A DNA stretch of 64,000 nucleotides from Scyliorhinus canicula (lineage: Eukaryota), in the NCBI RefSeq assembly GCF_902713615.1, contig NC_052171.1, forward strand, positions 7,963,209 to 8,027,208, written 5' to 3'. The notes below the pieces were generated by a model that made no database searches, was not told the origin of the DNA, and worked only from the letters and a program-made list of their open reading frames with translations. Of this stretch, positions 1 through 64,000 are shown in pieces; positions within the stretch are counted from its first letter, which is position 1; the number at the start of each line of letters is the position of its first letter. The translations under genes and the position numbers were made by a program.

Positions 1-159
1 AATATTTGCTGCACTGGTTCCTGCCTCCTTCTCCAAAGCGTGTATTAATTCGAGCTAAAGAGCGCAGTTTGAAGCGGTGGATACTCCAGCCGCTTTTGCA
101 AGTCGAGCTGCCGCCCGAGGCTGATGGCGCCCGCCTTTTCTCTCTTGTTGTGCCGTTAG

Positions 160-282
160 AAGTTGATTCGTTTGTGCGGCGAGGACCTGGGATCCAAAAC
201 AGAGAAGGAGGAAGTGCAGTTCCTGACCACAGTCTGTGCGAAACTCAGCCAGGATCCCTACTTGATCAATTTCTTCATTGAG
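160..282 (+). CDS. FHIP2B: FHIP2/FAM160B-family internal exon (gene starts upstream of the window)
   Basis: ttag|AAG...GAG|gtaagg; [41 protein letters not shown] resembles FAM160B proteins. TEKEEVQF and the BRF2 neighbourhood favour FHIP2B over FHIP2A, but the paralog call is uncertain. Confidence 0.85.
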
Positions 283-704
283 GTAAGGACCCATCCACAC
301 AGCAAATCGCAATGGTCTGTCGCGGCAAGTCTGGCTCGAACACTTCTTTAAGGCCGAAGGTCAATTCGGCTGGCCACGCTGGATGGCCTTTGCATCAAAG
401 GTTTAGCCCAAGTGACCACTTGGCGCAACGCGACGTTGCTCTCGTGTGCTCCCTCTTACAGGGGACGCTGCAGCATTGAGGGACATAGGTTGATTCATCC
501 CTCTCCCTCCTGCGCTGTGGGCAGGTTGACCTTCTTCACAAGGCAGCCCTGTCCAGCAGAAAGCTGTTTGACCTTCACTGTGGGCTGAACCCGCAAACAG
601 CCCAAGACGCTGACAATCGCGGGTACTGTGTTCCCAAATGGCCACTCTGCCTTTTCGATGGGATTTTCCACTCTCCGCAACCCCTCACAGGGACATTCAA
701 CCTC

Positions 705-845
705 CTGTCCGTGGGGAGTTTGCACATTCTCCCCGTGTCTGCATGGGTCTCACCCCCACAACCCGAAAAGATGTGCAGGGTAGGTGGATTGGCCGCGCTA
801 AATTGCCCCTTCATTGGAAAAAAAAGAATTGGGTACTCTAAATTT
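705..845 (+). mobile_element. 5'-truncated HE1/V-type SINE
   Basis: gtggggagtttgcacattctccccgtgtctgc...ggattggccgcgctaaattgcccc core recurs many times in the window. Confidence 0.8.
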
Positions 846-944
846 TAAAAAAACAAAGTGATTTCAGAAACAGTGCAGGGAACAGTGACCCCAAGAGGCA
901 GCTGCACTGTGCATCGACGGTTAAACTTTTTTGTGACTACGTTA

Positions 945-1195
945 ACGTGGGCCGGAGATCTGAGTTCAGTTCCGGTCTTGTCCGTGCGGAGTCTGCACGT
1001 CCTCCCCGTGTCTGTGTGGGTTTCCTCCGGGTGCTCCGGTTTCCTCCCATAGTCCAAAGATGTGCAGGTTTGGTGGATTGACCATACTAAATTGCCCTTA
1101 GTGACCATGAGTGTGGGAAGAGGGACTTACAGAGGGTTGGTGCAGACATGATGGGCTGAATGGCCTCCTTCTGCACTGTAATGATTCTATGATCT
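945..1195 (+). mobile_element. HE1/V-type SINE
   Basis: V-domain tgggtttcctccgggtgctccggtttcctccca; tail ggcctccttctgcactgt. Confidence 0.8.
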
Positions 1196-1208
1196 CTTGT
1201 GAATTTAG

Positions 1209-1442
1209 AAGAAGGATTCCGCCGATTACAGAAGATTATCGTCCTGCCCCTCTGAGAAGAACCGAGTTCAGCGAGACCAGGCCTTCGGGACAGAATCGCC
1301 ACGGTCGAGCTGGTCCCAGGGGTCACAGCTCGACCCATCTCCTACACCGTGCGCTAGCTCCACACGCCTCAACCCCGAGGGCGAAGGCGGCCAGCGAGAC
1401 AGGACCCTGCTCAGTGCTTTGCTGACCCTGACTGCAAGTGAG
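1209..1442 (+). CDS. FHIP2B: FHIP2B exon (variable low-complexity linker)
   Basis: tttag|AAG...GAG|gtagat; 234 nt, open, phase 0-0; ends in TLLSALLTLTASE, like the family motif NLxxSLLxLxxS. Confidence 0.75.
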
Positions 1443-1872
1443 GTAGATCCAGCATGGCTGTGTCCAGCAGGCAAGAGGGGTGCGGGGAAGCACGAGACGG
1501 GGAAGGAAGCGAGCGAGGGAGTGAGTTCGAGCGCTGGGCGCGGGATTGGGACCATTGGATGGAGAGTCAGTTCAGTTCAATTGCTAATTTCTGCCAGAAT
1601 CAGTGATGTAGTCTCACCCCAGTAGACTACAGCGAGGATTGAGCTGACTGAAACCTTCAGAAAAGTTACATTTCACCTCTGCTGCTCAACACAGACACAA
1701 TTAATGTCAATTCTGTTCACCCAAGTAACCAAAGGGTTTGAGAAGGGGCTGAATTTGAATAAACACTGCCACACCAACTAATAGTTGTCCCCGTAACATT
1801 CTCACTGTCTCGGGGGGCTGTGACGAGGAGCTGTGGCCTTTGAATTGGAACTTGCACCAGGAAGCGATTTCA

Positions 1873-2110
1873 GGGGCGGCACGGCGGCGCAGTGGCTAGC
1901 ACCGTTGCCTCACGGCGCCGAGGACCCGGGTGCGATCCCAACCCCAGGTCACTGTCTGTGTGGAGTTTGCGTCTCTCTCCCTGTGAATTCTCCGCGTGTC
2001 TGCGTGCATCTCACTCCCCCCACGACCCAAAAAAACGATGTGCAGGGTAGGTGGATTGGCCACGTTAAATTGCCCCGTAATTGTGAAAAAATAATTGGGT
2101 GCTCTAAATT
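1873..2110 (+). mobile_element. tRNA-derived HE1-like SINE
   Basis: A-box/B-box-like head (ggcgcagtgg...ggtgcgatccc) plus the core. Confidence 0.8.
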
Positions 2111-2549
2111 AAAGAAAAAGAAAGTGATTTCAGAAACAGTGGAGGGAAAAGTGACCCCAAGAGGCAACTCCGCCACGATTCGATGGTTAAACTCGTTTGT
2201 TTTGGCGACTACATTAACAGCACGAGAAATAAGTGTTTACTTTAACACCACATCAAATCTTTAAAAATACAGGCTCCATTTTGATCAGTCTGATCAAGAA
2301 TATTGAGAACATGCGTGATTTCCAGGGCAGAAACTTGGCCTTTAAACCCAACTTCTCCCAGTCGTGCCTCTTCATACCCCTAGTACATCTCACGGTATCA
2401 GAATACCCTGCAGTTCCTTTCTCCCTCGTGGGTTTATGTAGCTTTCCTTCAGGGCATTCATACTTTTCACTTCTGCGTGTGAGTTCCACATTCTCACCAT
2501 ATACAGTACAAAAATAAGGCAGCTGAATCCAGGCCTTGTGTGTTCAGAC

Positions 2550-3083
2550 CATAAGACATAGAAGCAGAATTAGGCCACTCAGCCCATCGAGTCTACTCCA
2601 CCATTCAATCATGGCTGATATTTTCTCATCCCCATTCTCCTGCATTCTCCCCATAACCCCTGATCCCCTTATTAATCAAGAACCTATCTATCTCTGTCTT
2701 AAAGACACTCAGTGATTTGGCCTCCACAGCCTCCTGCGGCAAAGAGTTCCACAGATTCACCACCCTCTGGCTGAAGAAATCCCTCCTCATCTCTGTTTTA
2801 AAGGATCGTCCCTTCAGTCTGAGATGGTGTCCTCTGGTTCTAGTTCCTGCTCGTGGAAACATCCTCTCCACGTCCACTCTATCCAGGCCTCTCAGTATCC
2901 TGTAAGTTTCAATAAGATCCCCCCTCATCCTTCTAAACTCCATCGAGTACAGACCCAGAGTCCTCAACCGTTCTTCATACGACAAGCTCTTCATTCCAGG
3001 GATCATTCTTGTGAACCTCCTCTGGACCCTTTCCAAGGCCAACACATCCTTCCTTAGATACGGGGCCCAAAACTGCTCACAAT
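2550..3083 (-). mobile_element. CR1 LINE 3' fragment
   Basis: ORF 2626-3045 LERVQRRFTRMIPG...RGDLIETYRI...FFSQRVVNLWNSLP is the CR1 ORF2 C-terminus. Confidence 0.9.
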
Positions 3084-3851
3084 AAAGAGGGCTGTCTTGA
3101 ATTTCTGATCGGACTTATTGGTAGTTATCTTATAGTTCTGGTGTCCCACATCCTCCAAACCCGTCATAATTGTCAAGACCTTGATTCAGCTGCCTTATTT
3201 TTCTCGTGTAACGAGCCCCTGGTCAGTTCAACCTTTCCTGATAGTCCGAACCTGCTACGACCCCCTCAGAGGCCATATCCTATATTGTATATGATTACCC
3301 TCTGACACCTTGGAGTACAACCCCACCCCCACCCCCCTCCCAGGCGATTGTGAGGAGCGAAACCTCCGGCGTAATTGGGACCTGTGAGCAGGTTGGGGAG
3401 GGTGACCCTGCGGAGTGTAATTGTAGTATTCTGAGGCGAGTAAATAAACCTCGTTATCCTACCCACCTGGTATCGTATGGAGTCCTTCGTGTGTCACTCA
3501 ACCTCTCCGTTCTGGAATCATTCGAGCAAATCTTTTCAGTGCCTCAATATCCTTTTTATAGTGTGGAGACTGGAGCTGTGCATGTGTGGCCTAGCCAAGG
3601 TCCAAGGCGAGAAGGAAATTTTGGCATGGGCCGAGTCACCCGCCCGCCGGAATTTCCTGAAAACAGGAATGGGGTGCGCTGTAGATATACCCGGTTTAGC
3701 TCAGTTGGCTCGACAACTGGTTGGTGATGCGCAGCAAGGCCAGCATCACAGGTTCAATTCCCGTACCGGCTGAGGTTATCCATGAAGGCTCAACCTCGCC
3801 CCTCGCCTGAGGTGTGGTGATCCTCAGGTTAAATCACCACCAGTCAGCTCT

Positions 3852-3883
<32 letters not shown>

Positions 3884-4182
3884 CCTCAAAGGGGAAAGCA
3901 GCCTATGGTCATCTGGGACTATGGCCACTTTACTATACTTTGAATAGACCCAAATGTTGGCTGATACTTTCTGTAATTGCTTTTATATTTCTATTGTAAA
4001 TGCCATCTGAATGCCGCTAATGATTTTTGCCAGCATGGCGTGCTGTCTTCCTCTGCCAGGGTTGGCCGTAAGTGCCACCTGGTTACCTGGGCATTAGAAA
4101 TGTGGGAAAGGGGTTTATAATGGTGCAAGATTGCACGTGTTAAGATTTCAAATACGTTCTTGACATTCTTCTCTGCATTTAG

Positions 4183-4379
4183 AAACCTCAGTTTGCACTG
4201 AAGGCCTGCGAAGGTTTGCTCCTCTTGGCCAGGTTACCAGAGGAGGTGGCAGCACGGTACATGGTGGAAAGCACGGCGGTGTGTCGCACGCTTTCCGACA
4301 GATTGTCTGATCTCTGCAAACTGATACCGGACTCCATCGACCCTGGACAAGTTGAGTTGCTGGGAAGAGTAAACTGGCG
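4183..4379 (+). CDS. FHIP2B: FHIP2B exon
   Basis: tttag|AAA...CG|gtacgc; KPQFALKACEGLLLLARLPEE...IPDSIDPGQVELLGRVNW; phase 0-2. Confidence 0.85.
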
Positions 4380-4423
4380 GTACGCAGGGGCTAATTCCAT
4401 TCACGAATTGTGTGTGTGTGTGC

Positions 4424-4456
<33 letters not shown>

Positions 4457-4606
4457 TGTGGGGCGCGGGGAAGAAACAGAAAAAGTTCCATGTGCTGAGC
4501 TCCTTTGCAGAGAGTATCGATATTTCTCAAACCGCCTCACACACTGAATTAGGTGCGAAATAAAAGCGGAAAATGCTGGGCTTACACCCGGTGACAGAAC
4601 CACAAG

Positions 4607-4915
4607 CGGCACGACGGCACAGTGGTTAGCACTGTTGCTTCACAACGCCAGGGGCCCGGATTCGATTCCCGGCTTGGGTCGCTGTCTGTGCGGAGTCTGC
4701 ACGTTCTCCTCCGTGTCTGTGTGGGTTTCCTCCGGGTGCTCCGGTTCCCTCCCACAGGACCTGAAAGATGTGCTTGTTGGGTGAATTGGACATTTTGAAT
4801 TCTCCCTCTGTGCACCCGAACAGACGCCGGATTGTGGCGACGAGGGGCTTTTCACAGTAACCTCATTGCAGTGTTACTGTCAGCCTACTTGTGACAAAGT
4901 AAAGATTATTATTAT
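4607..4915 (+). mobile_element. tRNA-derived SINE (V core, alternative tail ending in ATT repeats)
   Basis: Head ggcacagtggttagcactg...ttcgattcccgg; tail cttttcacagtaac...aaagattattattatt. Confidence 0.8.
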
Positions 4916-5015
4916 TAAATGGCCTCCCACCGTGCCATCAGTTGCTCTGATGCGATCGTGAATGTGGTCTGTTGGATGTACTGGTGCTGAACTCTGGTTT
5001 GCTCTGCACCCACAG

Positions 5016-5133
5016 CTCGCACTGTGCTGCCAGCCGTGTGGAAGATGCCGACTCATTTCCAGGTAAAGGGGCCGCGATGTCTTTCTTCTCCTGGCTGGAC
5101 TACTGTGATCAGCTGGTGAAGGAAGCCCATGAG
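5016..5133 (+). CDS. FHIP2B: FHIP2B exon
   Basis: cacag|C...GAG|gtaggt; [25 protein letters not shown]; phase 2-0. Confidence 0.88.
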
Positions 5134-5646
5134 GTAGGTTCCTGTCGCCAGGTGCACGGGTGCGGGGCGGGGGGGTTTCAGCTTGCACGTTCACTCGGTG
5201 AGGGATGAGTGGGATTGTACTGTGCGGAGAGCCAATGGACTAAAGATTGCGGTTGCATCAGGGTATACCCTCCCGATTAGGTTAGAATGAACCGGCCTTC
5301 CCACTTTGAAATAATAATGTTTTTTCCGAGAAGCAATGGGGCGGCACAGTGGTTTGCGCTGCTGCCTCACAGCGCCGGGGCCCCAGGTTCAGTTCCAGTC
5401 TCGGGTGTCTGACTGGATTGGCCGTGCTAAACTTGTCCCTTGTTGCCCAAGGATGTGCTGGTTGGGTGTTGTCACGGGGATAGGGTAGGGGACTGGGCCA
5501 GGTTGTGTGCTCTTTTGGAGGGCCGGTGCAGACCCGATGGGCCGAATGGCCGTCTGCGTTGTAGGGATTCCATGAAGCTCCACAGCAGTTTGGAAAATAA
5601 GCAAAAATTGACCATTTCCCCTGCTGCAAAATCTGGAGTTTTCGAC

Positions 5647-6425
5647 ATAAGACATGGGAGCAGATTTAGGTCATTCGGCCCATTGAGTCTGCTCCGCCAT
5701 TCACTCATGGCTGATATGTTTCTCATCCCCATTCTCCTGCCTTCTCCCCATAACCCCTGATCCCCCTTATTGATCAAGAACCTATCTACCTCTGTCTTAA
5801 AGACACTCAGTGATTTGGCCTCCACAGCCTTCTGCGGCAAAGAGTTCCACAGATTCACCACCCTCTGGCTGAAGAAATTCCTCCATATCTCTGTTTTAAA
5901 GGATCGTCCCTTCAGTCTGAGATGGTGGCCTCTGGTTCATCCTCTCCACGTCCACTCTATCCAGACCTCTCAGTATCCTGTACGTTTCAATAAGATCCCC
6001 CCTCATCCTTCTAAACTCCAATGAGTACAGACCCAGAGTCCTCAACCGTTCCTCATACGGCAAGCTCTTCATAATAATAATAACCTTTTATTGTCACAAG
6101 TATGAAGTTACTGTGAAAAGCCCTAGTGGCCACAATCCGGCGCCTGTTCGGGGAGGCCGGTACGGGAATTGAACCCGCGCTGCTGGCCTTGTTCGGCATC
6201 ACAAACCAGCTGTCTAGCCCACTGGGCTAAACCAGCCCATTCTCGTGAACCTCCTCTGGACCCTTTCCAAGGCCCAGCACATCCTTCCTTCGATACGGGG
6301 CCCAAAACGGCTCACAATACTCCAAATGGGGTCTGACCAGAGCCTTATACAGCCTCAGAAGTACATCCCTGACCTTGTATTCTAGCCCTCTCGACATGAA
6401 TGCTGACGTTGCATTTGCCTTTTCT
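5647..6425 (-). mobile_element. CR1 LINE 3' fragment interrupted by a SINE (6072-6238)
   Basis: Near-identical to 2550-3083; LYKALVRPHLEYC motif. Confidence 0.88.
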
Positions 6426-6707
6426 CCGAGAAGCTGCACATTCTCATTCAAATCTGGAGCTTCCTTCGAGAGAAAGGAAGCGATCTTGGCAGGTTTTGCC
6501 CCGGGGCTGTCGCACCCATCTCACTGGCTTTAGCTGCAGATCAATCGCTGCTGAAGCCGTTCCAGGCTGTGATTTACTGAGGTACGGGGGGGGGGGGGGG
6601 GGACCATGACTGACAGACGCTGTATTGTGTTGTACGCGATGGCGGCCTATTTTCAGTAAAGCATCCTCTCCCTCTTCCAATTCCACCCCCCCCCCCCCCC
6701 CCCCCAG

Positions 6708-6784
6708 GTAACTGCTGCTGCTGTGGCCCAGGAAATCAGGAGGCGTTTCTTTGTCAAAGTCTTGGAGCCACGGCTGTTACAAGT
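6708..6784 (+). CDS. FHIP2B: FHIP2B exon
   Basis: poly-C-cag|GTA...GT|gtgagt; VTAAAVAQEIRRRFFVKVLEPRLLQ; phase 0-2. Confidence 0.85.
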
Positions 6785-6992
6785 GTGAGTACTTGCTTCT
6801 TTCTCTTTTGAGTGAAAAACGTGAGCCGTGCAACAATTGATCAGACTTTCTACCTGCCGTGAGGTACCGCAGCCGATCAGGCGCATGGGTCATATTCAGT
6901 AAAAGGTGCTGCCTCTAAGACTTGTCATCAGCACGGGCCTTGTCCCTCTCCCCCGCCTTATTTCGCTCCCTCCATCATTACGCCTGTCCCAC

Positions 6993-8165
6993 TAAACAGG
7001 TTTGGGAGGTGCGAGTTGCTGCATTGCATCTTGTAGATGGTACACACGGCTGCCACTGTGCATCGGTGGTGGAGGGAGTGAATGTTTGTGGATGGGGTGC
7101 CGATCAAGCGGGGCTGCTTTGACCTGGATGGTGTTGTTATGAGCCAGGGTTTCGAGAACCCCAAAGTGTATCATGGAGTTCACCTGATCCACAACCTTTA
7201 ATAGATTGTGGTATGGGGAGCACACGGCCCACTCTACAGGTGTGGTACAGCAGAAATGGAAAAGTATTTTTTAAAGCAAAACAATGTTTATTCTATGAAC
7301 TCAAGTTAACCTTTTTAAAACATACAGTGAACACCTTAGCAACCATTAATTCAAATATAACTCCCAAAGAATACAACACTAAGTAATCCTTAATAACTTC
7401 CCGAACAACATCCAGAAGACAAAAGAAACACCTTTTAACAGAAGCACATCAGGTTTACATTCACTACTGAGAACATTTATAATTCTGAATTCACCAAATG
7501 ATCAAGACATAGTCTTTTCATGGCAGAGAGAACAGCAGTACACCTGCTCTGTCTCTGGCTTCAGCTCCCAACACTGAAAACGAAACCAAAAACACAGACA
7601 CACCCAAGCTTTTCTCAAAGTGAAACTAAAAAGCAGAGCCCGAGCTCAGCTCCACCCACACTCTGACATCGCTGCAGTAACATGAGCAGCCAAACATTTT
7701 TTAAAGCGACATTCTCTCGACAATGTTGAGCTTCTTGAGTGTTGTTGGGAACTGCACTCATCCAGGCAAGTGGAGAGTATTCCCTCACATTCCTGACTTG
7801 TGCCTTGTAGATGGTGGACAGGCTTTGAGGGGGGGGGGGGGGGTCAGGAGGTGAGTTACTCTCCGCAGGATTCCCAGCCTCTGACCTGCTCTGGTAGCCA
7901 CAGTATTTATATGGCTGGGTCCAGTTCAGTGTCTGATCAATGGTAACCCCATGATGCTGATAATGGAGAGTTCAGCGATGGTAATGCCATTGAATGTCAA
8001 GGGGCGATGGTTAGATCTTCTCTTGTAGGAGATGGTCATTGCCTGGCACTTTTGTGGCGTGAATGTAACTTGCCATTTACCAGGAGGTGAGTTACTCACC
8101 GCAGCCTCTGACCTGTTGTTGTGGCCACAGTGTTTATATGGCTCATGTAACTAATGGTAACTCCA
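6993..8165 (-). mobile_element. CR1/L2-clade LINE fragment split by a solo LTR
   Basis: Reverse complement of the 9240-10460 copy. Confidence 0.8.
7135..7722. mobile_element. Solo LTR (588 bp)
   Basis: TGTTA...CGACA ends; flanks gtgt/atgt; interrupts the LINE phrase ggatggtgt^tgagcttcttg. Confidence 0.7.
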
Positions 8166-8317
8166 AGATGTGGAAGCTCCAACATTTGTTGACTCGAAGA
8201 TTTACTTGAGCAGAGAGCTAGATTTGTGCCTCTTTAATAAAGCTCTGCTCAGAGATTTATTGCGTACCCTGTTATTGCCCGTGATTGACCCTTGTACACT
8301 TTTCTTGCTCTCCGCAG

Positions 8318-8510
8318 ATCCGAGGCCAGGATCCTCTCGTCCACGGAGCTGCTTATGGGGGTCGTGACTCACGTCACGTCACCCTGTTTGCTGGATGAAC
8401 TTGTTCTCTTTTTGCTGGGAGAAGAGAGAGAGGGGGAGGTGCCTGGCCAACCAGCCTGTCACCCGCTGCGTTACCAGCTGATCGATCGCTGCAACCACCT
8501 GTCCGACGAG
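8318..8510 (+). CDS. FHIP2B: FHIP2B exon
   Basis: cgcag|A...GAG|gtgagg; SEARILSST...SPCLLDELVLFLLGE...HPLRYQLIDRCNHLSDE; phase 2-0. Confidence 0.9.
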
Positions 8511-8990
8511 GTGAGGTTGCAGGTCAACCTGGGGAGAGGTCACAGGTCAACCTGGGGAGAGGCCACAGGTCAATGCAGGGAGAGGTCACAGAGCAACACG
8601 GGGAGAGGCCGCGAGGGAGAGGTCGCAGGTCAGTGCAGGGAGAGGACACAGGCCAACACGGGGAGAGGACGGGAGGAAGTGCAGGGAGAGATGACAAATT
8701 ATCATGGGGAGAGGTTGCATATCAACATGGAGAGAGGTCAGTGCTGGGAAAGGTGACTGATCAACAGAGGGAGAGCTCGCATATCAACATGGAGAGGTCG
8801 CAGGTCATAATGGTAAGAGGTCACAGGTCAGCGTGGGGAGAGGTCGCAGTTCTACACGGGGAGAGGCTGCATCTCAACACAGGAAAGGTCACGGGTCAAC
8901 ACAGAGAGGTCACAGGCAGTGCAGTTTAGCCAGCATGGAGAGGTCGCAGGTTAACACGTGAAGAGGTTGTCGGTCAATGCGGTTCAGCCA
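8511..8990 (+). repeat. Degenerate ~21-22-bp minisatellite
   Basis: ggggagaggtcacaggtcaacac-like units starting at the exon donor. Confidence 0.8.
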
Positions 8991-9239
8991 GCAGGGAGGG
9001 GGGGTCACAGACAACTGGGGAGGCTACAGACCAGTGAATTGAGGTCAGCATGGTGAAGTTTCGCCTTGTGTACTCATCGGATTTTGTTAAAAGGTTAGTC
9101 AGCTGCTCAATTTGAAGCTTCTGTTGAAGCAATAGTTGCTAAATGCGGCTTCAAAGTTAGGTTTAGTTGACAGCATTGCCATGTCTCGGCTGGTCGTTTG
9201 GGTCCCATCTCAGAGTTTGGGTTTGTAAATACACAAACT

Positions 9240-10460
9240 GATGGCTTGATATGGATTGTGAAGCTCACAAAAGAGCTGAATGCCAGAGGTGAGGTGAGAG
9301 TGACTGCCCTTGACATCAAGGCAGCATTTGACTGATAATGGTATCAAGGAGCCTGGGCTAAACTGGAATCAATGGGAATCGGGGAAAACTCTCGGCTGGT
9401 TGTAGTCATACCTGGCACAAAGGAAGATGGTTGTGGTGGTTGGAGGTCAATCATCTCAGCTCCAGGACATTACTGCAGGAGTTCCTCAGGGTAGTGTCCT
9501 AGGCCCCAACCATCTTCAGCTGCTTCATCAATAACCTCCATTCCAACATAAGATTAGAAATAGGGATGTTCGCTGATGACTGCACAATGTTCAGCACCAT
9601 TCACAACGCCTCAGATAATGAAGCCGTCCATGTCCAAATGCAGCAAGACCTGGACAATATCCAGGCTTGGGGCTGACAAGTGGCAAGTTACATTCGCGCC
9701 ACACAAGTGTCTGGAATCTCCAACAAGAGAGGATTTAATAACCACCCCCTGACATTCAATGGCATTACCATCACTGAATCCCCGACTATCAACATCCTGG
9801 GGGTTACCATTGATCAGAAACTGAACTGGACCCAGCCATATAAATACTGTGGCTACCAGAGCAGGTCAGAGGCTGGGAATCCTGCGGAGAGTAACTCACC
9901 TCCTGACTCTCCCCAAAGCCTGTCCACCATCTACAAGGCACAAGTCAGGAGTGTGATGGAATATTCTCCACTTGCCTGGATGAGTGCAGCTCCCAACAAC
10001 ACTCAAGAAGCTCAACACCATCCAGGACAAAGCAGCCCCGCGTGATCGGCACCCCATCCACAAACATTCACTCCCTCCACCACCGACGCACAGTGGCAGC
10101 CGTGTGTACCATCTACAAGATGCACTGCAGCAACTCACCAAGGCTCCTTAGGCAGCATCTTCCAAACCCACGGCCTCTACCATCTAGAAGGACAAGGGCA
10201 GCAGATACCTGGGAACCCCACCACCTGGAGGTTCCCCTCCAAGCCACTCACCACCCCGACTTGGAAATATATCGGCCGTTCCTTCACTGTCGCTGGGTCA
10301 AAATCCTGGAACTCCCTCGCTAACAGCACTGTGGGTGTACCTACACCACACGGACTGCAGCGGCTCAAGAAGGCGGCTCACAAACACTAACTGAAGGACA
10401 ACTAGGGTTGGGCAATACATGCTGGCCTAACCAGCGATACCACATCCCGTAAATGAATTT
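9240..10460 (+). mobile_element. CR1/L2-clade LINE 3' part (decayed RT)
   Basis: GVPQGSVLGP, FADD (ttcgctgatgac) and IYKAQVRSVMEYSPLAW motifs, with frameshifts. Confidence 0.88.
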
Positions 10461-10492
10461 TAAAACACATGTATTTGCAGTCGGCAGGGTGA

Positions 10493-10684
<192 letters not shown>

Positions 10685-10927
10685 TAAGAGATTTGGGTTA
10701 ACCGTTGTCGACATTGCTGTAGATACAGTGACGGTGTGAAGGTTTGGCTGCCTTTTAACTGGTTTTCTTTTGCGAAGCTTGCTGGGTGTAAAGCAGGTGA
10801 CTCACTTGTGTTTCTCACTCACTGCTTTGTCCTGTTCAAATCTCCGGCTGGGGCTACGGGAAGGGCTGTTGTTAGTGCTGAATAATGACTCAACGCTAAA
10901 AATCACCCGCTGGAAATAGATTTAAAA

Positions 10928-11285
10928 GGGGCAGCACGGAGGGGCAGTGGTTAGCACTGCTGCTTCACGGCACCGAGGTTCGATCCCGGCTCTGGGTCAC
11001 TGTCCGTGTGGAGTTTGCACATTCTTCCCGTGTTTGCGTGGTTCTCACCCCCACACCCCAAAGATGAAATGAAATGAAAATCGCTTATTGTCACAAGCCC
11101 CTAGTCGCCACATTCCGGCGCCTGTTCGGGGAGGCTGGTACGGGAATTGAACCGTGCTGCTGGCCTGCCTTGGTCTGCTTTCAAAGCCAGCGATTTAGCC
11201 CTGTGCTAAACCAGCCCCAGGGTAGGTGGATTGGCCACGCTAAATTGTCCCTTAATTGGAAAAAATGAATTGGGTACTCTAAATT
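10928..11285 (+). mobile_element. HE1-like SINE with nested reverse SINE (11065-11219)
   Basis: Core broken at aaagatg^...agggtaggtggattgg. Confidence 0.8.
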
Positions 11286-11593
11286 TATATAAAAGAAGCG
11301 ATAGATGAAAATTAACAGGAGTTTTTATATAAATTTTATCAAAGGTTTTGTGATGGATATCAAGGAGGCCGCATGCAAACCAGAAGCTTGCCGATGACAG
11401 GGGTGAGGCCAACCCTTGACTTAATGCGTTCAGGTGTCAGATTGCTGACTTCAGTTGCGTTGCGTCTCCTGCATCGTTGTGCGCGCGGTAAGGTTTAGCG
11501 TGTCAGCCAAAAACCAACAGTCACATGAGCCATCAGATTTGCGGCGAGACACTGATTTCTCGAACGCACTGGGGAATTTTTATTTCGTTCATT

Positions 11594-11890
11594 TCGGTGG
11601 CACAAGTGGCTAGCATTGTGGCTTCACAGTGCCAGGTTCCCAGGTTCGATTCCCCGCTGGGTCACTGTCTGTGCGGAGTCTGCACGTTCTCCCTGTGTCT
11701 GCGTGGGTTTCCTCCGGGTGCTCCGGTTTCCTCCCACAGTCCAAAGACGTGCAGGTTAGGTGGACTGGACATGCTAAATTGCCCCTTTGTGTCCAAAAAA
11801 GGTGAGATGGGGTTATTGGGTTACGGGGATAGGGTGGAAGTGCAGACTTGATGGTCCGAGTGGCCTCCTTCTGCACTGTATGTTCTGTGT
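11594..11890 (+). mobile_element. HE1/V-type SINE
   Basis: Head, V core and tail present. Confidence 0.8.
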
Positions 11891-12180
11891 TCGTCGTGGG
11901 ATGTGTGTTCCGCCGGCAAAACATTCGTTGCCCACCCCGCATCGTCCTTGAGATCTGGTGGAGGCAATTAAATGACCTGCTGGGCTATTTTAGAAGGTAT
12001 GGAACAACCAAGCACACGGTTGTAGGTCTGGAATGACATCACATCAGACCGGGGAAAAAAGCAGATTTCCTTCCCTACGGGACGTTAGTCAACCCAGTGG
12101 TGCCCACACTAACACGGTAGACCGTGCTTCATCGAGCCAGAAACATAATGATCGGATCGCCATTTGTTTCCCTCCTTCAG

Positions 12181-12321
12181 TGAATTGGAAGAGGATCCTT
12201 TCTTCACAGACATATACACAGGGAGCAGATTCCCAGCTTCTGATTGGCTCGTTCCACCAGTAGCAACGCAGGAGGCAACAAAGGCTGATGGGAAACCGGA
12301 GGTTAACAGGATAGTCAACAG
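12181..12321 (+). CDS. FHIP2B: FHIP2B exon
   Basis: ttcag|T...AG|gtgagt; ELEEDPFFTD...DGKPEVNRIVN; phase 2-2. Confidence 0.88.
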
Positions 12322-13512
12322 GTGAGTGTCGTATCTCAGCTGTGTATTATCGTTGAGTGTGTCATATCTCAGCTGTATTATCGATGGGTGTGTCGTATCT
12401 CAGCTGTGTATTATAGTTGGGTGTGTCGTATCTCAGCTGTATTATCGATGGGTAAGTGTTGTATCTCAGCTGTGTATTATCGTTGGGTGAGTGTCGTATC
12501 TCAGCTGTATTATCGATAGGTGTCGTATCTCAGCTGTGTATTATCGTTGGGTGAGTGTCGTATCTCAGCTGTGTATTATCGATGGGTGAGTCGTATCTCA
12601 GCTGTGTATTATCGTTGGGTGAGTGTCGTATCTCAGCTGTATTATCGATAGGTGTCGTATCTCAGCTGTGTATTATCGATGGGCGAGTGTCGTATTTCAG
12701 CTGTGTATTATCGATGAGTGTCGTATCACAGCTGTGTATTATTGATGGGTGAGTGTCGTATTTCAGCTGTGTATTATCGATGGGTGAGTGTCGTATTTCA
12801 GCTGTGTATTATCGATGGGTGACGTATCTCAGCTGTGTATTATCGATGGGTGAGTGTCGTATTTCAGCTGTGTATTATCGATGGGTGAGTGTCGTATTTC
12901 AGCTGTGTATTATCGATGGGTGAGTGTCGTATCTCAGCTGTGTATTGTAGATGGGTAAGTGTCGTATCTCAGCTGTGTATTATCGATGGGTGACGTAATT
13001 CAGCTGTATAGTATCGATGGGCGAGTGTTGTATTTTAGCTGTGTATTATCGATGGGTGACGTATTTCAGCTGTGTATTATCGATGGGTGACGTATTTCAG
13101 CTGTGTATTATCGATGGGTGAGTCGTATCTCAGCTGTGTATTATCGATGGGTGACGTATTTCAGCTGTGTATTATCGATGGGTGAGTCGTATCTCAGCTG
13201 TGTATTATCGATGGGTGAGTGTCGTATTTCAGCTGTGTATTATCGATGGGTAAGTGTCGTATTTCAGCTGTGTATTATCGATGGGTGACGTATTTCAGCT
13301 GTGTATTATCGATGGGTGAGTCGTATCTCAGCTGTGTATTATCGATGGGTGAGTGACGTATTTCAGCTGTGTATTATCGATGGGTGACATATTTCAGTTG
13401 TGTATTATCGATGGGTGACGTATTTCAGTTGTGTATTATCGATGGGTGACGTATTTCAGCTGTGTATTATCGATGGGTGACGTATTTCAGCTGTGTATTA
13501 TCGATGGGTGAG
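12322..13512 (+). repeat. ~29-33-bp minisatellite starting at a 5' splice site
   Basis: Unit gtgagtgtcgtatctcagctgtgtattatcgatgg, roughly 37 copies. Confidence 0.95.
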
Positions 13513-13589
13513 TCTCCGGGTCTCTGAGCTCCTCGAAGGATGGAGGTTGATTAGACTGCAGCACAGCCCTGGCATGCACTGTGAACCCC

Positions 13590-13950
13590 AGAATAATGTA
13601 AAAGACTTGTATCTGTCGTTCATGACCACCAGTTGTTGTAAGCACTTTACAACTGATGAAGTACTTTTGAAGTGTTCTCACTGTTGTAAAGTAGGGAGTG
13701 CAGCAGCCAATTTGCGCACAGGAAGCTCCCATAGATTGCCGTATGGTTCTGACCACATAACCTGTTCCGGTGCTGCCAGTCGAGGGATAAACACAAATAA
13801 TTCCCTTGTTCTTCTTCAAAATGGTGCTGGGGTATTTTGATCTTCACCTGAGAGGACACACAGACCTTTGGTTTTAACATGTTATCTGAAAGATACAGCC
13901 TCCAAAGGTGGAGCACTCCTTCCGTACCGCACGGGAATGTCCGCTTAGAA
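13590..13950 (-). mobile_element. DeuSINE-like remnant without array
   Basis: Reverse of a Deu-type body (tcacctgagagg...tttaacatgttatctgaaaga...gcactccttccgtac); recognised from memory. Confidence 0.6.
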
Positions 13951-13964
13951 TTTTGTGCTCGTCG

Positions 13965-14460
13965 AATTTTTTTTTTTAATTGTATTTTATTACAAACATA
14001 TATCAAAACAGGTTACAGCAAATAAACACCACGGGAAACATACTTCCCAACAATCAACTATACAGTCTGTACAGATTTTACCCCTTTTTCACCCCCCCCC
14101 CCATCCGCGATGAACAGCTCCTCAAACACGGTCACAAACACCTTTTCTCAAACTCCCCCTGCCGAGCCCCTTAACTCATACTTTATCTTCTCTAACCGCA
14201 GGAAGTCGTACAGGTCACCCAACCATGCTGCTACCCCCGGGGGCGATGCCGACCCGCCCCTCCAGCAAAATTTGCCGCCGTGCAGTCAGAGAGGCGAAGG
14301 CCAAGACATCGGCCTTCCTCCTCTCCATGAGCTCCGGCTTCTCTGAAACCCCAAAGGGTCTGTGTCCACTCCCTCCTCCACTATCCTGGCTAAGACCACG
14401 AACACTCCCACCCAGAATCTTCCCAATTTTTCAAAACGTCAAAACATGTGCGCGTGATTG
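13965..14460 (-). mobile_element. L1/Tx1-like LINE 3' fragment
   Basis: Poly-T start (poly-A tail on -); HAHMF remnant; similar element at 39040-39690 ([15 protein letters not shown]). Confidence 0.6.
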
Positions 14461-14618
14461 TGCTCAAGTGGAATTTGACCCCACGATCTTCTGATCGGCA
14501 GGGCTTCGGCCAACGTGGAGTGGGGTGCATGAAAAGTGACCATCAGGGGCAAGATGGTAAGGGTCCATAGGGATGGATTACATTCCAAGACTTCATCTTC
14601 GATGTGCTTGTGTTTCAG

Positions 14619-14709
14619 CTTCTTGTGTCTTGTTCCTGACGCAGTGAAGACCTCTGACCTCGTGGCAGGCTGCGGGTACGACACTTATCTTGTGGACGCC
14701 CATCGAATG
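14619..14709 (+). CDS. FHIP2B: FHIP2B exon
   Basis: ttcag|C...ATG|gtaagc; [30 protein letters not shown]; phase 2-0. Confidence 0.9.
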
Positions 14710-15166
14710 GTAAGCTGGCTATATGGTGTACGAGTATGGTTGCGGGTGGGTTGGGAGTTTACGAACTCACTTTGTGGTGTTTTGGAAGTGATACTCAGCA
14801 GCTAGGAGGAAAGTTTACCCTTTCTGTATCAGAGTTGGGACAGCCTCTCCTAGTTACAATACCAACTTATACAGGAAGAAGTCTGACAACACCAGGTTAA
14901 AGTCCAACAGGTTTATTTGGAATCACTAGCTTTCGGAGCGCAGCTCCTTCCTCAGGTGAGTCTTATACGGATCTTATACAGGCTCACCTTGTTAGTTGAC
15001 TCTCCAGTATTGCACGGGGAGATCCACTGTCACTTGTTAGACCTTAATGCCCACTGTCCAGTACTGTAGCTTCAGATTACTCTTCGGTGCACGCTACCAA
15101 AGACATACGGCTACCCGCTGAGGCCAGGTTGAATTTCAAACTCTACACCTTTGCTCCATTCTGCAG

Positions 15167-15310
15167 TTCCAGGGTTGCTGCGTCAATGCCAGGGAATGGA
15201 AGTGGCCACTCGTCCCCAAACATTTGGAAAGCTGCGAGCCCGGCGGGATATTTTACGAAGGCGATTTCCTGAAAGTCCTCTTTGACAGAATGGCACAGAT
15301 CTTGCAGCAG
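15167..15310 (+). CDS. FHIP2B: FHIP2B exon
   Basis: tgcag|TTC...CAG|gtaact; FQGCC...WKWP...FYEGDFLKVLFDRMAQILQQ; phase 0-0. Confidence 0.9.
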
Positions 15311-15545
15311 GTAACTTGCAAACAAAAAGGGCCGATCAAATCTGGGATAGTCGATCATTGCTGCTTTACGATAGCTAGCGGCTGACAGGTTGCAGGATCT
15401 TGTCCCTGACGCATTGCACAATCTATTCAGGTCACAGTCCAAAGCTGTGGCAGTCGTGGCTGAGTGGGTAGCACTCCCTCAGAGTCAGAGGATTGTTGGC
15501 TCAGGTCCCCCTCCAGCGACTTAGATCAAAACCCAGGCCGACGCT

Positions 15546-18500
15546 CACTGTCAGAGGATCAGTACTGAGGGAGTGCTATACTGTCAGAGGGTCAGTACTG
15601 AGGGAGTGCTGCCCTGTCAGAGGGTCAGTACTGAGGGAGTGCCGCACTGTCAGAGGGTCAGTACTGAGGGAGTGACGCACTGTCAGAGGGTCAGTACTGA
15701 GGGAGTGCTGCACTGTCAGAGGGTCAGTACTGAGGGAGTGCCGCACTGTCAGAGGGTCAGTACTGAGGGAGTGCCGCACTGTCAGAGGGTCAGTACTGAG
15801 GGAGCGCCGCGCTGTCAGAGGGTCAGTATTGAGGGAGTGCTGCACTGTCAGAGGGTCAGTACTGAGGGAGTGCTGCACTGTCAGAGGGTCAGTACTGAGC
15901 CTGTGCTGCACTGTCAGAGGGTCAGTACTGAGGGAGTGCCGCACTGTCAGAGGGTCAGGACTGAGGGAGTGCTGCACTGTCAGAGGGTCAGTACTGAGGG
16001 AGTGCCGCACTGTCAGAGGGGCAGTACTGAGGGAGTGCTGCACTGTGAGAGGGTCAGTCCTGAGGGAGTGCTGCACTGTGAGAGGGTCAGTCCTGAGGGA
16101 GTGCTGCACTGTCAGAGGGTCAGTACTGAGAGAGTGCTGCACTGTCAGAGGGTCAGTGCTGAGGGAGTGCCGCACTGTCAGAGGGTCAGTACTGAGGGAG
16201 TGCCGCACTGTCAGAGGGTCAGTACTGAGGGAGTGCCGCACTGTCAGAGTGTCAGTACTGAGGGAGTGCAGCACTGTCAGGGGGTCAGTACTGAGAGAGT
16301 GCTGCACTGTCAGAGGGTCAGTGCTGAGGGAGTGCCGCACTGTCAGAGTGTCAGTACTGAGGGAGTGTTGCACTGTCAGAGGGTCAGTACTGAGGGAGCG
16401 CTGCACTGTCAGAGGGTCAGTACTGAGGGAGCGCTGCACTGTTAGATGTTCAGTACTGAGGGAGTGCCGCACTGTCAGAGGGTCAGTACTGGGGGACTGC
16501 AGCACTGTCAGAGGGTCAGTACTGAGGGAGTGCCGCACTGTCAGAGGGTCAGTACTGAGGGAGTGCCGCACTGTCAGAGGGTCAGTACTGAGGGAGTCCT
16601 GCACTGTCAGAAGGTCAGTGCTGAGGGAGTGCTGCACTGTCAGAGGGTCAGTACTGAGGGAGTGCTGCACTGTCAGCGGGTCAGTACTGAGGGAGTGCTG
16701 CACTGTCAGAGGGTCAGTACTGAGGGAGTGCCGCATTGCCAGACGGTCAGTACTGAGGGAGTGCTGCACTGTCAGAGGGTCAGTACTGAGAGAGTGCTGC
16801 ACTGTCAGGGGGTCAGTACTGAGGGAGTGCCGCATTGTCAGACGGTCAGTACTGAGGGAGTGCTGCACTGTCAGAGGGTCAGTACTGAGGGAGCGCTGCA
16901 CTGTCAGAGGGTCAGTACTGAGGGAGCGCTGCACTGTTAGATGTTCAGTACTGAGGGAGTGCCGCACTGTCAGAGGGTCAGTACTGGGGGAGTGCAGCAC
17001 TGTCAGAGGGTCAGTACTGAGGGAGTGCCGCACTATCAGAGGGTCAGTACTGAGGGAGTGCCGCACTGTCAGAGGGTCAGTACTGAGGGAGTCCTGCACT
17101 GTCAGAAGGTCAGTGCTGAGGGAGTGCTGCACTGTCAGAGGGTCAGTACTGAGGGAGTGCTGCACTGTCAGCGGGTCAGTACTGAGGGAGTGCTGCACTG
17201 TCAGAGGGTCAGTACTGAGGGAGTGCCGCATTGCCAGACGGTCAGTACTGAGGGAGTGCCGCACTGTCAGAGGGTCAGTACTGAGGGAGCGCCGCGCTGT
17301 CAGAGGGTCAGTATTGAGGGAGTGCTGCACTGTCAGAGGGTCAGTACTGAGGGAGTGCTGCACTGTCAGAGGGTCAGTACTGAGCCTGTGCTGCACTGTC
17401 AGAGGGTCAGTACTGAGGGAGTGCCGCACTGTCAGAGGGTCAGTACTGAGGGAGTGCTGCACTGTCAGAGGGTCAGTACTGAGGGAGTGCCGCACTGTCA
17501 GAGGGGCAGTACTGAGGGAGTGCTGCACTGTGAGAGGGTCAGTCCTGAGGGAGTGCTGCACTGTGAGAGGGTCAGTCCTGAGGGAGTGCTGCACTGTCAG
17601 AGGGTCAGTACTGAGGGAGTGCTGCACTGTCAGAGGGTCAGTACTGAGGGAGTGCCGCACTGTCAGAGGGTCAGTACTGAGGGAGTGCTGCACTGCCAGA
17701 GGGTCAGTACTGAGGGAGTGCAGCACTGTCAGGGGGTCAGTACTGAGAGAGTCAGTACTGAGAGAGTGCTGCACTGTCAGAGGGTCAGTGCTGAGGGAGT
17801 GCCGCACTGTCAGAGGGTCAGTACTGAGGGAGTGCCGCACTGTCAGAGGGTCAGTACTGAGGGAGTGCTGCACTGTCAGAGGGTCAGTACTGAGGGAGCG
17901 CTGCACTGTCAGAGGGTCAGTACTGAGGGAGCGCTGCACTGTTAGATGTTCAGTACTGAGGGAGTGCCGCACTGTCAGAGGGTCAGTACTGGGGGAGTGC
18001 AGCACTGTCAGAGGGTCAGTACTGAGGGAGTGCCGCACTATCAGAGGGTCAGTACTGAGGGAGTGCCGCACTGTCAGAGGGTCAGTACTGAGGGAGTCCT
18101 GCACTGTCAGAAGGTCAGTGCTGAGGGAGTGCTGCACTGTCAGAGGGTCAGTACTGAGGGAGTGCTGCACTGTCAGCGGGTCAGTACTGAGGGAGTGCTG
18201 CACTGTCAGAGGGTCAGTACTGAGGGAGTGCCGCATTGCCAGACGGTCAGTACTGAGGGAGTGCTGCACTGTCAGAGGGTCAGTACTGAGAGAGTGCTGC
18301 ACTGTCAGAGGGTCAGTACTGAGGGAGTGCCGCATTGTCAGACGGTCAGTACTGAGGGAGTGCTGCACTGACAGAGGCTCAGTATTGAGGGAGTGCTGCA
18401 CTGTCAGAGGGTCAGTACTGATGGAGTGCTGCATGTCAGAGGGTCAGTACTGAGGGAGTGCTGCACTGTCAGAGGGTCAGTACTGAGGGAGTGCTGCACT

Positions 18501-18765
18501 GTCAGAGGGTCAGTACTGAGGGAGTGCTGCACTGTCAGAGGGTCAGTACTGAGGGAGTGCCGCACTGTCAGAGAGTCAGCACTGAGGGAGTGCTGCACTG
18601 TCAGAGGGTCAGTACTGAGGGAGTGCTGCACTGTCAGAGGGTCAGTACTGAGGGAGTGCCGCACTGTCAGAGGGTCAGTACTGAGGGAGCGCCGCACTGT
18701 CAGAGGGTCAGTACTGAGGGAGTGCTGCACTGTCAGAGGCTCAGTATTGAGGGAGTGCTGCCCTG
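15546..18765 (+). repeat. 33-bp minisatellite (~97 copies) inside a DeuSINE-like element
   Basis: Unit cactgtcagagggtcagtactgagggagtgctg. Confidence 0.97.
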
Positions 18766-19378
18766 TTGGAGGTCAGGTGAGATATAAAACAAACTCCTCA
18801 CTTGCCCTCTGAAAAGATCGCTGAGCACTAATTAAAGAAGAGGGGAGTTCTTTTAACTCCAAAGAACAGATGATTTGGTTATTATTGCATTCTGGGATCT
18901 TACTGGGCACAAATTAGCTTTCAGAGAGAGGACGTCATTGGCTGGGAGGCACTTTGGGACACCCTGATGTCTTGAGAGATGCAATAAAAATTCGATCTCG
19001 CTTCCTCTGGGATGTTGGGTGTCTCTCCACAGGGCTGCCGAAGGGTGACTATCACTGAATTTCTACTGATCGAGAACAATTCACACTCATTACTTCCTTA
19101 AAGTAGAAAAAAAGATACCACAAAAGACTATGAAAAAGCGATAGTGCGGCTGACTACTCGCTTGAGGGAAGGGGTAGACGGTTGGTAGGATGAGCGGTGA
19201 GAGATGGGGAGGTTTAGGAATCTGAGGTGACAGTGAGCACGATCAGATATTTCATTACTATTGCTTAACTACTGCACAAATGCTTATTAGGTCTGCATTC
19301 AATTCCTCTCCCTGTCCTTAAATTTCTGTTTGAACAAAATTGCATCCACGTGATTGCGTTGAAACATTATGCTCTTAA

Positions 19379-19615
<237 letters not shown>

Positions 19616-19740
19616 TAAACCGACAGCGGTAGTCGTTACAGAAGCAGACGGTACGCAGCTGAGGGAGTGAACGGAATGGTCCCGCACGCAATGGGCTGAC
19701 AAACTGAATTTAAACATGAACTGTTAAAAAGCCCAACGGA

Positions 19741-19960
19741 GGGGCAGCACGGTGGCGCAGTGGGTTAGCATTGATGCCTCACGGCGCCGGGGTCCCAGGT
19801 TCGATCCTGGCCCAGGGTCATCGTCCGTGTGGAGTTTGCACATTCTCCCTGTGTCTGCGTGGGTCTCGCCCCCACAACCCAAAGATGTGCAGGGTAGGTG
19901 GATTGGCCCGTGCGAAACTGCCCCGGAATTGGAAAAAATGAATTGGGTAATCTAAATTTT
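19741..19960 (+). mobile_element. HE1-like SINE with target-site duplication
   Basis: Flanked by ttaaaaagcccaacgga at ~19724 and ~19964. Confidence 0.85.
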
Positions 19961-20249
19961 CTTTTAAAAAGCCCAACGGAAGGTCTCTCCCGACACCTCG
20001 ACTGGGTCTGGCCTGCATGTGACTCCAGTCCTCCCTCCCCCCCCCCCCCCCCCCCCCCCCTCTTCGTACCCGTCTGGGGCAATAAATCTCCGATGCGCCA
20101 GCGTCGCCCACTTCCGGAGGATGATCGCGGTGTCATGGCACCGCCTGCCATCTGGCGAGAGTGACGACTGGGAGAAGTGGGAATGGAGAGCGCTCGTCCG
20201 ACCCTCCGAATCCCTCATCCTCACAAGATTAGTCGACTGTTTTGTTTTA

Positions 20250-20886
20250 TATATTTAGAGTAGCCAATTGGTTTTTTTCCAATTAAGGTGCAATTTAGTG
20301 TGGCCAATCCACCTGCCCTTTGAGGTTTATTTGCGTGGGGAGCTACGCAGACACGGGCAGAATGTGCAAATTCCACACGGGCAGTGACCCGGGACCGGGA
20401 TCGAACCCGGGTCCTTGGCGCCGTGAGGCAGCGGTGCTAACCACTGTGCCACCATGCCGCCCGTGGGTGCATGCACACGAGGACTGCAGCGGTTCAAGAA
20501 TCACCACCCTCCTGTCCCAAGAGCAAATAATAAAAGAAAATCAGTTTTTTTTAAATAGAATTTACAGTGCAGGAAGCCATTCGGCCCATCAAGTCTGCAC
20601 CGGCTCTTGGAAAGAGCACCCTACCCAAGGTTAACACCTCCACCCCATCCCCACAACCCAGCAACCCCAAGTGCAATTTTGGACACTAAGGGCAATTTAT
20701 AATGGCCAATCCACCTAACCTACACATCTTTGGACTGTGGGGGGAAACCGGAGCACCCGGAGGAAACCCACACACACACGGGGAGGATGTGCAGACTCCG
20801 CACAGACAGTGACCCAGCCGGGAACCGAACCTGGGACCCTGGAGCTGTGAAGCGATTGTGCTATCCACAATGCTACCGTGCTGCCC
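20250..20886 (-). mobile_element. Two reverse SINE copies (20250-20462, 20557-20886)
   Basis: Reverse-complement V cores and tRNA heads. Confidence 0.8.
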
Positions 20887-20950
20887 ATGATAAGTTGATT
20901 CCTTGAAAGGTCCCTGTTCTTAAAACAGGTCACCCACTGCACTGTTGTGA

Positions 20951-21076
<126 letters not shown>

Positions 21077-21684
21077 TAAGTAACAGGGAATCGTTTTTGT
21101 ATCTTCCTGATATTCAGCAAGTTGTGCGTCTTCGCATTGTTACAGTTATTATCAAAGAGCTGTGTCGAAGGAAGCATTTCTCAATTGACTGAATTTACCG
21201 ACACTGAACGGGCGTGAAAATATGCTCCACATCTTCGCGTCAAAAGATTTGCTTCAATTTGTTCAGTTGTCGAGTTTATTAAACCACACCGGTGCACAAC
21301 TTGCCATTGAGGATGGTTTGTGACTGGGAGTTCTCTTTGAAACCTCTACGTTGCCATGCACGGCGTGATATGCTTGAGTCTGCAAAGCTCGGAGCTACTG
21401 ATCAAGCCTCCTCCTGTGTGGCTGCCAAGTTTGCAAATCCCTTCCCTGCTGAACCTCTCCTCTCGGTCTGTAGCCCCCCCCAACTTTTCCACTCAAAATT
21501 TCCAGATCCCGTCCTTCAGTTGAATGTCCACTCTGGGGCAGTTTTGAGCTGCTGGCGAGGGAGATGGCTTGTGCCGTTGCAGATTAAGCTACCGCCGGGG
21601 TTAATCGCAAGCAAGGGCGGGAGAGGGGGGTCAGTCGAATTTTAAATCTGGTGCTGTGCGTCACCGTCTTCAAATCTTTGCTGA

Positions 21685-21813
<129 letters not shown>

Positions 21814-22528
21814 ACTCGGACCGGCCGCAGTGCCTTCTCTCAAGAGACCACTGGACTGACACTGGACATTGTACACGTGTGTCCAGCCCACTGCCCTGGA
21901 CAATCCGTCCCTCTTCAGTTTTCTGTTTTAGGTTGAACTGAGGGTGATCGTCACGGTGAGGGACTTTTCTTCTCCCCCCGACCCCCCCCCCCCCCCCCCC
22001 CCGACTCCCACCTTAAATTTGGGAGCCGTGGCACCCGGAATGGTGTGGGAACGACCGGGGAGGGGGGGAAAGGGGGCGTTGATTGCCTATTCCTGTCGGC
22101 GGAACGAAAAGCCTGTCAACGCAGAGGTTAGAATCCGAAGTGCTGCCCCCCCCTTCTGGACAGCCCCCCTCCCCCCCCCCCCCCCCCCCCGATTCCTGTC
22201 CTGTTTCTGCTGTACACTTGTCTGTGGCTCACAGCCCATTGTTAGGTCTGTCACTGTTTTCAAATAATTCATGATGCGAAACGTTTTGAACGTTTCAATG
22301 GTGAGAGGGTTGCACAATTGCAAGTTTTTATTTATGTGTAAAGATGAGCGAATCATATGAGCGTACTGTTATTGTTTGTAGATAGACTTCGATGCGAGGA
22401 AGTGGGTGCTTTTTAAATTAACTACTTGTTTAGTGAATGACTCCCTTGTCTCAAGGGGAAGTTGGTGTTGTGGTTTGATCACAGCCTGTAACATCAGCTG
22501 CTGGTAGCTACCAAAATTTTATTTTGTG

Positions 22529-22534
22529 ATTAAA
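22529..22534 (+). terminator. Candidate poly(A) signal ATTAAA for FHIP2B
   Basis: ATTAAA after a U-rich stretch, followed by GU-rich sequence, just before the satellite array. Confidence 0.45.
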
Positions 22535-22616
22535 TGGAAAAGGTTGAATGTCTGTCGTGCTGTGTTTAAAGGATTTTTGTGGACTGTGCTGAAAAGGGAC
22601 TCGAGACACTGCTGAC

Positions 22617-25600
22617 CAGTCAGAGGGGCAGGGCTGAGGGAGCACCGCGCTGTCATCGGGCAGGGGCTGAGGGAGCACCGTGCTGTCATCGGGCAGGGAC
22701 TGAGTGAGCACCGCGCTGTCATCGGGCAGGGACTGAGGGAGCACCGTGCTGTCATCGGGCAGGGGCAGGGACTGAGGGAGCACCGTGCTGTCATCGGGCA
22801 GGGACTGAGGGAGCACCGCGCTGTCATCGGGCAGGGACTGAGGGAGCACCGTGCTGTCATCGGGCAGGGGCAGGGACTGAGGGAGCACCGCGCTGTCATC
22901 GGGCAGGGACTGAGGGAGCACCGCACTGTCATCGGGCAGGGACTGAGGGAGCACCGTGCTGTCATCGGGCAGGGGCAGGGACTGAGGGAGCACCGCGCTG
23001 TCATCAGGCAGGGACTGAGGGAGCACCGTGCTGTCATCGGGCAGGGACTGAGGGAGCACCGCGCTGTCATCGGGCAGGGACTGAGGGAGCACCGCACTGT
23101 CATCGGGCAGGGACTGAGTGAGCACCGCGCTGTCATCGGGCAGGGACTGAGGGAGCACCGCGCTGTCATCGGGCAGGGGCTGAGGGAGCACCGCACTGTC
23201 ATCAGGCAGGGGCAGGGACTGAGGGAGCACCGCACTGTCATGGGGCAGGGACTGAGGGAGCACCGCACTGTCATCAGGCAGGGGCAGGGACTGAGGGAGC
23301 ACCGCGCTGTCATCGGGCAGGGACTGAGGGAGCACCGCACTGTCATCAGGCAGGGGCAGGGGCTGAGGGAGCACCGCGCTGTCATGGGGCAGGGACTGAG
23401 GGAGCACTGCGCTGTCATGGGGCAGGTACTGAGGGAGCACCGCGCTGTCATGGGGCAGGGACTGAGGGAGCACCGTGCTGTCATCGGGCAGGGGCAGGGA
23501 CTGAGGGAGCACCGTGCTGTCATCGGGCAGGGACTGAGGGAGCACCGCGCTGTCATCGGGCAGGGACTGAGGGAGCACCGCACTGTCATCGGGCAGGGAC
23601 TGAGTGAGCACCGCGCTGTCATCGGGCAGGGACTGAGGGAGCACCGCGCTGTCATCGGGCAGGGGCTGAGGGAGCACCGCACTGTCATCAGGCAGGGGCA
23701 GGGACTGAGGGAGCACCGCACTGTCATGGGGCAGGGACTGAGGGAGCACCGCGCTGTCATCGGGCAGGGACTGAGGGAGCACCGCACTGTCATCAGGCAG
23801 GGGCAGGGGCTGAGGGAGCACCGCGCTGTCATGGGGCAGGGACTGAGGGAGCACTGCGCTGTCATGGGGCAGGTACTGAGGGAGCACCGCGCTGTCATGG
23901 GGCAGGGACTGAGGGAGCATCGCACTGTCATCGGGCAGGGACTGAGGGAGCACCGCGCTGTCATCGGGCAGGGACTGAAGGACTGAGGGAGCACCGTGCT
24001 GTCATCGGGCAGGGACTGAGGGAGCACCGCGCTGTCATCGGGCAGGGACTGAGTGAGCACCGCACTGTCATCGGGCAGGGGCTGAGGGAGCACCGCGCTG
24101 TCATCGGGCAGGGACTGAGGGAGCACCGCACTGTCATCGGGCAGGGACTGAGTGAGCACCGCGCTGTCATCGGGCAGGGACTGAGGGAGCACCGCACTGT
24201 CATCGGGCAGGGACTGAGGGAGCACCGCACTGTCATCGGGCAGGGACTGAGGAAGCACCGTGCAGTCATCGGGCAGGGCCAGGGACTGAGGGAGCATCGC
24301 ACTGTCATCGGGCAGGGACTGAGGGAGCACCGCGCTGTCATCGGGCAGGGACTGAGGGAGCACCGCGCTGTCATCGGGCAGGGGCAGGGACTGAGGGAGC
24401 ACCGCGCTGTCATCGGGCAGGGACTGAGGGAGCACCGCACTGTCATCGGGCAGGGGCTGAGTGAGCACCGCGCCGTCATCGGGCAGGGACTGAGGGAGCA
24501 CCGCACTGTCATCGGGCAGGGACTGAGGGAAGCACCGCACTGTCATCAGGCAGGGGCAGGGACTGAGGGAGCACCGTACTGTCATCGGGCAGGGACTGAG
24601 GGAGTACCGAGCTGTCATCGGGCAGGGACTGAGGGAGCACCGCGCTGTCATCGGGCAGGGACTGAGGGAGCACCGTACTGTCATCGGGCAGGGACTGAGG
24701 GAGCACCGCACTGTCATCGGGCAGGGGCAGGGACTGAGGGAGCACCGTACTGTCATCGGGCAGGGGCTGAGGGAGCACCGCACTGTCATCGGGCAGGGAC
24801 TGAGGGAGCACCGTACTGTCATCGGGCAGGGACTGAGGGAGCACCGCGCTGTCATCGGGCAGGGACTGAGGGAGCACCGCACTGTCATCGGGCAGGGACT
24901 GAGGGAGCACCGCACTGTCATCGGGCAGGGGCTGAGGGAGCACCGTGCTGTCATCGGGCAGGGACTGAGGGAGCACCGCGCTGTCATCGGGCAGGGACTG
25001 AGTGAGCACCGCACTGTCATCGGGCAGGGGCTGAGGGAGCACCGCGCTGTCATCGGGCAGGGGCTGAGGGAGCACCGCACTGTCATCGGACAGGGGCAGG
25101 GACTGAGGGAGCATTGCGCTGTCATCGGGCAGGGACTGAGGGAGCATCGCACTGTCATCGGGCAGGGGCAGGGACTGAGGGAGCACCGCACTGTCATCGG
25201 GCAGGGGCAGGGACTGAGGGAGCACCGCACTGTCATCGGGCAGGGACTGAGGGAGCACCGCGCTGTCATCGGGCAGTGACTGAGGGAGCACCGCGCTGTC
25301 ATCGGGCAGGGACTGAGGGAGCACCGCACTGTCATCGGGCAGGGGCTGAGGGACTGAGGGAGCACCGCACTGTCATCGGGCAGGGGCTGAGGGACTGAGG
25401 GAGCACCGCACTGTCATCGGGCAGGGACTGAGGGAGCACCGCGCTGTCATCAGGCAGGGGCTGAGGGAGCACCGCACTGTCATCGGGCAGGGGCTGAGGG
25501 AGCACCGTACTGTCATCGGGCAGGGACTGAGGGAGCACCACGCTGTCATCGGGCAGGGACTGAGGGAGCACCGCGCTGTCATCGGGCAGGGACTGAGGGA

Positions 25601-28600
25601 GCATCGCACTGTCATCGGGCAGGGACTGAGGGAGCACCGAGCTGTCATCGGGCAGGGACTGAGGGAGCACCGCACTGTCATCGGGCAGGGACTGAGGGAG
25701 CACCGCGCTGTCATCGGGCAGGGGCAGGGACTGAGGGAGCACCGCACTGTCATCGGGCAGGGACTGAGGGAGCACCGCACTGTCATCGGGCAGGGGCAGG
25801 GACTGAGGGAGCACCGCACTGTCATCGGGCAGGGGCTGAGGGAACACCGCACTGTCATCGGGCAGGGGCAGGGACTGAGGGAGCACCGCACTGTCATCGG
25901 GCAGGGACTGAGGGAGCACCGCACTGTCATCGGGCAGGGGCAGGGGCTGAGGGAGCACCGCGCTGTCATCAGGCAGGGACTGAGGGAGCACCGTGCTGTC
26001 ATCGGGCAGGGGCTGAGGGAGCATCGCGCTGTCATCGGGCAGGGGCAGGGGCTGAGGGAGCACCGCACTGTCATCGGGCAGGGGCAGGGACTGAGGGAGC
26101 ACCGCGCTGTCATCGGGCAGGGACTGAGGGAGCACCGCGCTGTCATCGGGCAGGGACTGAGGGAGCACCGCGCTGTCATCGGGCAGGGACTGAGGGAGCA
26201 CCGCGCTGTCATCGGGCAGGGACTGAGGGAGCACCGCACTGTCATCGGGCAGGGGCTGAGTGAGCACCGCACTGTCATCGGGCAGGGGCAGGGACTGAGG
26301 GAGCACCGCGCTGTCATCGGGCAGGGGCTGAGGGAGCACCGCACTGTCATCGGGCAGGGGCAGGGACTGAGGGAGCACCACACTGTCATCGGGCAGGGAC
26401 TGAGGGAGCATCGCACTGTCATCGGGCAGGGGCAGGGACTGAGGGAGCACCGCACTGTCATCGGGCAGGGGCAGGGACTGAGGGAGCACCGCACTGTCAT
26501 CGGGCAGGGACTGAGGGAGCACCGCGCTGTCATCGGGCAGTGACTGAGGGAGCACCGCGCTGTCATCGGGCAGGGACTGAGGGAGCACCGCACTGTCATC
26601 GGGCAGGGGCTGAGGGACTGAGGGAGCACCGCACTGTCATCGGGCAGGGGCTGAGGGACTGAGGGAGCACCGCACTGTCATCGGGCAGGGACTGAGGGAG
26701 CACCGCGCTGTCATCAGGCAGGGGCTGAGGGAGCACCGCACTGTCATCGGGCAGGGACTGAGGGAGCACCGTACTGTCATCGGGCAGGGACTGAGGGAGC
26801 ACCACGCTGTCATCGGGCAGGGACTGAGGGAGCACCGCGCTGTCATCGGGCAGGGACTGAGGGAGCATCGCACTGTCATCGGGCAGGGACTGAGGGAGCA
26901 CCGAGCTGTCATCGGGCAGGGACTGAGGGAGCACCGCACTGTCATCGGGCAGGGACTGAGGGAGCACCGCGCTGTCATCGGGCAGGGGCAGGGACTGAGG
27001 GAGCACCGCACTGTCATCGGGCAGGGACTGAGGGAGCACCGCACTGTCATCGGGCAGGGGCAGGGACTGAGGGAGCACCGCACTGTCATCGGGCAGGGGC
27101 TGAGGGAACACCGCACTGTCATCGGGCAGGGGCAGGGACTGAGGGAGCACCGCACTGTCATCGGGCAGGGACTGAGGGAGCACCGCACTGTCATCGGGCA
27201 GGGGCAGGGACTGAGGGAGCACCGCGCTGTCATCGGGCAGGGACTGAGGGAGCACCGCGCTGTCATCGGGCAGGGACTGAGGGAGCACCGCGCTGTCATC
27301 GGGCAGGGACTGAGGGAGCACCGCGCTGTCATCGGGCAGGGACTGAGGGAGCACCGCACTGTCATCGGGCAGGGACTGAGTGAGCACCGCACTGTCATCG
27401 GGCAGGGGCAGGGACTGAGGGAGCACCGCGCTGTCATCGGGCAGGGGCTGAGGGAGCACCGCACTGTCATCGGGCAGGGGCAGGGACTGAGGGAGCACCG
27501 CACTGTCATCGGGCAGGGACTGAGGGAGTACCTCGCTGTCATCGGGCAGGGACTGAGGGAGCACCGCACTGTCATCGGGCAGGGACTGAGGGAGCACCGC
27601 CCTGTCATCGGGCAGGGACTGAGGGACTGAGGGAGCACCGCGCTGTCATCGGGCAGGGGCAGGGACTGAGGGAGCACCGCGCTGTCATCGGGCAGGGGCA
27701 GGGGCTGAGGGAGCACCGTGCTGTCATCGGGCAGGGACTGAGGGAACACCGCACTGTCATCGGGCAGGGACTGAGGGAGCACCGCGCTGTCATCGGGCAG
27801 GGACTGAGGGAGCACCGTGCTGTCATCGGGCAGGGGCAGGGACTGAGGGAGCACCGCGCTGTCATCGGGCAGGGACTGAGGGAGCACCGCGGTGTCATCG
27901 GGCAGGGACTGAGGGAGCACCGCACTGTCATTGGGCAGGGGCAGGGACTGAGGGAGCACCGCGCTGTCATCGGGCAGGGACTGAGGGAGCACCGCGGTGT
28001 CATCGGGCAGGGGCTGAGGGAGCACCGCACTGTCATCGGGCAGGGGCTGAGGGAGCACCGCACTGTCATCGGGCAGGGGCTGAGGGAGCACCGCACTGTC
28101 ATCGGGCAGGGACTGAGGGAGCACCGCACTGTCATCGGGCAGGGGCAGGGACTGAGTGAGCACCGCGCTGTCATCGGGCAGGGGCTGAGGGAGCACCGCG
28201 CTGTCATCGGGCAGGGGCTGAGGGAGCACCGTACTGTCATCGGGCAGGGGCAGGGGCTGAGGGAGCACCGCACTGTCATCGGGTAGGGACTGAGGGAGCA
28301 CCGCACTGTCATGGGGCAGGGACTGAGGGAGCACCGCGCTGTCATCGGGCAGGGACTGAGGGAGCACCGCACTGTCATCGGGCAGGGACTGAGGGAGCAC
28401 CGCGCTGTCATCGGGCAGGGACTGAGGGAGCACCGCGCTGTCATCGGGCAGGGACTGAGGGAGCACCGCGCTGTCATCGGGCAGGGACTGAGGGAGCACC
28501 GCGCTGTCATCGGGCAGGGACTGAGGGACTGAGGGAGCACCGCGCTGCCATCGGGCAGGGGCAGGGACTGAGGGAGCACCGTACTGTCATCGGGCAGGGA

Positions 28601-29966
28601 CTGAGGAAGCACCGTACTGTCATCGGGCAGGGACTGAGTGAGCACCGCGCTGTCATCGGGCAGGGGCTGAGGGAGCACCGCACTGTCATCGGGCAGGGAC
28701 TGAGGGAGCACCGCACTGTCATCGGACAGGGACTGAGGGAGCACCGCGCTGTCATCGGGCAGGGACTGAGGGAGCACCGCACTGTCATCGGGCAGGGACT
28801 GAGGGAGCACCGTGCTGTCATCAGGCAGGGGCAGGGACTGAGGGAGCACCGCACTGTCATCGGGCAGGGACTGAGGGAGCACCGCGCTGTCATCGGGCAG
28901 GGACTGAGGGAGCACCGCACTGTCATCGGGCAGGGACTGAGGGAGCACCGCGCTGTCATCGGGCAGGGACTGAGGGAGCACCGCGCTGTCATCGGGCAGG
29001 GGCTGAGGGTGTACCGCACTGTCATCGGGCAGGGACTGAGGGAGCACCGCGCTGTCATCAGGCAGGGGCAGGGACTGAGGGAGGACCGCACTGTCATCGG
29101 GCAGGGGCTGAGGGAGCATCGGGCAGGGACTGAGGGAGCACCGCACTGTCATCGGGCAGGGGCTGAGGGAGCACCGCACTGTCATCGGGCAGGGGCTGAG
29201 GGAGCACCGCACTGTCATCGGGCAGGGACTGAGGGAGCACCGAGCTGTCATCGGGCAGGGGCTGAGGGAGCACCGCACTGTCATCGGGCAGGGGCTGAGG
29301 GAGCACCGCACTGTCATCGGGCAGGGGCTGAGGGAGCACCGCACTGTCATCGGGCAGGGACTGAGGGAGCACCGCACTGTCATCGGGCAGGGACTGAGGG
29401 AGCACCGAGCTGTCATCGGGCAGGGACTGAGGGAGCACCGAGCTGTCATCGGGCAGAGCTGAGGGAGCGACGTACCATTAGAGGGGCAGGACTGAGGGAG
29501 CATAGTACCATCAGAGGCGCAGGGGCAGGACTGAGGGAGCACCGCACTGTCATCGGGCAGGTACAGGGCTGAGGGAGCACCGCACCATCAGAGGGGCAGG
29601 GCTGAGGGAGCACAGTACCATCAGAGGCGCAGCGGCAGGGCTGAGGGAGCGCCGCACCATCAAAGGGGCAGGGCTGAGGGAGCGCCGCACCATCAAAGGG
29701 GCAGGGCTGAGGGAGCGCCGCACCATCAAAGGGGCAGGGCTGAGGGAGCGCCGCACCATCAAAGGGGCAGGGCTGAGGGAGCGCCGCACCATCAAAGGGG
29801 CAGGGCTGAGGGAGCGCCGCACCATCAAAGGGGCAGGGCTGAGGGAGCGCCGCACCATCAAAGGGGCAGGGCTGAGGGAGCGCCGCACCATCAAAGGGGC
29901 AGGGCTGAGGGAGCACCGCACTGTCATCGGGCAGGTGCAGGGCTGAGGGAGCACAGTACCATCAGA
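22617..29966 (+). repeat. 7.3-kb 33/39-bp minisatellite between FHIP2B and BRF2 3' ends
   Basis: Unit ctgagggagcaccgcactgtcatcgggcaggga, with an optional ggcagg insertion; a variant block lies at 29570-29900. Confidence 0.97.
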
Positions 29967-30672
29967 GTGGCTGCACTATCTGCCCTCCCAGATGGATGCA
30001 AAAGGTCCTGTGGCATTATTTAGAAGAGAAGGGGTAACCTGGCCTACAGAGATCAACCGTCACGAGAACAGATTATTTATTTTGATGCCTGACAGTCCTG
30101 CTGGGCTGTTCAATAATTAACACACAGCACAGAGAACAGACTCCAATCAGCCTTTAATCTGTCAGCAGCTTCGGAGCGGAGTGTCAGTTACGGTCGACTG
30201 TGGAGGACAACGCTGGCTCTGCTGTCCTGTAAATAAGACTGAGACGTGTGGTCATGAGCAGCTTCCGTGCGTTGGCTATATCGCTGCTACTACTGCCTTT
30301 AACAACAGGCTTACCATTCCTCAGATCATCGCAATCATTGCCCCGAGACACCAACAGCACTCTCTCGGACAAAATGCGTCACATCTTTTAACACAGACTG
30401 GCCCGGTGGGATTGGGCATTCTCTGTTAAAGGCACAGCCAGATGGGAGTGTCAATCAGCCACAACTGAATTGACTGGGGGGGGATCAGGCAAGAGGGACT
30501 GGAAGGTCTCCTCCTCTTGTCCATGGCAGCCGAACAAACGTGATGGGGTGTTTGAGTGAACTGGCTGGACCGTGGGTAGATTTGGTCTCGTGATGGGGGT
30601 GGGCGGGCAGGGTGGGGAGGAGGACTTTGGCTCATGATCCAGTCGGACTGTCTGAGAGCAGCTTGGAGACTG

Positions 30673-30678
30673 TTTATT
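30673..30678 (-). terminator. Candidate poly(A) signal AATAAA for BRF2
   Basis: tttatt on + strand, ~150 nt past the stop; a second lies at ~30076. Confidence 0.45.
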
Positions 30679-30829
30679 GTGCGTAACTCTTAGTGCCTGC
30701 CGTTATATAGAGGCGTACCAGAGTGACCCTTTCCAGGCAGAATCGTCTTCAAAGGCAAGCCCCAAGCAGGCACCTACCCCACCCACTCCTCCCATCCCCC
30801 AGGAGGACATGAGCTCCCTCCCTCGAGCA

Positions 30830-31571
30830 TCACAGACTGGCACGTGCTGCCCGGAAAGCTGCCACCTCCTCGGGTGTCCTCAGATACTGCTCAATTTCAC
30901 TGTCTGATATCTCCTCCTCCCCCGTGATCAGCTCCATGCCATGGCTTCCCTCCGCTTCCGGGCAGGGCTTCCTCCTCTTCCTCTGCGTGAGGCACGGAGG
31001 GAGGAAGACCGGCGCTGTGCGTTTGTGCGCCGACCCCGCGGGACTCGGCTGGTCCTGAAGAGAGGGCCCGGTGTCCTCGCCCTCCCAACCTCTGCTGCCC
31101 TCGCCCCCGTCCGTTTCCATTCCTTTGCTGGGGCCGGTCTGCCCATCTGCGTTCTCCGTCCGCGCGGGTCTTAGCGTCTGTCTGAGCAACAGGACGCGAT
31201 GGCGCAGAATATCGCCGCTGTACTTCACCACAGTCTTGGCGTCGATCCGCTGCGACGCCAGCCAATCCAGCTGCGGCGCCAGCCTGACGAGAATGGCGAC
31301 CATCTCCTTCACCCGCCGCGAGGCGGGCGGGGGCTGCTTGACCCCCGCCAGCTGGCAGAACTTGCCCAGGCTGCACTTCAGGCGATGCTGGGGCAGCAGC
31401 GACTGCCAGGCCAGGTAGGCTGCTGCCGTGACGATGGGCACAGGGTGCCTCCCAGTCACCAGCCAGGTTTCACTGGCCAGCTCCACAAACTGCAGGGCGC
31501 GGTCCACCACCTTGTCTTTGTCCTCCAGAAAGATGGACGGGACTGATGCAGACTTCTGGAACAAATTATAC
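30830..31571 (-). CDS. BRF2: BRF2 last coding exon
   Basis: cag|G TAT...TGA; QFVELASETWLVTGRHPVPIVTAAAYLAWQSL (cyclin fold 2), LPPCL (molecular-pin Cys), EEISDSEIEQYLRTPEEV (TBP anchor). Confidence 0.95.
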
Positions 31572-31789
31572 CTGCGAGGGGGGGGGGGGGGGGGGGAGAA
31601 GAGAAAAACAATCAGGGTCTCAGTGGGCAGGTAATACACCGGAGATCACAATCCCGACACACCCCATCACCTCACACACACACACACACACACACACCAA
31701 CGACCCGCTCCCGGACGCTCAGGTTGGATTGTACCAAGATCACTTGACCCCGATCGCATTACAGACTTGATTCTAACACGGGTAAGATC

Positions 31790-32960
31790 TGAACTCCAGA
31801 GGTGAGACAACAATGGCTGCCCTTGACATCAAGGCAGCACTTCAAAGTGAGGAATCAAGGAGCCCTGGCTAAACTGGAGTCAATGGGTATCAGGGAGAAA
31901 AGTCTCTGTTGGTTGGAGTCATTCCCGGCACAAAGGAAGATGGTTGTGGTGGTTGGAGGTCAATCATCTCAGCTCCAGGACATCACTGCAGGAGTTCCTC
32001 AGGGGGGTGTCCTAGGCCCCAACCATCTTCAGCTGCTTCATCAATGACCGTCCCTCCATCATAAGGTCAGAAGTGGGGATGTTCACTAATCACTGCACAA
32101 TGTTCAGCAACATTCGCGACTCCTTAGATAATGAAGCAGTCCATGTCCAAATGCAGCAAGACCTGGACAATATCCAGGCTTGGGGCTGGCAAGTGGCAAG
32201 TTACATTCGCGCCACACAAGTGCCAGGCAATAACTATCTCCAACAAGACAGGATCTAATAACCGCCCCCTGACATTCAATGGAATTACCATCACTGAATC
32301 CCCCACAATCAACATCCTGGGGAGTTACCATTGACCAGACACTGAACTGGACCCAGCCATATAAATACTGTGGCTACCAGAGCAGGTCAGAGGCTGGGAA
32401 TCCTGCGGAGAGTAACTCACCTCCTGACTCCCCCCAAAGCCTGTCCACCATCTACAAGGCACAAGTCAGGAGTGTGAGGGAATACTCTCCACTTGCCTGG
32501 ATGAGTGCAACAACTACACCATCCAGGACAAACTAGGGGATTTTCACAGAAACTTCATTGCAGTTTTAATGTAAGCCTACTTATGACAATAATAAAGATT
32601 ATTATTTGAAAGCGGCCCACTTGATGGGCACCCCATCCACAAGCATTCACTCCCTCCCCCACCGACGCACAGTGGCAGCCGTGTGTACCATCTACAAGAT
32701 GCACTGCAGCAACTCACCAAGGCTCCTTAGGCAGCACCTTCCAAACCCACGGCCTCTACCATCTAGAAGGACAAGGGCAGCAGATACCTGGGAACCCCAC
32801 CACCTGGAGGTTCCCCTCCAAGTCACTCACCGCCCCGACTTGGAAATATATCGGCTGTTCCTTCACTGTCGCTGGGTCAAAGTCCTGGAACTCCCTCCCT
32901 AACAGCACTGTGGGTGTACCTACACCACACGGACTGCAGCGGCTCAAGATGGCGGCTCAC
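31790..32960 (+). mobile_element. CR1/L2-clade LINE 3' part
   Basis: Highly similar to 9240-10460. Confidence 0.88.
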
Positions 32961-33238
32961 AACCAGTGGTGCAGGTCAAAGGTCAGTGAACAACAGCGAG
33001 AGGGTCAGCACAGTCCAACCAGCAGCTATATCTCACCAGCTGACCTACTCCGCATTTGCAGTGTTTGCTGATGGGAGTTCCTTTAGCTGAAGCTTTAGTT
33101 TGTTTTGTTTTGGAGTTTAGATGTAACACCACAGTGTGGCCTGCTCCAGGATATTCTGCGTATTCCTGAAGGTGATCGGAATGGACAGAGTTTGTGCAAG
33201 AACCGGGCGCCACTGCTCATCAACGAGCAGCAGTATTA

Positions 33239-33696
33239 GGGACTGGATTCTCCATTTCAGGGATTATGTCTCCACGCCGTCATGAAAACTGTGGCGTCAA
33301 ACTTAAGGCCCCTTATTCACAGCCCTGCAGGGGGCCGTCATGAAGCTCACGGCTCCAGCTGCCGATGCGCCCCCCCCCCCCCCCCCCCCGCCCCGCACTT
33401 CCGGGTCAGAGGCAGCCGCTGTGCTCCATGGCGGACTCGGACTGCGGAGCTGGACCGCGTTAGTAGTTCGATCCATGCCGTCGGGGTGGAGAATAACGGG
33501 GTGGGCCTCTGGCAATGGCTGTAGGTGGGGGATAGGCGGTGCGGCATACCCCCCAGGTACGCCGCTTTTCGGGGGGCCGGAGAATCGAACCGGCGCCGGA
33601 CCCGCTTCCATGCGTGGAGATGGATTCTCTCCCCCCCCCCCCCCCCCGCACCGGACGCGATTTCGGAGTCAGGTGTGGGTGTGGAGAATCCATCCC
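33239..33696. mobile_element. MITE-like non-autonomous DNA element
   Basis: Terminal inverted repeats gggactggattctcc / ggagaatccatccc; GC-rich interior; TSD unclear. Confidence 0.6.
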
Positions 33697-33920
33697 CAGG
33701 AATTTGGACAGGTTAGCCAGTGGGGGCGGGCAATGCCAGTGGTCTGGGAGCGGGGACCCAGCCTCAGCTGTGGCGATACAGACCCCATTTCATCGGAGGC
33801 CAATGTGTGCCAATCCTCGGAGCTGGTTTAGTTAACAGTGGCAGCACCGACGCTGTTTGAACAGCGGAGACAAGAGTTGTGCGCTGGGAGGTCAGGAAGG
33901 ATAAGAGGGGACATACTGAC

Positions 33921-34242
33921 CCGTCACAGTGAGTTTTCACCAGGTCCAGCAGGCTCAGAGTGGGGATGTCCAGGTTCAGCTCCTTCACCAGCTGCTGGTA
34001 GACTGTTGAGAAAAGAGTGGGCTCCACGTGAAGGAGGGAGCAGATGGTGCTCATGGTCAGGGGCCAGTTGTGCTGGCGACAGGCGACGTGAACACAGCAG
34101 CCCACCAGGGCTTCCTTCTTCTCCAGAGTGACGTGCAGGAAGCTCGGATGCTCATAGGCCCTCAGGTAGAGTTCGCTGGCCGTGTCCTCCACGACGGGGC
34201 GCACACGGAGAATCCGGCAGAGGTCACGGACTCGCATCTGAC
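33921..34242 (-). CDS. BRF2: BRF2 exon (cyclin fold 1)
   Basis: cag|GT...GG|gtcagt; 322 nt; RVRDLCRIL...KKEALVGCCVHVACRQHNWPLTM. Confidence 0.95.
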
Positions 34243-34539
34243 CTGAGCGACGGGCGGGGGGGGTGAGAGAGAAGGGGGGGAGAGAGAGAGGGGGTGTGTG
34301 TGAGAGAGAGAGGGGGAAAGAGAGAGGGAGTGAGAGAGAGACAGAGAGTGAGTCACAACCGGAGTCACCGAGGGGAGAAGGATTACTTTAGGGACCTGGC
34401 TGCAGGCGATATTATACTAAAAGCAATATTGAACAGCATCTTGCATTCAAGTCAACACGGGGGGGGGGGGGGGGGGGGGGGGGCACGGGTCAGCCGCAAG
34501 GAGGGAGGGTTGGCCATAGGGTCGGCACTGGGGGGGGGG

Positions 34540-35115
34540 GGTACTGAGGGAGGGGCGGCATCGAAGGTATGTCCTTGGTCTCGCAGGGTAGACATCGAGA
34601 CCAAGGTTCGGCAAGGAGGGAGAACTGGCATCGAGGGTGCGTCCGTGCTGTTGGAGGGTGGGCAGGGAGGGAGGGCTGGCATCGAGGGTGAGTCCATGCT
34701 GTTGGAGGATGCGTCCATGCTGTTGGAGGGTGGGCAGGGCAGGGAGGGCTGGCATCGAGGGTGCGTCCATGCTGTTGGAGGGTGGGCAGGGAGGGAGGGC
34801 TGGCATCGTGGGTGAGTCCATACTGTTGGAGGGTGGGTCCATGCTGGTGGAGGGTGGGCAGGGAGGGCTGGCATCGAGGGTGCGTCCATGCTGTTGGAGG
34901 GTGGGCAGGGAGGGCTGGCATCGAGGGTGCGTCCATGCTGTTGGAGGGTGCGTCCATGCTGTTGGAGGGTGGGCAGGGAGGGAGGGCTGGCATCGAGGGT
35001 GCGTCCATGCTGTTGGAGGGTGGGCAGGGAGGGAGGGCTGGCATCGAGGGTGTGTCCAAGCTGTTGGAGGGTGGGCAGCAAAGGAGGACCAGCATCGGGG
35101 GTGGACCATGCTGTC
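34540..35115 (+). repeat. ~47-51-bp G-rich minisatellite followed by a DeuSINE-like body
   Basis: Unit gagggtgcgtccatgctgttggagggtgggcagggagggagggctggcatc. Confidence 0.9.
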
Positions 35116-35535
35116 AGAGGATCAGCACCGAGGGAATTGCATTGACGGAGGTGCTGGGTTTTAAATGAGACTTCAAACAGAGGCCGTGTGTGCATTCTCA
35201 GGAGGGCTTAAAAGATCCCCTGGTATTATTTGAAGAACATGGAAGTTCTCCGTTCACTCATCAATATTCTACCCTCCAACAACATTATTAAACTGCTCAT
35301 TCTTCTATTTGTGCACGCACTAACCGACTGCTGTATTTTCCACATTACAGAAACAACTATAACTTAGAAAAATCCTGAGGTCGTGGAGGAATGAGAGAAC
35401 TGCACGACTATTAATCCACAAAAATTTCAAAATTCCTTTTTGGGAATGAACATGCATATTTTGTGAATCATGGCAATTATTTGTGGTGGAGTTGTGAGGA
35501 ACATTGGTTGAGACGGTGGTGTCAATAAACACGGA

Positions 35536-36225
35536 GGGTAGCATGGTGGCGCAGTGGGTTAGCGCTGCTGCCTCACGGCGCCGGGGACAACGGGTTCGAT
35601 CCCGTCCCCGGGTCACTGTCCGTGTGGAATTTGCACGTTCTCCCCGTGTCTGCGTGGGTCTCACCCCCACAACCCAAATATGTGCAGGGTAGGTGGATTG
35701 GCCACGCTAAATTGCCTCTTGAGTGGGAAAAATTAATTGGGTACTCTAAATTTTAAAAATAAACAACCACTCTGGTCTCAGCTATCAATCCATCTGCCTC
35801 AAGGGCTAACCACAGACTTCGCATAACCACTCTTTCTCCGTATGGAGTGCAATCCGGAGCTTTTTAAATCGGCTACTTGATGTGTCGAGAATTACTCCAT
35901 TGTCTTGAGGGAAGTGGGTGGTGTGGTTTAATCGCGCCTTCAAGGCCAGAGATTGAAGCACGAGACCCGTTACTATACCAGCTGGGGCCGGCACATGGTT
36001 AGCACTGCTGCCTCACGGCGCTGAGAACCCCGGTTCAATCCCAGCCCCGGCGCGGAGAACCCCGGTTCAATCCCAGCCCCGGGTCACTGTCCGTATGGAG
36101 TTTACACATTCTACCCGTGTTTGTGTGGGTCTCATCCCCACAATCCAAAAAGATGTGCAGGGTAGGTGGATGGGCCACGTTAAATTGCCCCTTAATTGAA
36201 AATAAAATAATTGGGTACTCTAAAT
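35536..36225 (+). mobile_element. Two HE1-like SINEs (35536-35755, 35985-36225)
   Basis: tRNA head plus core; the second has a duplicated B-box segment. Confidence 0.8.
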
Positions 36226-36329
36226 TTAGTTAAATAAAATACCAGCGTGCGCAAAGCATCGCCCACCTGCATCAGAACTCTGCTTGAGTGCTTCCTGCAT
36301 TTTCTGCCGCCACTAATCAAGGATCTTAC

Positions 36330-36389
36330 CTTGTATCTGATTACGACAGGGCTTTTTCACCTCTGCTGTGCTCTCGCTGTATCTCACTG
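36330..36389 (-). CDS. BRF2: BRF2 60-nt exon (not in ORF track)
   Basis: cacag|CA GTG...CAA G|gtaag; (A)VRYSESTAEVKKPCRNQIQ(G); phase 1-1 bridges the flanking exons. Confidence 0.88.
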
Positions 36390-36928
36390 CTGTGGAGAAG
36401 GAGTGCAAATAGTACAGTTTAACATTGAGACAAGCCATGCTGCTTAAGTTGTGTGTAGTACAGGTTCAGCACTCGAACCACACTTACAGCACTCGAACCA
36501 CACTTGTTCTCCAAAACAGCCAGAGTGTGGCGACTGGGGGATTTTCACAGTAACTTCATTGCAGTGTGTGGAAACCTAAAATGGGCATCTAGAGCTGGGA
36601 TACCTGACATAAAAAATTTTAAGTGTCCCATCAAAATTGCTGCAGGTACCTCATTAATTCAGTCAGCAGACAAGTGGCCCCTTGAAAGTTGATTACATTG
36701 TCTGGAATTTAATCGATTTCCTGAGATCACCCTCCCTTTTGTATTGTGACACACACACCTTTTGTCAATAACAGCATCACTGAGAGCAATGACGTCAGCC
36801 GATCACCTCAGCTTTTCTGTTGCTAATATACTTATCACTATAGAATTACCGCAGAATGCATTGACGTCATCTGATCACCTCTCCTTTGTATCAAAATTAT
36901 ACCTTTGTCTTAGTCTAAGCCCAGTAAG

Positions 36929-37130
36929 AAGTCTTACAACACCAGGTTAAAGTCCAACCGGTTTGTTTCAAACATTAGCTTTCGGAGCACTGCTCCTTCC
37001 TCAGGTGAATGAAGAGGTATGTTCCAGAAACATATATATAGACTGATTCAAAGATGCCAGACAATGCTTGGAATGTGAGCATTTGTAGGTAATCAAGTCT
37101 TTCCAGATCCAGAGATAGGGGTAGTCTCAG
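36929..37130. mobile_element. Penelope-like terminal fragment (second copy at 14879-14960)
   Basis: Shared acaacaccaggttaaagtccaac...agctttcggagc...ctccttcctcaggtga; family call from memory. Confidence 0.5.
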
Positions 37131-37244
37131 CCAACAGCAAGGCTCAGAAATTATCGATGTTACTATCTGTAGAGGGATGTTTTTTTTTTAATATGCATCC
37201 TTTTGTGTGTCAGAGTGTGTCCGGCTGCGACCTTTTTTTTTTTA

Positions 37245-37576
37245 AGAACAGTACAGCACAGAACAGGCCCTTCGGCCCTCAATGTTGTGCCGAGCAATGA
37301 TCACCCTACTCAAGCCCACGTATCCACCCTATACCAGTAACCCAACAACCCCCGTTAATATTATTTTTTAGGACACTAAGGACAATTTAGCCTGGCCAAT
37401 CCACCTAACCCGCACATCTTTGGACTGTGGGAGGAAACCGGAGCACCCGGAGGAAACCCACGCACACACGGGGAGGACGTGCAGACTCCGCACAGACAGT
37501 GCCCCAGCCGGGAATCGAACCTGGGACCCTGGAGCTGTGAAGCATTGATGCTAACCACCATGCTACCGTGCTGCCC
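37245..37576 (-). mobile_element. Full-length HE1/V-type SINE
   Basis: Reverse complement of the 50181 and 54877 copies. Confidence 0.85.
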
Positions 37577-37735
37577 ACTTTGATTGACGTGGTCATTCTC
37601 TTTGTGCAAGTAAAACTTAATAAACTTAAATGTGTTGTTATCTGATACATTTTCAGTCTAAAAGTCTTACTCGGATGTCAAAGTTTTCCGCAAGTGTTAA
37701 TGTAAGCCCTTTGCGTGGGTTTCGCCCCAACAACC

Positions 37736-38683
37736 TGTAGCCATGCTGGCCACGCAAAATGGACACTGAGCCAAAGTAAAATGGAAGACAGAAGGAAAAG
37801 CCTGTTTAGTGAGAGCAGACAGTCTGCTCTCAACTAATTAGCATTTTGCAAGCAGCAAACCAGTTTCTGGCCAGGTGCAAGATCTCCAAGCCAAAGGTGT
37901 TAATGGCAAAGCGCTTAGCATTCTGATGAGGCAGCCCAGATCCAGGCACGAACAATGGCAACATTTCCATCTCAATGTAACACTTGATTGGTTGCGCAGA
38001 CAGGATGGCACCAAAGTAACGAATATCGAAACCACCCCCCAACACCGAGGAAGGCCCTCGCATTGGAGGATTTCGAAGGTAACCGTTTGGAAACGCTCCA
38101 ATCGGTACCGAAAGGTAGAGCCCGCCTATAAGGGGGCAAGGACATTAGAGAGGGGTATAAAGGCAAATTCCCCATCTAGCCCGGTCTGTTAAACCCGTGC
38201 TCCGGCCCTGATAGACATCTTGCATCCTGACTCCAGCCGTTGAGCACCAGCCGCCGAAACCGTAAGTTCAACGCTCGCTACGCGATCCAAGTCCACTAGA
38301 CCCCCAGTACCAGAACGCTTGCTGAAGGCTGCAGTACAAGACCAGGACGAAGGCCTCGTTCTCTGACCTTGCCTGTTCCTGTTAGATAAGTATTCTGATC
38401 ACTTAAGTTTAGTTATAGCTTAGTCTCTTAGTGTGTGCATGAGTATTTATTATAACTGTATAATAAATATTGATCGTTTGAACCTTACTGATCGGTGTAT
38501 CGTCTTTATTACTTTGAACTTGACCTTGGAATACTTGTGACGGTGTCTATACGGCACCTGGCGACTCCAGAGCTGAATAAATACATAGAACAGAGCCTAG
38601 TAGTGTTAAGCACACGTCGAACACGGAGGCGTGTTAATACACTCCAATAAACGCGTTTTACAACCACAGTAAAACGTGCAACA
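37736..38683 (+). mobile_element. Solo LTR (948 bp), Gypsy/ERV-type
   Basis: TGTAGC...GCAACA ends; perfect 4-bp TSD aacc; splits a SINE; internal CCAAT, TATAAA and AATAAA. Confidence 0.85.
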
Positions 38684-38856
38684 AACCCAAAAAGGTGTGC
38701 AGGCTAGGTAGATTGGCCACGCTAAATTGCCCCTTAATTGGAAAAAAAAAATTAATTGGGTACACTAAATTTATTTAAAAAAAGAAAAAATGTAAGCCTA
38801 CTTGTGACGCTAATAAAGATTTTTTTTGTACTCCTTTTTCATATTTTCATAAACCA

Positions 38857-39040
38857 GGGGCTGGTTTAGCTCACTTGGCTAAATCGCTGGCTTTTAAAGC
38901 AGACCAAGCAGGCCAGCAGCACGGTTCGATTCCCGTACCAGCCTCCCCGAACAGGCGCCGGAATGTGGCGACTAGGGGCTTTTCACAGTAACTTCATTGA
39001 AGCCTACTCGTGACAATAAGTGATTTTCATTTTCATTTCA
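38857..39040 (+). mobile_element. Second tRNA-derived SINE family
   Basis: ggggctggtttagctca...ggttcgattcccgtacc...ttcattttcatttca; reverse copies at 6072, 11065 and 42413. Confidence 0.8.
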
Positions 39041-39902
39041 TATTTTCCTCCAAAGTTACATCCAACAATAATCAGGAACGAATGTAATGTCAATCCCCAT
39101 ATCAAAAGCAACGATCCCGTTCTCCCACAAAACCCCAGACATTAGCCCTCATGTTAACATAAACAAATGGGAAAAAGGAATCAGGAATCACCCATAGTCA
39201 CCATTAACACACACCGCCCCCTCTTCCCCCCACCTAATGTTCAACGTGATCCAATTCTCAAAAGTGCATAATAACGCCCATGAATTGTAGAACCCCTCCA
39301 TCCTTCCCCTCAGTTCAAATTTGACCCTTTCAAGCGTCAAGAATTCCAGCCACGCCAGGGCACAGGGTGGAGAGGTTGATCTCCACCCTAACAGGATCCA
39401 CCTTCAGGCGATCAACGAGGCAAAGGCTACAACATCTGCCCCGTTTCCAACCCCGGCTGGTCCGACACCCCGAATGTGGCCTCCCGAGGGCCCGGGTCCA
39501 GTTTCACGTGCACCACTTTAGAGATTACCCTAAACACCTCCTTCCAGTAATCCTCCAGCTTTGGACAGGACCAAAACATATGAATGTGGTTTACGTGCGC
39601 CCCACCACCCCAACATTCACACACATCTTCTACCCCCTCAAAGAGCCGGCTCATCCTTGCCCTCGTGAGGTGTGCTCTATACACCTCTAATAAAGATGAA
39701 CCGGGAGCGAATCCTCCACACATCCCGCCGACTGCGACGTGCGACGATGACACCATAGGGCCGGGGGGGGGGGGGGGGGGGGAAGCCAGCAGGCGCCCCG
39801 TGCCGCCTTCGTGTGGGGGTGCCGAGGGCAGCGGGAAGGTGCAGTCGTTCCCCCCTCCAAAAAAAATGAGGAGGGGGGCCAAGAGGCGAGGAGGGTCCGT
39901 AC

Positions 39903-40074
39903 CTTGGGAGAAGCATTCCTCGGAGCGGGTGGACGTGAGCACCCCCTCCGTCAGCAGGAAGCCGCAGTCGGTGCACACCAGGTGGCTCTGGCTGTAGTGG
40001 GAATCCTCCTCCACGTGAGAGGAGCCACATTCTGGGCAGCTGCCTCTTCCAGACATCTTCTGGGATGCTTGACC
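39903..40074 (-). CDS. BRF2: BRF2 Zn-ribbon exon (conserved ATG at 40056; acceptor at 40074)
   Basis: [32 protein letters not shown] (CxxC...CxxC); donor G|gtacgg; strong polypyrimidine acceptor 18 nt upstream of the ATG. CDS from 40056 is 1278 nt, 425 aa. Confidence 0.93.
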
Positions 40075-40389
40075 CTGCAAGAAGAGAGAGAGGGGGGAAA
40101 AAAAACAACATTGAAAAAAAAGACTGGGACCACAAAAATATTGAGCATGGCATATCAAGCAATTTAGTTGCATATCTCCCCTCCTGTCTTCACCCAGCCC
40201 CCTGACACACACAAACAGTGAGTTTGCACATTGCTGTGACTCCAAGTTCTGAATGAAGAAGAAGCAGCAAAGGCGCCACTGACCCTGCCTGCAGCACCTA
40301 AATTTACGTTCTGCACGCCTGCAAACACAGGACGTGGTTACCTTGGGCGTAAGGAGGGGAGGACAACCCATTCTCCCAGGCCTGGACCT

Positions 40390-40900
40390 CCCCTCTGGTC
40401 AAGATGGCGGCCGACGGCTCGCCCCGCACAAGGATGGCGGGTATCTCTGCCCCCCTATAAAAATGGCGGCGGTGCCTTCTCCTCCCCTCGCCAATCTGAC
40501 GGCCGCTCATTTACCCCTCACCAAGATGGCGTCTCCCCCCCCCCAACCACACACACACTTTCTCTCTCTCCTCCCAATCCGCATCCAAAGATGGCGACGC
40601 TGCCGCCTCCGCCCCTCACAAAGATGGCACCCCCTCTCTCTCCAGTCCCACTCACTCAAAGATGGCGACGGGGCCGCCTCCGCCCCTCACAAAGATGGCC
40701 GAATCGTCCCCTTCCCCAACATGGCGCCGGGCCAGAAGCCCCCCCCTCCCCCTTACCATCCGGCGGCACGGAGCGGACGTGATTGCGTAATGGCCAGGCC
40801 CGGAAGCCGGGTGCTGGGCCTGCTGTCGGCGGCGAGGAGCGGGAGGCGCCTGTGGAGCCGCGGCGCCTGCGTCCAGGGCGAGGCCGAAGACATGAGTAAG
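40390..40900. promoter_or_regulatory. CpG-rich bidirectional promoter BRF2/DUSP11 with YY1-like cluster and ETS motif
   Basis: CpG dense; nine ANATGGC motifs between 40401 and 40729; CCGGAAG at 40800; divergent first exons. Confidence 0.75.
40757..40759 (-). CDS. BRF2: Putative BRF2 exon 1, with only an ATG as coding sequence
   Basis: The minus strand reads gccgccggATG|gtaagg; splicing to 40074 gives in-frame [12 protein letters not shown]. Confidence 0.55.
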
Positions 40901-40917
40901 AACAAGATACCGGATAG
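40892..40917 (+). CDS. DUSP11: DUSP11 exon 1 (in-frame upstream ATG at 40790)
   Basis: ATG AGT AAG AAC AAG ATA CCG GAT AG|gtgaga; the IPDR-W motif begins the PIR1/capping-enzyme triphosphatase domain. Confidence 0.85.
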
Positions 40918-41009
40918 GTGAGACCTGGGGCCTTCGGGGGGTTGGGTTGGGGTGAGGCCTGGGGCTGTCTCTAACCTCTCCTCCCATCTCTCTCTCTCCC
41001 TTTGTGTAG

Positions 41010-41085
41010 ATGGGAGAACTACTCTGCGGTGGGGCTCAGGCTGCCGGGGACCAGGTTCATCGCCTTCAAAGTCCCATTGAAAAAG
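41010..41085 (+). CDS. DUSP11: DUSP11 exon 2
   Basis: tgtag|A...AAG|gtacgg; WENYSAVGLRLPGTRFIAFKVPLKK. Confidence 0.93.
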
Positions 41086-41169
41086 GTACGGGGGGGTGGG
41101 GGGAATCAGGGAAAGCCTGGCCTCTCCATTCGCACCCAACTGCTGCACAAATTCCTGGTCAGACCATAA

Positions 41170-42720
41170 TAATCATAATAACTTTTATTCGTGTCGCAAG
41201 TCGGCTTACATGAACACTGCAATGAAGTTACTGTGAAAATCCCCTAAGTCGCCACACTCCGGCGCCTGTTCGGGTACACAGAGGGAGAATTCAGAACGTC
41301 CAATTCACCCTAACAAGCACGTCTTTCGGGACTTGTGGGAGGAAACCGGAGCACCCGGAGGAAACCCACACAGTAACGGGGAGAACGTGCAGACTCCGCA
41401 CTGGCAGTCACCCCAAGCTGCGAATCAAACCCGGGACCCTGGAGCTGTAGCAACATTGCTAACCACTGTGCTACCGTCCCACCGTTGCCTCACAGCGCCC
41501 GGGACCCAGGTCTGCGCGGGTTTGCTCCCGTTTCCTCCCACAGTCCAAAGATGTGCAGGTTAGCTGGATTGGCCGTGCTCAAATTGTCCCTCAGTTTCCA
41601 GAGGGTTAGGTGGGGTTACGGGGTTAGAGTGGATGGGTGCGTTTAAGTATGGTGCTCTTTACAAGGGCTGGTGGAGACCCGAGGGACCGAATGGCCTCCT
41701 TCTGCACAGTAGATTCCATGAATCAAACCCGGGTCCCTGGAGCTGTGAAGCAACAATGCTAACCACTGCATTGCCGTACCGCCCACCTGGGAGCTGCCCT
41801 GCACACCACACCTCAGCAAGCATGCATAGATCCGTGGGAGGAGATGCCGTGCAGCATTTGTTAACAGGGTGACCCAGATTTCAAGGATTCACTCATTGAG
41901 GAGAGAGATTCCACTGTAGTCCCTAGAATTTAGAAGGCGGGGCGGGAGGGAGTGGATTCCACCACGCTAAAGTGAACGAGGAGGGTAGAGGGAGGCACGT
42001 AGGTCAGCACTGCTGCCTCACGGCGCCAGGGACCCGGGTTCGATTCCGGCCTCGGGTGATCATCTGTGTGTCGAGTACGCACTTCTCCCCCTTGGTCGCG
42101 GTGGTTTCCTCCGGGTGCTCTGCTTCCCTCCCCACAGCCCAAAGACGTGCAGGATCATAGAAGTTACAGTGCAGAAGGAGGCCATTCGGCCTATCGAGTC
42201 TGCACTGGCCCTTGGAAAGAGCACCCTCTAGCCCACGGCTCTACCATATCCCCGTAACCAGTAAGAGGCAATTGATCATGGCCAACCCACCTAACCTGCA
42301 CATCTCTGGACTGTGGGAAGAAACCGGAGCACCCGGAGAAACCCATGCAGACATGGGGAGAAAGTGCAAACTCCACACAGTTACCCAAGGCCGGAGTTGA
42401 ACCCGGGCCCCTGAAATGAAATGAAAATCGCTTATTGTCACAAGTAGGCTTCAAATGAAGTTACTGTGAAAAGTCCCTAGTCGCCACCTTCCGGCACCTG
42501 TTCGGGGAGGCTGATACGGGAATCGAACCGTGCTGCTGGCCTGCCTTGGTCTGTTTTCAAAGCCAGCGATTTAGCCCTGTGCTAAACAGCCCCGAAGTGG
42601 TGAGGCAGCAGTGCTAACCACTAGCCGCCCAGGTCAGGTGGATTGGCCACGCTGAATTGCCCCTTAGTGTCCACAGATGTGCAGATGAGGTAAGGTTGCG
42701 GGGACGGGGGGGGGGGGAAC
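41170..42720. mobile_element. Dense nest of SINE fragments in both orientations
   Basis: At least five partial or nested V-core and family-2 SINE copies. Confidence 0.75.
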
Positions 42721-42969
42721 GGGGGGGGCTCGAGGGGCTGTCTGGTTTCTACAAGTACCGAAAAAATTGAGTACCGATGGAACAGAGGCAAGTTTTTTTT
42801 TCTTGTTAAAGCCACCAGTTTGTGGAATTCTTTTCCATGGATAGCAGTGGAGGCTGGGTTATTGAATATCCGAGTCTAGACAGATTTTTGGTCAACACAA
42901 TGTTGCTCATTTTCTTACAACCCCGCCCTATTCTTTTATCTCCATCGCCACGATGTACCTTTCCTTCAG

Positions 42970-43101
42970 ATGTTCGAGAAACAGTTGCAACCGGGCAAAT
43001 TCTTCTCGCCCCCTGACCTCCTGAGACAGGTCCAGGAACAGAGTGAGGAGTTGGGAAAAATCATCGACCTCACCTTTACGAAGCGGTATTATGATTCCAA
43101 G
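42970..43101 (+). CDS. DUSP11: DUSP11 exon 3
   Basis: ttcag|ATG...AAG|gtaaca; FSPPDL...ELGKIIDLTFTKRYY. Confidence 0.93.
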
Positions 43102-43867
43102 GTAACAAGAGGAGATCCTTTGCCTTTACCCTTTGCTGACTGGGGAGGGTGGCGCGCTCAGTTGCGATGCATGCACAGGATTTCTGTCAACCGTGGAAGC
43201 GAGTGATCAGTGAGTGTCAGGTTTGCGAGATTTTGCTGGCAGCCATCTTAGTCATGCTTCTATCTTGGGCGTAGGAAATGGTGTTCTTTGCTTTTAAATG
43301 TATTCCTCCGAGATCGGCTCCAGAAATATTTAAGTGGGTGTTGGAAACAGGGATCCTGAATACAACGGTGAATTTAACATGACTTGTGTAACGTTATGGG
43401 TCGGACAGATCATTGGCTTTTCCCCCAGTAGAACTGTAGTCCCCATTTCGGGGGGGGGGGGGGGGGGGGTGATTATTTTGTCGGCTGGGTATGTGGGGCA
43501 GGGGGTAATCAGATTTGAGAATCCAGGAGCACAGAGGCAGCCAATACTGTCAGCAAGATTCTCACCGAATTGGAATGGTGGCTTGAAATGCGAAGGCTTG
43601 GGTGCAATGTTCTCTCAGATGTGCGGAGCGTGGGTTTGTGGAGGGAGGTCTGAGCTGGGTTGTGGGGGCGAAGGGCGGGGTGTCCGTTGGGTGATGGTCG
43701 GAGGATGGGCAAATACGCAGCGTAAGATGGCACTGGGGGGGGGGGGGGGGGTGGACGGACATCGGTGCCAATCCCATGTCAGATTGTAACCGCACTGAAT
43801 CTGTCTCCACGGGCACACACCTTATCGCTGTGCCAGTTCACTTTCAATTTCTTCTCCGTGGTTGCAG

Positions 43868-43991
43868 GAGTTGCCGAAGGATTTGGTTTATGAGAAGATT
43901 TTCACCGCCGGCCATGAAGTGCCAAGTGGAAAAAACATTTTGACATTCAAAAAAGCTGTGCGCAGCTTCCTGTCGGGTAACCTGGACAACG
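43868..43991 (+). CDS. DUSP11: DUSP11 exon 4
   Basis: tgcag|GAG...G|gtaagc; ELPKDLVYEKIFTAGHEVP...FKKAVRSFL. Confidence 0.93.
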
Positions 43992-44067
43992 GTAAGCTTG
44001 CCACCCGCCCGGGGCTGAGGGTCCACCCGCCCGGGGCTGTGGTGGCAGAGTGGGCATTCGATTAAAT

Positions 44068-44290
44068 TGGGGCAGCACGGTGGTGCAGTAGTTAGCACTG
44101 CTGCCTCACGGCGCCGAGGACCCGGGTTTGATCCCGGCTCTGGGTCACTGCCTGTGTGGAGTTTGCACATTCTCCCTGTGTCTGCGTGGGTTTCACCTCC
44201 ACACAACCCAAAGATGTGCCGGGTAGGTCGATTGGCCGCGCTAAATTGCCTCGAAATTGGGGGATAAAATGAATTGGTCACTTTAAATTT
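44068..44290 (+). mobile_element. HE1-like SINE
   Basis: Head plus core. Confidence 0.82.
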
Positions 44291-44713
44291 ATAAAACCAA
44301 CATTAATATTAAAGGGAGGAGCCTGAGATTTAGTTAAATGCTTCCCCCCCCCCCCAGAGTGATCAGGTTCAAGGTTGGCTCTTTGCCTGTCGCACAATGT
44401 TGGTCACCTCAAGCTGCTGGATGTCCCCGGGTGGAAGCGAGACACCTTTCGGGATGTTCCACCGTTTTCAAGTGAACAAAGTCCTTTTTTTTCTGAGGTG
44501 TTTGTCACTGTTGTACTGCAGGACAATGTGCCAGCATGTGGACAGCTAGCTCCCACACATAGCAATGTGAGAACGGGGAGATTCTGTCTCTCAAACGGTG
44601 CTGGTTGAAGAATACATGTTGGCGAGGGTACCGGTCAGAACTCGCCTGTTCTTTGAATCGTGCCATAGAGTTTTTCATATCTGTCATGTGATCTCCTAAA
44701 GTGGCGTCCTCGA

Positions 44714-45872
44714 CAGTACTGTGCACCCTCAGTACTGACCCTCTGACAGTGCGGCACTCCCTCAGTACTGACCCTCTGACAGTGCAGCACTCCCTCAGTA
44801 CTGACCCTCTGATAGTGCGGCACTCCCTCAGTACTGACCCTCTGACAGTGCGGCACTCCCTCAGTACTGACCCTCTGACAGTGCAGCACTCCCTCAGTAC
44901 TGACCTCTCTGACAGTGTGCAGCACTCCCTCAGTACTGACCCTCTGACAGTGCGGCACTCCCTCAGTACTGACCCTCTGACAGTGCAGCACTCCCTCAGT
45001 ACTGACCCCCTGACAGTGCAGCACTCCCTCAGTACTGACCCTCTGACAGTGCAGCACTCCCTCAGTACTGACCCTCTGACAGTGCAGCACTCCCTCAGTA
45101 CTGACCCTCTGACAGTGCGGCACTCCCTCAGTACTGACCCTCTGACAGTGCGGCACTCCCTCAGTACTGACCCTCTGACAGTGCAGCACTCCCTCAGTAC
45201 TGACCCTCTGACAGTGCGGCACTCCCTCAGTACTGACCCTCTGACAGTGCGGCACTCCCTCAGTACTGACCCTCTGACAGTGCGGCACTCCCTCAGTACT
45301 GACCCTCTGACAGTGCGGCACTCCCTCAGTACTGACCCTCTGACAGTGCGGCACTCCCTCAGTACTGACCCTCTGACAGTGCAGCACTCCCTCAGTACTG
45401 ACCCTCTGACAGTGCAGCACTCCCTCAGTACTGACCCTCTGACAGTGCAGCACTGCCTCAGTACTGACCCTCTGACAGTGCAGCACTCCCTCAGTACTGA
45501 CCATCTGACAGTACAGCACTCCCTCACTACTGACCCTCTGACAGTGCATCACTCCCTCAGTACTGACCCTCTGACAGTGCAGCACTCCCTCAGTACTGAC
45601 CCTCTGACAGTGCAGCACTCCCTCAGTACTGACCCTCTGACAGTACAGCACTCCCTCACTACTGACCCTCTGACAGTGATCATTCCCTCAGTACTGATCC
45701 TCTGACAGTGCGGCACTCCCTCACTACTGACCCTCTGACAGTGCATCACTCCCTCACTACTGACCCTCTGACAGTGCATCATTCCCTCAGTACTGATCCT
45801 CTGACAGTGCGGCACTCCCTCACTACTGACCCTCTGACAGTGCATCACTCCCTCAGTACTGACCCTCTGACA
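44714..45872 (-). repeat. 33-bp minisatellite, reverse orientation (~35 copies)
   Basis: Reverse complement of the 15546 unit; Deu-like body at 44500-44710. Confidence 0.96.
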
Positions 45873-46013
45873 TTGTGCTTCCGGAGTTGAGTTGAATGTG
45901 AACGTGCCAGGGCCTGGCTGTTGGCAGACACACTCCCATCTTTCAGGCGCGGGATGCAGGGATGGAGCTGTAAGCCGTATGTTGAAGCTTTCTCTGTGCG
46001 TATCTATTTGTAG

Positions 46014-46074
46014 ATAAACTGGTTGGAGTTCACTGCACTCACGGAGTTAATCGGACTGGCTATCTAATTTGCAG
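46014..46074 (+). CDS. DUSP11: DUSP11 exon 5, catalytic P-loop
   Basis: tgtag|AT...AG|gtatgt; [19 protein letters not shown] matches the HCxxxxxR RNA-triphosphatase signature HCTHGxNRTG. Confidence 0.96.
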
Positions 46075-46663
46075 GTATGTTGTCGGTTGATCAATAAGGA
46101 CTTGGGCTTGAGGAATTCAGTAATTTTCCCCCACCTCTTGATTTTGCAAGGAGCTGGAACCTTCCTTTTGCTTGAGGGAGGCAGTCGACTCCCAAACCCC
46201 ACTTCCCCCTGGCAGCAGGGTGGCACAGCGGTCAACGCTGTAAGACGTGCAGGCTAGGTGGACTGGCCACGCTAAATTGCCCCTTAATTGGGGAAAAAAA
46301 ATTGGGCACTCTAAATTTATTAAAAACAAAGTAATCCAATTGGTTATGCGAGTGATTGGGCGGAAATGGGAGACCTTGCACGCTGGGCCTTGACCGAAAG
46401 GCGGGCATTTCTATTGTGCCTTTCGCAACCTCGGAGCGACTCCGAATGCTTTACACGCAGTGAAGGACAATGTGGTGTCTACGCTGCTGGATGTTGGAGA
46501 AAATACGGCGATCAGTTTGTGCACAGCGAGCAGCCATGTCCGAATAAGGAGCTAATTTTTTTTCCTGACCTTGATTGAGGGATGAATGTTGGTCAGGACA
46601 CTGGGTGTGGGTGGTTGGGGCCTCTTACTGATTTCACCCCCTCCACTCTCGGCTTTGTTTCAG

Positions 46664-46710
46664 GTACCTGATCGACGTGGATGGGATGGACCCTCGCAAT
46701 GCAATCGATT
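46664..46710 (+). CDS. DUSP11: DUSP11 exon 6
   Basis: ttcag|G...T|gtaagt; YLIDVDGMDPRNAID. Confidence 0.92.
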
Positions 46711-46793
46711 GTAAGTTCTTGCTCTTCCCCTCTTGGCTGTTGCACCGATTGCCGCTTTGACAAGCTCCTAAACTTTGGTTCTTTCCCCTCCAG

Positions 46794-46869
46794 TGTTCAA
46801 TAAATCCAGAGGACATCCGATAGAGAGACCGAACTACATACAGGATCTGCTGCAAGGGCAAAACAGGAG
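46794..46869 (+). CDS. DUSP11: DUSP11 exon 7
   Basis: tccag|TG...AG|gtaagg; FNKSRGHPIERPNYIQDL. Confidence 0.93.
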
Positions 46870-47174
46870 GTAAGGACTCCGGCTCCAGAAAGGTTAATAA
46901 CCAGAACTTGGCCTGTTCCGGTGCCCAGGTGCTGACAGGGCTGTGGCACAGTTGCAGAATGATTCCCCTCCCCTATTGCCGTACTCCATTTTGCCCATCG
47001 TGTTCCTGCTGGGTCTGTACACCCGTGAATGCGAATCGACAACCTGGGGAGCTTTGCAGGTTTAAAACCCTCCTCGTGCAGCGAGGGTCAAGCTCGGGAA
47101 TAAGGAAGGGGGGCAGCCGCAATGTTGGGGCCTCCTGACAGCCAGCTGGAGATAGAGGAGCAGATATGGAGACA

Positions 47175-48065
47175 CAAAGATTGGTGGAGTTGTGTGGATG
47201 GTGAAGAGGATTGTCAGAGGCGACCGTGGGATATAGATGGACTGGAGACTTGGGCGGAAAGCTGGAAGATGGCGTTTAATCCGCACAAATGTGAGGTAGT
47301 GTATTTTGGAAGGTTTAATACAGATGGGAATTATACAGTAAATGAGAGAACCGTAAGAGCATTGACAGGCTGAGGGATCTGGGTGTGCAGGTCCACAGAT
47401 CACTGAAAGTGGCAACGCAGGTGGAGAAGGCAGACGGCATGCTTGCCTTCATTGGATGGGGCATTGAGTATAAAAACTGGCAGTGTTATGCTGCTGCTGT
47501 ACAGGGCCTCAGTTAGGCCACTTTTGGAATATTGCGTACAGTTCTGGTCGCCACACTACCAGAAGGATGTGGAGGCTTTGGAGAGGGTGCAGAGGAGGTT
47601 TACTAAGGATGTTGCCTGGTCTGGAGGGTGTTAGCTATGCGGAGAGGTATGAGGATAACCTCAGATTGTTTTGACGGGCGAGACGGAGATTGAGGGGTGA
47701 CCTGTTCGAGGTTTACAAAATTCTGAGGGGCATGGGCAGAGGGGGCACCAGAAGGTTTTTTTCCCAGGGTGGGAGAGTCAATTACGAGGGGGCATCGGTT
47801 TAAGGTGCGAGGGGCAAAGGTTAGAGGAGATGTACGAGGCAGGTTTTTTTTACACAGAGGGTGCTGAGTGGCTGGAACTCGCTGCCGGAGGAGGTGATGG
47901 AAGCACGGCGATTAAGGGGCATCTTGACGAATACATGAATAGGATGGGAATAGAGGGATACGGACCCTGGAAGTGTAGAAGATTTTAGTTTAGACGGGCA
48001 GCATGGTCGGCACAGGCTTGGAGGGCCGAAGGGCCTGTTCCTGTGCTGTACTTGTTCTTTGTTCT
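47175..48065 (+). mobile_element. CR1 LINE 3' fragment
   Basis: WAESWKMAFNPHKCEV and VRPLLEYCVQFWSPHYQKDVEALERVQRRFT motifs. Confidence 0.9.
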
Positions 48066-48194
48066 GTTCTTTGTTCCACCCCTGCCTTTTGCTCGGGTTA
48101 TATGTTCCTCGTTGCACAGTTCTCACAGTGAGAAGACATGTTGGCTCAACTTCCCTCTGTTTAATCCCCCCCCCCCCCCACCCCTGCCCCGCAG

Positions 48195-48284
48195 CAATAA
48201 TGGAACTGGTGTACCTGCTCCATGCCCAGGAACGAGGCAGAAGGAACATCACAGGCCGCAGGCTGTGTTCAAGCAGAGACAGAG
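48195..48284 (+). CDS. DUSP11: DUSP11 exon 8 (variable tail)
   Basis: cgcag|C...AG|gtgtgt; 90 nt, phase 2-2, open; NNGTGVPAPCPGTRQKEHHRPQAVFKQRQ. No homology support. Confidence 0.65.
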
Positions 48285-49669
48285 GTGTGTATGAATGTGT
48301 GATTACTCAGTTTGCTTTATGGTGACATCCTCAAACTGTCCTGACGAGACGGAGTGCAAATACCTGATTATTTTTCCCCCCCAAATCCTGAATCTAAACT
48401 TTGTTCAAATCTGCAACAGTTGATGACAAATCTACTCTCCCCATTCGTACCTCCCCTCATCCCACTTTTTGATCATATCTGGCCCCATTGCTACCCAGCC
48501 TCGCCTCGCACCGTCACCCTTTTTTGAGCTGTCCTGCCCTCTCCCCATCACAAACTTTCCCTTTTGCTCTTCCCCCCCCCCCCCCCCCCTCTTCCTGCCA
48601 CATCTCGTGCTGCCTTTCCGTTTCCCGTTCCTGTCTGTAGAGCGAGCTGGGTTAACAGTGGTGTGAGATAGGGACGGCACAGTGGCTAGCACTGCTGCCT
48701 CGCGGCGCCGAGGTCCCGGGTCCGATCCCGGATCACCGTCCGTGTGGAGTTTGCGCATTCTCCCCCGTGTCTGCGTGGCTCTCACCCCCCACAACCCAAA
48801 AAGATGTGCAGGGTAGTTGGATTGGCCAGGCTAAATTGCCCCTTAATTGGGAATAAAACCAGTGGTGTGAGATTCAGAATTCTTTGGGAATTAGCGGGGA
48901 TGAATCCAGAGTGGCTGATACCAAGAGCGGGAGATTTGGGGCGAAGGGGGGGGGTGCATTAAAATCAGCCCCTAAAAGGCGCGAGGTCATGACCCAGGCG
49001 GAGATCACCATGTTGAAGAATAGACAAGACAGATTGAAGGCAAAGGGTGTCTGGTAGGTAGACGCAAGCACGGGTTTGGTGGGCCAAATGGCCTGCATTT
49101 GTATTTTGAGCTGTGATATTCTGTTGTATTGAGTGTGGTCCAGAAGGTTGTATGCAGGGACCGTTCGACTTTGGTGTACCTTTCCAGAAGGATGCTGCGT
49201 TGCTGTCTTGGTAGCTGCGGCTTACAGAGCCTGTTGTGTGACTCTGTCTGATTCTGTCACAGGGGTGCAGGGCCCTCAGCTGTCGCACTGCCCCACCTTG
49301 CCCTTGTTGTGCAGTGTTTGTGACGGCAACAGTCAGCCGGGAGGCACAGGCTAGATCTGCAATGGAGTCCCACTGGGTCACCGCACTCTCCTGTGTATCC
49401 ATCTGTTTGTCGAATCTTGTATAGCCCGTTGCGAAATAAACCCATCAGATGTTGCGTTCCTTTGTCAACAGGAAGGGTTGTCATCGCAGTTATTCAAACA
49501 GCACTCACTCTCTCTCTCGATGTAGCTATCTTGCGCTCGCTCCTTTGGTGTTCCGAAAAATGAATGTTCCGCAAGCATTTATATTCAAAACCTATTCAGA
49601 ATATTGAACCCGACAGGCGGGAAAATGACCCTTACCACTGACTGACTCAACTCACTTACCTCCTGCTCA

Positions 49670-50560
49670 TGGCCATCTAAGGAAATTCGGCATGTCCACA
49701 CTGACTTACCACCACGGAAAGCATCCTATCGGGCTGCATCACGGTCTGGTATGGCAACCGCTCGGCCCAAAACCGTAAGCAACTACAGAGAGTCGTGAAC
49801 ACAGCCCAGTCCACCACACGAACCCGCCTCCCATCCATTGATTCCATCTACACCTCCCGCTGCCTGGGGAAAGCGGGCAGCATAATCAAAGACCCCTCCC
49901 ACCCGGCTTACTCACTCTTCCAACTTCTTCCATCGGGCAGGAGATTCAGAAGTCTGAGAACACGCACGAACAGACTCAAAAACAGCTTCTTCCCCACTGT
50001 CACCAGACTCCTAAACAACCCTCTTATGGACTGACCTCATTAACACTACACCCTATATGCTTCACCCACTACCGGTGTCTATGTATTTACATTGTGGATC
50101 TTGTGTTGCACTATTATATATTTTGATTTCATGTACTAAGTGATCTGTTGAGCTGTATGCAGAAAAATACTTTTCACTGTAGGGCAGCACGGTAGCATGG
50201 TGGTTAGCATAAATGCTTCACAGCTCCAGGGTCCCAGGTTCGATTCCCGGCTGGGTCGCTGTCTGTGTGGAGTCTGCACGTCCTCCCCCTGTGTGCGTGG
50301 GTTTCCTCCGGGTGCTCCGGTTTCCTCCCACAGTCCAAAGATGTGTGGGTTAGGTGGATTGGCCATGCTAAATTGCCCGTAGTGTCCTAATAAAAGTAAG
50401 GTTAAGGGGAGGGGGGGGGGGGTTGTTGGGTTACGGGTATAGGGTGGCTACGTGGGTTTGAGTAGGGTGATCATGGCTCGGCACAACATTGAGGGCCGAA
50501 GGGCCTGTGCTGTACTGTTCTATGTTCTATGTACCTCGGTACACGTAACAATAAACAAAT
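49670..50560 (+). mobile_element. LINE 3' end (Rex1/Babar-like) with SINE inserted at 50181-50530
   Basis: IIKDPSHPAYSLFQLLPSGRRFRSLRTRTNRLKNSFFP motif; the tail resumes after the SINE; reverse copy at 63615-64000. Confidence 0.8.
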
Positions 50561-50934
50561 CCACATCCATCTGCCTGCAGCTTGCCTTCTCTCCAGACTC
50601 TCGAGCTCCTCACTCCTGCTTGCCACTTCCCTCAATGACTCCCCTGCCCGACACTCCCCTCCCGCCCACCACCCTCTCACTGAGGGGGCAGGTCAGCAAG
50701 TGGGGCGGGAGGGGGTAGAGGGGTACGGACAGAGTGGCTCAGCGATAGGGAAGTGGCGGGGTTGGAGTGGGTTAGGGAGGAGGGAGCGCTCCAAGATGGC
50801 AATATTGTGGGGGGAGAAGTACTGGGGAAAATTGTACAGTCGCAGGGATGGTCTGCACAAGTCATCCAATGTTGGAGGAATCGGACTGAACCAGTAGTCT
50901 ACTGTTATAGGGGAATAGTGAGGATGCTCTGCCA

Positions 50935-52013
50935 GTGCTGAGGGAGTGCCGCACTGTCAGAGGGTCAGTACTGAGGGAGTGCCGCACTGTCAGAGGGTCA
51001 GTACTGAGGGAGTGCCGCACTGTCAGAGGGTCAGTACTGAGGGAGTGCCGCACTGTCAGAGGGTCAGTACTGAGGGAGTGCCGCACTGTCAGAGGGTCAG
51101 TACTGAGGGAGTGCGCACTGTCAGAGGGTCAGTACTGAGGGAGTGCCGCACTGTCAGAGGGTCAGTACTGAGGGAGTGCCGCACTGTCAGAGGGTCAGTA
51201 CTGAGGGAGTGCTGCACTGTCAGAGGGTCAGTACTGAGGGAGTGCTGCACTGTCAGAGGGTCAGTACTGAGGGGAGTGCCGCACTGTCAGAGGGTCAGCT
51301 ACTGAGGGAGTGCAGCACTATCACAGGGTCAGTACTGAGAGAGTGCCGCACTGTCAGAGGGTCTGTACTGAGGGAGTGCTGCACTGTCAGAGGGTCAGTA
51401 CTGAGGGAGTGCGCACTGTCAGAGGGTCAGTACTGAGGGAGTGCTGCACTGTCAGAGGGTCAGTACTGAGGGAGTGCTGCACTGTCAGAGGGTCAGTACT
51501 GAGGGAGTGCTGCACTGTCAGAGGGTCAGTACTGAGGGAACGCTGCACTGTCAGAGGGTCAGTACTGAGGGAGCGCTGCTCTGTCAGAGGGTCAGTACTG
51601 AGGGAGTGCCGCACTGTCAGAGGGTCAGTACTGAGGGAGTGCTGCACTGTCAGAGGGTCAGTACTGAGGGAGTGCCGCACTGTCAGAGGGTCAGTACTGA
51701 GGGAGTGCTGCACTGTCAGAGGGTCAGTACTGAGGGAGTGCTGCACTGTCAGAGGGTCAGTACTGAGGGAGTGCTGCTCTGTCAGAGGGTCAGTACTGAG
51801 GGAGTGCCGCACTGTCAGAGGGTCAGTACTGAGAGAGTGCCGCACTGTCAGAGGGTCAGTACTGAGGGAGTGCCGCACTGTCAGAGGGTCAGTACTGAGG
51901 GAGTGCCGCACTATCAGAGGGTCAGTACTGAAGGAGTGCAGCACTATCAGAGGGTCAGTACTGAAGGAGTGCAGCACTGTCAGAGGGTCAGTACTGAGGG
52001 AGGGCTGCACTGT
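50935..52013 (+). repeat. 33-bp minisatellite (~32 copies)
   Basis: Same unit as 15546; Deu-like tail at 52025-52170. Confidence 0.96.
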
Positions 52014-52354
52014 TGAGCACTACTGGAAGAAGAGAAGACAAGTTCTTTGCAATGTCCAGGCCAATATTTAACTCAACCAACACTTAAAACAAACGAACTG
52101 GCCAGTTTGGTCGGTGTGGTTTGTGGGATATTGCTGACGCACAATATTTACCTTCGTAACAGTATCTGCCTTTGGCCCATTGCAGTCAGCTGACAGGTTT
52201 AAAATGGAGGGACGTTGGTTTGCCGATGTTGGAAATGTTCCCTTCTCTGTGACACCTCGCCATATATTGTGCAGTTACTGGGAAATACAGCGATAGATTT
52301 TGACGGTGCTCCAGTATGTAATCTGTGAATAATGCAGTCACTTTTCTCTTGCAG

Positions 52355-53711
52355 ACCGTACCAATTGAAATGTCCCACTCGGAATGGCTATCGTGAGTTC
52401 AGCCAATCGGCCTGCCCAGCTCTGTCTGCTCAATCCTCCGGACAGCATCGCAATGGACGAAGGTTTGGGACTGGCGCTGTGCACCAATCAGTGCGTCAGA
52501 ATGGCAATGTCCAGCCATATTCCAACAATGAATACGGAACGGAGGAATTGTCCTGGAGGAGTGGTCAGCCCGCGGCCTCACGGTGGAGCGGTCAATCTGA
52601 AGCCTCACAGTGGAGCGGTCAGCCCGCGGCCTCACAGTGGAGCGGTCAGCCCGAAGCCTCACGGTGGAGCGGTCAGCCCGAAGCCTCACGGAGGAGCGGT
52701 CAGCCCGAAGCCTCACGGTGGAGCGGTCAGCCCGAAGCCTCACGGTGGAGCGGTCAGACCGCGGACACACAGTGGAGCGGTCAGACCGCGGCCGTGCGGT
52801 GGAGCGATCAGGCCGAAGCCTCACAGTGGAGCGGTCAGTCTGAGGCCTTGCGGTGGAGTGGTCAGCCCGCGGCCTCACAGAGGAGCGGTCAGCCCGAGTC
52901 CTCACAGTGGAGCGGTCAGCCCGAGTCCTCACAGTGGAGCGGTCAGCCCGAGTCCTCGCGGTGGAGCGGTCAGTCCGAGGCCTCACGATGGAGTGGTCAG
53001 CCCGCGGCCTCACAGTGGAGCGGTCAGCCCGAGTCCTCACGGTGGAGCGGTCAATCCGAGGCCTCACAATGGAGCGGTCAGCCCACGGCCTCACGGTGGA
53101 GCGGTCAGTCCAAGGCCTCACGGTGGAGCGGTCAGTCCGAAGCCTCACAGCAGAGCGGTCAGCCCGCGGCCTCACAGCAGAGCGGTCAGCCCGCGGCCTC
53201 ACAGTGGAGCGGTCAGCCCGCGGCCTCACAGCAGAGCGGTCAGCCCGCGGCCTCACAGCGGAGTGGTCAGCCCGCGGCCTCACAGTGGAGCGCTCAGCCC
53301 GCGGCCTCGCAGCGGAGCGGTCAGCCCGCGGCTTCACGGTGGAGCGGTCAGTCCAAGGCCTCACGGTGGAGCGGTCAGTCCGAAGCCTCTCAGCAGAGCG
53401 GTCAGCCCGCGGCCTCACAGTGGAGCGGTCAGCCCGCGGCCTCACAGCAGAGCGGTCAGCCCGCGGCCTCACAGTGGAGCGGTCAGCCCGCGGCCTCACA
53501 GTGGAGCGGTCAGCCCGCGGCCTCACAGTGGAGCGGTCAGCCCGCGGCCTCACAGTGGAGCGGTCAGCCCGCGGCCTCACAGCGGAGCGGTCAGCCCCAA
53601 CCCCCCTGGCAGAGTTATCAGCCACCACAAGCTGGACGGGGCAGGAGAGACTGGAAAGTGAACGCTGGCGGTCAGGACAGACTGAGTGCACATCGACAAT
53701 GGGACAACTGA
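52355..53711 (+). CDS. DUSP11: DUSP11 terminal exon with 9-aa tandem repeat
   Basis: cttttctcttgcag|A CCG in phase 2 matches the exon 7 and exon 8 donors; 1357 nt to TGA; total CDS 1989 nt (662 aa from 40892). Confidence 0.7.
52558..53600 (+). repeat. 27-bp coding minisatellite (~38-39 copies)
   Basis: Unit TGGAGCGGTCAGCCCGCGGCCTCACAG, with no indels. Confidence 0.95.
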
Positions 53712-54707
53712 AGTGGAAACAGGAAAGATTGTAGTCCTATAATTTGCTGATGTGTGAACAGATTTCACAATGCTTTCTTTTATAAATATTGATTCTAAAA
53801 TATGGTTCACCATGAAACTGTGCAGCTAACTGGGAGCTGGCTTGTGCCTCATCTGTCAATGCCAAGCACTTGTTTCACCTTGCACATGAGGCTCCTCGCT
53901 CATTGCCTGACACCACGTCACAATGAGCGAGTCTTTTAACATTTTATATTCTGCTTCTGAGGTTGATGCACAACCTGACCGGCGGTTTTACCCAGGCCAG
54001 ACGGTCGAAAAATCTTAAATATTATGTTACGTTAGCCCTGCAGCCTCACGGCGCCAAGGACCCGGTTAGATCCTGGCTCTGGGTCACTGTCCGTGAGGAG
54101 TTTGTACATTCTCCCCGTGTCTGTGTGGGTCTCACCCCCACAATCCAAAAGATGTGCAGGTTAGGTGGATTGGCCACGCTAAATTGCCCCTTACTTGGGT
54201 ACTCTAAATTTGTTTTAAAAAAAGATGTATTTGAAGCTGGATTTCATTTTAAATTGTTCCTTTTAAATTATTTAATTCCCATCCCGTTCAGCCACCTTTG
54301 AACCGTGCTCTGCCCAAATCCACTGACCCCGGCTATTTGGCGGTGGAATGTGTTTCAGGATCAGTTCCTGATCGCTGGGCTCTGGTGCCATTGCGGAGGT
54401 CAGGCTTGGCTCCGTGCCTTGCCCGTGCAATGTGCCAGCCTGCCGCCTCTCTCTGTCTTGTCTCATGGGGTAAGCACTGTCGGCCAGTGCCTCCGTGAGA
54501 TAAGCCTGTCCTTATTCTCTGCTCGTCAGTTACCTGAACCAAAAGTGGCCTCTTATTGCACCAGCTTCTCCCAGACCTCTCCGCATTGACACGAGGCAAA
54601 GTTCAGCCCTTTTTTTTTAAACAAACAAATTGTCTTAAAAATGTTCTTTTTTAAAGAATTTTCAGAATTGTTTTATCTTCACACACTGCGCAAAATCTTA
54701 ATTCAGA

Positions 54708-54713
54708 AATAAA
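54708..54713 (+). terminator. Candidate poly(A) signal AATAAA for DUSP11
   Basis: AATAAA ~1 kb after the stop, following a U-rich stretch. Confidence 0.5.
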
Positions 54714-54876
54714 GGAGTTTCCTAGTCCGCTGGCTGCAGTTTTCTCATCCCAAGCATCGTGGACATGAGGGGTTCATTTTGAATTGTTGCTGCTCCCGGC
54801 AGGCTCCGGATCTGCTTTGATTAAACTCACTCACTGAAGCTTGCAGATTGATAGAGGGATAGGAAGCAAGGAGTTT

Positions 54877-56050
54877 GGGGGCAGCAGGGTAGCATGGTGG
54901 TTAGCATAAATGCTTCACAGCTCCAGGGTCCCAGGTTTGATTCCCGGCTGGGTCACTGTCTGTGTGGAGTCTGCACGTCCTCCCCCTGTGTGCGTGGGTT
55001 TCCTCCGGGTGCTCCGGTTTCCTCCCACAGTCCAAAGATGTGCGGGTTAGGTGGATTGGCCATGCTAAATTGCCCGTAGTGTCCTAATAAAAGTAAGGTT
55101 AAGGGGGGGTTGTTGGGTTACGGGTATAGGGTGGATACGTGGGTTTGAGTAGGGTGATCATGGCTCGGCACAACATTGAGGGCTGAAGGGCCTGTTCTGT
55201 GCTGTACTGTTCTATGTTCTATGAGTATCGAATGAGGCAGAGAAATGGCAAATGGAGTTTAATCCAGACAAATGTGAGGTAATAATGCATTTCGGTAGGT
55301 CTAACATAAGAAGGGAAATATACCGTTAATGGCAAAACTCTTAGGAATATAAAACGTCAGAGAGCTCTGGGCGTGCAGGTCCACAGATCTTTGCAAGTGG
55401 CAACACAAGTGGACAAGGTAGTCAAGAAAGCAGACTGAATGCTTGCCTTCATTGGACGGGGCATCGAGTATAAAAACTGGCAAGTCATGCTGCAGTTGGA
55501 TAGAACCTTGGTAAGGCAGCACTGGGAATATTGCGCACAATTCTGGTCGCCACACTACCAGAAGGATGTGGAGGCTTTGGAGAGGGTGCAGAGGAGGTTT
55601 ACCTGGATGTTGCCTGGTCTGGAGGGTGTTAGCTATGTGGAGGGGCTGAATAGACTCTGACTGTTTTCATTAGAGGTTGAGAGGGTGACCTGTTGGAGGC
55701 CTACAAGATTATGAGGGGCATGGATAGAGTGGATGGGCAGGAACTCTTTCCCAGGGTGGAGGGGTCAGTCACCAGGGGGCATAGGTTTAAGGTCCGTGGG
55801 GCAAAGTTTAGAGGAGATGTGCGAGGCAGGTTTTTTACATAGAGGGTGGTGAGTGCCTGGAACACGTTGCCAGGGGAGGTTGTGGAAGCAGATACATTAA
55901 CGGCGTTCAAAAGGCATCTTGACAAACACATGGATAGGATGGGTATAGAGGGATACGGCACAAGGAAGGGCTGAGGGGTTTGGCAAAGGGTGGTTATCAT
56001 GGCCGGTACAGGCTTGGAGGGCCGAAGGGCCTGTTCCTCTGCTGTATTCT
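54877..56050 (+). mobile_element. Full-length SINE (54877-55221) followed by CR1 3' fragment
   Basis: V core; LAFIGRGIEYK...EYCAQFWSPHYQKDV motif. Confidence 0.88.
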
Positions 56051-56621
56051 TTGTAGCACTTGGTTGGAGCCGTATGGGTCACCCGAAGAGTGTGATAACA
56101 AGCCAAACCGGCAGTGCTAACTGGTCACCATCGAGGTCTTTCGTATCTGGTGGGCACCACCGGGTCTGAAGTATTTTGTTGACCCTTTTAATCACATTTG
56201 AGTTTGATGTTTTCCGTTTCATTTGCTTTGTTTTTGTTTGGGGCAGAACCCCTTTAAGGGGCTGCCCCTTTAATTTGTCCCTCAGTTTGTTTGATTGGTT
56301 CAAGCAAAATAGTTGGCATTGGAAGTAGGGCTGTAGAAGATCATGTCTGCTCTTGCTTCAGAGTGACACTGCATCCTCCACCTCACCCGTCCCCAGTGTG
56401 TCACCCATTAAATGAGGTCTGGAAGGTCTTGTCTTTCACTGTACATCCATGTATGGAGTATGTTCAGCGAGTTTCTGTCAGAATATAAAGGAGGCAGTGC
56501 CGAGACCATCGACCGGATTGGAGCTGAAGGTGAGAGGAACCTGCAGACACATCCGAAGGTGGCTTCCATTTCGCACTTCCTGTCAGCCCAGGTCAGGAAT
56601 GTAGCCGTTTAATGTTGGGGC

Positions 56622-59600
56622 TGCTCAGGGCAGCTCCAGAACCTACCCAGCTCAAGGGCAGCGCCAGAACCTCACTGGGTCAGGGCAGATCCAGAACCTT
56701 CCTAGCTCAGGGCAGCTCCAGAACCTCCCGATCAGGGCAGCTCTAGAACCCACAACCTCCCAGCTCAGGGCCGCTCCAGAACATACCCCGCTCAGGGAAG
56801 ATTCAGAACCTCCCTAGCTCAGGGCAGATCCAGACCCCCCCCCCCCCCCCCCCCCCGTGGCTCAGGGCAGCTCTAGTTCCTGACCCTCCCCAGCTCAGGG
56901 AAACTACAGAACCCAGACTCTTCCCAGCTCAGGGCAGTTCCAGAACCTCCCCAGCGCAGGGCAGCTGCAGAACCTCCCTAGCTCAGGCCAGATCTAGAAC
57001 CTCAGCTCAGGGCAGCTCCAGAACCTCCCCAGCTCAGGGCAGTGCCAGAACCTCCCCAGCTCAGGGCAGCTCCAGAAACTCTCCAGCTCAGGGCAGCTCT
57101 AGAAACTCCCCAGCTCAGGGCAGCTCCAGAACCTTCCCAGCTCAGGGCAGCTCCAGAACCTCCCCAGCTCAGGGCAGCACCAGAACCTCCCCAGCTCAGG
57201 GCAGCTCCAGAACACAGACCCTCCCCAGCTCAGGGCAGCTCCAGAATCTCCCCATCTCAGGGCAGCTCTAGAACCCAGAACCTTCCTAGCCCTGGGCAGC
57301 TCCAGAACCTCACTAGCTCAGGGCAGATCCAGAACCTCCCCAGCTCAGGGCAACTTCAGAACCTCCCTAGCTCAGGGAAGATCCAGAACCTCCCCAGTTC
57401 AGGGCAGCTCCAGAACCTCCCCAGCTCAGGGAAGCTCCAGAACCTTCCTCGCTCAGGGCAGATCCAGAACCTCCCTAGCTCAGGGCAGATCAAGAACCTC
57501 CCCAGCTCAGGGCAGCTCCAGCCACCCTCCCCCAGCTCAGGGCATTTCCAGAACCTCCCCAGCTCATGACAGCTCTAGAACCCAGACCATCCCCAGCTCA
57601 GAGCAGCTCCAGGACCTCCCCAGCTCTGGGCAGCTCCAGACCCCCTCCCCCAGTTCAGGGCAGCTCCAGAACCTCCCCAACTCAGGGCAGCTCTAGAACC
57701 CAGAGCCTCCCCCAGCTCGGCAGCTCTAGAACCAAGACCCCCGGCAGCTCCAGAACCTCCCTAGCTCAGGGCAGATTCAGAACCTCCCCAGCTCAGAGCA
57801 GCTCCAGAACCTCCCCAGCTCAGGGCAGCTCTAGAACCCAGAGCCTCCCCAGCTCAGAGCAGCTCCAGAACCTCCCCAGCGCAGGGCAGCTGCAGAACCT
57901 CCCTAGCTCAGGTCGGATCTAGAACCTCAGCTCAGGGCAGCTCCAGAACCTCCCCAGCTCAGGGCAGTGCCAGAACCTCCCCAGCTCAGGGCAGTGCCAG
58001 AACCTCCCCAGCTCAGGGCAGTGCCAGAACCTCCCCAGCTCAGGGCAGCTCCAGGAACTCTCCAGCTCAGGGCAGCTCTAGAAACTCCCCAGCTCAGGGC
58101 AGCTCCAGAACCTCCCCAGCTCAGGGCAGCTCCAGAACCTCCCCAGCTCATGGCAGCACCAGAACCTCCCCAGCTCAGGGCAGCTCCAGAACACAGACCC
58201 TCCCCAGCTCAGGGCAGCTCCAGAATCTCCCCATCTCAGGGCAGCTCTAGAACCCAGAACCTTCCTAGCCCTGGGCAGCTCCAGAACCTCACTAGCTCAG
58301 GGCAGATCCAGAACCTCCCCAGCTCAGGGCAGATCCAGAACCTCCCCAGTTCAGGGCAGCTCCAGAACCTCCCCAGCTCAGGGAAGCTCCAGAACCTTCC
58401 TCGCTCACGGCAGATCCAGAACCTCCCTAGCTCAGGGCAGATCAAGAACCTCCCCAGCTCAGGGCAGCTCCAGACACCTTCCCCCAGCTCAGGGCATTTC
58501 CAGAACCTCCCCAGCTCATGACAGCTCTAGAACCCAGACCCTCCCCAGCTCAGAGCAGCTTCAGGACCTCCCCAGCTCTGGGCAGCTCCAGACCCCCTCC
58601 CCCAGTTCAGGGCAGCTCCAGAACCTCCCCAACTCAGGGCAGCTCTAGAACCCAGAGCCTCCCCCAGCTCAGGGCAGCTCTAGAACCAAGACCCCCGGCA
58701 GCTCCAGAACCTCCCTAGCTCAGGGCAGATTCAGAACCTCCCCAGCTCAGGGCAGCTCCAGAACCTCCCCAGCTCAAAGAAGCTCCAGACCCCCCCCCCC
58801 CCAGTTCAGGGCAGACCCAGAACCTCCCTAGCTCAGGGCAGCTCCAGAACCTCCCTAGCTCAGGGCAGCTCTAGAACCCAGAATCTACCCAGCTCAGGGC
58901 AGCTCCAGAACCCAGACCCTCCCCAGTTCAGGGCAGCTCCAGAACCTCCCCAGCTCAGGACAGCTCCAGATCCTCCCTAGCTCAGGTCAGCTCCAGAACC
59001 TCCCCAGCTCTAGGACCCAGAACCCCCCCCCCCCCAGCTCAGGGCAGCTCCAGAACCTCCCCAGCTCCGGGGAGCTCTAGAACCCAAAACGTCCCCAGCT
59101 CAGGGCAGCTCTAGAACCCAGACCCTCCCCAGCTCAGAGCAGCTCCAGAACCTCCCCAGCTCAGGGCAGCTCTAGAACCCAGAGCCTCCCCAGCTCAGGG
59201 CAGCTCCAGAACCCAGACTCCCCCCCCCCCCCAGTTCAGGGCAGCTCCAGAACCTCCCCAGCTCAGGGCAGCTCCAGAACCTCCCCAGCTCCAGGACTTC
59301 CCTAGCTCAGGTCAGCTCCAGAACCTCCCCAGCTCAGGGCAGCTCTAGAACCGAACTCAGAGCAGCTCCAGAACCTCCTCAGCTCAGGGCAGCTCTAGAA
59401 CCCAGAGCCTCCCCAGCTCACGGCACCTCCAGAACCCAGACTCCCCCCAGTTCAGGGCAGCTCCAGAACCTCCCTAGCTCAGGGCAGCTCCAGAACCTCC
59501 CCAGCTCAGGGCAGCTCCAGAACCCAGACCCTCCCCAGCTCAGGGCAGCTCCAGAACCTCCCCAGCTTAGGGCAGCTCTAAAACCCAGACCCTCCCCAGC

Positions 59601-60285
59601 TCAGAGCAGCTCCAGAACCTCCCCAGCTCAGGGCAGCTCTAGAACCCAGAGCCTCCCCAGCTCAGGCCAGCTTCAGAACCCAGACTCCCCCCAGTTCAGG
59701 GCAGCTTCAGAACCTCCCTAGCTCAGGGCAGCTCCAGAACCTCCCCAGCTCAGGGCAGCTCCAGAACCCAGACCCTCCCCAGCTCAGGGCAGCTCCAGAA
59801 CCTCCCCAGCTTAGGGCAGCTCTAGAACCCAGACCCTCCCCAGCTCAGAGCAGCTCCAGAACCTCCCCAGCTCAGGGCAGCTCTAGAACCCAGAGCCTCC
59901 CCAGCTCAGGCCAGCTTCAGAACCCAGACTCCCCCCCCCAGTTCAGGGCAGCTTCAGAACCTCCCTAGCTCAGGGCAGCTCCAGAACCTCCCCAGCTCAG
60001 GGCAGCTCCAAAACCTAGACCCTCCCCAGCTCAGGGCAGCTCCAGAACCTCCCCAGCTCAGGGCACCTCCAGGACCTCCCTGGCTCAGGTCAGCTCCAGA
60101 ACCTCCCCAGCTCAGGGCAGCTCTAGAACCCAAAACCATCCCAGCTCAGGGTAGCTCCAGAACCTCCCCAGCTCAGGACAGCTCCAAAACCTCCCCAGCT
60201 CAGGGCAGCTCTAGAACCCAGAACATCCCCAGCTCGGGGCAGCTCTAGAACTCAGAACCTCCCCAGCTCAGGGCAGCTCCAGAAC
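56622..60285 (+). repeat. 27/34-bp minisatellite, 3.7 kb
   Basis: Unit cagctcagggcagctccagaacctcccc with ~7-bp insertion variants; ~950-bp internal duplication. Confidence 0.95.
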
Positions 60286-60287
60286 CA

Positions 60288-60652
60288 CGCGCTGTGATTG
60301 GTCAGGGGGCTGGGCTTGCTGACAGGCCGTGTTGTGATTGGTCAGGGGGCGGGGCTTGCTGACCGTGGTCTGATCAGTGGGCGGGGCTTGCTAACAGGCG
60401 CGCTGTGATTGGTCAGGTGGTGGAGCTTGCTGACGCCGCGCTGTGATTGGTCAGGGGGCGGGGCTTTCTGACACCTTGCTGATTGATCAGGAGGCGGGCT
60501 TGCTAACAGGCGCGCTGTGATTGGTCAGGTGGTGGAGCTTGCTGACGCCGCGCTGTGATTGATCAAGGGGCGGGGCTTGCCGATAGGCCGCGCCGTGATT
60601 GGTCAGGCGGCGGGTCTTGCTGATGTCACGCTGTGATTGGTCAGGGGGCGAG
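60288..60652. promoter_or_regulatory. Tandem CCAAT + GC-box array (~10 units of ~32-40 bp)
   Basis: ATTGG at 60297, 60337, 60408, 60446, 60520, 60598 and 60636, several followed by GGGGCGGGG-like boxes. Confidence 0.65.
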
Positions 60653-60679
60653 GTTTCCCATGATACAGCTGCGGTAGGC

Positions 60680-60763
60680 GGGGCAGAGGCCCAGTTGCTG
60701 TTGCTCATCCCGCCTGCAGTGAGCTGGGAGCGGAGCCAGCGCCGGAGCGAGAGAGCTGGGCGG
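60680..60763 (+). other. Probable non-coding first exon of an unidentified gene
   Basis: Unique CpG-rich stretch after the CCAAT array, ending in cgg|gtgagt; start approximate. Confidence 0.45.
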
Positions 60764-60914
60764 GTGAGTGAGGGATGGCGGCGCCCCTCCTCCTTCCTCC
60801 TTTCCGTTTTATATCCTCCCTCCCCGGAGCTGAGGCGGGACTCCCGGAAGGGAGATCCGGGACGGCAGCACCCCATAGCGGCCAGAACTGGCACCACTCT
60901 CCGGGCTGGACCTC

Positions 60915-61730
60915 CGGCCCCTCCCCACTGAGACCAGGCCCCGCCCCACTGAGACCAGGCCCCGCCCCACTGAGACCAGGCCCCGCCCCACTGAGACCAG
61001 GCCCCGCCCCGGCAACCAGACCCCGCCCGACTGAGACCAGGCCCCGCCTGACTGAGACCAGGCCCCGCCCCACTGAGACCAGGCCCCGCCCCACTGAGAC
61101 CAGGCCCTGCCCCACTGAGACCAGACCCCGCCCCGGCAACCAGGCCCCGCCCCACTGAGACCTGCCCCTGGCAACCAGGCCCCGCCCCACTGAGACCAGG
61201 CCCCACCCCACTGAGACCAGGCCCTGCCCCCGGCAACCAGGCCCCGCCCCACTGAGACCAGACCCCGCCCCGGCAACCAGGCCCCGCCCCACTGAGACCT
61301 GCCCCTGGCAACCAGGCCCCGCCCCACTGAGACCAGGCCCCACCCCACTGAGACCAGGCCCTGCCCCCGGCAACCCGGCCCCTCCCCACTGAGACCAGGC
61401 CCCGCCCCACTGAGACCAGGCCCCGCCCCACTGAGACCAGGCCCCGCCCCACTGAGACCAGGCCCCGCCCCACTGAGACCAGGCCCCGCCCCACTGAGAC
61501 CAGGCCCCGCCCCACTGAGACCAGGCCCCGCCCCACTGAGACCAGGCCCCGCCCCACTGAGACCAGGCCCCACCCACTGAGACCAGGCCCCGCCCCCCTG
61601 AGAACAGGCCCCGCCCCACTGAGACCAGGCCCCGCCCCACTGTGACCAGGCCCCGCCCCACTGAGACCAGGCCCCGCCCCACTGAGACCAGGCCCCGCCC
61701 CACTGAGACCAGGCCCCGCCCCGGCAACCT
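60915..61730. repeat. 21-bp GC-box minisatellite
   Basis: Unit gagaccaggccccgccccact. Confidence 0.95.
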
Positions 61731-61859
61731 GACCCTTGCCCCTGGCTACCCGGCCATTCCCCCGGCAACCTGCCCCTGGCTATCCGGCCATGCCCCCGGC
61801 AACCTGGCCCTGCCCCTGACAACAGGGCACCTCCTCCAGAGAACCATGCCCCCAACTTC

Positions 61860-63300
61860 TGACAACCAGACCCCCCTCCCCGTGACAACCAGATCCCTCC
61901 CCGTGACAACCAGATCCCTCCCCGTGACAACCAGACCCCTCCCCGTGACAACCAGACCCCTCCCCGTGACAACCAGACCCCTCCCCGTGACAACCAGACC
62001 CCTCCCCGTGACAACCAGACCGCTCCCCGTGACAACCAGACCCCTCCCCGTGACAACCAGACCCCTCCCCGTGACAACCAGACCCCTCCCCGTGACAACC
62101 AGACCCCTCCCCGTGACAACCAGACCCCTCCCCGTGACAACCAGACCCCTCCCCGTGACAACCAGACCCCCCTCCCCGTGACAACCAGACCCCCCTCCCC
62201 GTGACAACCAGATCCCTCCCCGTGACAACCAGACCCCCCTCCCAGTCACAATCAGACCGCTCCCCGTGACAACCCCCCTCCCCGTGACAACCAGACCCCC
62301 CTCCCCGTGACAACCAGATCCCTTCCCGTGACAACCAGACCCCCTTCCCCGTGACAACCAGACCCCCTTCCCCGTGACAACCAGACCACTCCCCGTGACA
62401 ACCAGACCCCCTCCCCGTGACAACCAGACCACTCCCCGTGACAACCAGACCACTCCCCGTGACAACCAGACCCCTCCCCCGTGACAACCAGACCCCTCCC
62501 CGTGACAACCAGACCGCTCCCCGTGACAACCCCGCTCCTCGTGACTACCCCACTCCCCGTGACAACCCCCCTCCCCGTGACAACCAGACCCCCCCTCCCC
62601 GTGACAACCAGACCCCCCTCCCCGTGACAACCAGACCCCCCTCCTCCCTGTGACAACCAGACCCGTCCCCATGACAACCAGACCCCCCTCCCCGTGACAA
62701 CCAGAACCCTGCCCCGTGACAACCAGACCCCCCTCCCAGTGACAACCAGACCGCTCCCCGTGACAACCCCCCTCCCCGTGACAACCAGACCCTCTCCCCG
62801 TGACAACCAGATCCTCTCCCCGTGACAACCAGAACCCCTCCCCGTGACAACCAGACCCCCCCTCCCCGTGACAACCAGACCCCCCCTCCCCGTGACAACC
62901 AGACCCCCCCTCCCCGTGACAACCAGACCCCCCTCCCCGTGACAACCAGACCCTCTCCCCGTGACAACCAGACCCTCTCCCCGTGACAACCAGAACCCCT
63001 CCCCGTGACAACCGGACCCCTTCCCGTGACAACCAGACCCCTCCCCGTGACAACCAGATCCCTCCCCGTGACAACCAGACCCCCCCCTCCCCGTGACAAC
63101 CAGACCCCCCCTCCCCGTGACAACCAGACCCCCCTCCCCGTGACAACCAGACCCCTCCCCGTGACAACCAGACCCCTCCCCGTGACAACCTGACCCCTCC
63201 CCGTGACAACCGGACCCGTCCCCGTGACAACCGGACCTGTCCCCGTGACAACCAGACCCGTCCCCATGACAACCAGCTCCACGTGACAACCAGACCCCGT
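61860..63300. repeat. 21-24-bp C-rich minisatellite
   Basis: Unit ccccgtgacaaccagacccct. Confidence 0.95.
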
Positions 63301-63364
63301 CCCTGGTTGGAGGTAGCCAACGTGCTTATGCTCAATGAGGGTGTTGAAGTCAATGTCATGTATT

Positions 63365-64000
63365 TGGAATTTTCTTTCTTTATTTTTTCCAATTAAGGGG
63401 TAATTTAGCGTAGCCAATCCACCTACCCTGCACATCTTTGGGTTGTGGGGGGCGAAACCCACGCAGACACGGGGAGAATGTGCAAACTCCACACGGATGG
63501 TGACCCGGGGCTGGGATCGAACCGTACCGTTACTCCTAAAGTTCACCCTCTGGTGGCCCATCCCCATGTTGGCCGCCTCCAAGTGTGGCGCTTGGCAGCA
63601 GGTTCCAGCAGGATATTGGATTGGATTTGTTTATTGTCACGTGTACCGAGGTACAGTGAAAAGTATTTTTCTGCAAGCAGCTCAACAGATCATTCAGTAC
63701 ATGGGAAGAAAAGGGAATTGAACAGAATTCAAGAAAATACATGAGAATACATAATAGGGCAACACAAGATATACAATGTAACTACATAAGCATTGGCATC
63801 GGATGAAGCAGACAGGGTGTAGTGTTAATGAGGACAGTCCATAAAAGGGTCATTTAGGAGTCTGGTGACAGTGGGGAAGAAGCTGTTTTTGAGTCTGTTC
63901 GTCCGTGTTCTCAGACTTCTGAATCTCCTGCCCGATGGAAATAGTTGGAAAAGTGAGTAAGCCGGGTGGGAGGAATCCTTGATTATGCTGCCTGCTTTCC
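63365..64000 (-). mobile_element. Reverse SINE (63365-63522) and reverse LINE 3' end (63615-64000)
   Basis: Reverse complements of elements seen at 44068 and 49670. Confidence 0.8.

What the first reader, a model, noticed from the sequence alone, without database searches (positions are those of the whole stretch)
30830..53711. BRF2 and DUSP11 head-to-head: a candidate co-regulated 'make and disarm' module for 5'-triphosphate Pol III RNA
Seen: the two genes diverge from one CpG-rich segment. The BRF2 exon-1 donor (40756, -) lies 136 bp from the conserved DUSP11 ATG (40892, +). Established: BRF2-TFIIIB initiates type-3 Pol III genes (U6, 7SK, RPPH1, RMRP, Y RNA, tRNA-Sec), whose transcripts begin with 5'-ppp. 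DUSP11 converts 5'-ppp RNA, including Pol III transcripts, to 5'-p, which lowers RIG-I activation. In human the two genes are on different chromosomes (8p11 and 2p13). Inference: a shared promoter could scale triphosphatase supply with Pol III output, and might be an ancestral gnathostome arrangement lost in mammals.
Basis: partly seen in the sequence, partly recalled or inferred. Interest (0 to 1): 0.85.

Follow-up and report, generated by a model that had tools for sequence, protein, structure and literature searches.

The report
Catshark BRF2–DUSP11 divergent gene pair
In the small-spotted catshark the Pol III initiation factor gene BRF2 and the RNA 5'-triphosphatase gene DUSP11 sit back to back on one CpG-rich promoter; sharks and rays share the arrangement and the bony vertebrates sampled do not, so a functional link stays an untested idea.

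Summary
The window is from Scyliorhinus canicula. My BRF2 model is 425/425 aa identical to that species' annotated protein.

**Confirmed**
- BRF2 (- strand, stop 30830) and DUSP11 (+ strand, stop 53711) are real, intact and divergent.
- RNA contigs place BRF2's outermost 5' end at or beyond 40506 and DUSP11's at or before 40706, so they are at most about 200 bp apart inside a CpG island.
- That interval is filled by nine same-strand AAGATGGCG (YY1-consensus) motifs at about 32-bp spacing.

**Not supported**
All RNA depth there belongs to contigs spliced into DUSP11 exon 2.
- The real BRF2 5' exon is 40342 to at least 40506, spliced to 40074.

**Synteny**
- DUSP11<>BRF2> <FHIP2-like also occurs in Heptranchias, Narcine and Rhinoraja. 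Start-codon spacing ranges from 0.8 to 7.7 kb, and Hemitrygon has no annotated gene within 10 kb upstream.
- Ostrich, caecilian, gar, paddlefish and arowana have no DUSP11 beside BRF2. Four of them show RAB11FIP1>BRF2 upstream, and ADGRA2 or a 7TM receptor gene lies downstream in all five. A hemichordate shows no neighbour.
- "Ancestral, lost in mammals" is therefore unsupported. The polarity is unresolved.

The "make and disarm" coupling is untested. About 10% of vertebrate genes are in head-to-head pairs anyway. This is a new member of a known kind, of modest interest. The scan noted a similar YY1-site array at another bidirectional promoter in this genome.

The parts
30830..40506 (-). BRF2 gene (TFIIIB 50 kDa subunit). 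CDS exons 40056-39903, 36389-36330, 34242-33921, 31571-30830 (stop 30832-30830). The upstream exon 1a and an unspliced 5' extension are listed separately.
   Evidence: The model translates to 425 aa with no internal stop and is 100% identical to S. canicula P0293 residues 17-441. PDB 4roc/8ity E 1e-35. tblastn against Narcine BRF2 covers all four exons. Splice sites were read.
40342..40506 (-). BRF2 5' exon 1a, with an alternative ATG at 40371-40369. Its donor GT is at 40341-40340 and it is spliced to the acceptor at 40074. The 5' end is at least 40506.
   Evidence: RNA contig X4 record 22 joins 40073 to 40341-40454. X1 record 7 covers 40341-40506. The junction encodes [10 protein letters not shown]|[11 protein letters not shown], which is the N-terminus of NCBI isoform X2 P0293.
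40401..40726 (+). Array of nine YY1-consensus-like motifs (AAGATGGCG, at most 1 mismatch), all on the + strand, about 32 bp apart. It is partly a decayed 33-bp tandem repeat (40586-40699). It fills the core of the divergent promoter.
   Evidence: 9 of the window's 18 matches fall in these 326 bp; about 0.06 would be expected from shuffles. ATGGC is invariant in 9/9 units while the flanking columns agree in only 3-8 of 9, mostly 4-6. TRF finds period 33.
40280..40920 (.). CpG island spanning both genes' 5' ends. It includes an ETS-type CCGGAAG at 40800 and a TATAAA at 40456.
   Evidence: GC 0.64 and CpG o/e 0.76, against a window-wide o/e of 0.50.
40706..53711 (+). DUSP11 gene (PIR1 RNA 5'-triphosphatase). 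Exon 1 runs from 40706 or earlier to 40917, with ATGs at 40892 and in frame at 40790. The other exons are 41010-41085, 42970-43101, 43868-43991, 46014-46074, 46664-46710, 46794-46869 and 52355-53711 (stop 53709-53711). The P-loop is [11 protein letters not shown].
   Evidence: RNA contigs start at 40706 (X15) and 40806 (X1) and carry the GT..AG joint 40917>41010 in three runs. The 632-aa model has no internal stop. Exons 3 and 4 hit only DUSP11 chains 4jmj/4nyh/4mbb. The model is collinear with S. torazame DUSP11 P0364 across every junction, the N-terminal extension and the C-terminal end.
52558..53597 (+). 27-bp x 38.5 in-frame minisatellite that encodes the 9-aa WSGQPxASx repeat tail of DUSP11.
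   Evidence: TRF. The same tail with fewer copies, and the same C-terminal end, is present in S. torazame P0364.
8313..21816 (+). 3' exons of an FHIP2-like (RAI16-like domain) gene, convergent with BRF2. It is BRF2's conserved downstream neighbour in cartilaginous fishes.
   Evidence: tblastx blocks collinear with the RAI16-like gene of Callorhinchus L010 and Rhinoraja L009.

Best explanation
This is an ordinary but genuine bidirectional promoter pair in the small-spotted catshark. BRF2 and DUSP11 are transcribed divergently from one CpG island of about 640 bp.

The core of that island is a decayed 33-bp tandem array. It keeps nine same-strand YY1-consensus motifs and is flanked by an ETS-type CCGGAAG near the DUSP11 start.

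Shown here:
- The gene identities.
- The divergent orientation.
- RNA 5' ends at most about 200 bp apart.
- The motif array.

Inferred: YY1- and ETS-type factors bound to the shared island drive both directions, so the two genes probably share basal, housekeeping-type regulation as most head-to-head pairs do.

The adjacency is a synteny feature of elasmobranchs, present in sharks and rays, within a block FHIP2-like / BRF2 / DUSP11. It is absent from the bony vertebrates sampled. The spacing has drifted from under 1 kb to over 7 kb among elasmobranchs, which argues that tight promoter sharing is not under strong constraint. I therefore read the BRF2-DUSP11 functional pairing as most likely a coincidence of linkage rather than a selected 'make and disarm' module.
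For: - Gene models and identities.
- RNA contigs: BRF2 exon 1a is 40341-40506 and is joined to 40073. DUSP11 contigs start at 40706 and 40806 and carry the 40917>41010 joint.
- The exon 1a junction reproduces the N-terminus of NCBI isoform X2.
- CpG island.
- Motif array.
- Elasmobranch synteny: Heptranchias, Narcine, Rhinoraja, with DUSP11 exons confirmed by tblastn.
- Spacing and separate CpG islands in Rhinoraja. No annotated gene within 10 kb upstream in Hemitrygon.
- Bony vertebrates, no DUSP11 exon in any of them by tblastn: ostrich RAB11FIP1>BRF2> <ADGRA2; caecilian with no annotated upstream gene and ADGRA2 downstream; gar, paddlefish, arowana.
- Hemichordate: no neighbour within 10 kb.
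- About 10% of genes are in head-to-head pairs less than 1 kb apart (PMC2077898, PMC4089025).
Against: - Contigs are not 5'-end maps and carry no strand, so the true TSSs and the exact gap are not fixed.
- No expression correlation was measured. The raw-read run was 3'-biased and nearly empty over this interval.
- The adjacency has persisted across the shark-ray split, which could reflect selection rather than slow elasmobranch genome evolution.
- Y RNAs and RMRP, both BRF2-dependent, are documented DUSP11 substrates (PMC5066614), so a functional link is not absurd.
- YY1 or ETS binding is inferred from motif matches only.
Confidence: 0.72

Rival explanations
1. The pair is a selected co-regulated 'make and disarm' module: a shared promoter scales DUSP11 triphosphatase supply to BRF2-driven type-3 Pol III output. 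The arrangement is ancestral to jawed vertebrates and was later lost.
For: - The 5' ends are at most about 200 bp apart in one CpG island.
- The adjacency is kept in sharks and rays.
- DUSP11 acts on the BRF2-dependent Y RNAs and RMRP (PMC5066614, PMC7808613).
- How DUSP11 levels are naturally controlled is an open question (PMC7808613).
Against: - The adjacency is absent from all five bony-vertebrate lineages sampled and from a hemichordate.
- The spacing is not conserved: 0.8, 1.9 and 7.7 kb, and no annotated gene within 10 kb in Hemitrygon. The skate has two separate CpG islands.
- DUSP11's best-documented substrates also include BRF1-dependent vault and Alu RNAs (PMC5066614). From my own knowledge, not checked here, the most abundant type-3 products U6 and 7SK carry a gamma-methyl cap.
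- Head-to-head pairs are common, about 10% of genes, so a post hoc functional story is expected for some of them.
- No co-expression data.
Confidence: 0.12
2. Two abutting but independent promoters. Each gene has its own core promoter and regulators, and the shared CpG island is only physical overlap without shared control.
For: - Multiple 5' ends are seen for each gene: BRF2 at 40279-86 or beyond and at 40506 or beyond; DUSP11 at 40706 and 40806.
- The ETS motif lies only on the DUSP11 side and the TATAAA at 40456 only inside BRF2 exon 1a.
- In Rhinoraja each gene has its own CpG island 7.5 kb from the other.
- Word depths of the two genes do not track each other in the three contig runs: 29/24/38 against 57/97/306. 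This is a poor measure.
Against: - The gap of about 200 bp between the contig ends is filled by one homogeneous motif array, leaving little room for two separate core promoters.
- Most pairs less than 1 kb apart share elements and are co-expressed (PMC2077898, PMC4089025).
Confidence: 0.16

Closest known systems
[quoted passage not shown]
   Same: Divergent protein-coding genes, 5' ends less than 1 kb apart, a CpG island, an ETS CCGGAAG and YY1-type motifs, and housekeeping-type partner genes.
   Different: The core is an unusually dense one-strand array of nine YY1-like sites derived from a 33-bp tandem repeat. The gene pairing itself is seen only in elasmobranchs.
PREPL-C2ORF34 bidirectional pair driven by NRF-2/GABP plus YY1 (PMC2713978)
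   Same: A head-to-head pair in which ETS-family and YY1 sites in a short intergenic segment are proposed to drive both directions.
   Different: Factor binding and reporter activity were shown experimentally there. Here there are only motif matches and RNA contigs.
Osteichthyan BRF2 locus (RAB11FIP1 > BRF2 > < ADGRA2/ADRB3-like, as on human 8p11) and human DUSP11 on 2p13
   Same: Orthologous genes: the same domains (zinc ribbon, TFIIB cyclin repeats, BRF2 C-terminal repeat; the DSPc P-loop HCTHGxNRTG), at about 50-60% identity.
   Different: BRF2 has different neighbours on both sides, and there is no DUSP11 within 10 kb in the five lineages sampled.
YY1-site clusters in tandem-repeat form (for example those described at imprinted loci such as Peg3 and Xist; from my own knowledge, not checked here)
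   Same: Many same-orientation YY1 consensus sites embedded in a decayed tandem repeat inside a CpG island.
   Different: There is no evidence of imprinting or allele-specific methylation here. The location is a housekeeping-type divergent promoter.

Membership tests
Bidirectional (head-to-head) promoter pair | Two genes on opposite strands, transcribed away from each other | tested here: met
   BRF2 is on the - strand and DUSP11 on the + strand.
Bidirectional (head-to-head) promoter pair | Transcription start sites less than 1 kb apart | tested here: met
   The outermost RNA contig ends are at 40506 (BRF2) and 40706 (DUSP11). These are contigs, not CAGE, so they give minimum transcript extents rather than mapped TSSs.
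Bidirectional (head-to-head) promoter pair | Shared cis elements or co-expression demonstrated | not testable with these tools
This needs a reporter assay or an expression atlas.
BRF2 (TFIIIB 50 kDa subunit) | Zinc ribbon, TFIIB cyclin repeats and the BRF2-type C-terminal cyclin repeat, with the best matches being BRF2 rather than BRF1 or TFIIB | tested here: met
   The identical protein P0293 carries PF08271, PF00382 and PF21886. PDB BRF2 chains score E 1e-35 against TFIIB at 1e-5. The N-terminus has CPECG...CTDCG.
DUSP11 / PIR1 RNA triphosphatase | Cysteine phosphatase P-loop HCxxGxxR(S/T), with specific similarity to DUSP11 | tested here: met
   [11 protein letters not shown] is present in the model. 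Exons 3 and 4 hit only DUSP11 chains in the PDB. The ortholog P0364 is named RNA/RNP complex-1-interacting phosphatase-like and carries PF00782.
DUSP11 / PIR1 RNA triphosphatase | 5'-triphosphatase activity on Pol III transcripts | not testable with these tools
   Known for the mammalian enzyme (PMC5066614, PMC7706711). Not assayed for the shark protein.
Conserved, selected functional gene pair ('make and disarm' module) | Adjacency conserved beyond one lineage | tested here: not met
   Present in four elasmobranchs (the window). Absent in ostrich, caecilian, gar, paddlefish, arowana and a hemichordate. The chimaera contig ends 2.4 kb upstream of BRF2, so it is uninformative.
Conserved, selected functional gene pair ('make and disarm' module) | Tight promoter sharing conserved where the adjacency exists | tested here: not met
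   ATG-to-ATG spacing is 0.84 kb in catshark, 1.9 kb in Narcine and 7.7 kb with two CpG islands in Rhinoraja. Hemitrygon has no annotated gene within 10 kb upstream.
Conserved, selected functional gene pair ('make and disarm' module) | Correlated expression above that of other neighbouring pairs | not tested
YY1 binding-site cluster | Matches to the consensus AAGATGGCGGC, clustered beyond chance | tested here: met
   Nine sites lie in 326 bp against about 0.06 expected, and the core ATGGC is invariant.
YY1 binding-site cluster | YY1 occupancy | not testable with these tools
   Needs ChIP or CUT&RUN in catshark cells.

The most novel reading that the evidence does not exclude
The FHIP2 / BRF2 <> DUSP11 block is the ancestral gnathostome, or older, arrangement. 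Selection has kept it in elasmobranchs because a YY1-array bidirectional promoter couples type-3 Pol III initiation capacity to 5'-triphosphate removal. Bony vertebrates broke the link at their base and replaced it with other controls on DUSP11.
Probability: 0.08. Interest if true: 0.6.

Novelty: new member of a known kind. Interest (0 to 1): 0.3.

Why it matters
How cells set DUSP11 levels relative to their load of 5'-triphosphate Pol III RNA is an open question in innate immunity (PMC7808613). If the pair were shown to be co-regulated, elasmobranchs would offer a natural case in which triphosphatase supply is wired to a Pol III initiation factor.

As it stands, the result is mainly a corrected gene-structure and synteny description:
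- a true bidirectional promoter in catshark;
- an elasmobranch-wide but loosely spaced adjacency;
- different BRF2 neighbours in cartilaginous and bony vertebrates.

The dense one-strand YY1-motif array is a convenient handle for testing how such arrays drive divergent transcription.

Tried and rejected
Rejected. RNA depth there is fully explained by DUSP11-spliced contigs. NCBI isoform X2 is explained by exon 1a at 40342.
- **First read-laying run.** That left a single lay, so there is no strand-resolved or 5'-end data. The raw-read run X20 was almost empty over the promoter.
- **tblastx of whole loci against the window.** It was swamped by 33-bp minisatellites and had to be filtered.
- **The YY1 array in other species.**
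  - Heptranchias has a 200-N gap exactly at the promoter, and BRF2's ATG exon was not found there.
  - Narcine and Rhinoraja show only scattered CGCCAT/ATGGCG cores.
  - The array is therefore not shown to be conserved.
- **Polarity of the rearrangement.** The Callorhinchus contig ends 2.4 kb upstream of BRF2 in simple repeats. No cyclostome BRF2 turned up among the cluster representatives I named. The hemichordate locus has no neighbour within 10 kb. Polarity stays unresolved.
- **Shark BRF2 as a different 2R ohnolog retained beside DUSP11.** I considered this because human 8p and 2p13 share ohnolog families (from my own knowledge). It could not be tested with one gene per species. FHIP2B and BRF2 both lie on human 8p, which fits plain orthology.
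- **Full-length DUSP11 homolog search from the DUSP11 side.** Not possible.
- **Right-hand neighbour of DUSP11.** The stretch 53.7-64 kb holds only minisatellites, SINEs and LINE fragments.

Full report
**What is in the window**

Six-frame reading and homology place two intact genes back to back.

BRF2 lies on the - strand. Its four coding exons are 40056-39903, 36389-36330, 34242-33921 and 31571-30830. All have canonical AG/GT borders. The 425-aa translation is 100% identical to residues 17-441 of the protein annotated as 'transcription factor IIIB 50 kDa subunit-like isoform X2' of Scyliorhinus canicula (P0293). That identifies the source organism. The middle exon matches human BRF2 structures (4roc, 8ity) at E about 1e-35, against 1e-5 for TFIIB.

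DUSP11 lies on the + strand. Its eight exons run from the ATG at 40892 to the stop at 53709-53711 and give a 632-aa open frame with the P-loop [11 protein letters not shown]. Exons 3 and 4 hit only DUSP11/PIR1 chains in the PDB (4jmj, 4nyh, 4mbb). The model is collinear at every junction with the annotated DUSP11 of the congener S. torazame (P0364, 459 aa). That includes the 9-aa repeat tail and the identical C-terminal end.

**The promoter interval and the RNA evidence**

One read-laying run succeeded. It covered three contig runs from different studies and one raw-read run that proved nearly empty here.

DUSP11:
- Contigs begin at 40706 (X15) and 40806 (X1).
- All three contig runs carry the GT..AG joint 40917>41010.

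BRF2:
- Contigs end exon 2 at 39903, at the donor.
- Upstream they either run unspliced to 40279-40286 (X15 record 14, X4 record 23) or jump from 40073/4 to 40341 and continue to 40454 (X4 record 22).
- A separate contig covers 40341-40506 (X1 record 7).
- The sequence shows a GT donor at 40341-40340 and an AG acceptor at 40076-40075 on the - strand.
- The spliced junction encodes [10 protein letters not shown]|[11 protein letters not shown], exactly the N-terminus of NCBI isoform X2.

- In X1 the depth of the 40720-40880 bin is 26.3. That equals the DUSP11 contig's depth times its share of the bin (56.5 x 75/161).
- In X4 that bin has depth 0.6 while BRF2 is at 23.6.

The corrected picture is that BRF2's outermost RNA end is at or beyond 40506 and DUSP11's is at or before 40706. 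They are at most about 200 bp apart and do not overlap. The canonical ATGs are 836 bp apart. The upstream alternative ATGs (40371 on the - strand, 40790 on the + strand) are 419 bp apart.

The in-frame ATG at 40790 would add 34 residues. A similar extension is annotated in S. torazame (MAGPGRRALGLLSVARSGRRLWSRG...). It may therefore be the true DUSP11 start for transcripts that begin upstream of it.

**Composition and motifs**

The interval 40280-40920 has GC 0.64 and CpG o/e 0.76, against 0.50 for the whole window, so 'CpG-rich' holds.

Nine matches to AAGATGGCG (at most one mismatch) lie at 40401-40726, all on the + strand, spaced 26-65 bp apart and mostly about 32 bp.
- They are half of all 18 matches in the 64-kb window; about 0.06 would be expected in 326 bp.
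- TRF sees a decayed 33-bp repeat over 40586-40699.
- When the nine units are stacked, ATGGC is invariant, while the flanking columns agree in only 3-8 of 9 units, mostly 4-6.
- AAGATGGCGGC is the YY1 consensus (my own knowledge). Binding is untested.
- An ETS-type CCGGAAG sits at 40800, next to the 40806 contig start, and a TATAAA sits at 40456.

Both ETS/GABP and YY1 are classic components of vertebrate bidirectional promoters (PMC2077898, PMC2713978). I did not test that note.

**Synteny survey**

I used BRF2 proteins from the homology searches to fetch their loci.

| Species (group) | Upstream of BRF2 | Downstream of BRF2 | Notes |
|---|---|---|---|
| S. canicula (catshark, this window) | DUSP11, divergent | FHIP2-like (RAI16-like domain), convergent | ATG-to-ATG 0.84 kb |
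| Heptranchias perlo (shark) | DSPc gene, divergent | FHIP2-like | 200-N gap hides both first exons |
| Narcine bancroftii (ray) | DSPc gene, divergent | FHIP2-like | ATG-to-ATG 1.9 kb |
| Rhinoraja longicauda (skate) | DSPc gene, divergent | FHIP2-like | 7.7 kb; each gene has its own CpG island |
| Hemitrygon akajei (stingray) | no annotated gene within 10 kb | FHIP2-like | no DNA returned |
| Callorhinchus milii (chimaera) | contig ends 2.4 kb upstream, in simple repeats | FHIP2-like | uninformative for DUSP11 |
| Ostrich | RAB11FIP1, same direction | ADGRA2 | |
| Caecilian | no annotated gene | ADGRA2 | no DNA returned |
| Alligator gar | RAB11FIP1 | 7TM receptor gene | |
| Paddlefish | RAB11FIP1 | ADGRA2 | |
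| Arowana | RAB11FIP1-like (C2 domain) | 7TM receptor gene | |
| Glandiceps (hemichordate) | no neighbour within 10 kb | none | intronless BRF2 |

In the three other elasmobranch loci with DNA, tblastn confirmed that the DSPc gene carries DUSP11 exons 2-5. The same tblastn finds no DUSP11 exon in any bony-vertebrate or hemichordate locus for which DNA was returned.

The bony-vertebrate order matches the human 8p11 arrangement, with DUSP11 on 2p13 (my own knowledge).

So the adjacency spans sharks and rays, both branches of living elasmobranchs. It is not a gnathostome-wide feature that mammals lost. Either it arose in cartilaginous fishes or it was broken at the base of bony vertebrates. Without cyclostome data or complete chimaera data the polarity cannot be set.

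**How it most likely works**

Shown:
- two divergent genes;
- one CpG island;
- RNA 5' ends at most about 200 bp apart;
- a dense motif array between and under them.

Inferred:
- Ubiquitous factors of the YY1 and ETS type open the island and fire both directions.
- This gives shared basal expression, as in most pairs of this kind.

About 10% of vertebrate genes sit in such pairs (PMC2077898, PMC4089025), so a partner for BRF2 is unremarkable in itself.

**The functional story**

The story is attractive for two reasons.
- DUSP11 changes the 5' phosphate state of Y RNAs and RMRP, which are type-3, BRF2-dependent products, as well as of vault and Alu RNAs (PMC5066614, PMC7808613).
- How DUSP11 levels are tuned is an acknowledged open question (PMC7808613).

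Four points weaken it.
- Vault and Alu RNAs are BRF1-dependent (my own knowledge).
- U6 and 7SK, the bulk type-3 products, are gamma-methyl capped (my own knowledge).
- The tight spacing is not conserved among elasmobranchs.
- Slow elasmobranch genome evolution can preserve neutral adjacencies.

No paper in the library links the two genes by position; the four papers that mention both do so in other contexts.

**Verdict**

The genes, the orientation and the CpG island are right. The exon-1 donor and the 136-bp figure are wrong. A shared promoter in catshark is likely. The claim 'ancestral, lost in mammals' is not supported. The 'make and disarm' coupling is untested and, in my estimate, unlikely to be a selected feature (about 0.1). 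The finding is a new member of a known kind, a lineage-specific bidirectional gene pair, with a notable YY1-motif array as its core.

Noticed in passing
window 40790-40891: An in-frame upstream ATG at 40790 would add 34 Arg-rich residues (MARPGSRVLGLLSAARSGRRLWSRG...) to DUSP11. A similar extension is annotated in S. torazame isoform X2. DUSP11 contigs start either upstream (40706) or downstream (40806) of it, so long and short protein isoforms may depend on TSS choice. The peptide looks like a targeting or nuclear-localisation segment.
   Followed up: partly
window 52558-53597: The DUSP11 tail is a 27-bp x 38.5 in-frame minisatellite (WSGQPxASx). S. torazame has the same tail with roughly half as many copies and the same C-terminal end, so copy number has changed quickly between congeners. 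Annotated elasmobranch DUSP11 lengths range from 360 to 551 aa.
   Followed up: partly
window 15546-18766, 22626-29935, 44726-45872, 50933-52013; L001 1188-1820: One 33-bp minisatellite family (unit about CACTGTCAGAGGGTCAGTACTGAGGGAGTGCTG) occupies over 12 kb of the window in both orientations. A related array lies in the same DUSP11 intron (between exons 4 and 5) in Heptranchias. Either the array is very old or the family is spread widely through shark genomes.
   Followed up: no
window 39430-40398 (- strand): The retained BRF2 intron 1a is open in frame from the upstream ATG at 40371 through to the canonical Met. Unspliced transcripts, seen as contigs up to 40279-40286, could therefore encode a BRF2 with about 105 extra N-terminal residues. 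This is probably NCBI isoform X1.
   Followed up: partly
window 56623-63303: Downstream of DUSP11 there is no recognisable gene. There are only GC-rich, strongly strand-skewed minisatellites with periods of 27/54, 21 and 112 bp, plus SINE and LINE fragments. The right-hand synteny neighbour could not be set.
   Followed up: no
L008 10001-11269 (Glandiceps talaboti): The hemichordate BRF2-like gene is intronless (422 aa in one exon) and has no annotated neighbour within 10 kb on either side.
   Followed up: no
L009 9800-10100 (Rhinoraja longicauda): The skate BRF2 ATG exon has its own CpG island, with four ATGGCG/CGCCAT cores in 300 bp, 7.5 kb away from the DUSP11 island. YY1-type cores may thus travel with BRF2's own promoter rather than with a shared one.
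   Followed up: no

What the first reader, a model, noticed from the sequence alone, without database searches (positions are those of the whole stretch)
52355..53711. DUSP11 carries a ~38-39 x 9-aa WSGQPAASQ repeat tail
Seen: the terminal exon has a good acceptor in the right phase. It encodes ~350 aa of indel-free 27-bp units, whereas the intronic arrays do contain indels. The Trp position varies among TGG/CGG/AGG/CAG but never TAG/TGA, and Gln codons never become stops, which is consistent with coding constraint. This roughly doubles the protein to 662 aa. Established: DUSP11 C-termini are disordered and variable, and regularly spaced aromatic residues in S/G/Q spacers can drive condensate formation. 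Inference: this is a lineage-specific low-complexity or WG-like docking tail on an RNA triphosphatase. Its many SQ motifs form a potential ATM/ATR/DNA-PK cluster.
Basis: partly seen in the sequence, partly recalled or inferred. Interest (0 to 1): 0.75.

Follow-up and report, generated by a model that had tools for sequence, protein, structure and literature searches.

The report
Shark DUSP11 tryptophan-repeat tail
The last exon of this shark's RNA-triphosphatase gene DUSP11 really does encode about 39 in-frame copies of a nine-residue tryptophan-containing unit; other sharks have the same tail in fewer copies, so it is an old, maintained but uncharacterised protein feature, and its function is still only inferred.

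Summary
A 27-bp array of 39 units (52554-53606) has no register shift. It lies in the only frame that runs from the splice acceptor at 52355 to the stop at 53709-53711.

Transcriptome contigs from three studies join cassette exon 48195-48284 directly to 52355. They leave the intron uncovered and run on into the array.

NCBI-annotated DUSP11 orthologues from seven other sharks (four orders) carry the same unit, W-[S/G]-G-Q-x-x-[A/S]-S, in the same frame. Copy number is about 7 to 29. The post-repeat C-terminus (...THxRWD) is conserved. Rays have 3-4 degenerate W-x8 units and the chimaera has none. The tail is therefore shark-wide, and this genome has the largest copy seen: half of a 696-aa (long) or 666-aa (short) protein.

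The SQ cluster is not conserved. Other species have SR or SP at that position, and R/Q differ by a CGG/CAG change.

Function is inferred. The most likely role is a disordered, multivalent Trp docking or partitioning module, possibly Argonaute-hook-like. A tolerated, near-neutral coding minisatellite remains a serious rival.

The papers searched do not describe this tail. The scan had not noted it before; it holds only notes on other coding minisatellites in this genome.

The parts
40790..40917 (+). DUSP11 exon 1, with start codon ATG at 40790
   Evidence: tblastn to S. torazame DUSP11; GT-AG splice model
41010..41085 (+). Exon 2 (RWENYSAVGLRLPGTRFIAFKVPLKK)
42970..43101 (+). Exon 3
43868..43991 (+). 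Exon 4
46014..46074 (+). Exon 5, with the catalytic P-loop [11 protein letters not shown]
46664..46710 (+). Exon 6
46794..46869 (+). Exon 7. Its donor at 46869|gt leaves AG of a split codon.
48195..48284 (+). Cassette exon 7b, 30 codons (SNNGTGVP...FKQRQ). It is included in the RNA contigs and is absent from the 'X2' isoforms of the orthologues.
52355..53711 (+). Last coding exon, from the acceptor at 52355 to stop TGA at 53709-53711. The 3' UTR follows.
52355..52553 (+). Unique pre-repeat tail segment (PYQLKCPTRNGYREF...EELS), alignable across elasmobranchs
   Evidence: dN/dS 0.24-0.49
52554..53606 (+). 39 units of 27 bp (9 aa), consensus [Q/R]-W-S-G-Q-[P/S]-[A/E]-A-S. The 3' half is more uniform and contains a 243-bp (9-unit) block duplicated at 94.7% identity (53094-53336 and 53337-53579).
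53607..53633 (+). Degenerate edge unit WQSYQPPQA, of the W-[Q/R]-S-Y-Q-P type that the sawshark orthologue repeats
53634..53708 (+). Conserved Arg-rich C-terminus (GRGRRDWKVN...HRQWDN), in the same frame as the array. Every chondrichthyan orthologue examined ends in THxRWD.

Best explanation
The array is a real, transcribed, in-frame coding minisatellite in the last exon of the shark orthologue of DUSP11 (PIR1), the RNA 5'-tri/diphosphatase. It encodes about 351 residues of intrinsically disordered nonapeptides, [Q/R]-W-S-G-Q-[P/S]-[A/E]-A-S. These sit between a conserved pre-segment and the conserved arginine-rich C-terminus.

It grew by unit-wise and block-wise duplication from a short W-x8 periodic motif. 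That motif was already present in the elasmobranch ancestor (3-4 degenerate units in rays). The array has been re-homogenised and resized separately in each shark lineage: about 7 units in carpet sharks, 11 in the sawshark, 18 in S. torazame, 29 in Heptranchias and 39 here.

Most likely mechanism (inferred, not shown): regularly spaced Trp 'stickers' in a flexible S/G/Q/P/A spacer make a multivalent docking or partitioning module. The module would set where the phosphatase sits (nuclear retention, RNP bodies, partner complexes) and perhaps damp its activity. This would extend the known role of the mammalian C-terminal region in localisation.

My odds: coding and expressed, about 0.9. The peptide motif is under selection, about 0.65. 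Multivalent Trp docking or partitioning is the selected function, about 0.4.
For: RNA:
- Contigs of four transcriptome-like runs from four studies give no cover on intron 52014-52352 and full cover from the exon start.
- In three of them the sequence just upstream of the exon is window 48253-48282. That is the junction 48284|52355 with GT..AG.
- One 954-nt contig runs 69 nt past 52557 into the array.
- 18 runs from 7 studies hold 66-77% of sampled 31-mers of 52330-53900. The unique flanks alone could give only about 30%.

Comparative:
- Orthologues of S. torazame, Heptranchias, Pristiophorus, Rhincodon, two Chiloscyllium species and Hemiscyllium carry the same-frame 9-aa unit and the conserved C-terminus.
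- Consensus units differ at only 4-6 of 27 nt between orders. The differences include synonymous changes (CCC/CCG, TCA/TCC/TCG). Pro, Gln and the final Ser are kept; the Ser after Trp is Gly in Rhincodon.
- The flanks on both sides have dN/dS of 0.2-0.66.

Register:
- 38 of 38 steps are exactly 27 nt.
- Five similar 27-bp arrays in introns elsewhere in this genome, and all six non-coding arrays tested in the window, have 1 to 36 off-register steps.

Within the array: Ser3 and Gln5 are 40/40 and vary only synonymously; Gly4 is 37/40.

Family: all 57 columns invariant across 25 vertebrate DUSP11 are kept, and the P-loop [10 protein letters not shown] is present.

Disorder: no Pfam family hits the tail. 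The AF2 model of the S. torazame orthologue has pLDDT 30-44 and no secondary structure from residue 220 onward.

Literature: in human DUSP11, residues 218-330 are needed for nuclear localisation and are dispensable for activity. Truncating them raises activity 1.5-2 fold (PMC5785229).
Against: - There is no protein-level evidence.
- Short-read contigs cannot show that whole transcripts carry all 39 units, or that none splice the array out.
- Trp is replaced by Q or R in 11 of 39 units, mostly in the youngest and most uniform 3' half. Single Trp residues are therefore dispensable.
- Within-array synonymous versus non-synonymous variant types (8 of 18 possible against 16 of 63) show only weak constraint.
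- Copy number ranges five-fold among sharks with no known correlate.
- The genome is rich in minisatellites, including other coding ones. A mutational origin needs no function.
- No partner has been identified.
Confidence: 0.6

Rival explanations
1. Tolerated, near-neutral coding minisatellite. A slippage-prone GC-rich 27-bp unit expands and contracts in a disordered linker. Selection only removes frameshifts and stops, so that the conserved C-terminal Arg-rich motif is still made. Neither the motif nor the copy number has a function of its own.
For: - The window holds 61 TRF rows and many minisatellites.
- Arrays of 27 bp that are 66-70% similar lie in introns elsewhere in the genome.
- The scan's notes list other coding minisatellites in this genome (unchecked).
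- Copy number varies from 7 to 39 between sharks.
- Trp is lost in 11 of 39 units.
- The within-array syn/nonsyn contrast is weak.
- The array contains a recent 9-unit block duplication.
Against: - The unit's peptide core, W-[S/G]-G-Q-P-x-[A/S]-S, is kept across four shark orders while the unique flanks diverge more. Unit pN is 0.14-0.20 against 0.19-0.34 in the flanks.
- Ser3 and Gln5 are invariant in 40 units and vary only synonymously.
- W-x8 spacing is already present in rays.
- Trp is strongly over-represented in the shark and ray tails (3-8% of tail residues).
Confidence: 0.3
2. Argonaute hook. The reiterated W-[S/G]-G units bind the Trp pockets of AGO or PIWI proteins, as the GW182/TNRC6 and plant NRPE1/SPT5L platforms do. 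This would tether the enzyme that makes 5'-monophosphate ends to the protein that loads them. It is a specific case of the docking model.
For: - Units read RWGGQ (a canonical WG) in Rhincodon and Chiloscyllium and W-S-G elsewhere. They sit in a disordered G/S/Q/P/E/A context with even spacing.
- DUSP11 promotes Argonaute association of 5'-triphosphorylated small RNAs (PMC5066614). Its nematode orthologue associates with Dicer/ERI complexes (PMC5785229).
- Metazoan AGOs have three evenly spaced Trp pockets that bind multivalent GW proteins (PMC12477606).
Against: - There is no binding evidence of any kind.
- Human DUSP11 is mainly nuclear, and its C-terminus is dispensable for miRNA 5' processing.
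- The Pfam search of the tail found no family at all, so also no Ago_hook.
- Many Trp-rich disordered regions bind other partners.
Confidence: 0.15
3. SQ/TQ cluster domain. The tail is a substrate platform for ATM, ATR or DNA-PK.
For: There are 23 SQ dipeptides in 351 residues here and 8 in S. torazame.
Against: - The position before Trp is R or P in other sharks. SQ counts there are 3, 1, 2 and 0.
- Q and R alternate through CGG/CAG, a CpG-type transition. SQ therefore looks like a by-product in catsharks.
Confidence: 0.05
4. The array is not translated as read: it is a UTR, another frame is used, or it is spliced out.
For: A second frame is open across the array (430 codons). Short-read contigs cannot span the array.
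Against: - The observed junction fixes the phase at 52355.
- Only that frame reaches the conserved C-terminus.
- The same frame is annotated in seven other sharks.
- The other frame opens only after a stop just inside the exon and ends before the conserved C-terminus.
Confidence: 0.03

Closest known systems
Mammalian DUSP11 / PIR1 C-terminal region (human residues about 218-330)
   Same: It is the same gene family and the same position, after the catalytic domain. Both are disordered and Trp/Arg/Pro-containing, and both end in an Arg-rich motif. The region affects nuclear localisation and mildly restrains activity (PMC5785229).
   Different: The mammalian tail is about 120 aa and is not a tandem array. 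The shark tail inserts 7-39 nonapeptide units (39 here, 351 aa) before the Arg-rich end.
Reiterated WG/GW Argonaute-binding platforms (GW182/TNRC6 ABD; plant NRPE1 and SPT5L)
   Same: Both are disordered and fast-evolving, with tandemly reiterated Trp flanked by G/S in polar spacers. Both show multivalency and a link to small-RNA pathways (PMC12477606; PMC2965232).
   Different: No AGO binding has been shown here. The unit here is a strict 9-mer on an enzyme, not on a scaffold protein. There is no sequence homology, and Pfam finds nothing on the tail.
Fission-yeast Spt5 CTD, tandem nonapeptide TPAWNSGSK
   Same: It is a Trp-containing nonapeptide (W-x-S-G against W-S-G here) repeated in tandem. 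It serves as a docking code for RNA 5'-end enzymes, including an RNA triphosphatase (PMC4274631, PMC4066402).
   Different: There the repeat is on the elongation factor and the triphosphatase reads it. Here the repeat is fused to the triphosphatase itself. The two are unrelated in descent, and the yeast enzyme belongs to a different fold family (own knowledge).
FET-family (FUS/EWS/TAF15) SYGQ-rich low-complexity domains (own knowledge, not checked here)
   Same: Aromatic residues at regular spacing in an S/G/Q spacer. The sawshark unit (S-Y-Q-P) even uses Tyr. Both fit the sticker-spacer logic for condensates.
   Different: The sticker here is Trp, not Tyr. The units here form a perfect tandem array. 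No condensate data exist for this tail.

Membership tests
DUSP11 / PIR1 (atypical dual-specificity phosphatase, RNA 5'-triphosphatase) | Cys-phosphatase P-loop HCxxGxxR(S/T) | tested here: met
   [11 protein letters not shown] is encoded by exon 5, at residue 160 of the spliced model.
DUSP11 / PIR1 (atypical dual-specificity phosphatase, RNA 5'-triphosphatase) | Family-wide conserved residues of the catalytic domain | tested here: met
   All 57 columns invariant in an alignment of 25 vertebrate DUSP11 are kept. The first 230 aa are 206/230 identical to S. torazame DUSP11.
DUSP11 / PIR1 (atypical dual-specificity phosphatase, RNA 5'-triphosphatase) | Pfam DSPc domain (PF00782) | tested here: met
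   The match is on the 88%-identical orthologue P0121: E 8.5e-15, 55 bits against a cut-off of 33.5. The window's own spliced protein was not scanned, because it has no single reference.
DUSP11 / PIR1 (atypical dual-specificity phosphatase, RNA 5'-triphosphatase) | Orthology by gene neighbourhood | tested here: met
   A BRF2-like gene lies head-to-head upstream here, and also in S. torazame and C. plagiosum.
DUSP11 / PIR1 (atypical dual-specificity phosphatase, RNA 5'-triphosphatase) | RNA 5'-tri/diphosphatase activity | not testable with these tools
   This needs an enzyme assay.
GW/WG Argonaute-hook platforms | Several Trp residues flanked by G/S in a disordered, polar, low-complexity region | tested here: met
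   There are 28 W-S-G units here and W-G-G units in Rhincodon and Chiloscyllium. The orthologue model has low pLDDT and no secondary structure in the tail.
GW/WG Argonaute-hook platforms | Trp-dependent binding to the AGO PIWI-domain pockets | not testable with these tools
   This needs pull-down, ITC or a structure. See Tried and rejected.
GW/WG Argonaute-hook platforms | Match to the Pfam Ago_hook model | tested here: not met
   No Pfam family matches the tail at E <= 1. That model describes the TNRC6 hook only, so this does not exclude GW-like function.
SQ/TQ cluster domain (ATM/ATR substrates) | Dense SQ/TQ dipeptides (own knowledge: at least 3 in 100 aa) | tested here: met
   There are 23 SQ in 351 aa in this species.
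SQ/TQ cluster domain (ATM/ATR substrates) | Conservation of the SQ sites in orthologues | tested here: not met
   SQ counts in the other shark tails are 8, 3, 2, 1 and 0. The position is R or P there.

The most novel reading that the evidence does not exclude
The shark DUSP11 tail is a Trp-pocket docking platform of the Ago-hook type. It would physically couple removal of the RNA 5'-triphosphate to Argonaute/PIWI loading or to RNP condensates. Copy number would tune valency. The scattered Trp residues in other vertebrates' DUSP11 tails would be the unexpanded form of the same interaction. That would reveal an unrecognised direct link between DUSP11 and Argonaute.
Probability: 0.15. Interest if true: 0.8.

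Novelty: new variant of a known kind. Interest (0 to 1): 0.45.

Why it matters
DUSP11 controls the 5'-triphosphate state of Pol III and viral RNAs. That state affects RIG-I sensing, XRN decay and Argonaute loading. How its disordered C-terminus works is poorly understood.

Sharks offer a natural series of 7 to 39 copies of a single Trp-centred motif from that tail, with proto-repeats in rays. This series points to the residues that matter: Trp spacing and the S/G-G-Q core. It also gives a ready reagent for finding the tail's partners.

It is also a clean, datable example of a coding minisatellite kept in frame for hundreds of millions of years (my estimate from shark phylogeny, not computed here) while its copy number changed freely.

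Tried and rejected
- Complex prediction of an AGO-clade MID-PIWI fragment (P0166:540-958, an unnamed AGO-clade representative, not a shark protein) with nine tail units (window:52905-53147) returned 'no answer'. The score was 0.00 and the controls were not run. The tool says disordered chains and peptides are untested in it. I count this neither for nor against binding.
- Pfam on the tail found no family.
- ESM Atlas look-alikes of the tail all scored under 0.8 and were unrelated low-complexity proteins.
- The within-array synonymous/non-synonymous count favours the coding frame only weakly: 44% of possible synonymous variant types are seen against about 25% of non-synonymous. Stop avoidance alone is also weak, since only 6 of 81 single changes make a stop.
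- The look-up of encoding contigs gave no DNA for S. torazame, C. plagiosum or Hemiscyllium because the files are too large. It found no record for the X2 isoforms. The codon-level comparison therefore rests on Heptranchias, Rhincodon and Amblyraja only.
- The AF2 model of the orthologue is poor overall (mean pLDDT 44.8, shallow alignment). It supports disorder of the tail only loosely.
- A second homologue search that allowed proteins up to 964 aa found no further long-tailed chondrichthyan DUSP11.
- The window's own annotated protein did not appear in any search.
- Paper searches for DUSP11 with catshark, shark, elasmobranch or chondrichthyan listed no paper that holds DUSP11.
- I considered whether the downstream 27-bp array at 56623-60286 (one frame reads SSGQLQNLP) is a copy of the coding unit. 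By hand the consensus units match at only about 11 of 27 positions, and that array has many indels and stops. I treat the likeness as chance or as very remote.
- I did not send read laying a stretch holding the long arrays, because the tool turns long repeats away. Read-through of the array and use of the 46869|52355 junction (short isoform) were therefore not tested.

Full report
**What is there.** The window comes from a 4.22-Gb genome. It carries a nine-exon DUSP11 gene on the + strand:
- 40790-40917
- 41010-41085
- 42970-43101
- 43868-43991
- 46014-46074
- 46664-46710
- 46794-46869
- cassette exon 48195-48284
- last exon 52355-53711

All junctions are GT-AG. The spliced protein is 696 aa with the cassette exon and 666 aa without it. 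Its first 290 residues are 88% identical to Scyliorhinus torazame DUSP11. It keeps the P-loop [11 protein letters not shown] and all 57 columns that are invariant in 25 vertebrate DUSP11 proteins. A BRF2-like gene lies head-to-head upstream, as in two other sharks. Identification as DUSP11 is secure.

**The observation.** TRF reports one array at 52558-53597: period 27, 38.5 copies, 87% matches, 0% indels. Read in codons, it is 39 units from 52554 to 53606 with consensus [Q/R]-W-S-G-Q-[P/S]-[A/E]-A-S. One degenerate unit (WQSYQPPQA) and 25 unique residues follow before TGA at 53709-53711. Counting that extra unit (40 in all), position 3 is Ser and position 5 is Gln in 40 of 40, Gly4 is 37/40 and Trp2 is 28/40. 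The non-Trp codons at the Trp position are AGG, CGG and CAG, never TAG or TGA. An anchor motif recurs at exactly 27 nt in all 38 steps. The protein length (666 or 696 aa, not 662) is a minor correction.

**Is it more than chance?** Openness and lack of indels are weak evidence by themselves.
- A second frame is open for 430 codons.
- GC-rich arrays in the orthologues are also open in several frames.
- TRF lists 0% indels for two intronic 33-bp arrays, and those also give long open frames.
- Within the array, 8 of 18 possible synonymous variant types are seen against about 16 of 63 non-synonymous. That leans the right way but is not decisive.

A better control is register. This genome holds five other 27-bp arrays that are 66-70% similar to the DUSP11 array. 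They lie on another chromosome, directly after a sulfotransferase-like exon. They have similar size (roughly 25-44 copies) and less substitution (90-92% matches in the three measured), yet each has 1-6 off-register steps, and their translations hop between frames and hit stops. The window's own non-coding arrays have 2 to 36 off-register steps. The DUSP11 array has more substitutions and no off-register step.

**RNA evidence.** Eighteen small, transcriptome-like runs of one organism, from seven studies, hold 66-77% of sampled 31-mers of 52330-53900. The unique flanks alone could give only about 30%. I laid contigs of four runs from four studies on the repeat-free stretch 52014-52557.
- None covers the intron (52014-52352).
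- All cover the exon from its first base.
- In three runs the contig sequence just upstream of the exon is a 30-mer that occurs once in the window, at 48253-48282.
- With the shared AG, this is the junction 48284|52355, flanked by gt...ag.
- One 954-nt contig continues 69 nt past 52557 into the array.

I did not lay the arrays themselves, because the tool turns long repeats away. Read-through of all 39 units and the 46869|52355 junction remain untested.

**Comparative evidence.** This is the strongest line. The last exon finds NCBI 'RNA/RNP complex-1-interacting phosphatase-like' proteins of S. torazame, Heptranchias perlo and Chiloscyllium punctatum. The catalytic domain adds Rhincodon, Pristiophorus, rays, a chimaera and bony vertebrates. 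Cluster members add C. plagiosum and Hemiscyllium.

Every shark has the same 9-aa unit in the same frame, and every chondrichthyan examined ends in ...THxRWD. Consensus unit and approximate copy number:

| Species | Consensus unit | Copies |
|---|---|---|
| Rhincodon | RWGGQPDAS | about 7 |
| Chiloscyllium / Hemiscyllium | RWGGQ-type | about 7 |
| Pristiophorus | W-R-S-Y-Q-P-E-S-S | about 11 |
| S. torazame | QWSGQSEAS | about 18 |
| Heptranchias | [P/R]WSGQPESS | about 29 |
| This window | [Q/R]WSGQ[P/S][A/E]AS | 39 |

Stingrays (Hypanus, Mobula) have three successive Trp-Trp gaps of exactly 9, the skate and the electric ray have one each, and the chimaera has none.

At the DNA level, consensus units of the window, Heptranchias and Rhincodon differ at 4-6 of 27 nt. 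The differences include synonymous changes (CCC/CCG, TCA/TCC/TCG) that keep Pro and the final Ser; the Ser after Trp is Gly (AGC/GGC) in Rhincodon. The unique flanks are more diverged (pN 0.19-0.34, pS 0.42-0.62 among the sharks) but still give dN/dS of 0.2-0.66.

The simplest history has four steps:
1. A short W-x8 motif was present in the elasmobranch ancestor.
2. It was amplified in sharks.
3. The array turned over by concerted evolution within each lineage.
4. It kept growing here, as shown by a 243-bp block duplicated at 94.7% identity and a very uniform 3' half.

The edge units (WRSGQPAAS at the start, WQSYQPPQA at the end) keep the older form with Trp first.

**What it probably does.** No Pfam family matches the tail. 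The Atlas search gives nothing useful. The AF2 model of the S. torazame orthologue has no secondary structure and pLDDT of 30-44 from residue 220 onward, although the model is poor overall. The tail is 24% Ser, 20% Gln, 16% Ala, 11% Gly, 9% Pro and 8% Trp. This is a flexible polar chain with a bulky aromatic residue every ninth position.

In human DUSP11 the equivalent region (218-330) is needed for nuclear localisation and is dispensable for catalysis. Removing it raises activity 1.5-2 fold (PMC5785229).

I therefore favour a multivalent Trp docking or partitioning module that sets where the enzyme sits and perhaps how active it is. This is inference, and I give it about 0.4.

A specific version is an Argonaute hook.
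- The carpet-shark units are canonical WG motifs.
- DUSP11 makes 5'-monophosphate ends that allow Argonaute association (PMC5066614).
- Its nematode orthologue works with Dicer/ERI complexes.
- Metazoan AGOs have three evenly spaced Trp pockets for multivalent GW proteins (PMC12477606).

I give this version about 0.15.

Another analogue is the fission-yeast Spt5 CTD. It is a tandem Trp nonapeptide (TPAWNSGSK) that an RNA triphosphatase and the capping guanylyltransferase read (PMC4274631, PMC4066402). This is a resemblance, not membership.

**What it probably is not.** The SQ-cluster idea fails on conservation. There are 23 SQ here and 8 in S. torazame, but only 3, 2, 1 and 0 in Heptranchias, Chiloscyllium, Rhincodon and Pristiophorus. 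In those species the residue before Trp is Arg or Pro. In the window, Gln and Arg alternate at that position through CAG/CGG.

**The serious rival.** The array may be a tolerated coding minisatellite in a repeat-prone genome, kept in frame only to preserve the C-terminus. In its favour:
- The window and the genome are full of minisatellites.
- The scan's unchecked notes list other coding minisatellites in this genome.
- Copy number varies five-fold between species.
- 11 of 39 Trp positions are lost, mainly in the youngest units.

Against it:
- The peptide core is kept across orders.
- Ser3 and Gln5 are invariant within the array.
- The 9-residue Trp spacing predates the expansion.

I give this rival about 0.3.

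**Novelty.** Orthologous proteins with the tail are already in NCBI as automatic predictions. Searches combining DUSP11 with shark, catshark, elasmobranch or chondrichthyan listed no paper that holds DUSP11. The DUSP11 review does not mention such repeats. I rate this a new variant of a known protein. It is well supported as a feature, its function is unknown, and the interest is moderate.

Noticed in passing
window 30800-40400 (- strand), next to DUSP11 exon 1 at 40790: A BRF2-like gene (TFIIB zinc ribbon [11 protein letters not shown]..., two cyclin-fold exons) lies head-to-head with DUSP11. The same neighbour is found in S. torazame and C. plagiosum. BRF2 drives type-3 Pol III promoters, and DUSP11 trims the 5'-triphosphate of Pol III transcripts, so a shared bidirectional promoter could co-regulate them.
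   Followed up: partly
window 44726-45872 and 50933-52013: Two 1.1-kb arrays of the same 33-bp unit lie in opposite orientation (32/33 match after reverse complement) in the introns flanking exons 5 to 7b. In the pre-mRNA they could pair and loop out those exons, giving exon skipping or circular RNA. The same unit also forms arrays at 15546-18766 and, more diverged, at 22626-29935.
   Followed up: partly
L005-L009 (G000:C20, 91.29-92.34 Mb): Five 27-bp minisatellites (roughly 25-44 copies) are 66-70% similar to the DUSP11 coding array and share the core GCCTCACGGTGGAG. Three of them (L005, L006, L008) sit directly after a sulfotransferase-like exon ending ...ATYPKSG. They carry frame-shifting indels and stops. 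I did not resolve whether they share descent with the DUSP11 unit or only a repeat-prone core.
   Followed up: partly
window 56623-60286: A large degenerate 27/54-bp array (about 115 copies, 12% indels) lies 3 kb downstream of DUSP11. One frame reads SSGQLQNLP. The likeness to the coding unit is weak (about 11 of 27 nt by hand).
   Followed up: no
P0046 (Tachyglossus aculeatus DUSP11), tail: The echidna DUSP11 tail has three copies of a roughly 14-aa Trp unit (PWG.PA..RDFH). This is an independent small tandem repeat of a WG motif in the same region of the protein.
   Followed up: no
L010 (G000:C1:147482946-147486767): An intronless PIWI-clade copy with nearly the whole Piwi domain in one stretch but interrupted by stops. 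It is probably a processed pseudogene.
   Followed up: no
L002 about 15000-15080 (Rhincodon typus DUSP11 array): The whale-shark array contains a short run of N in the public record. After it the unit register is shifted by one residue relative to the annotated protein. I left it as it is.
   Followed up: no
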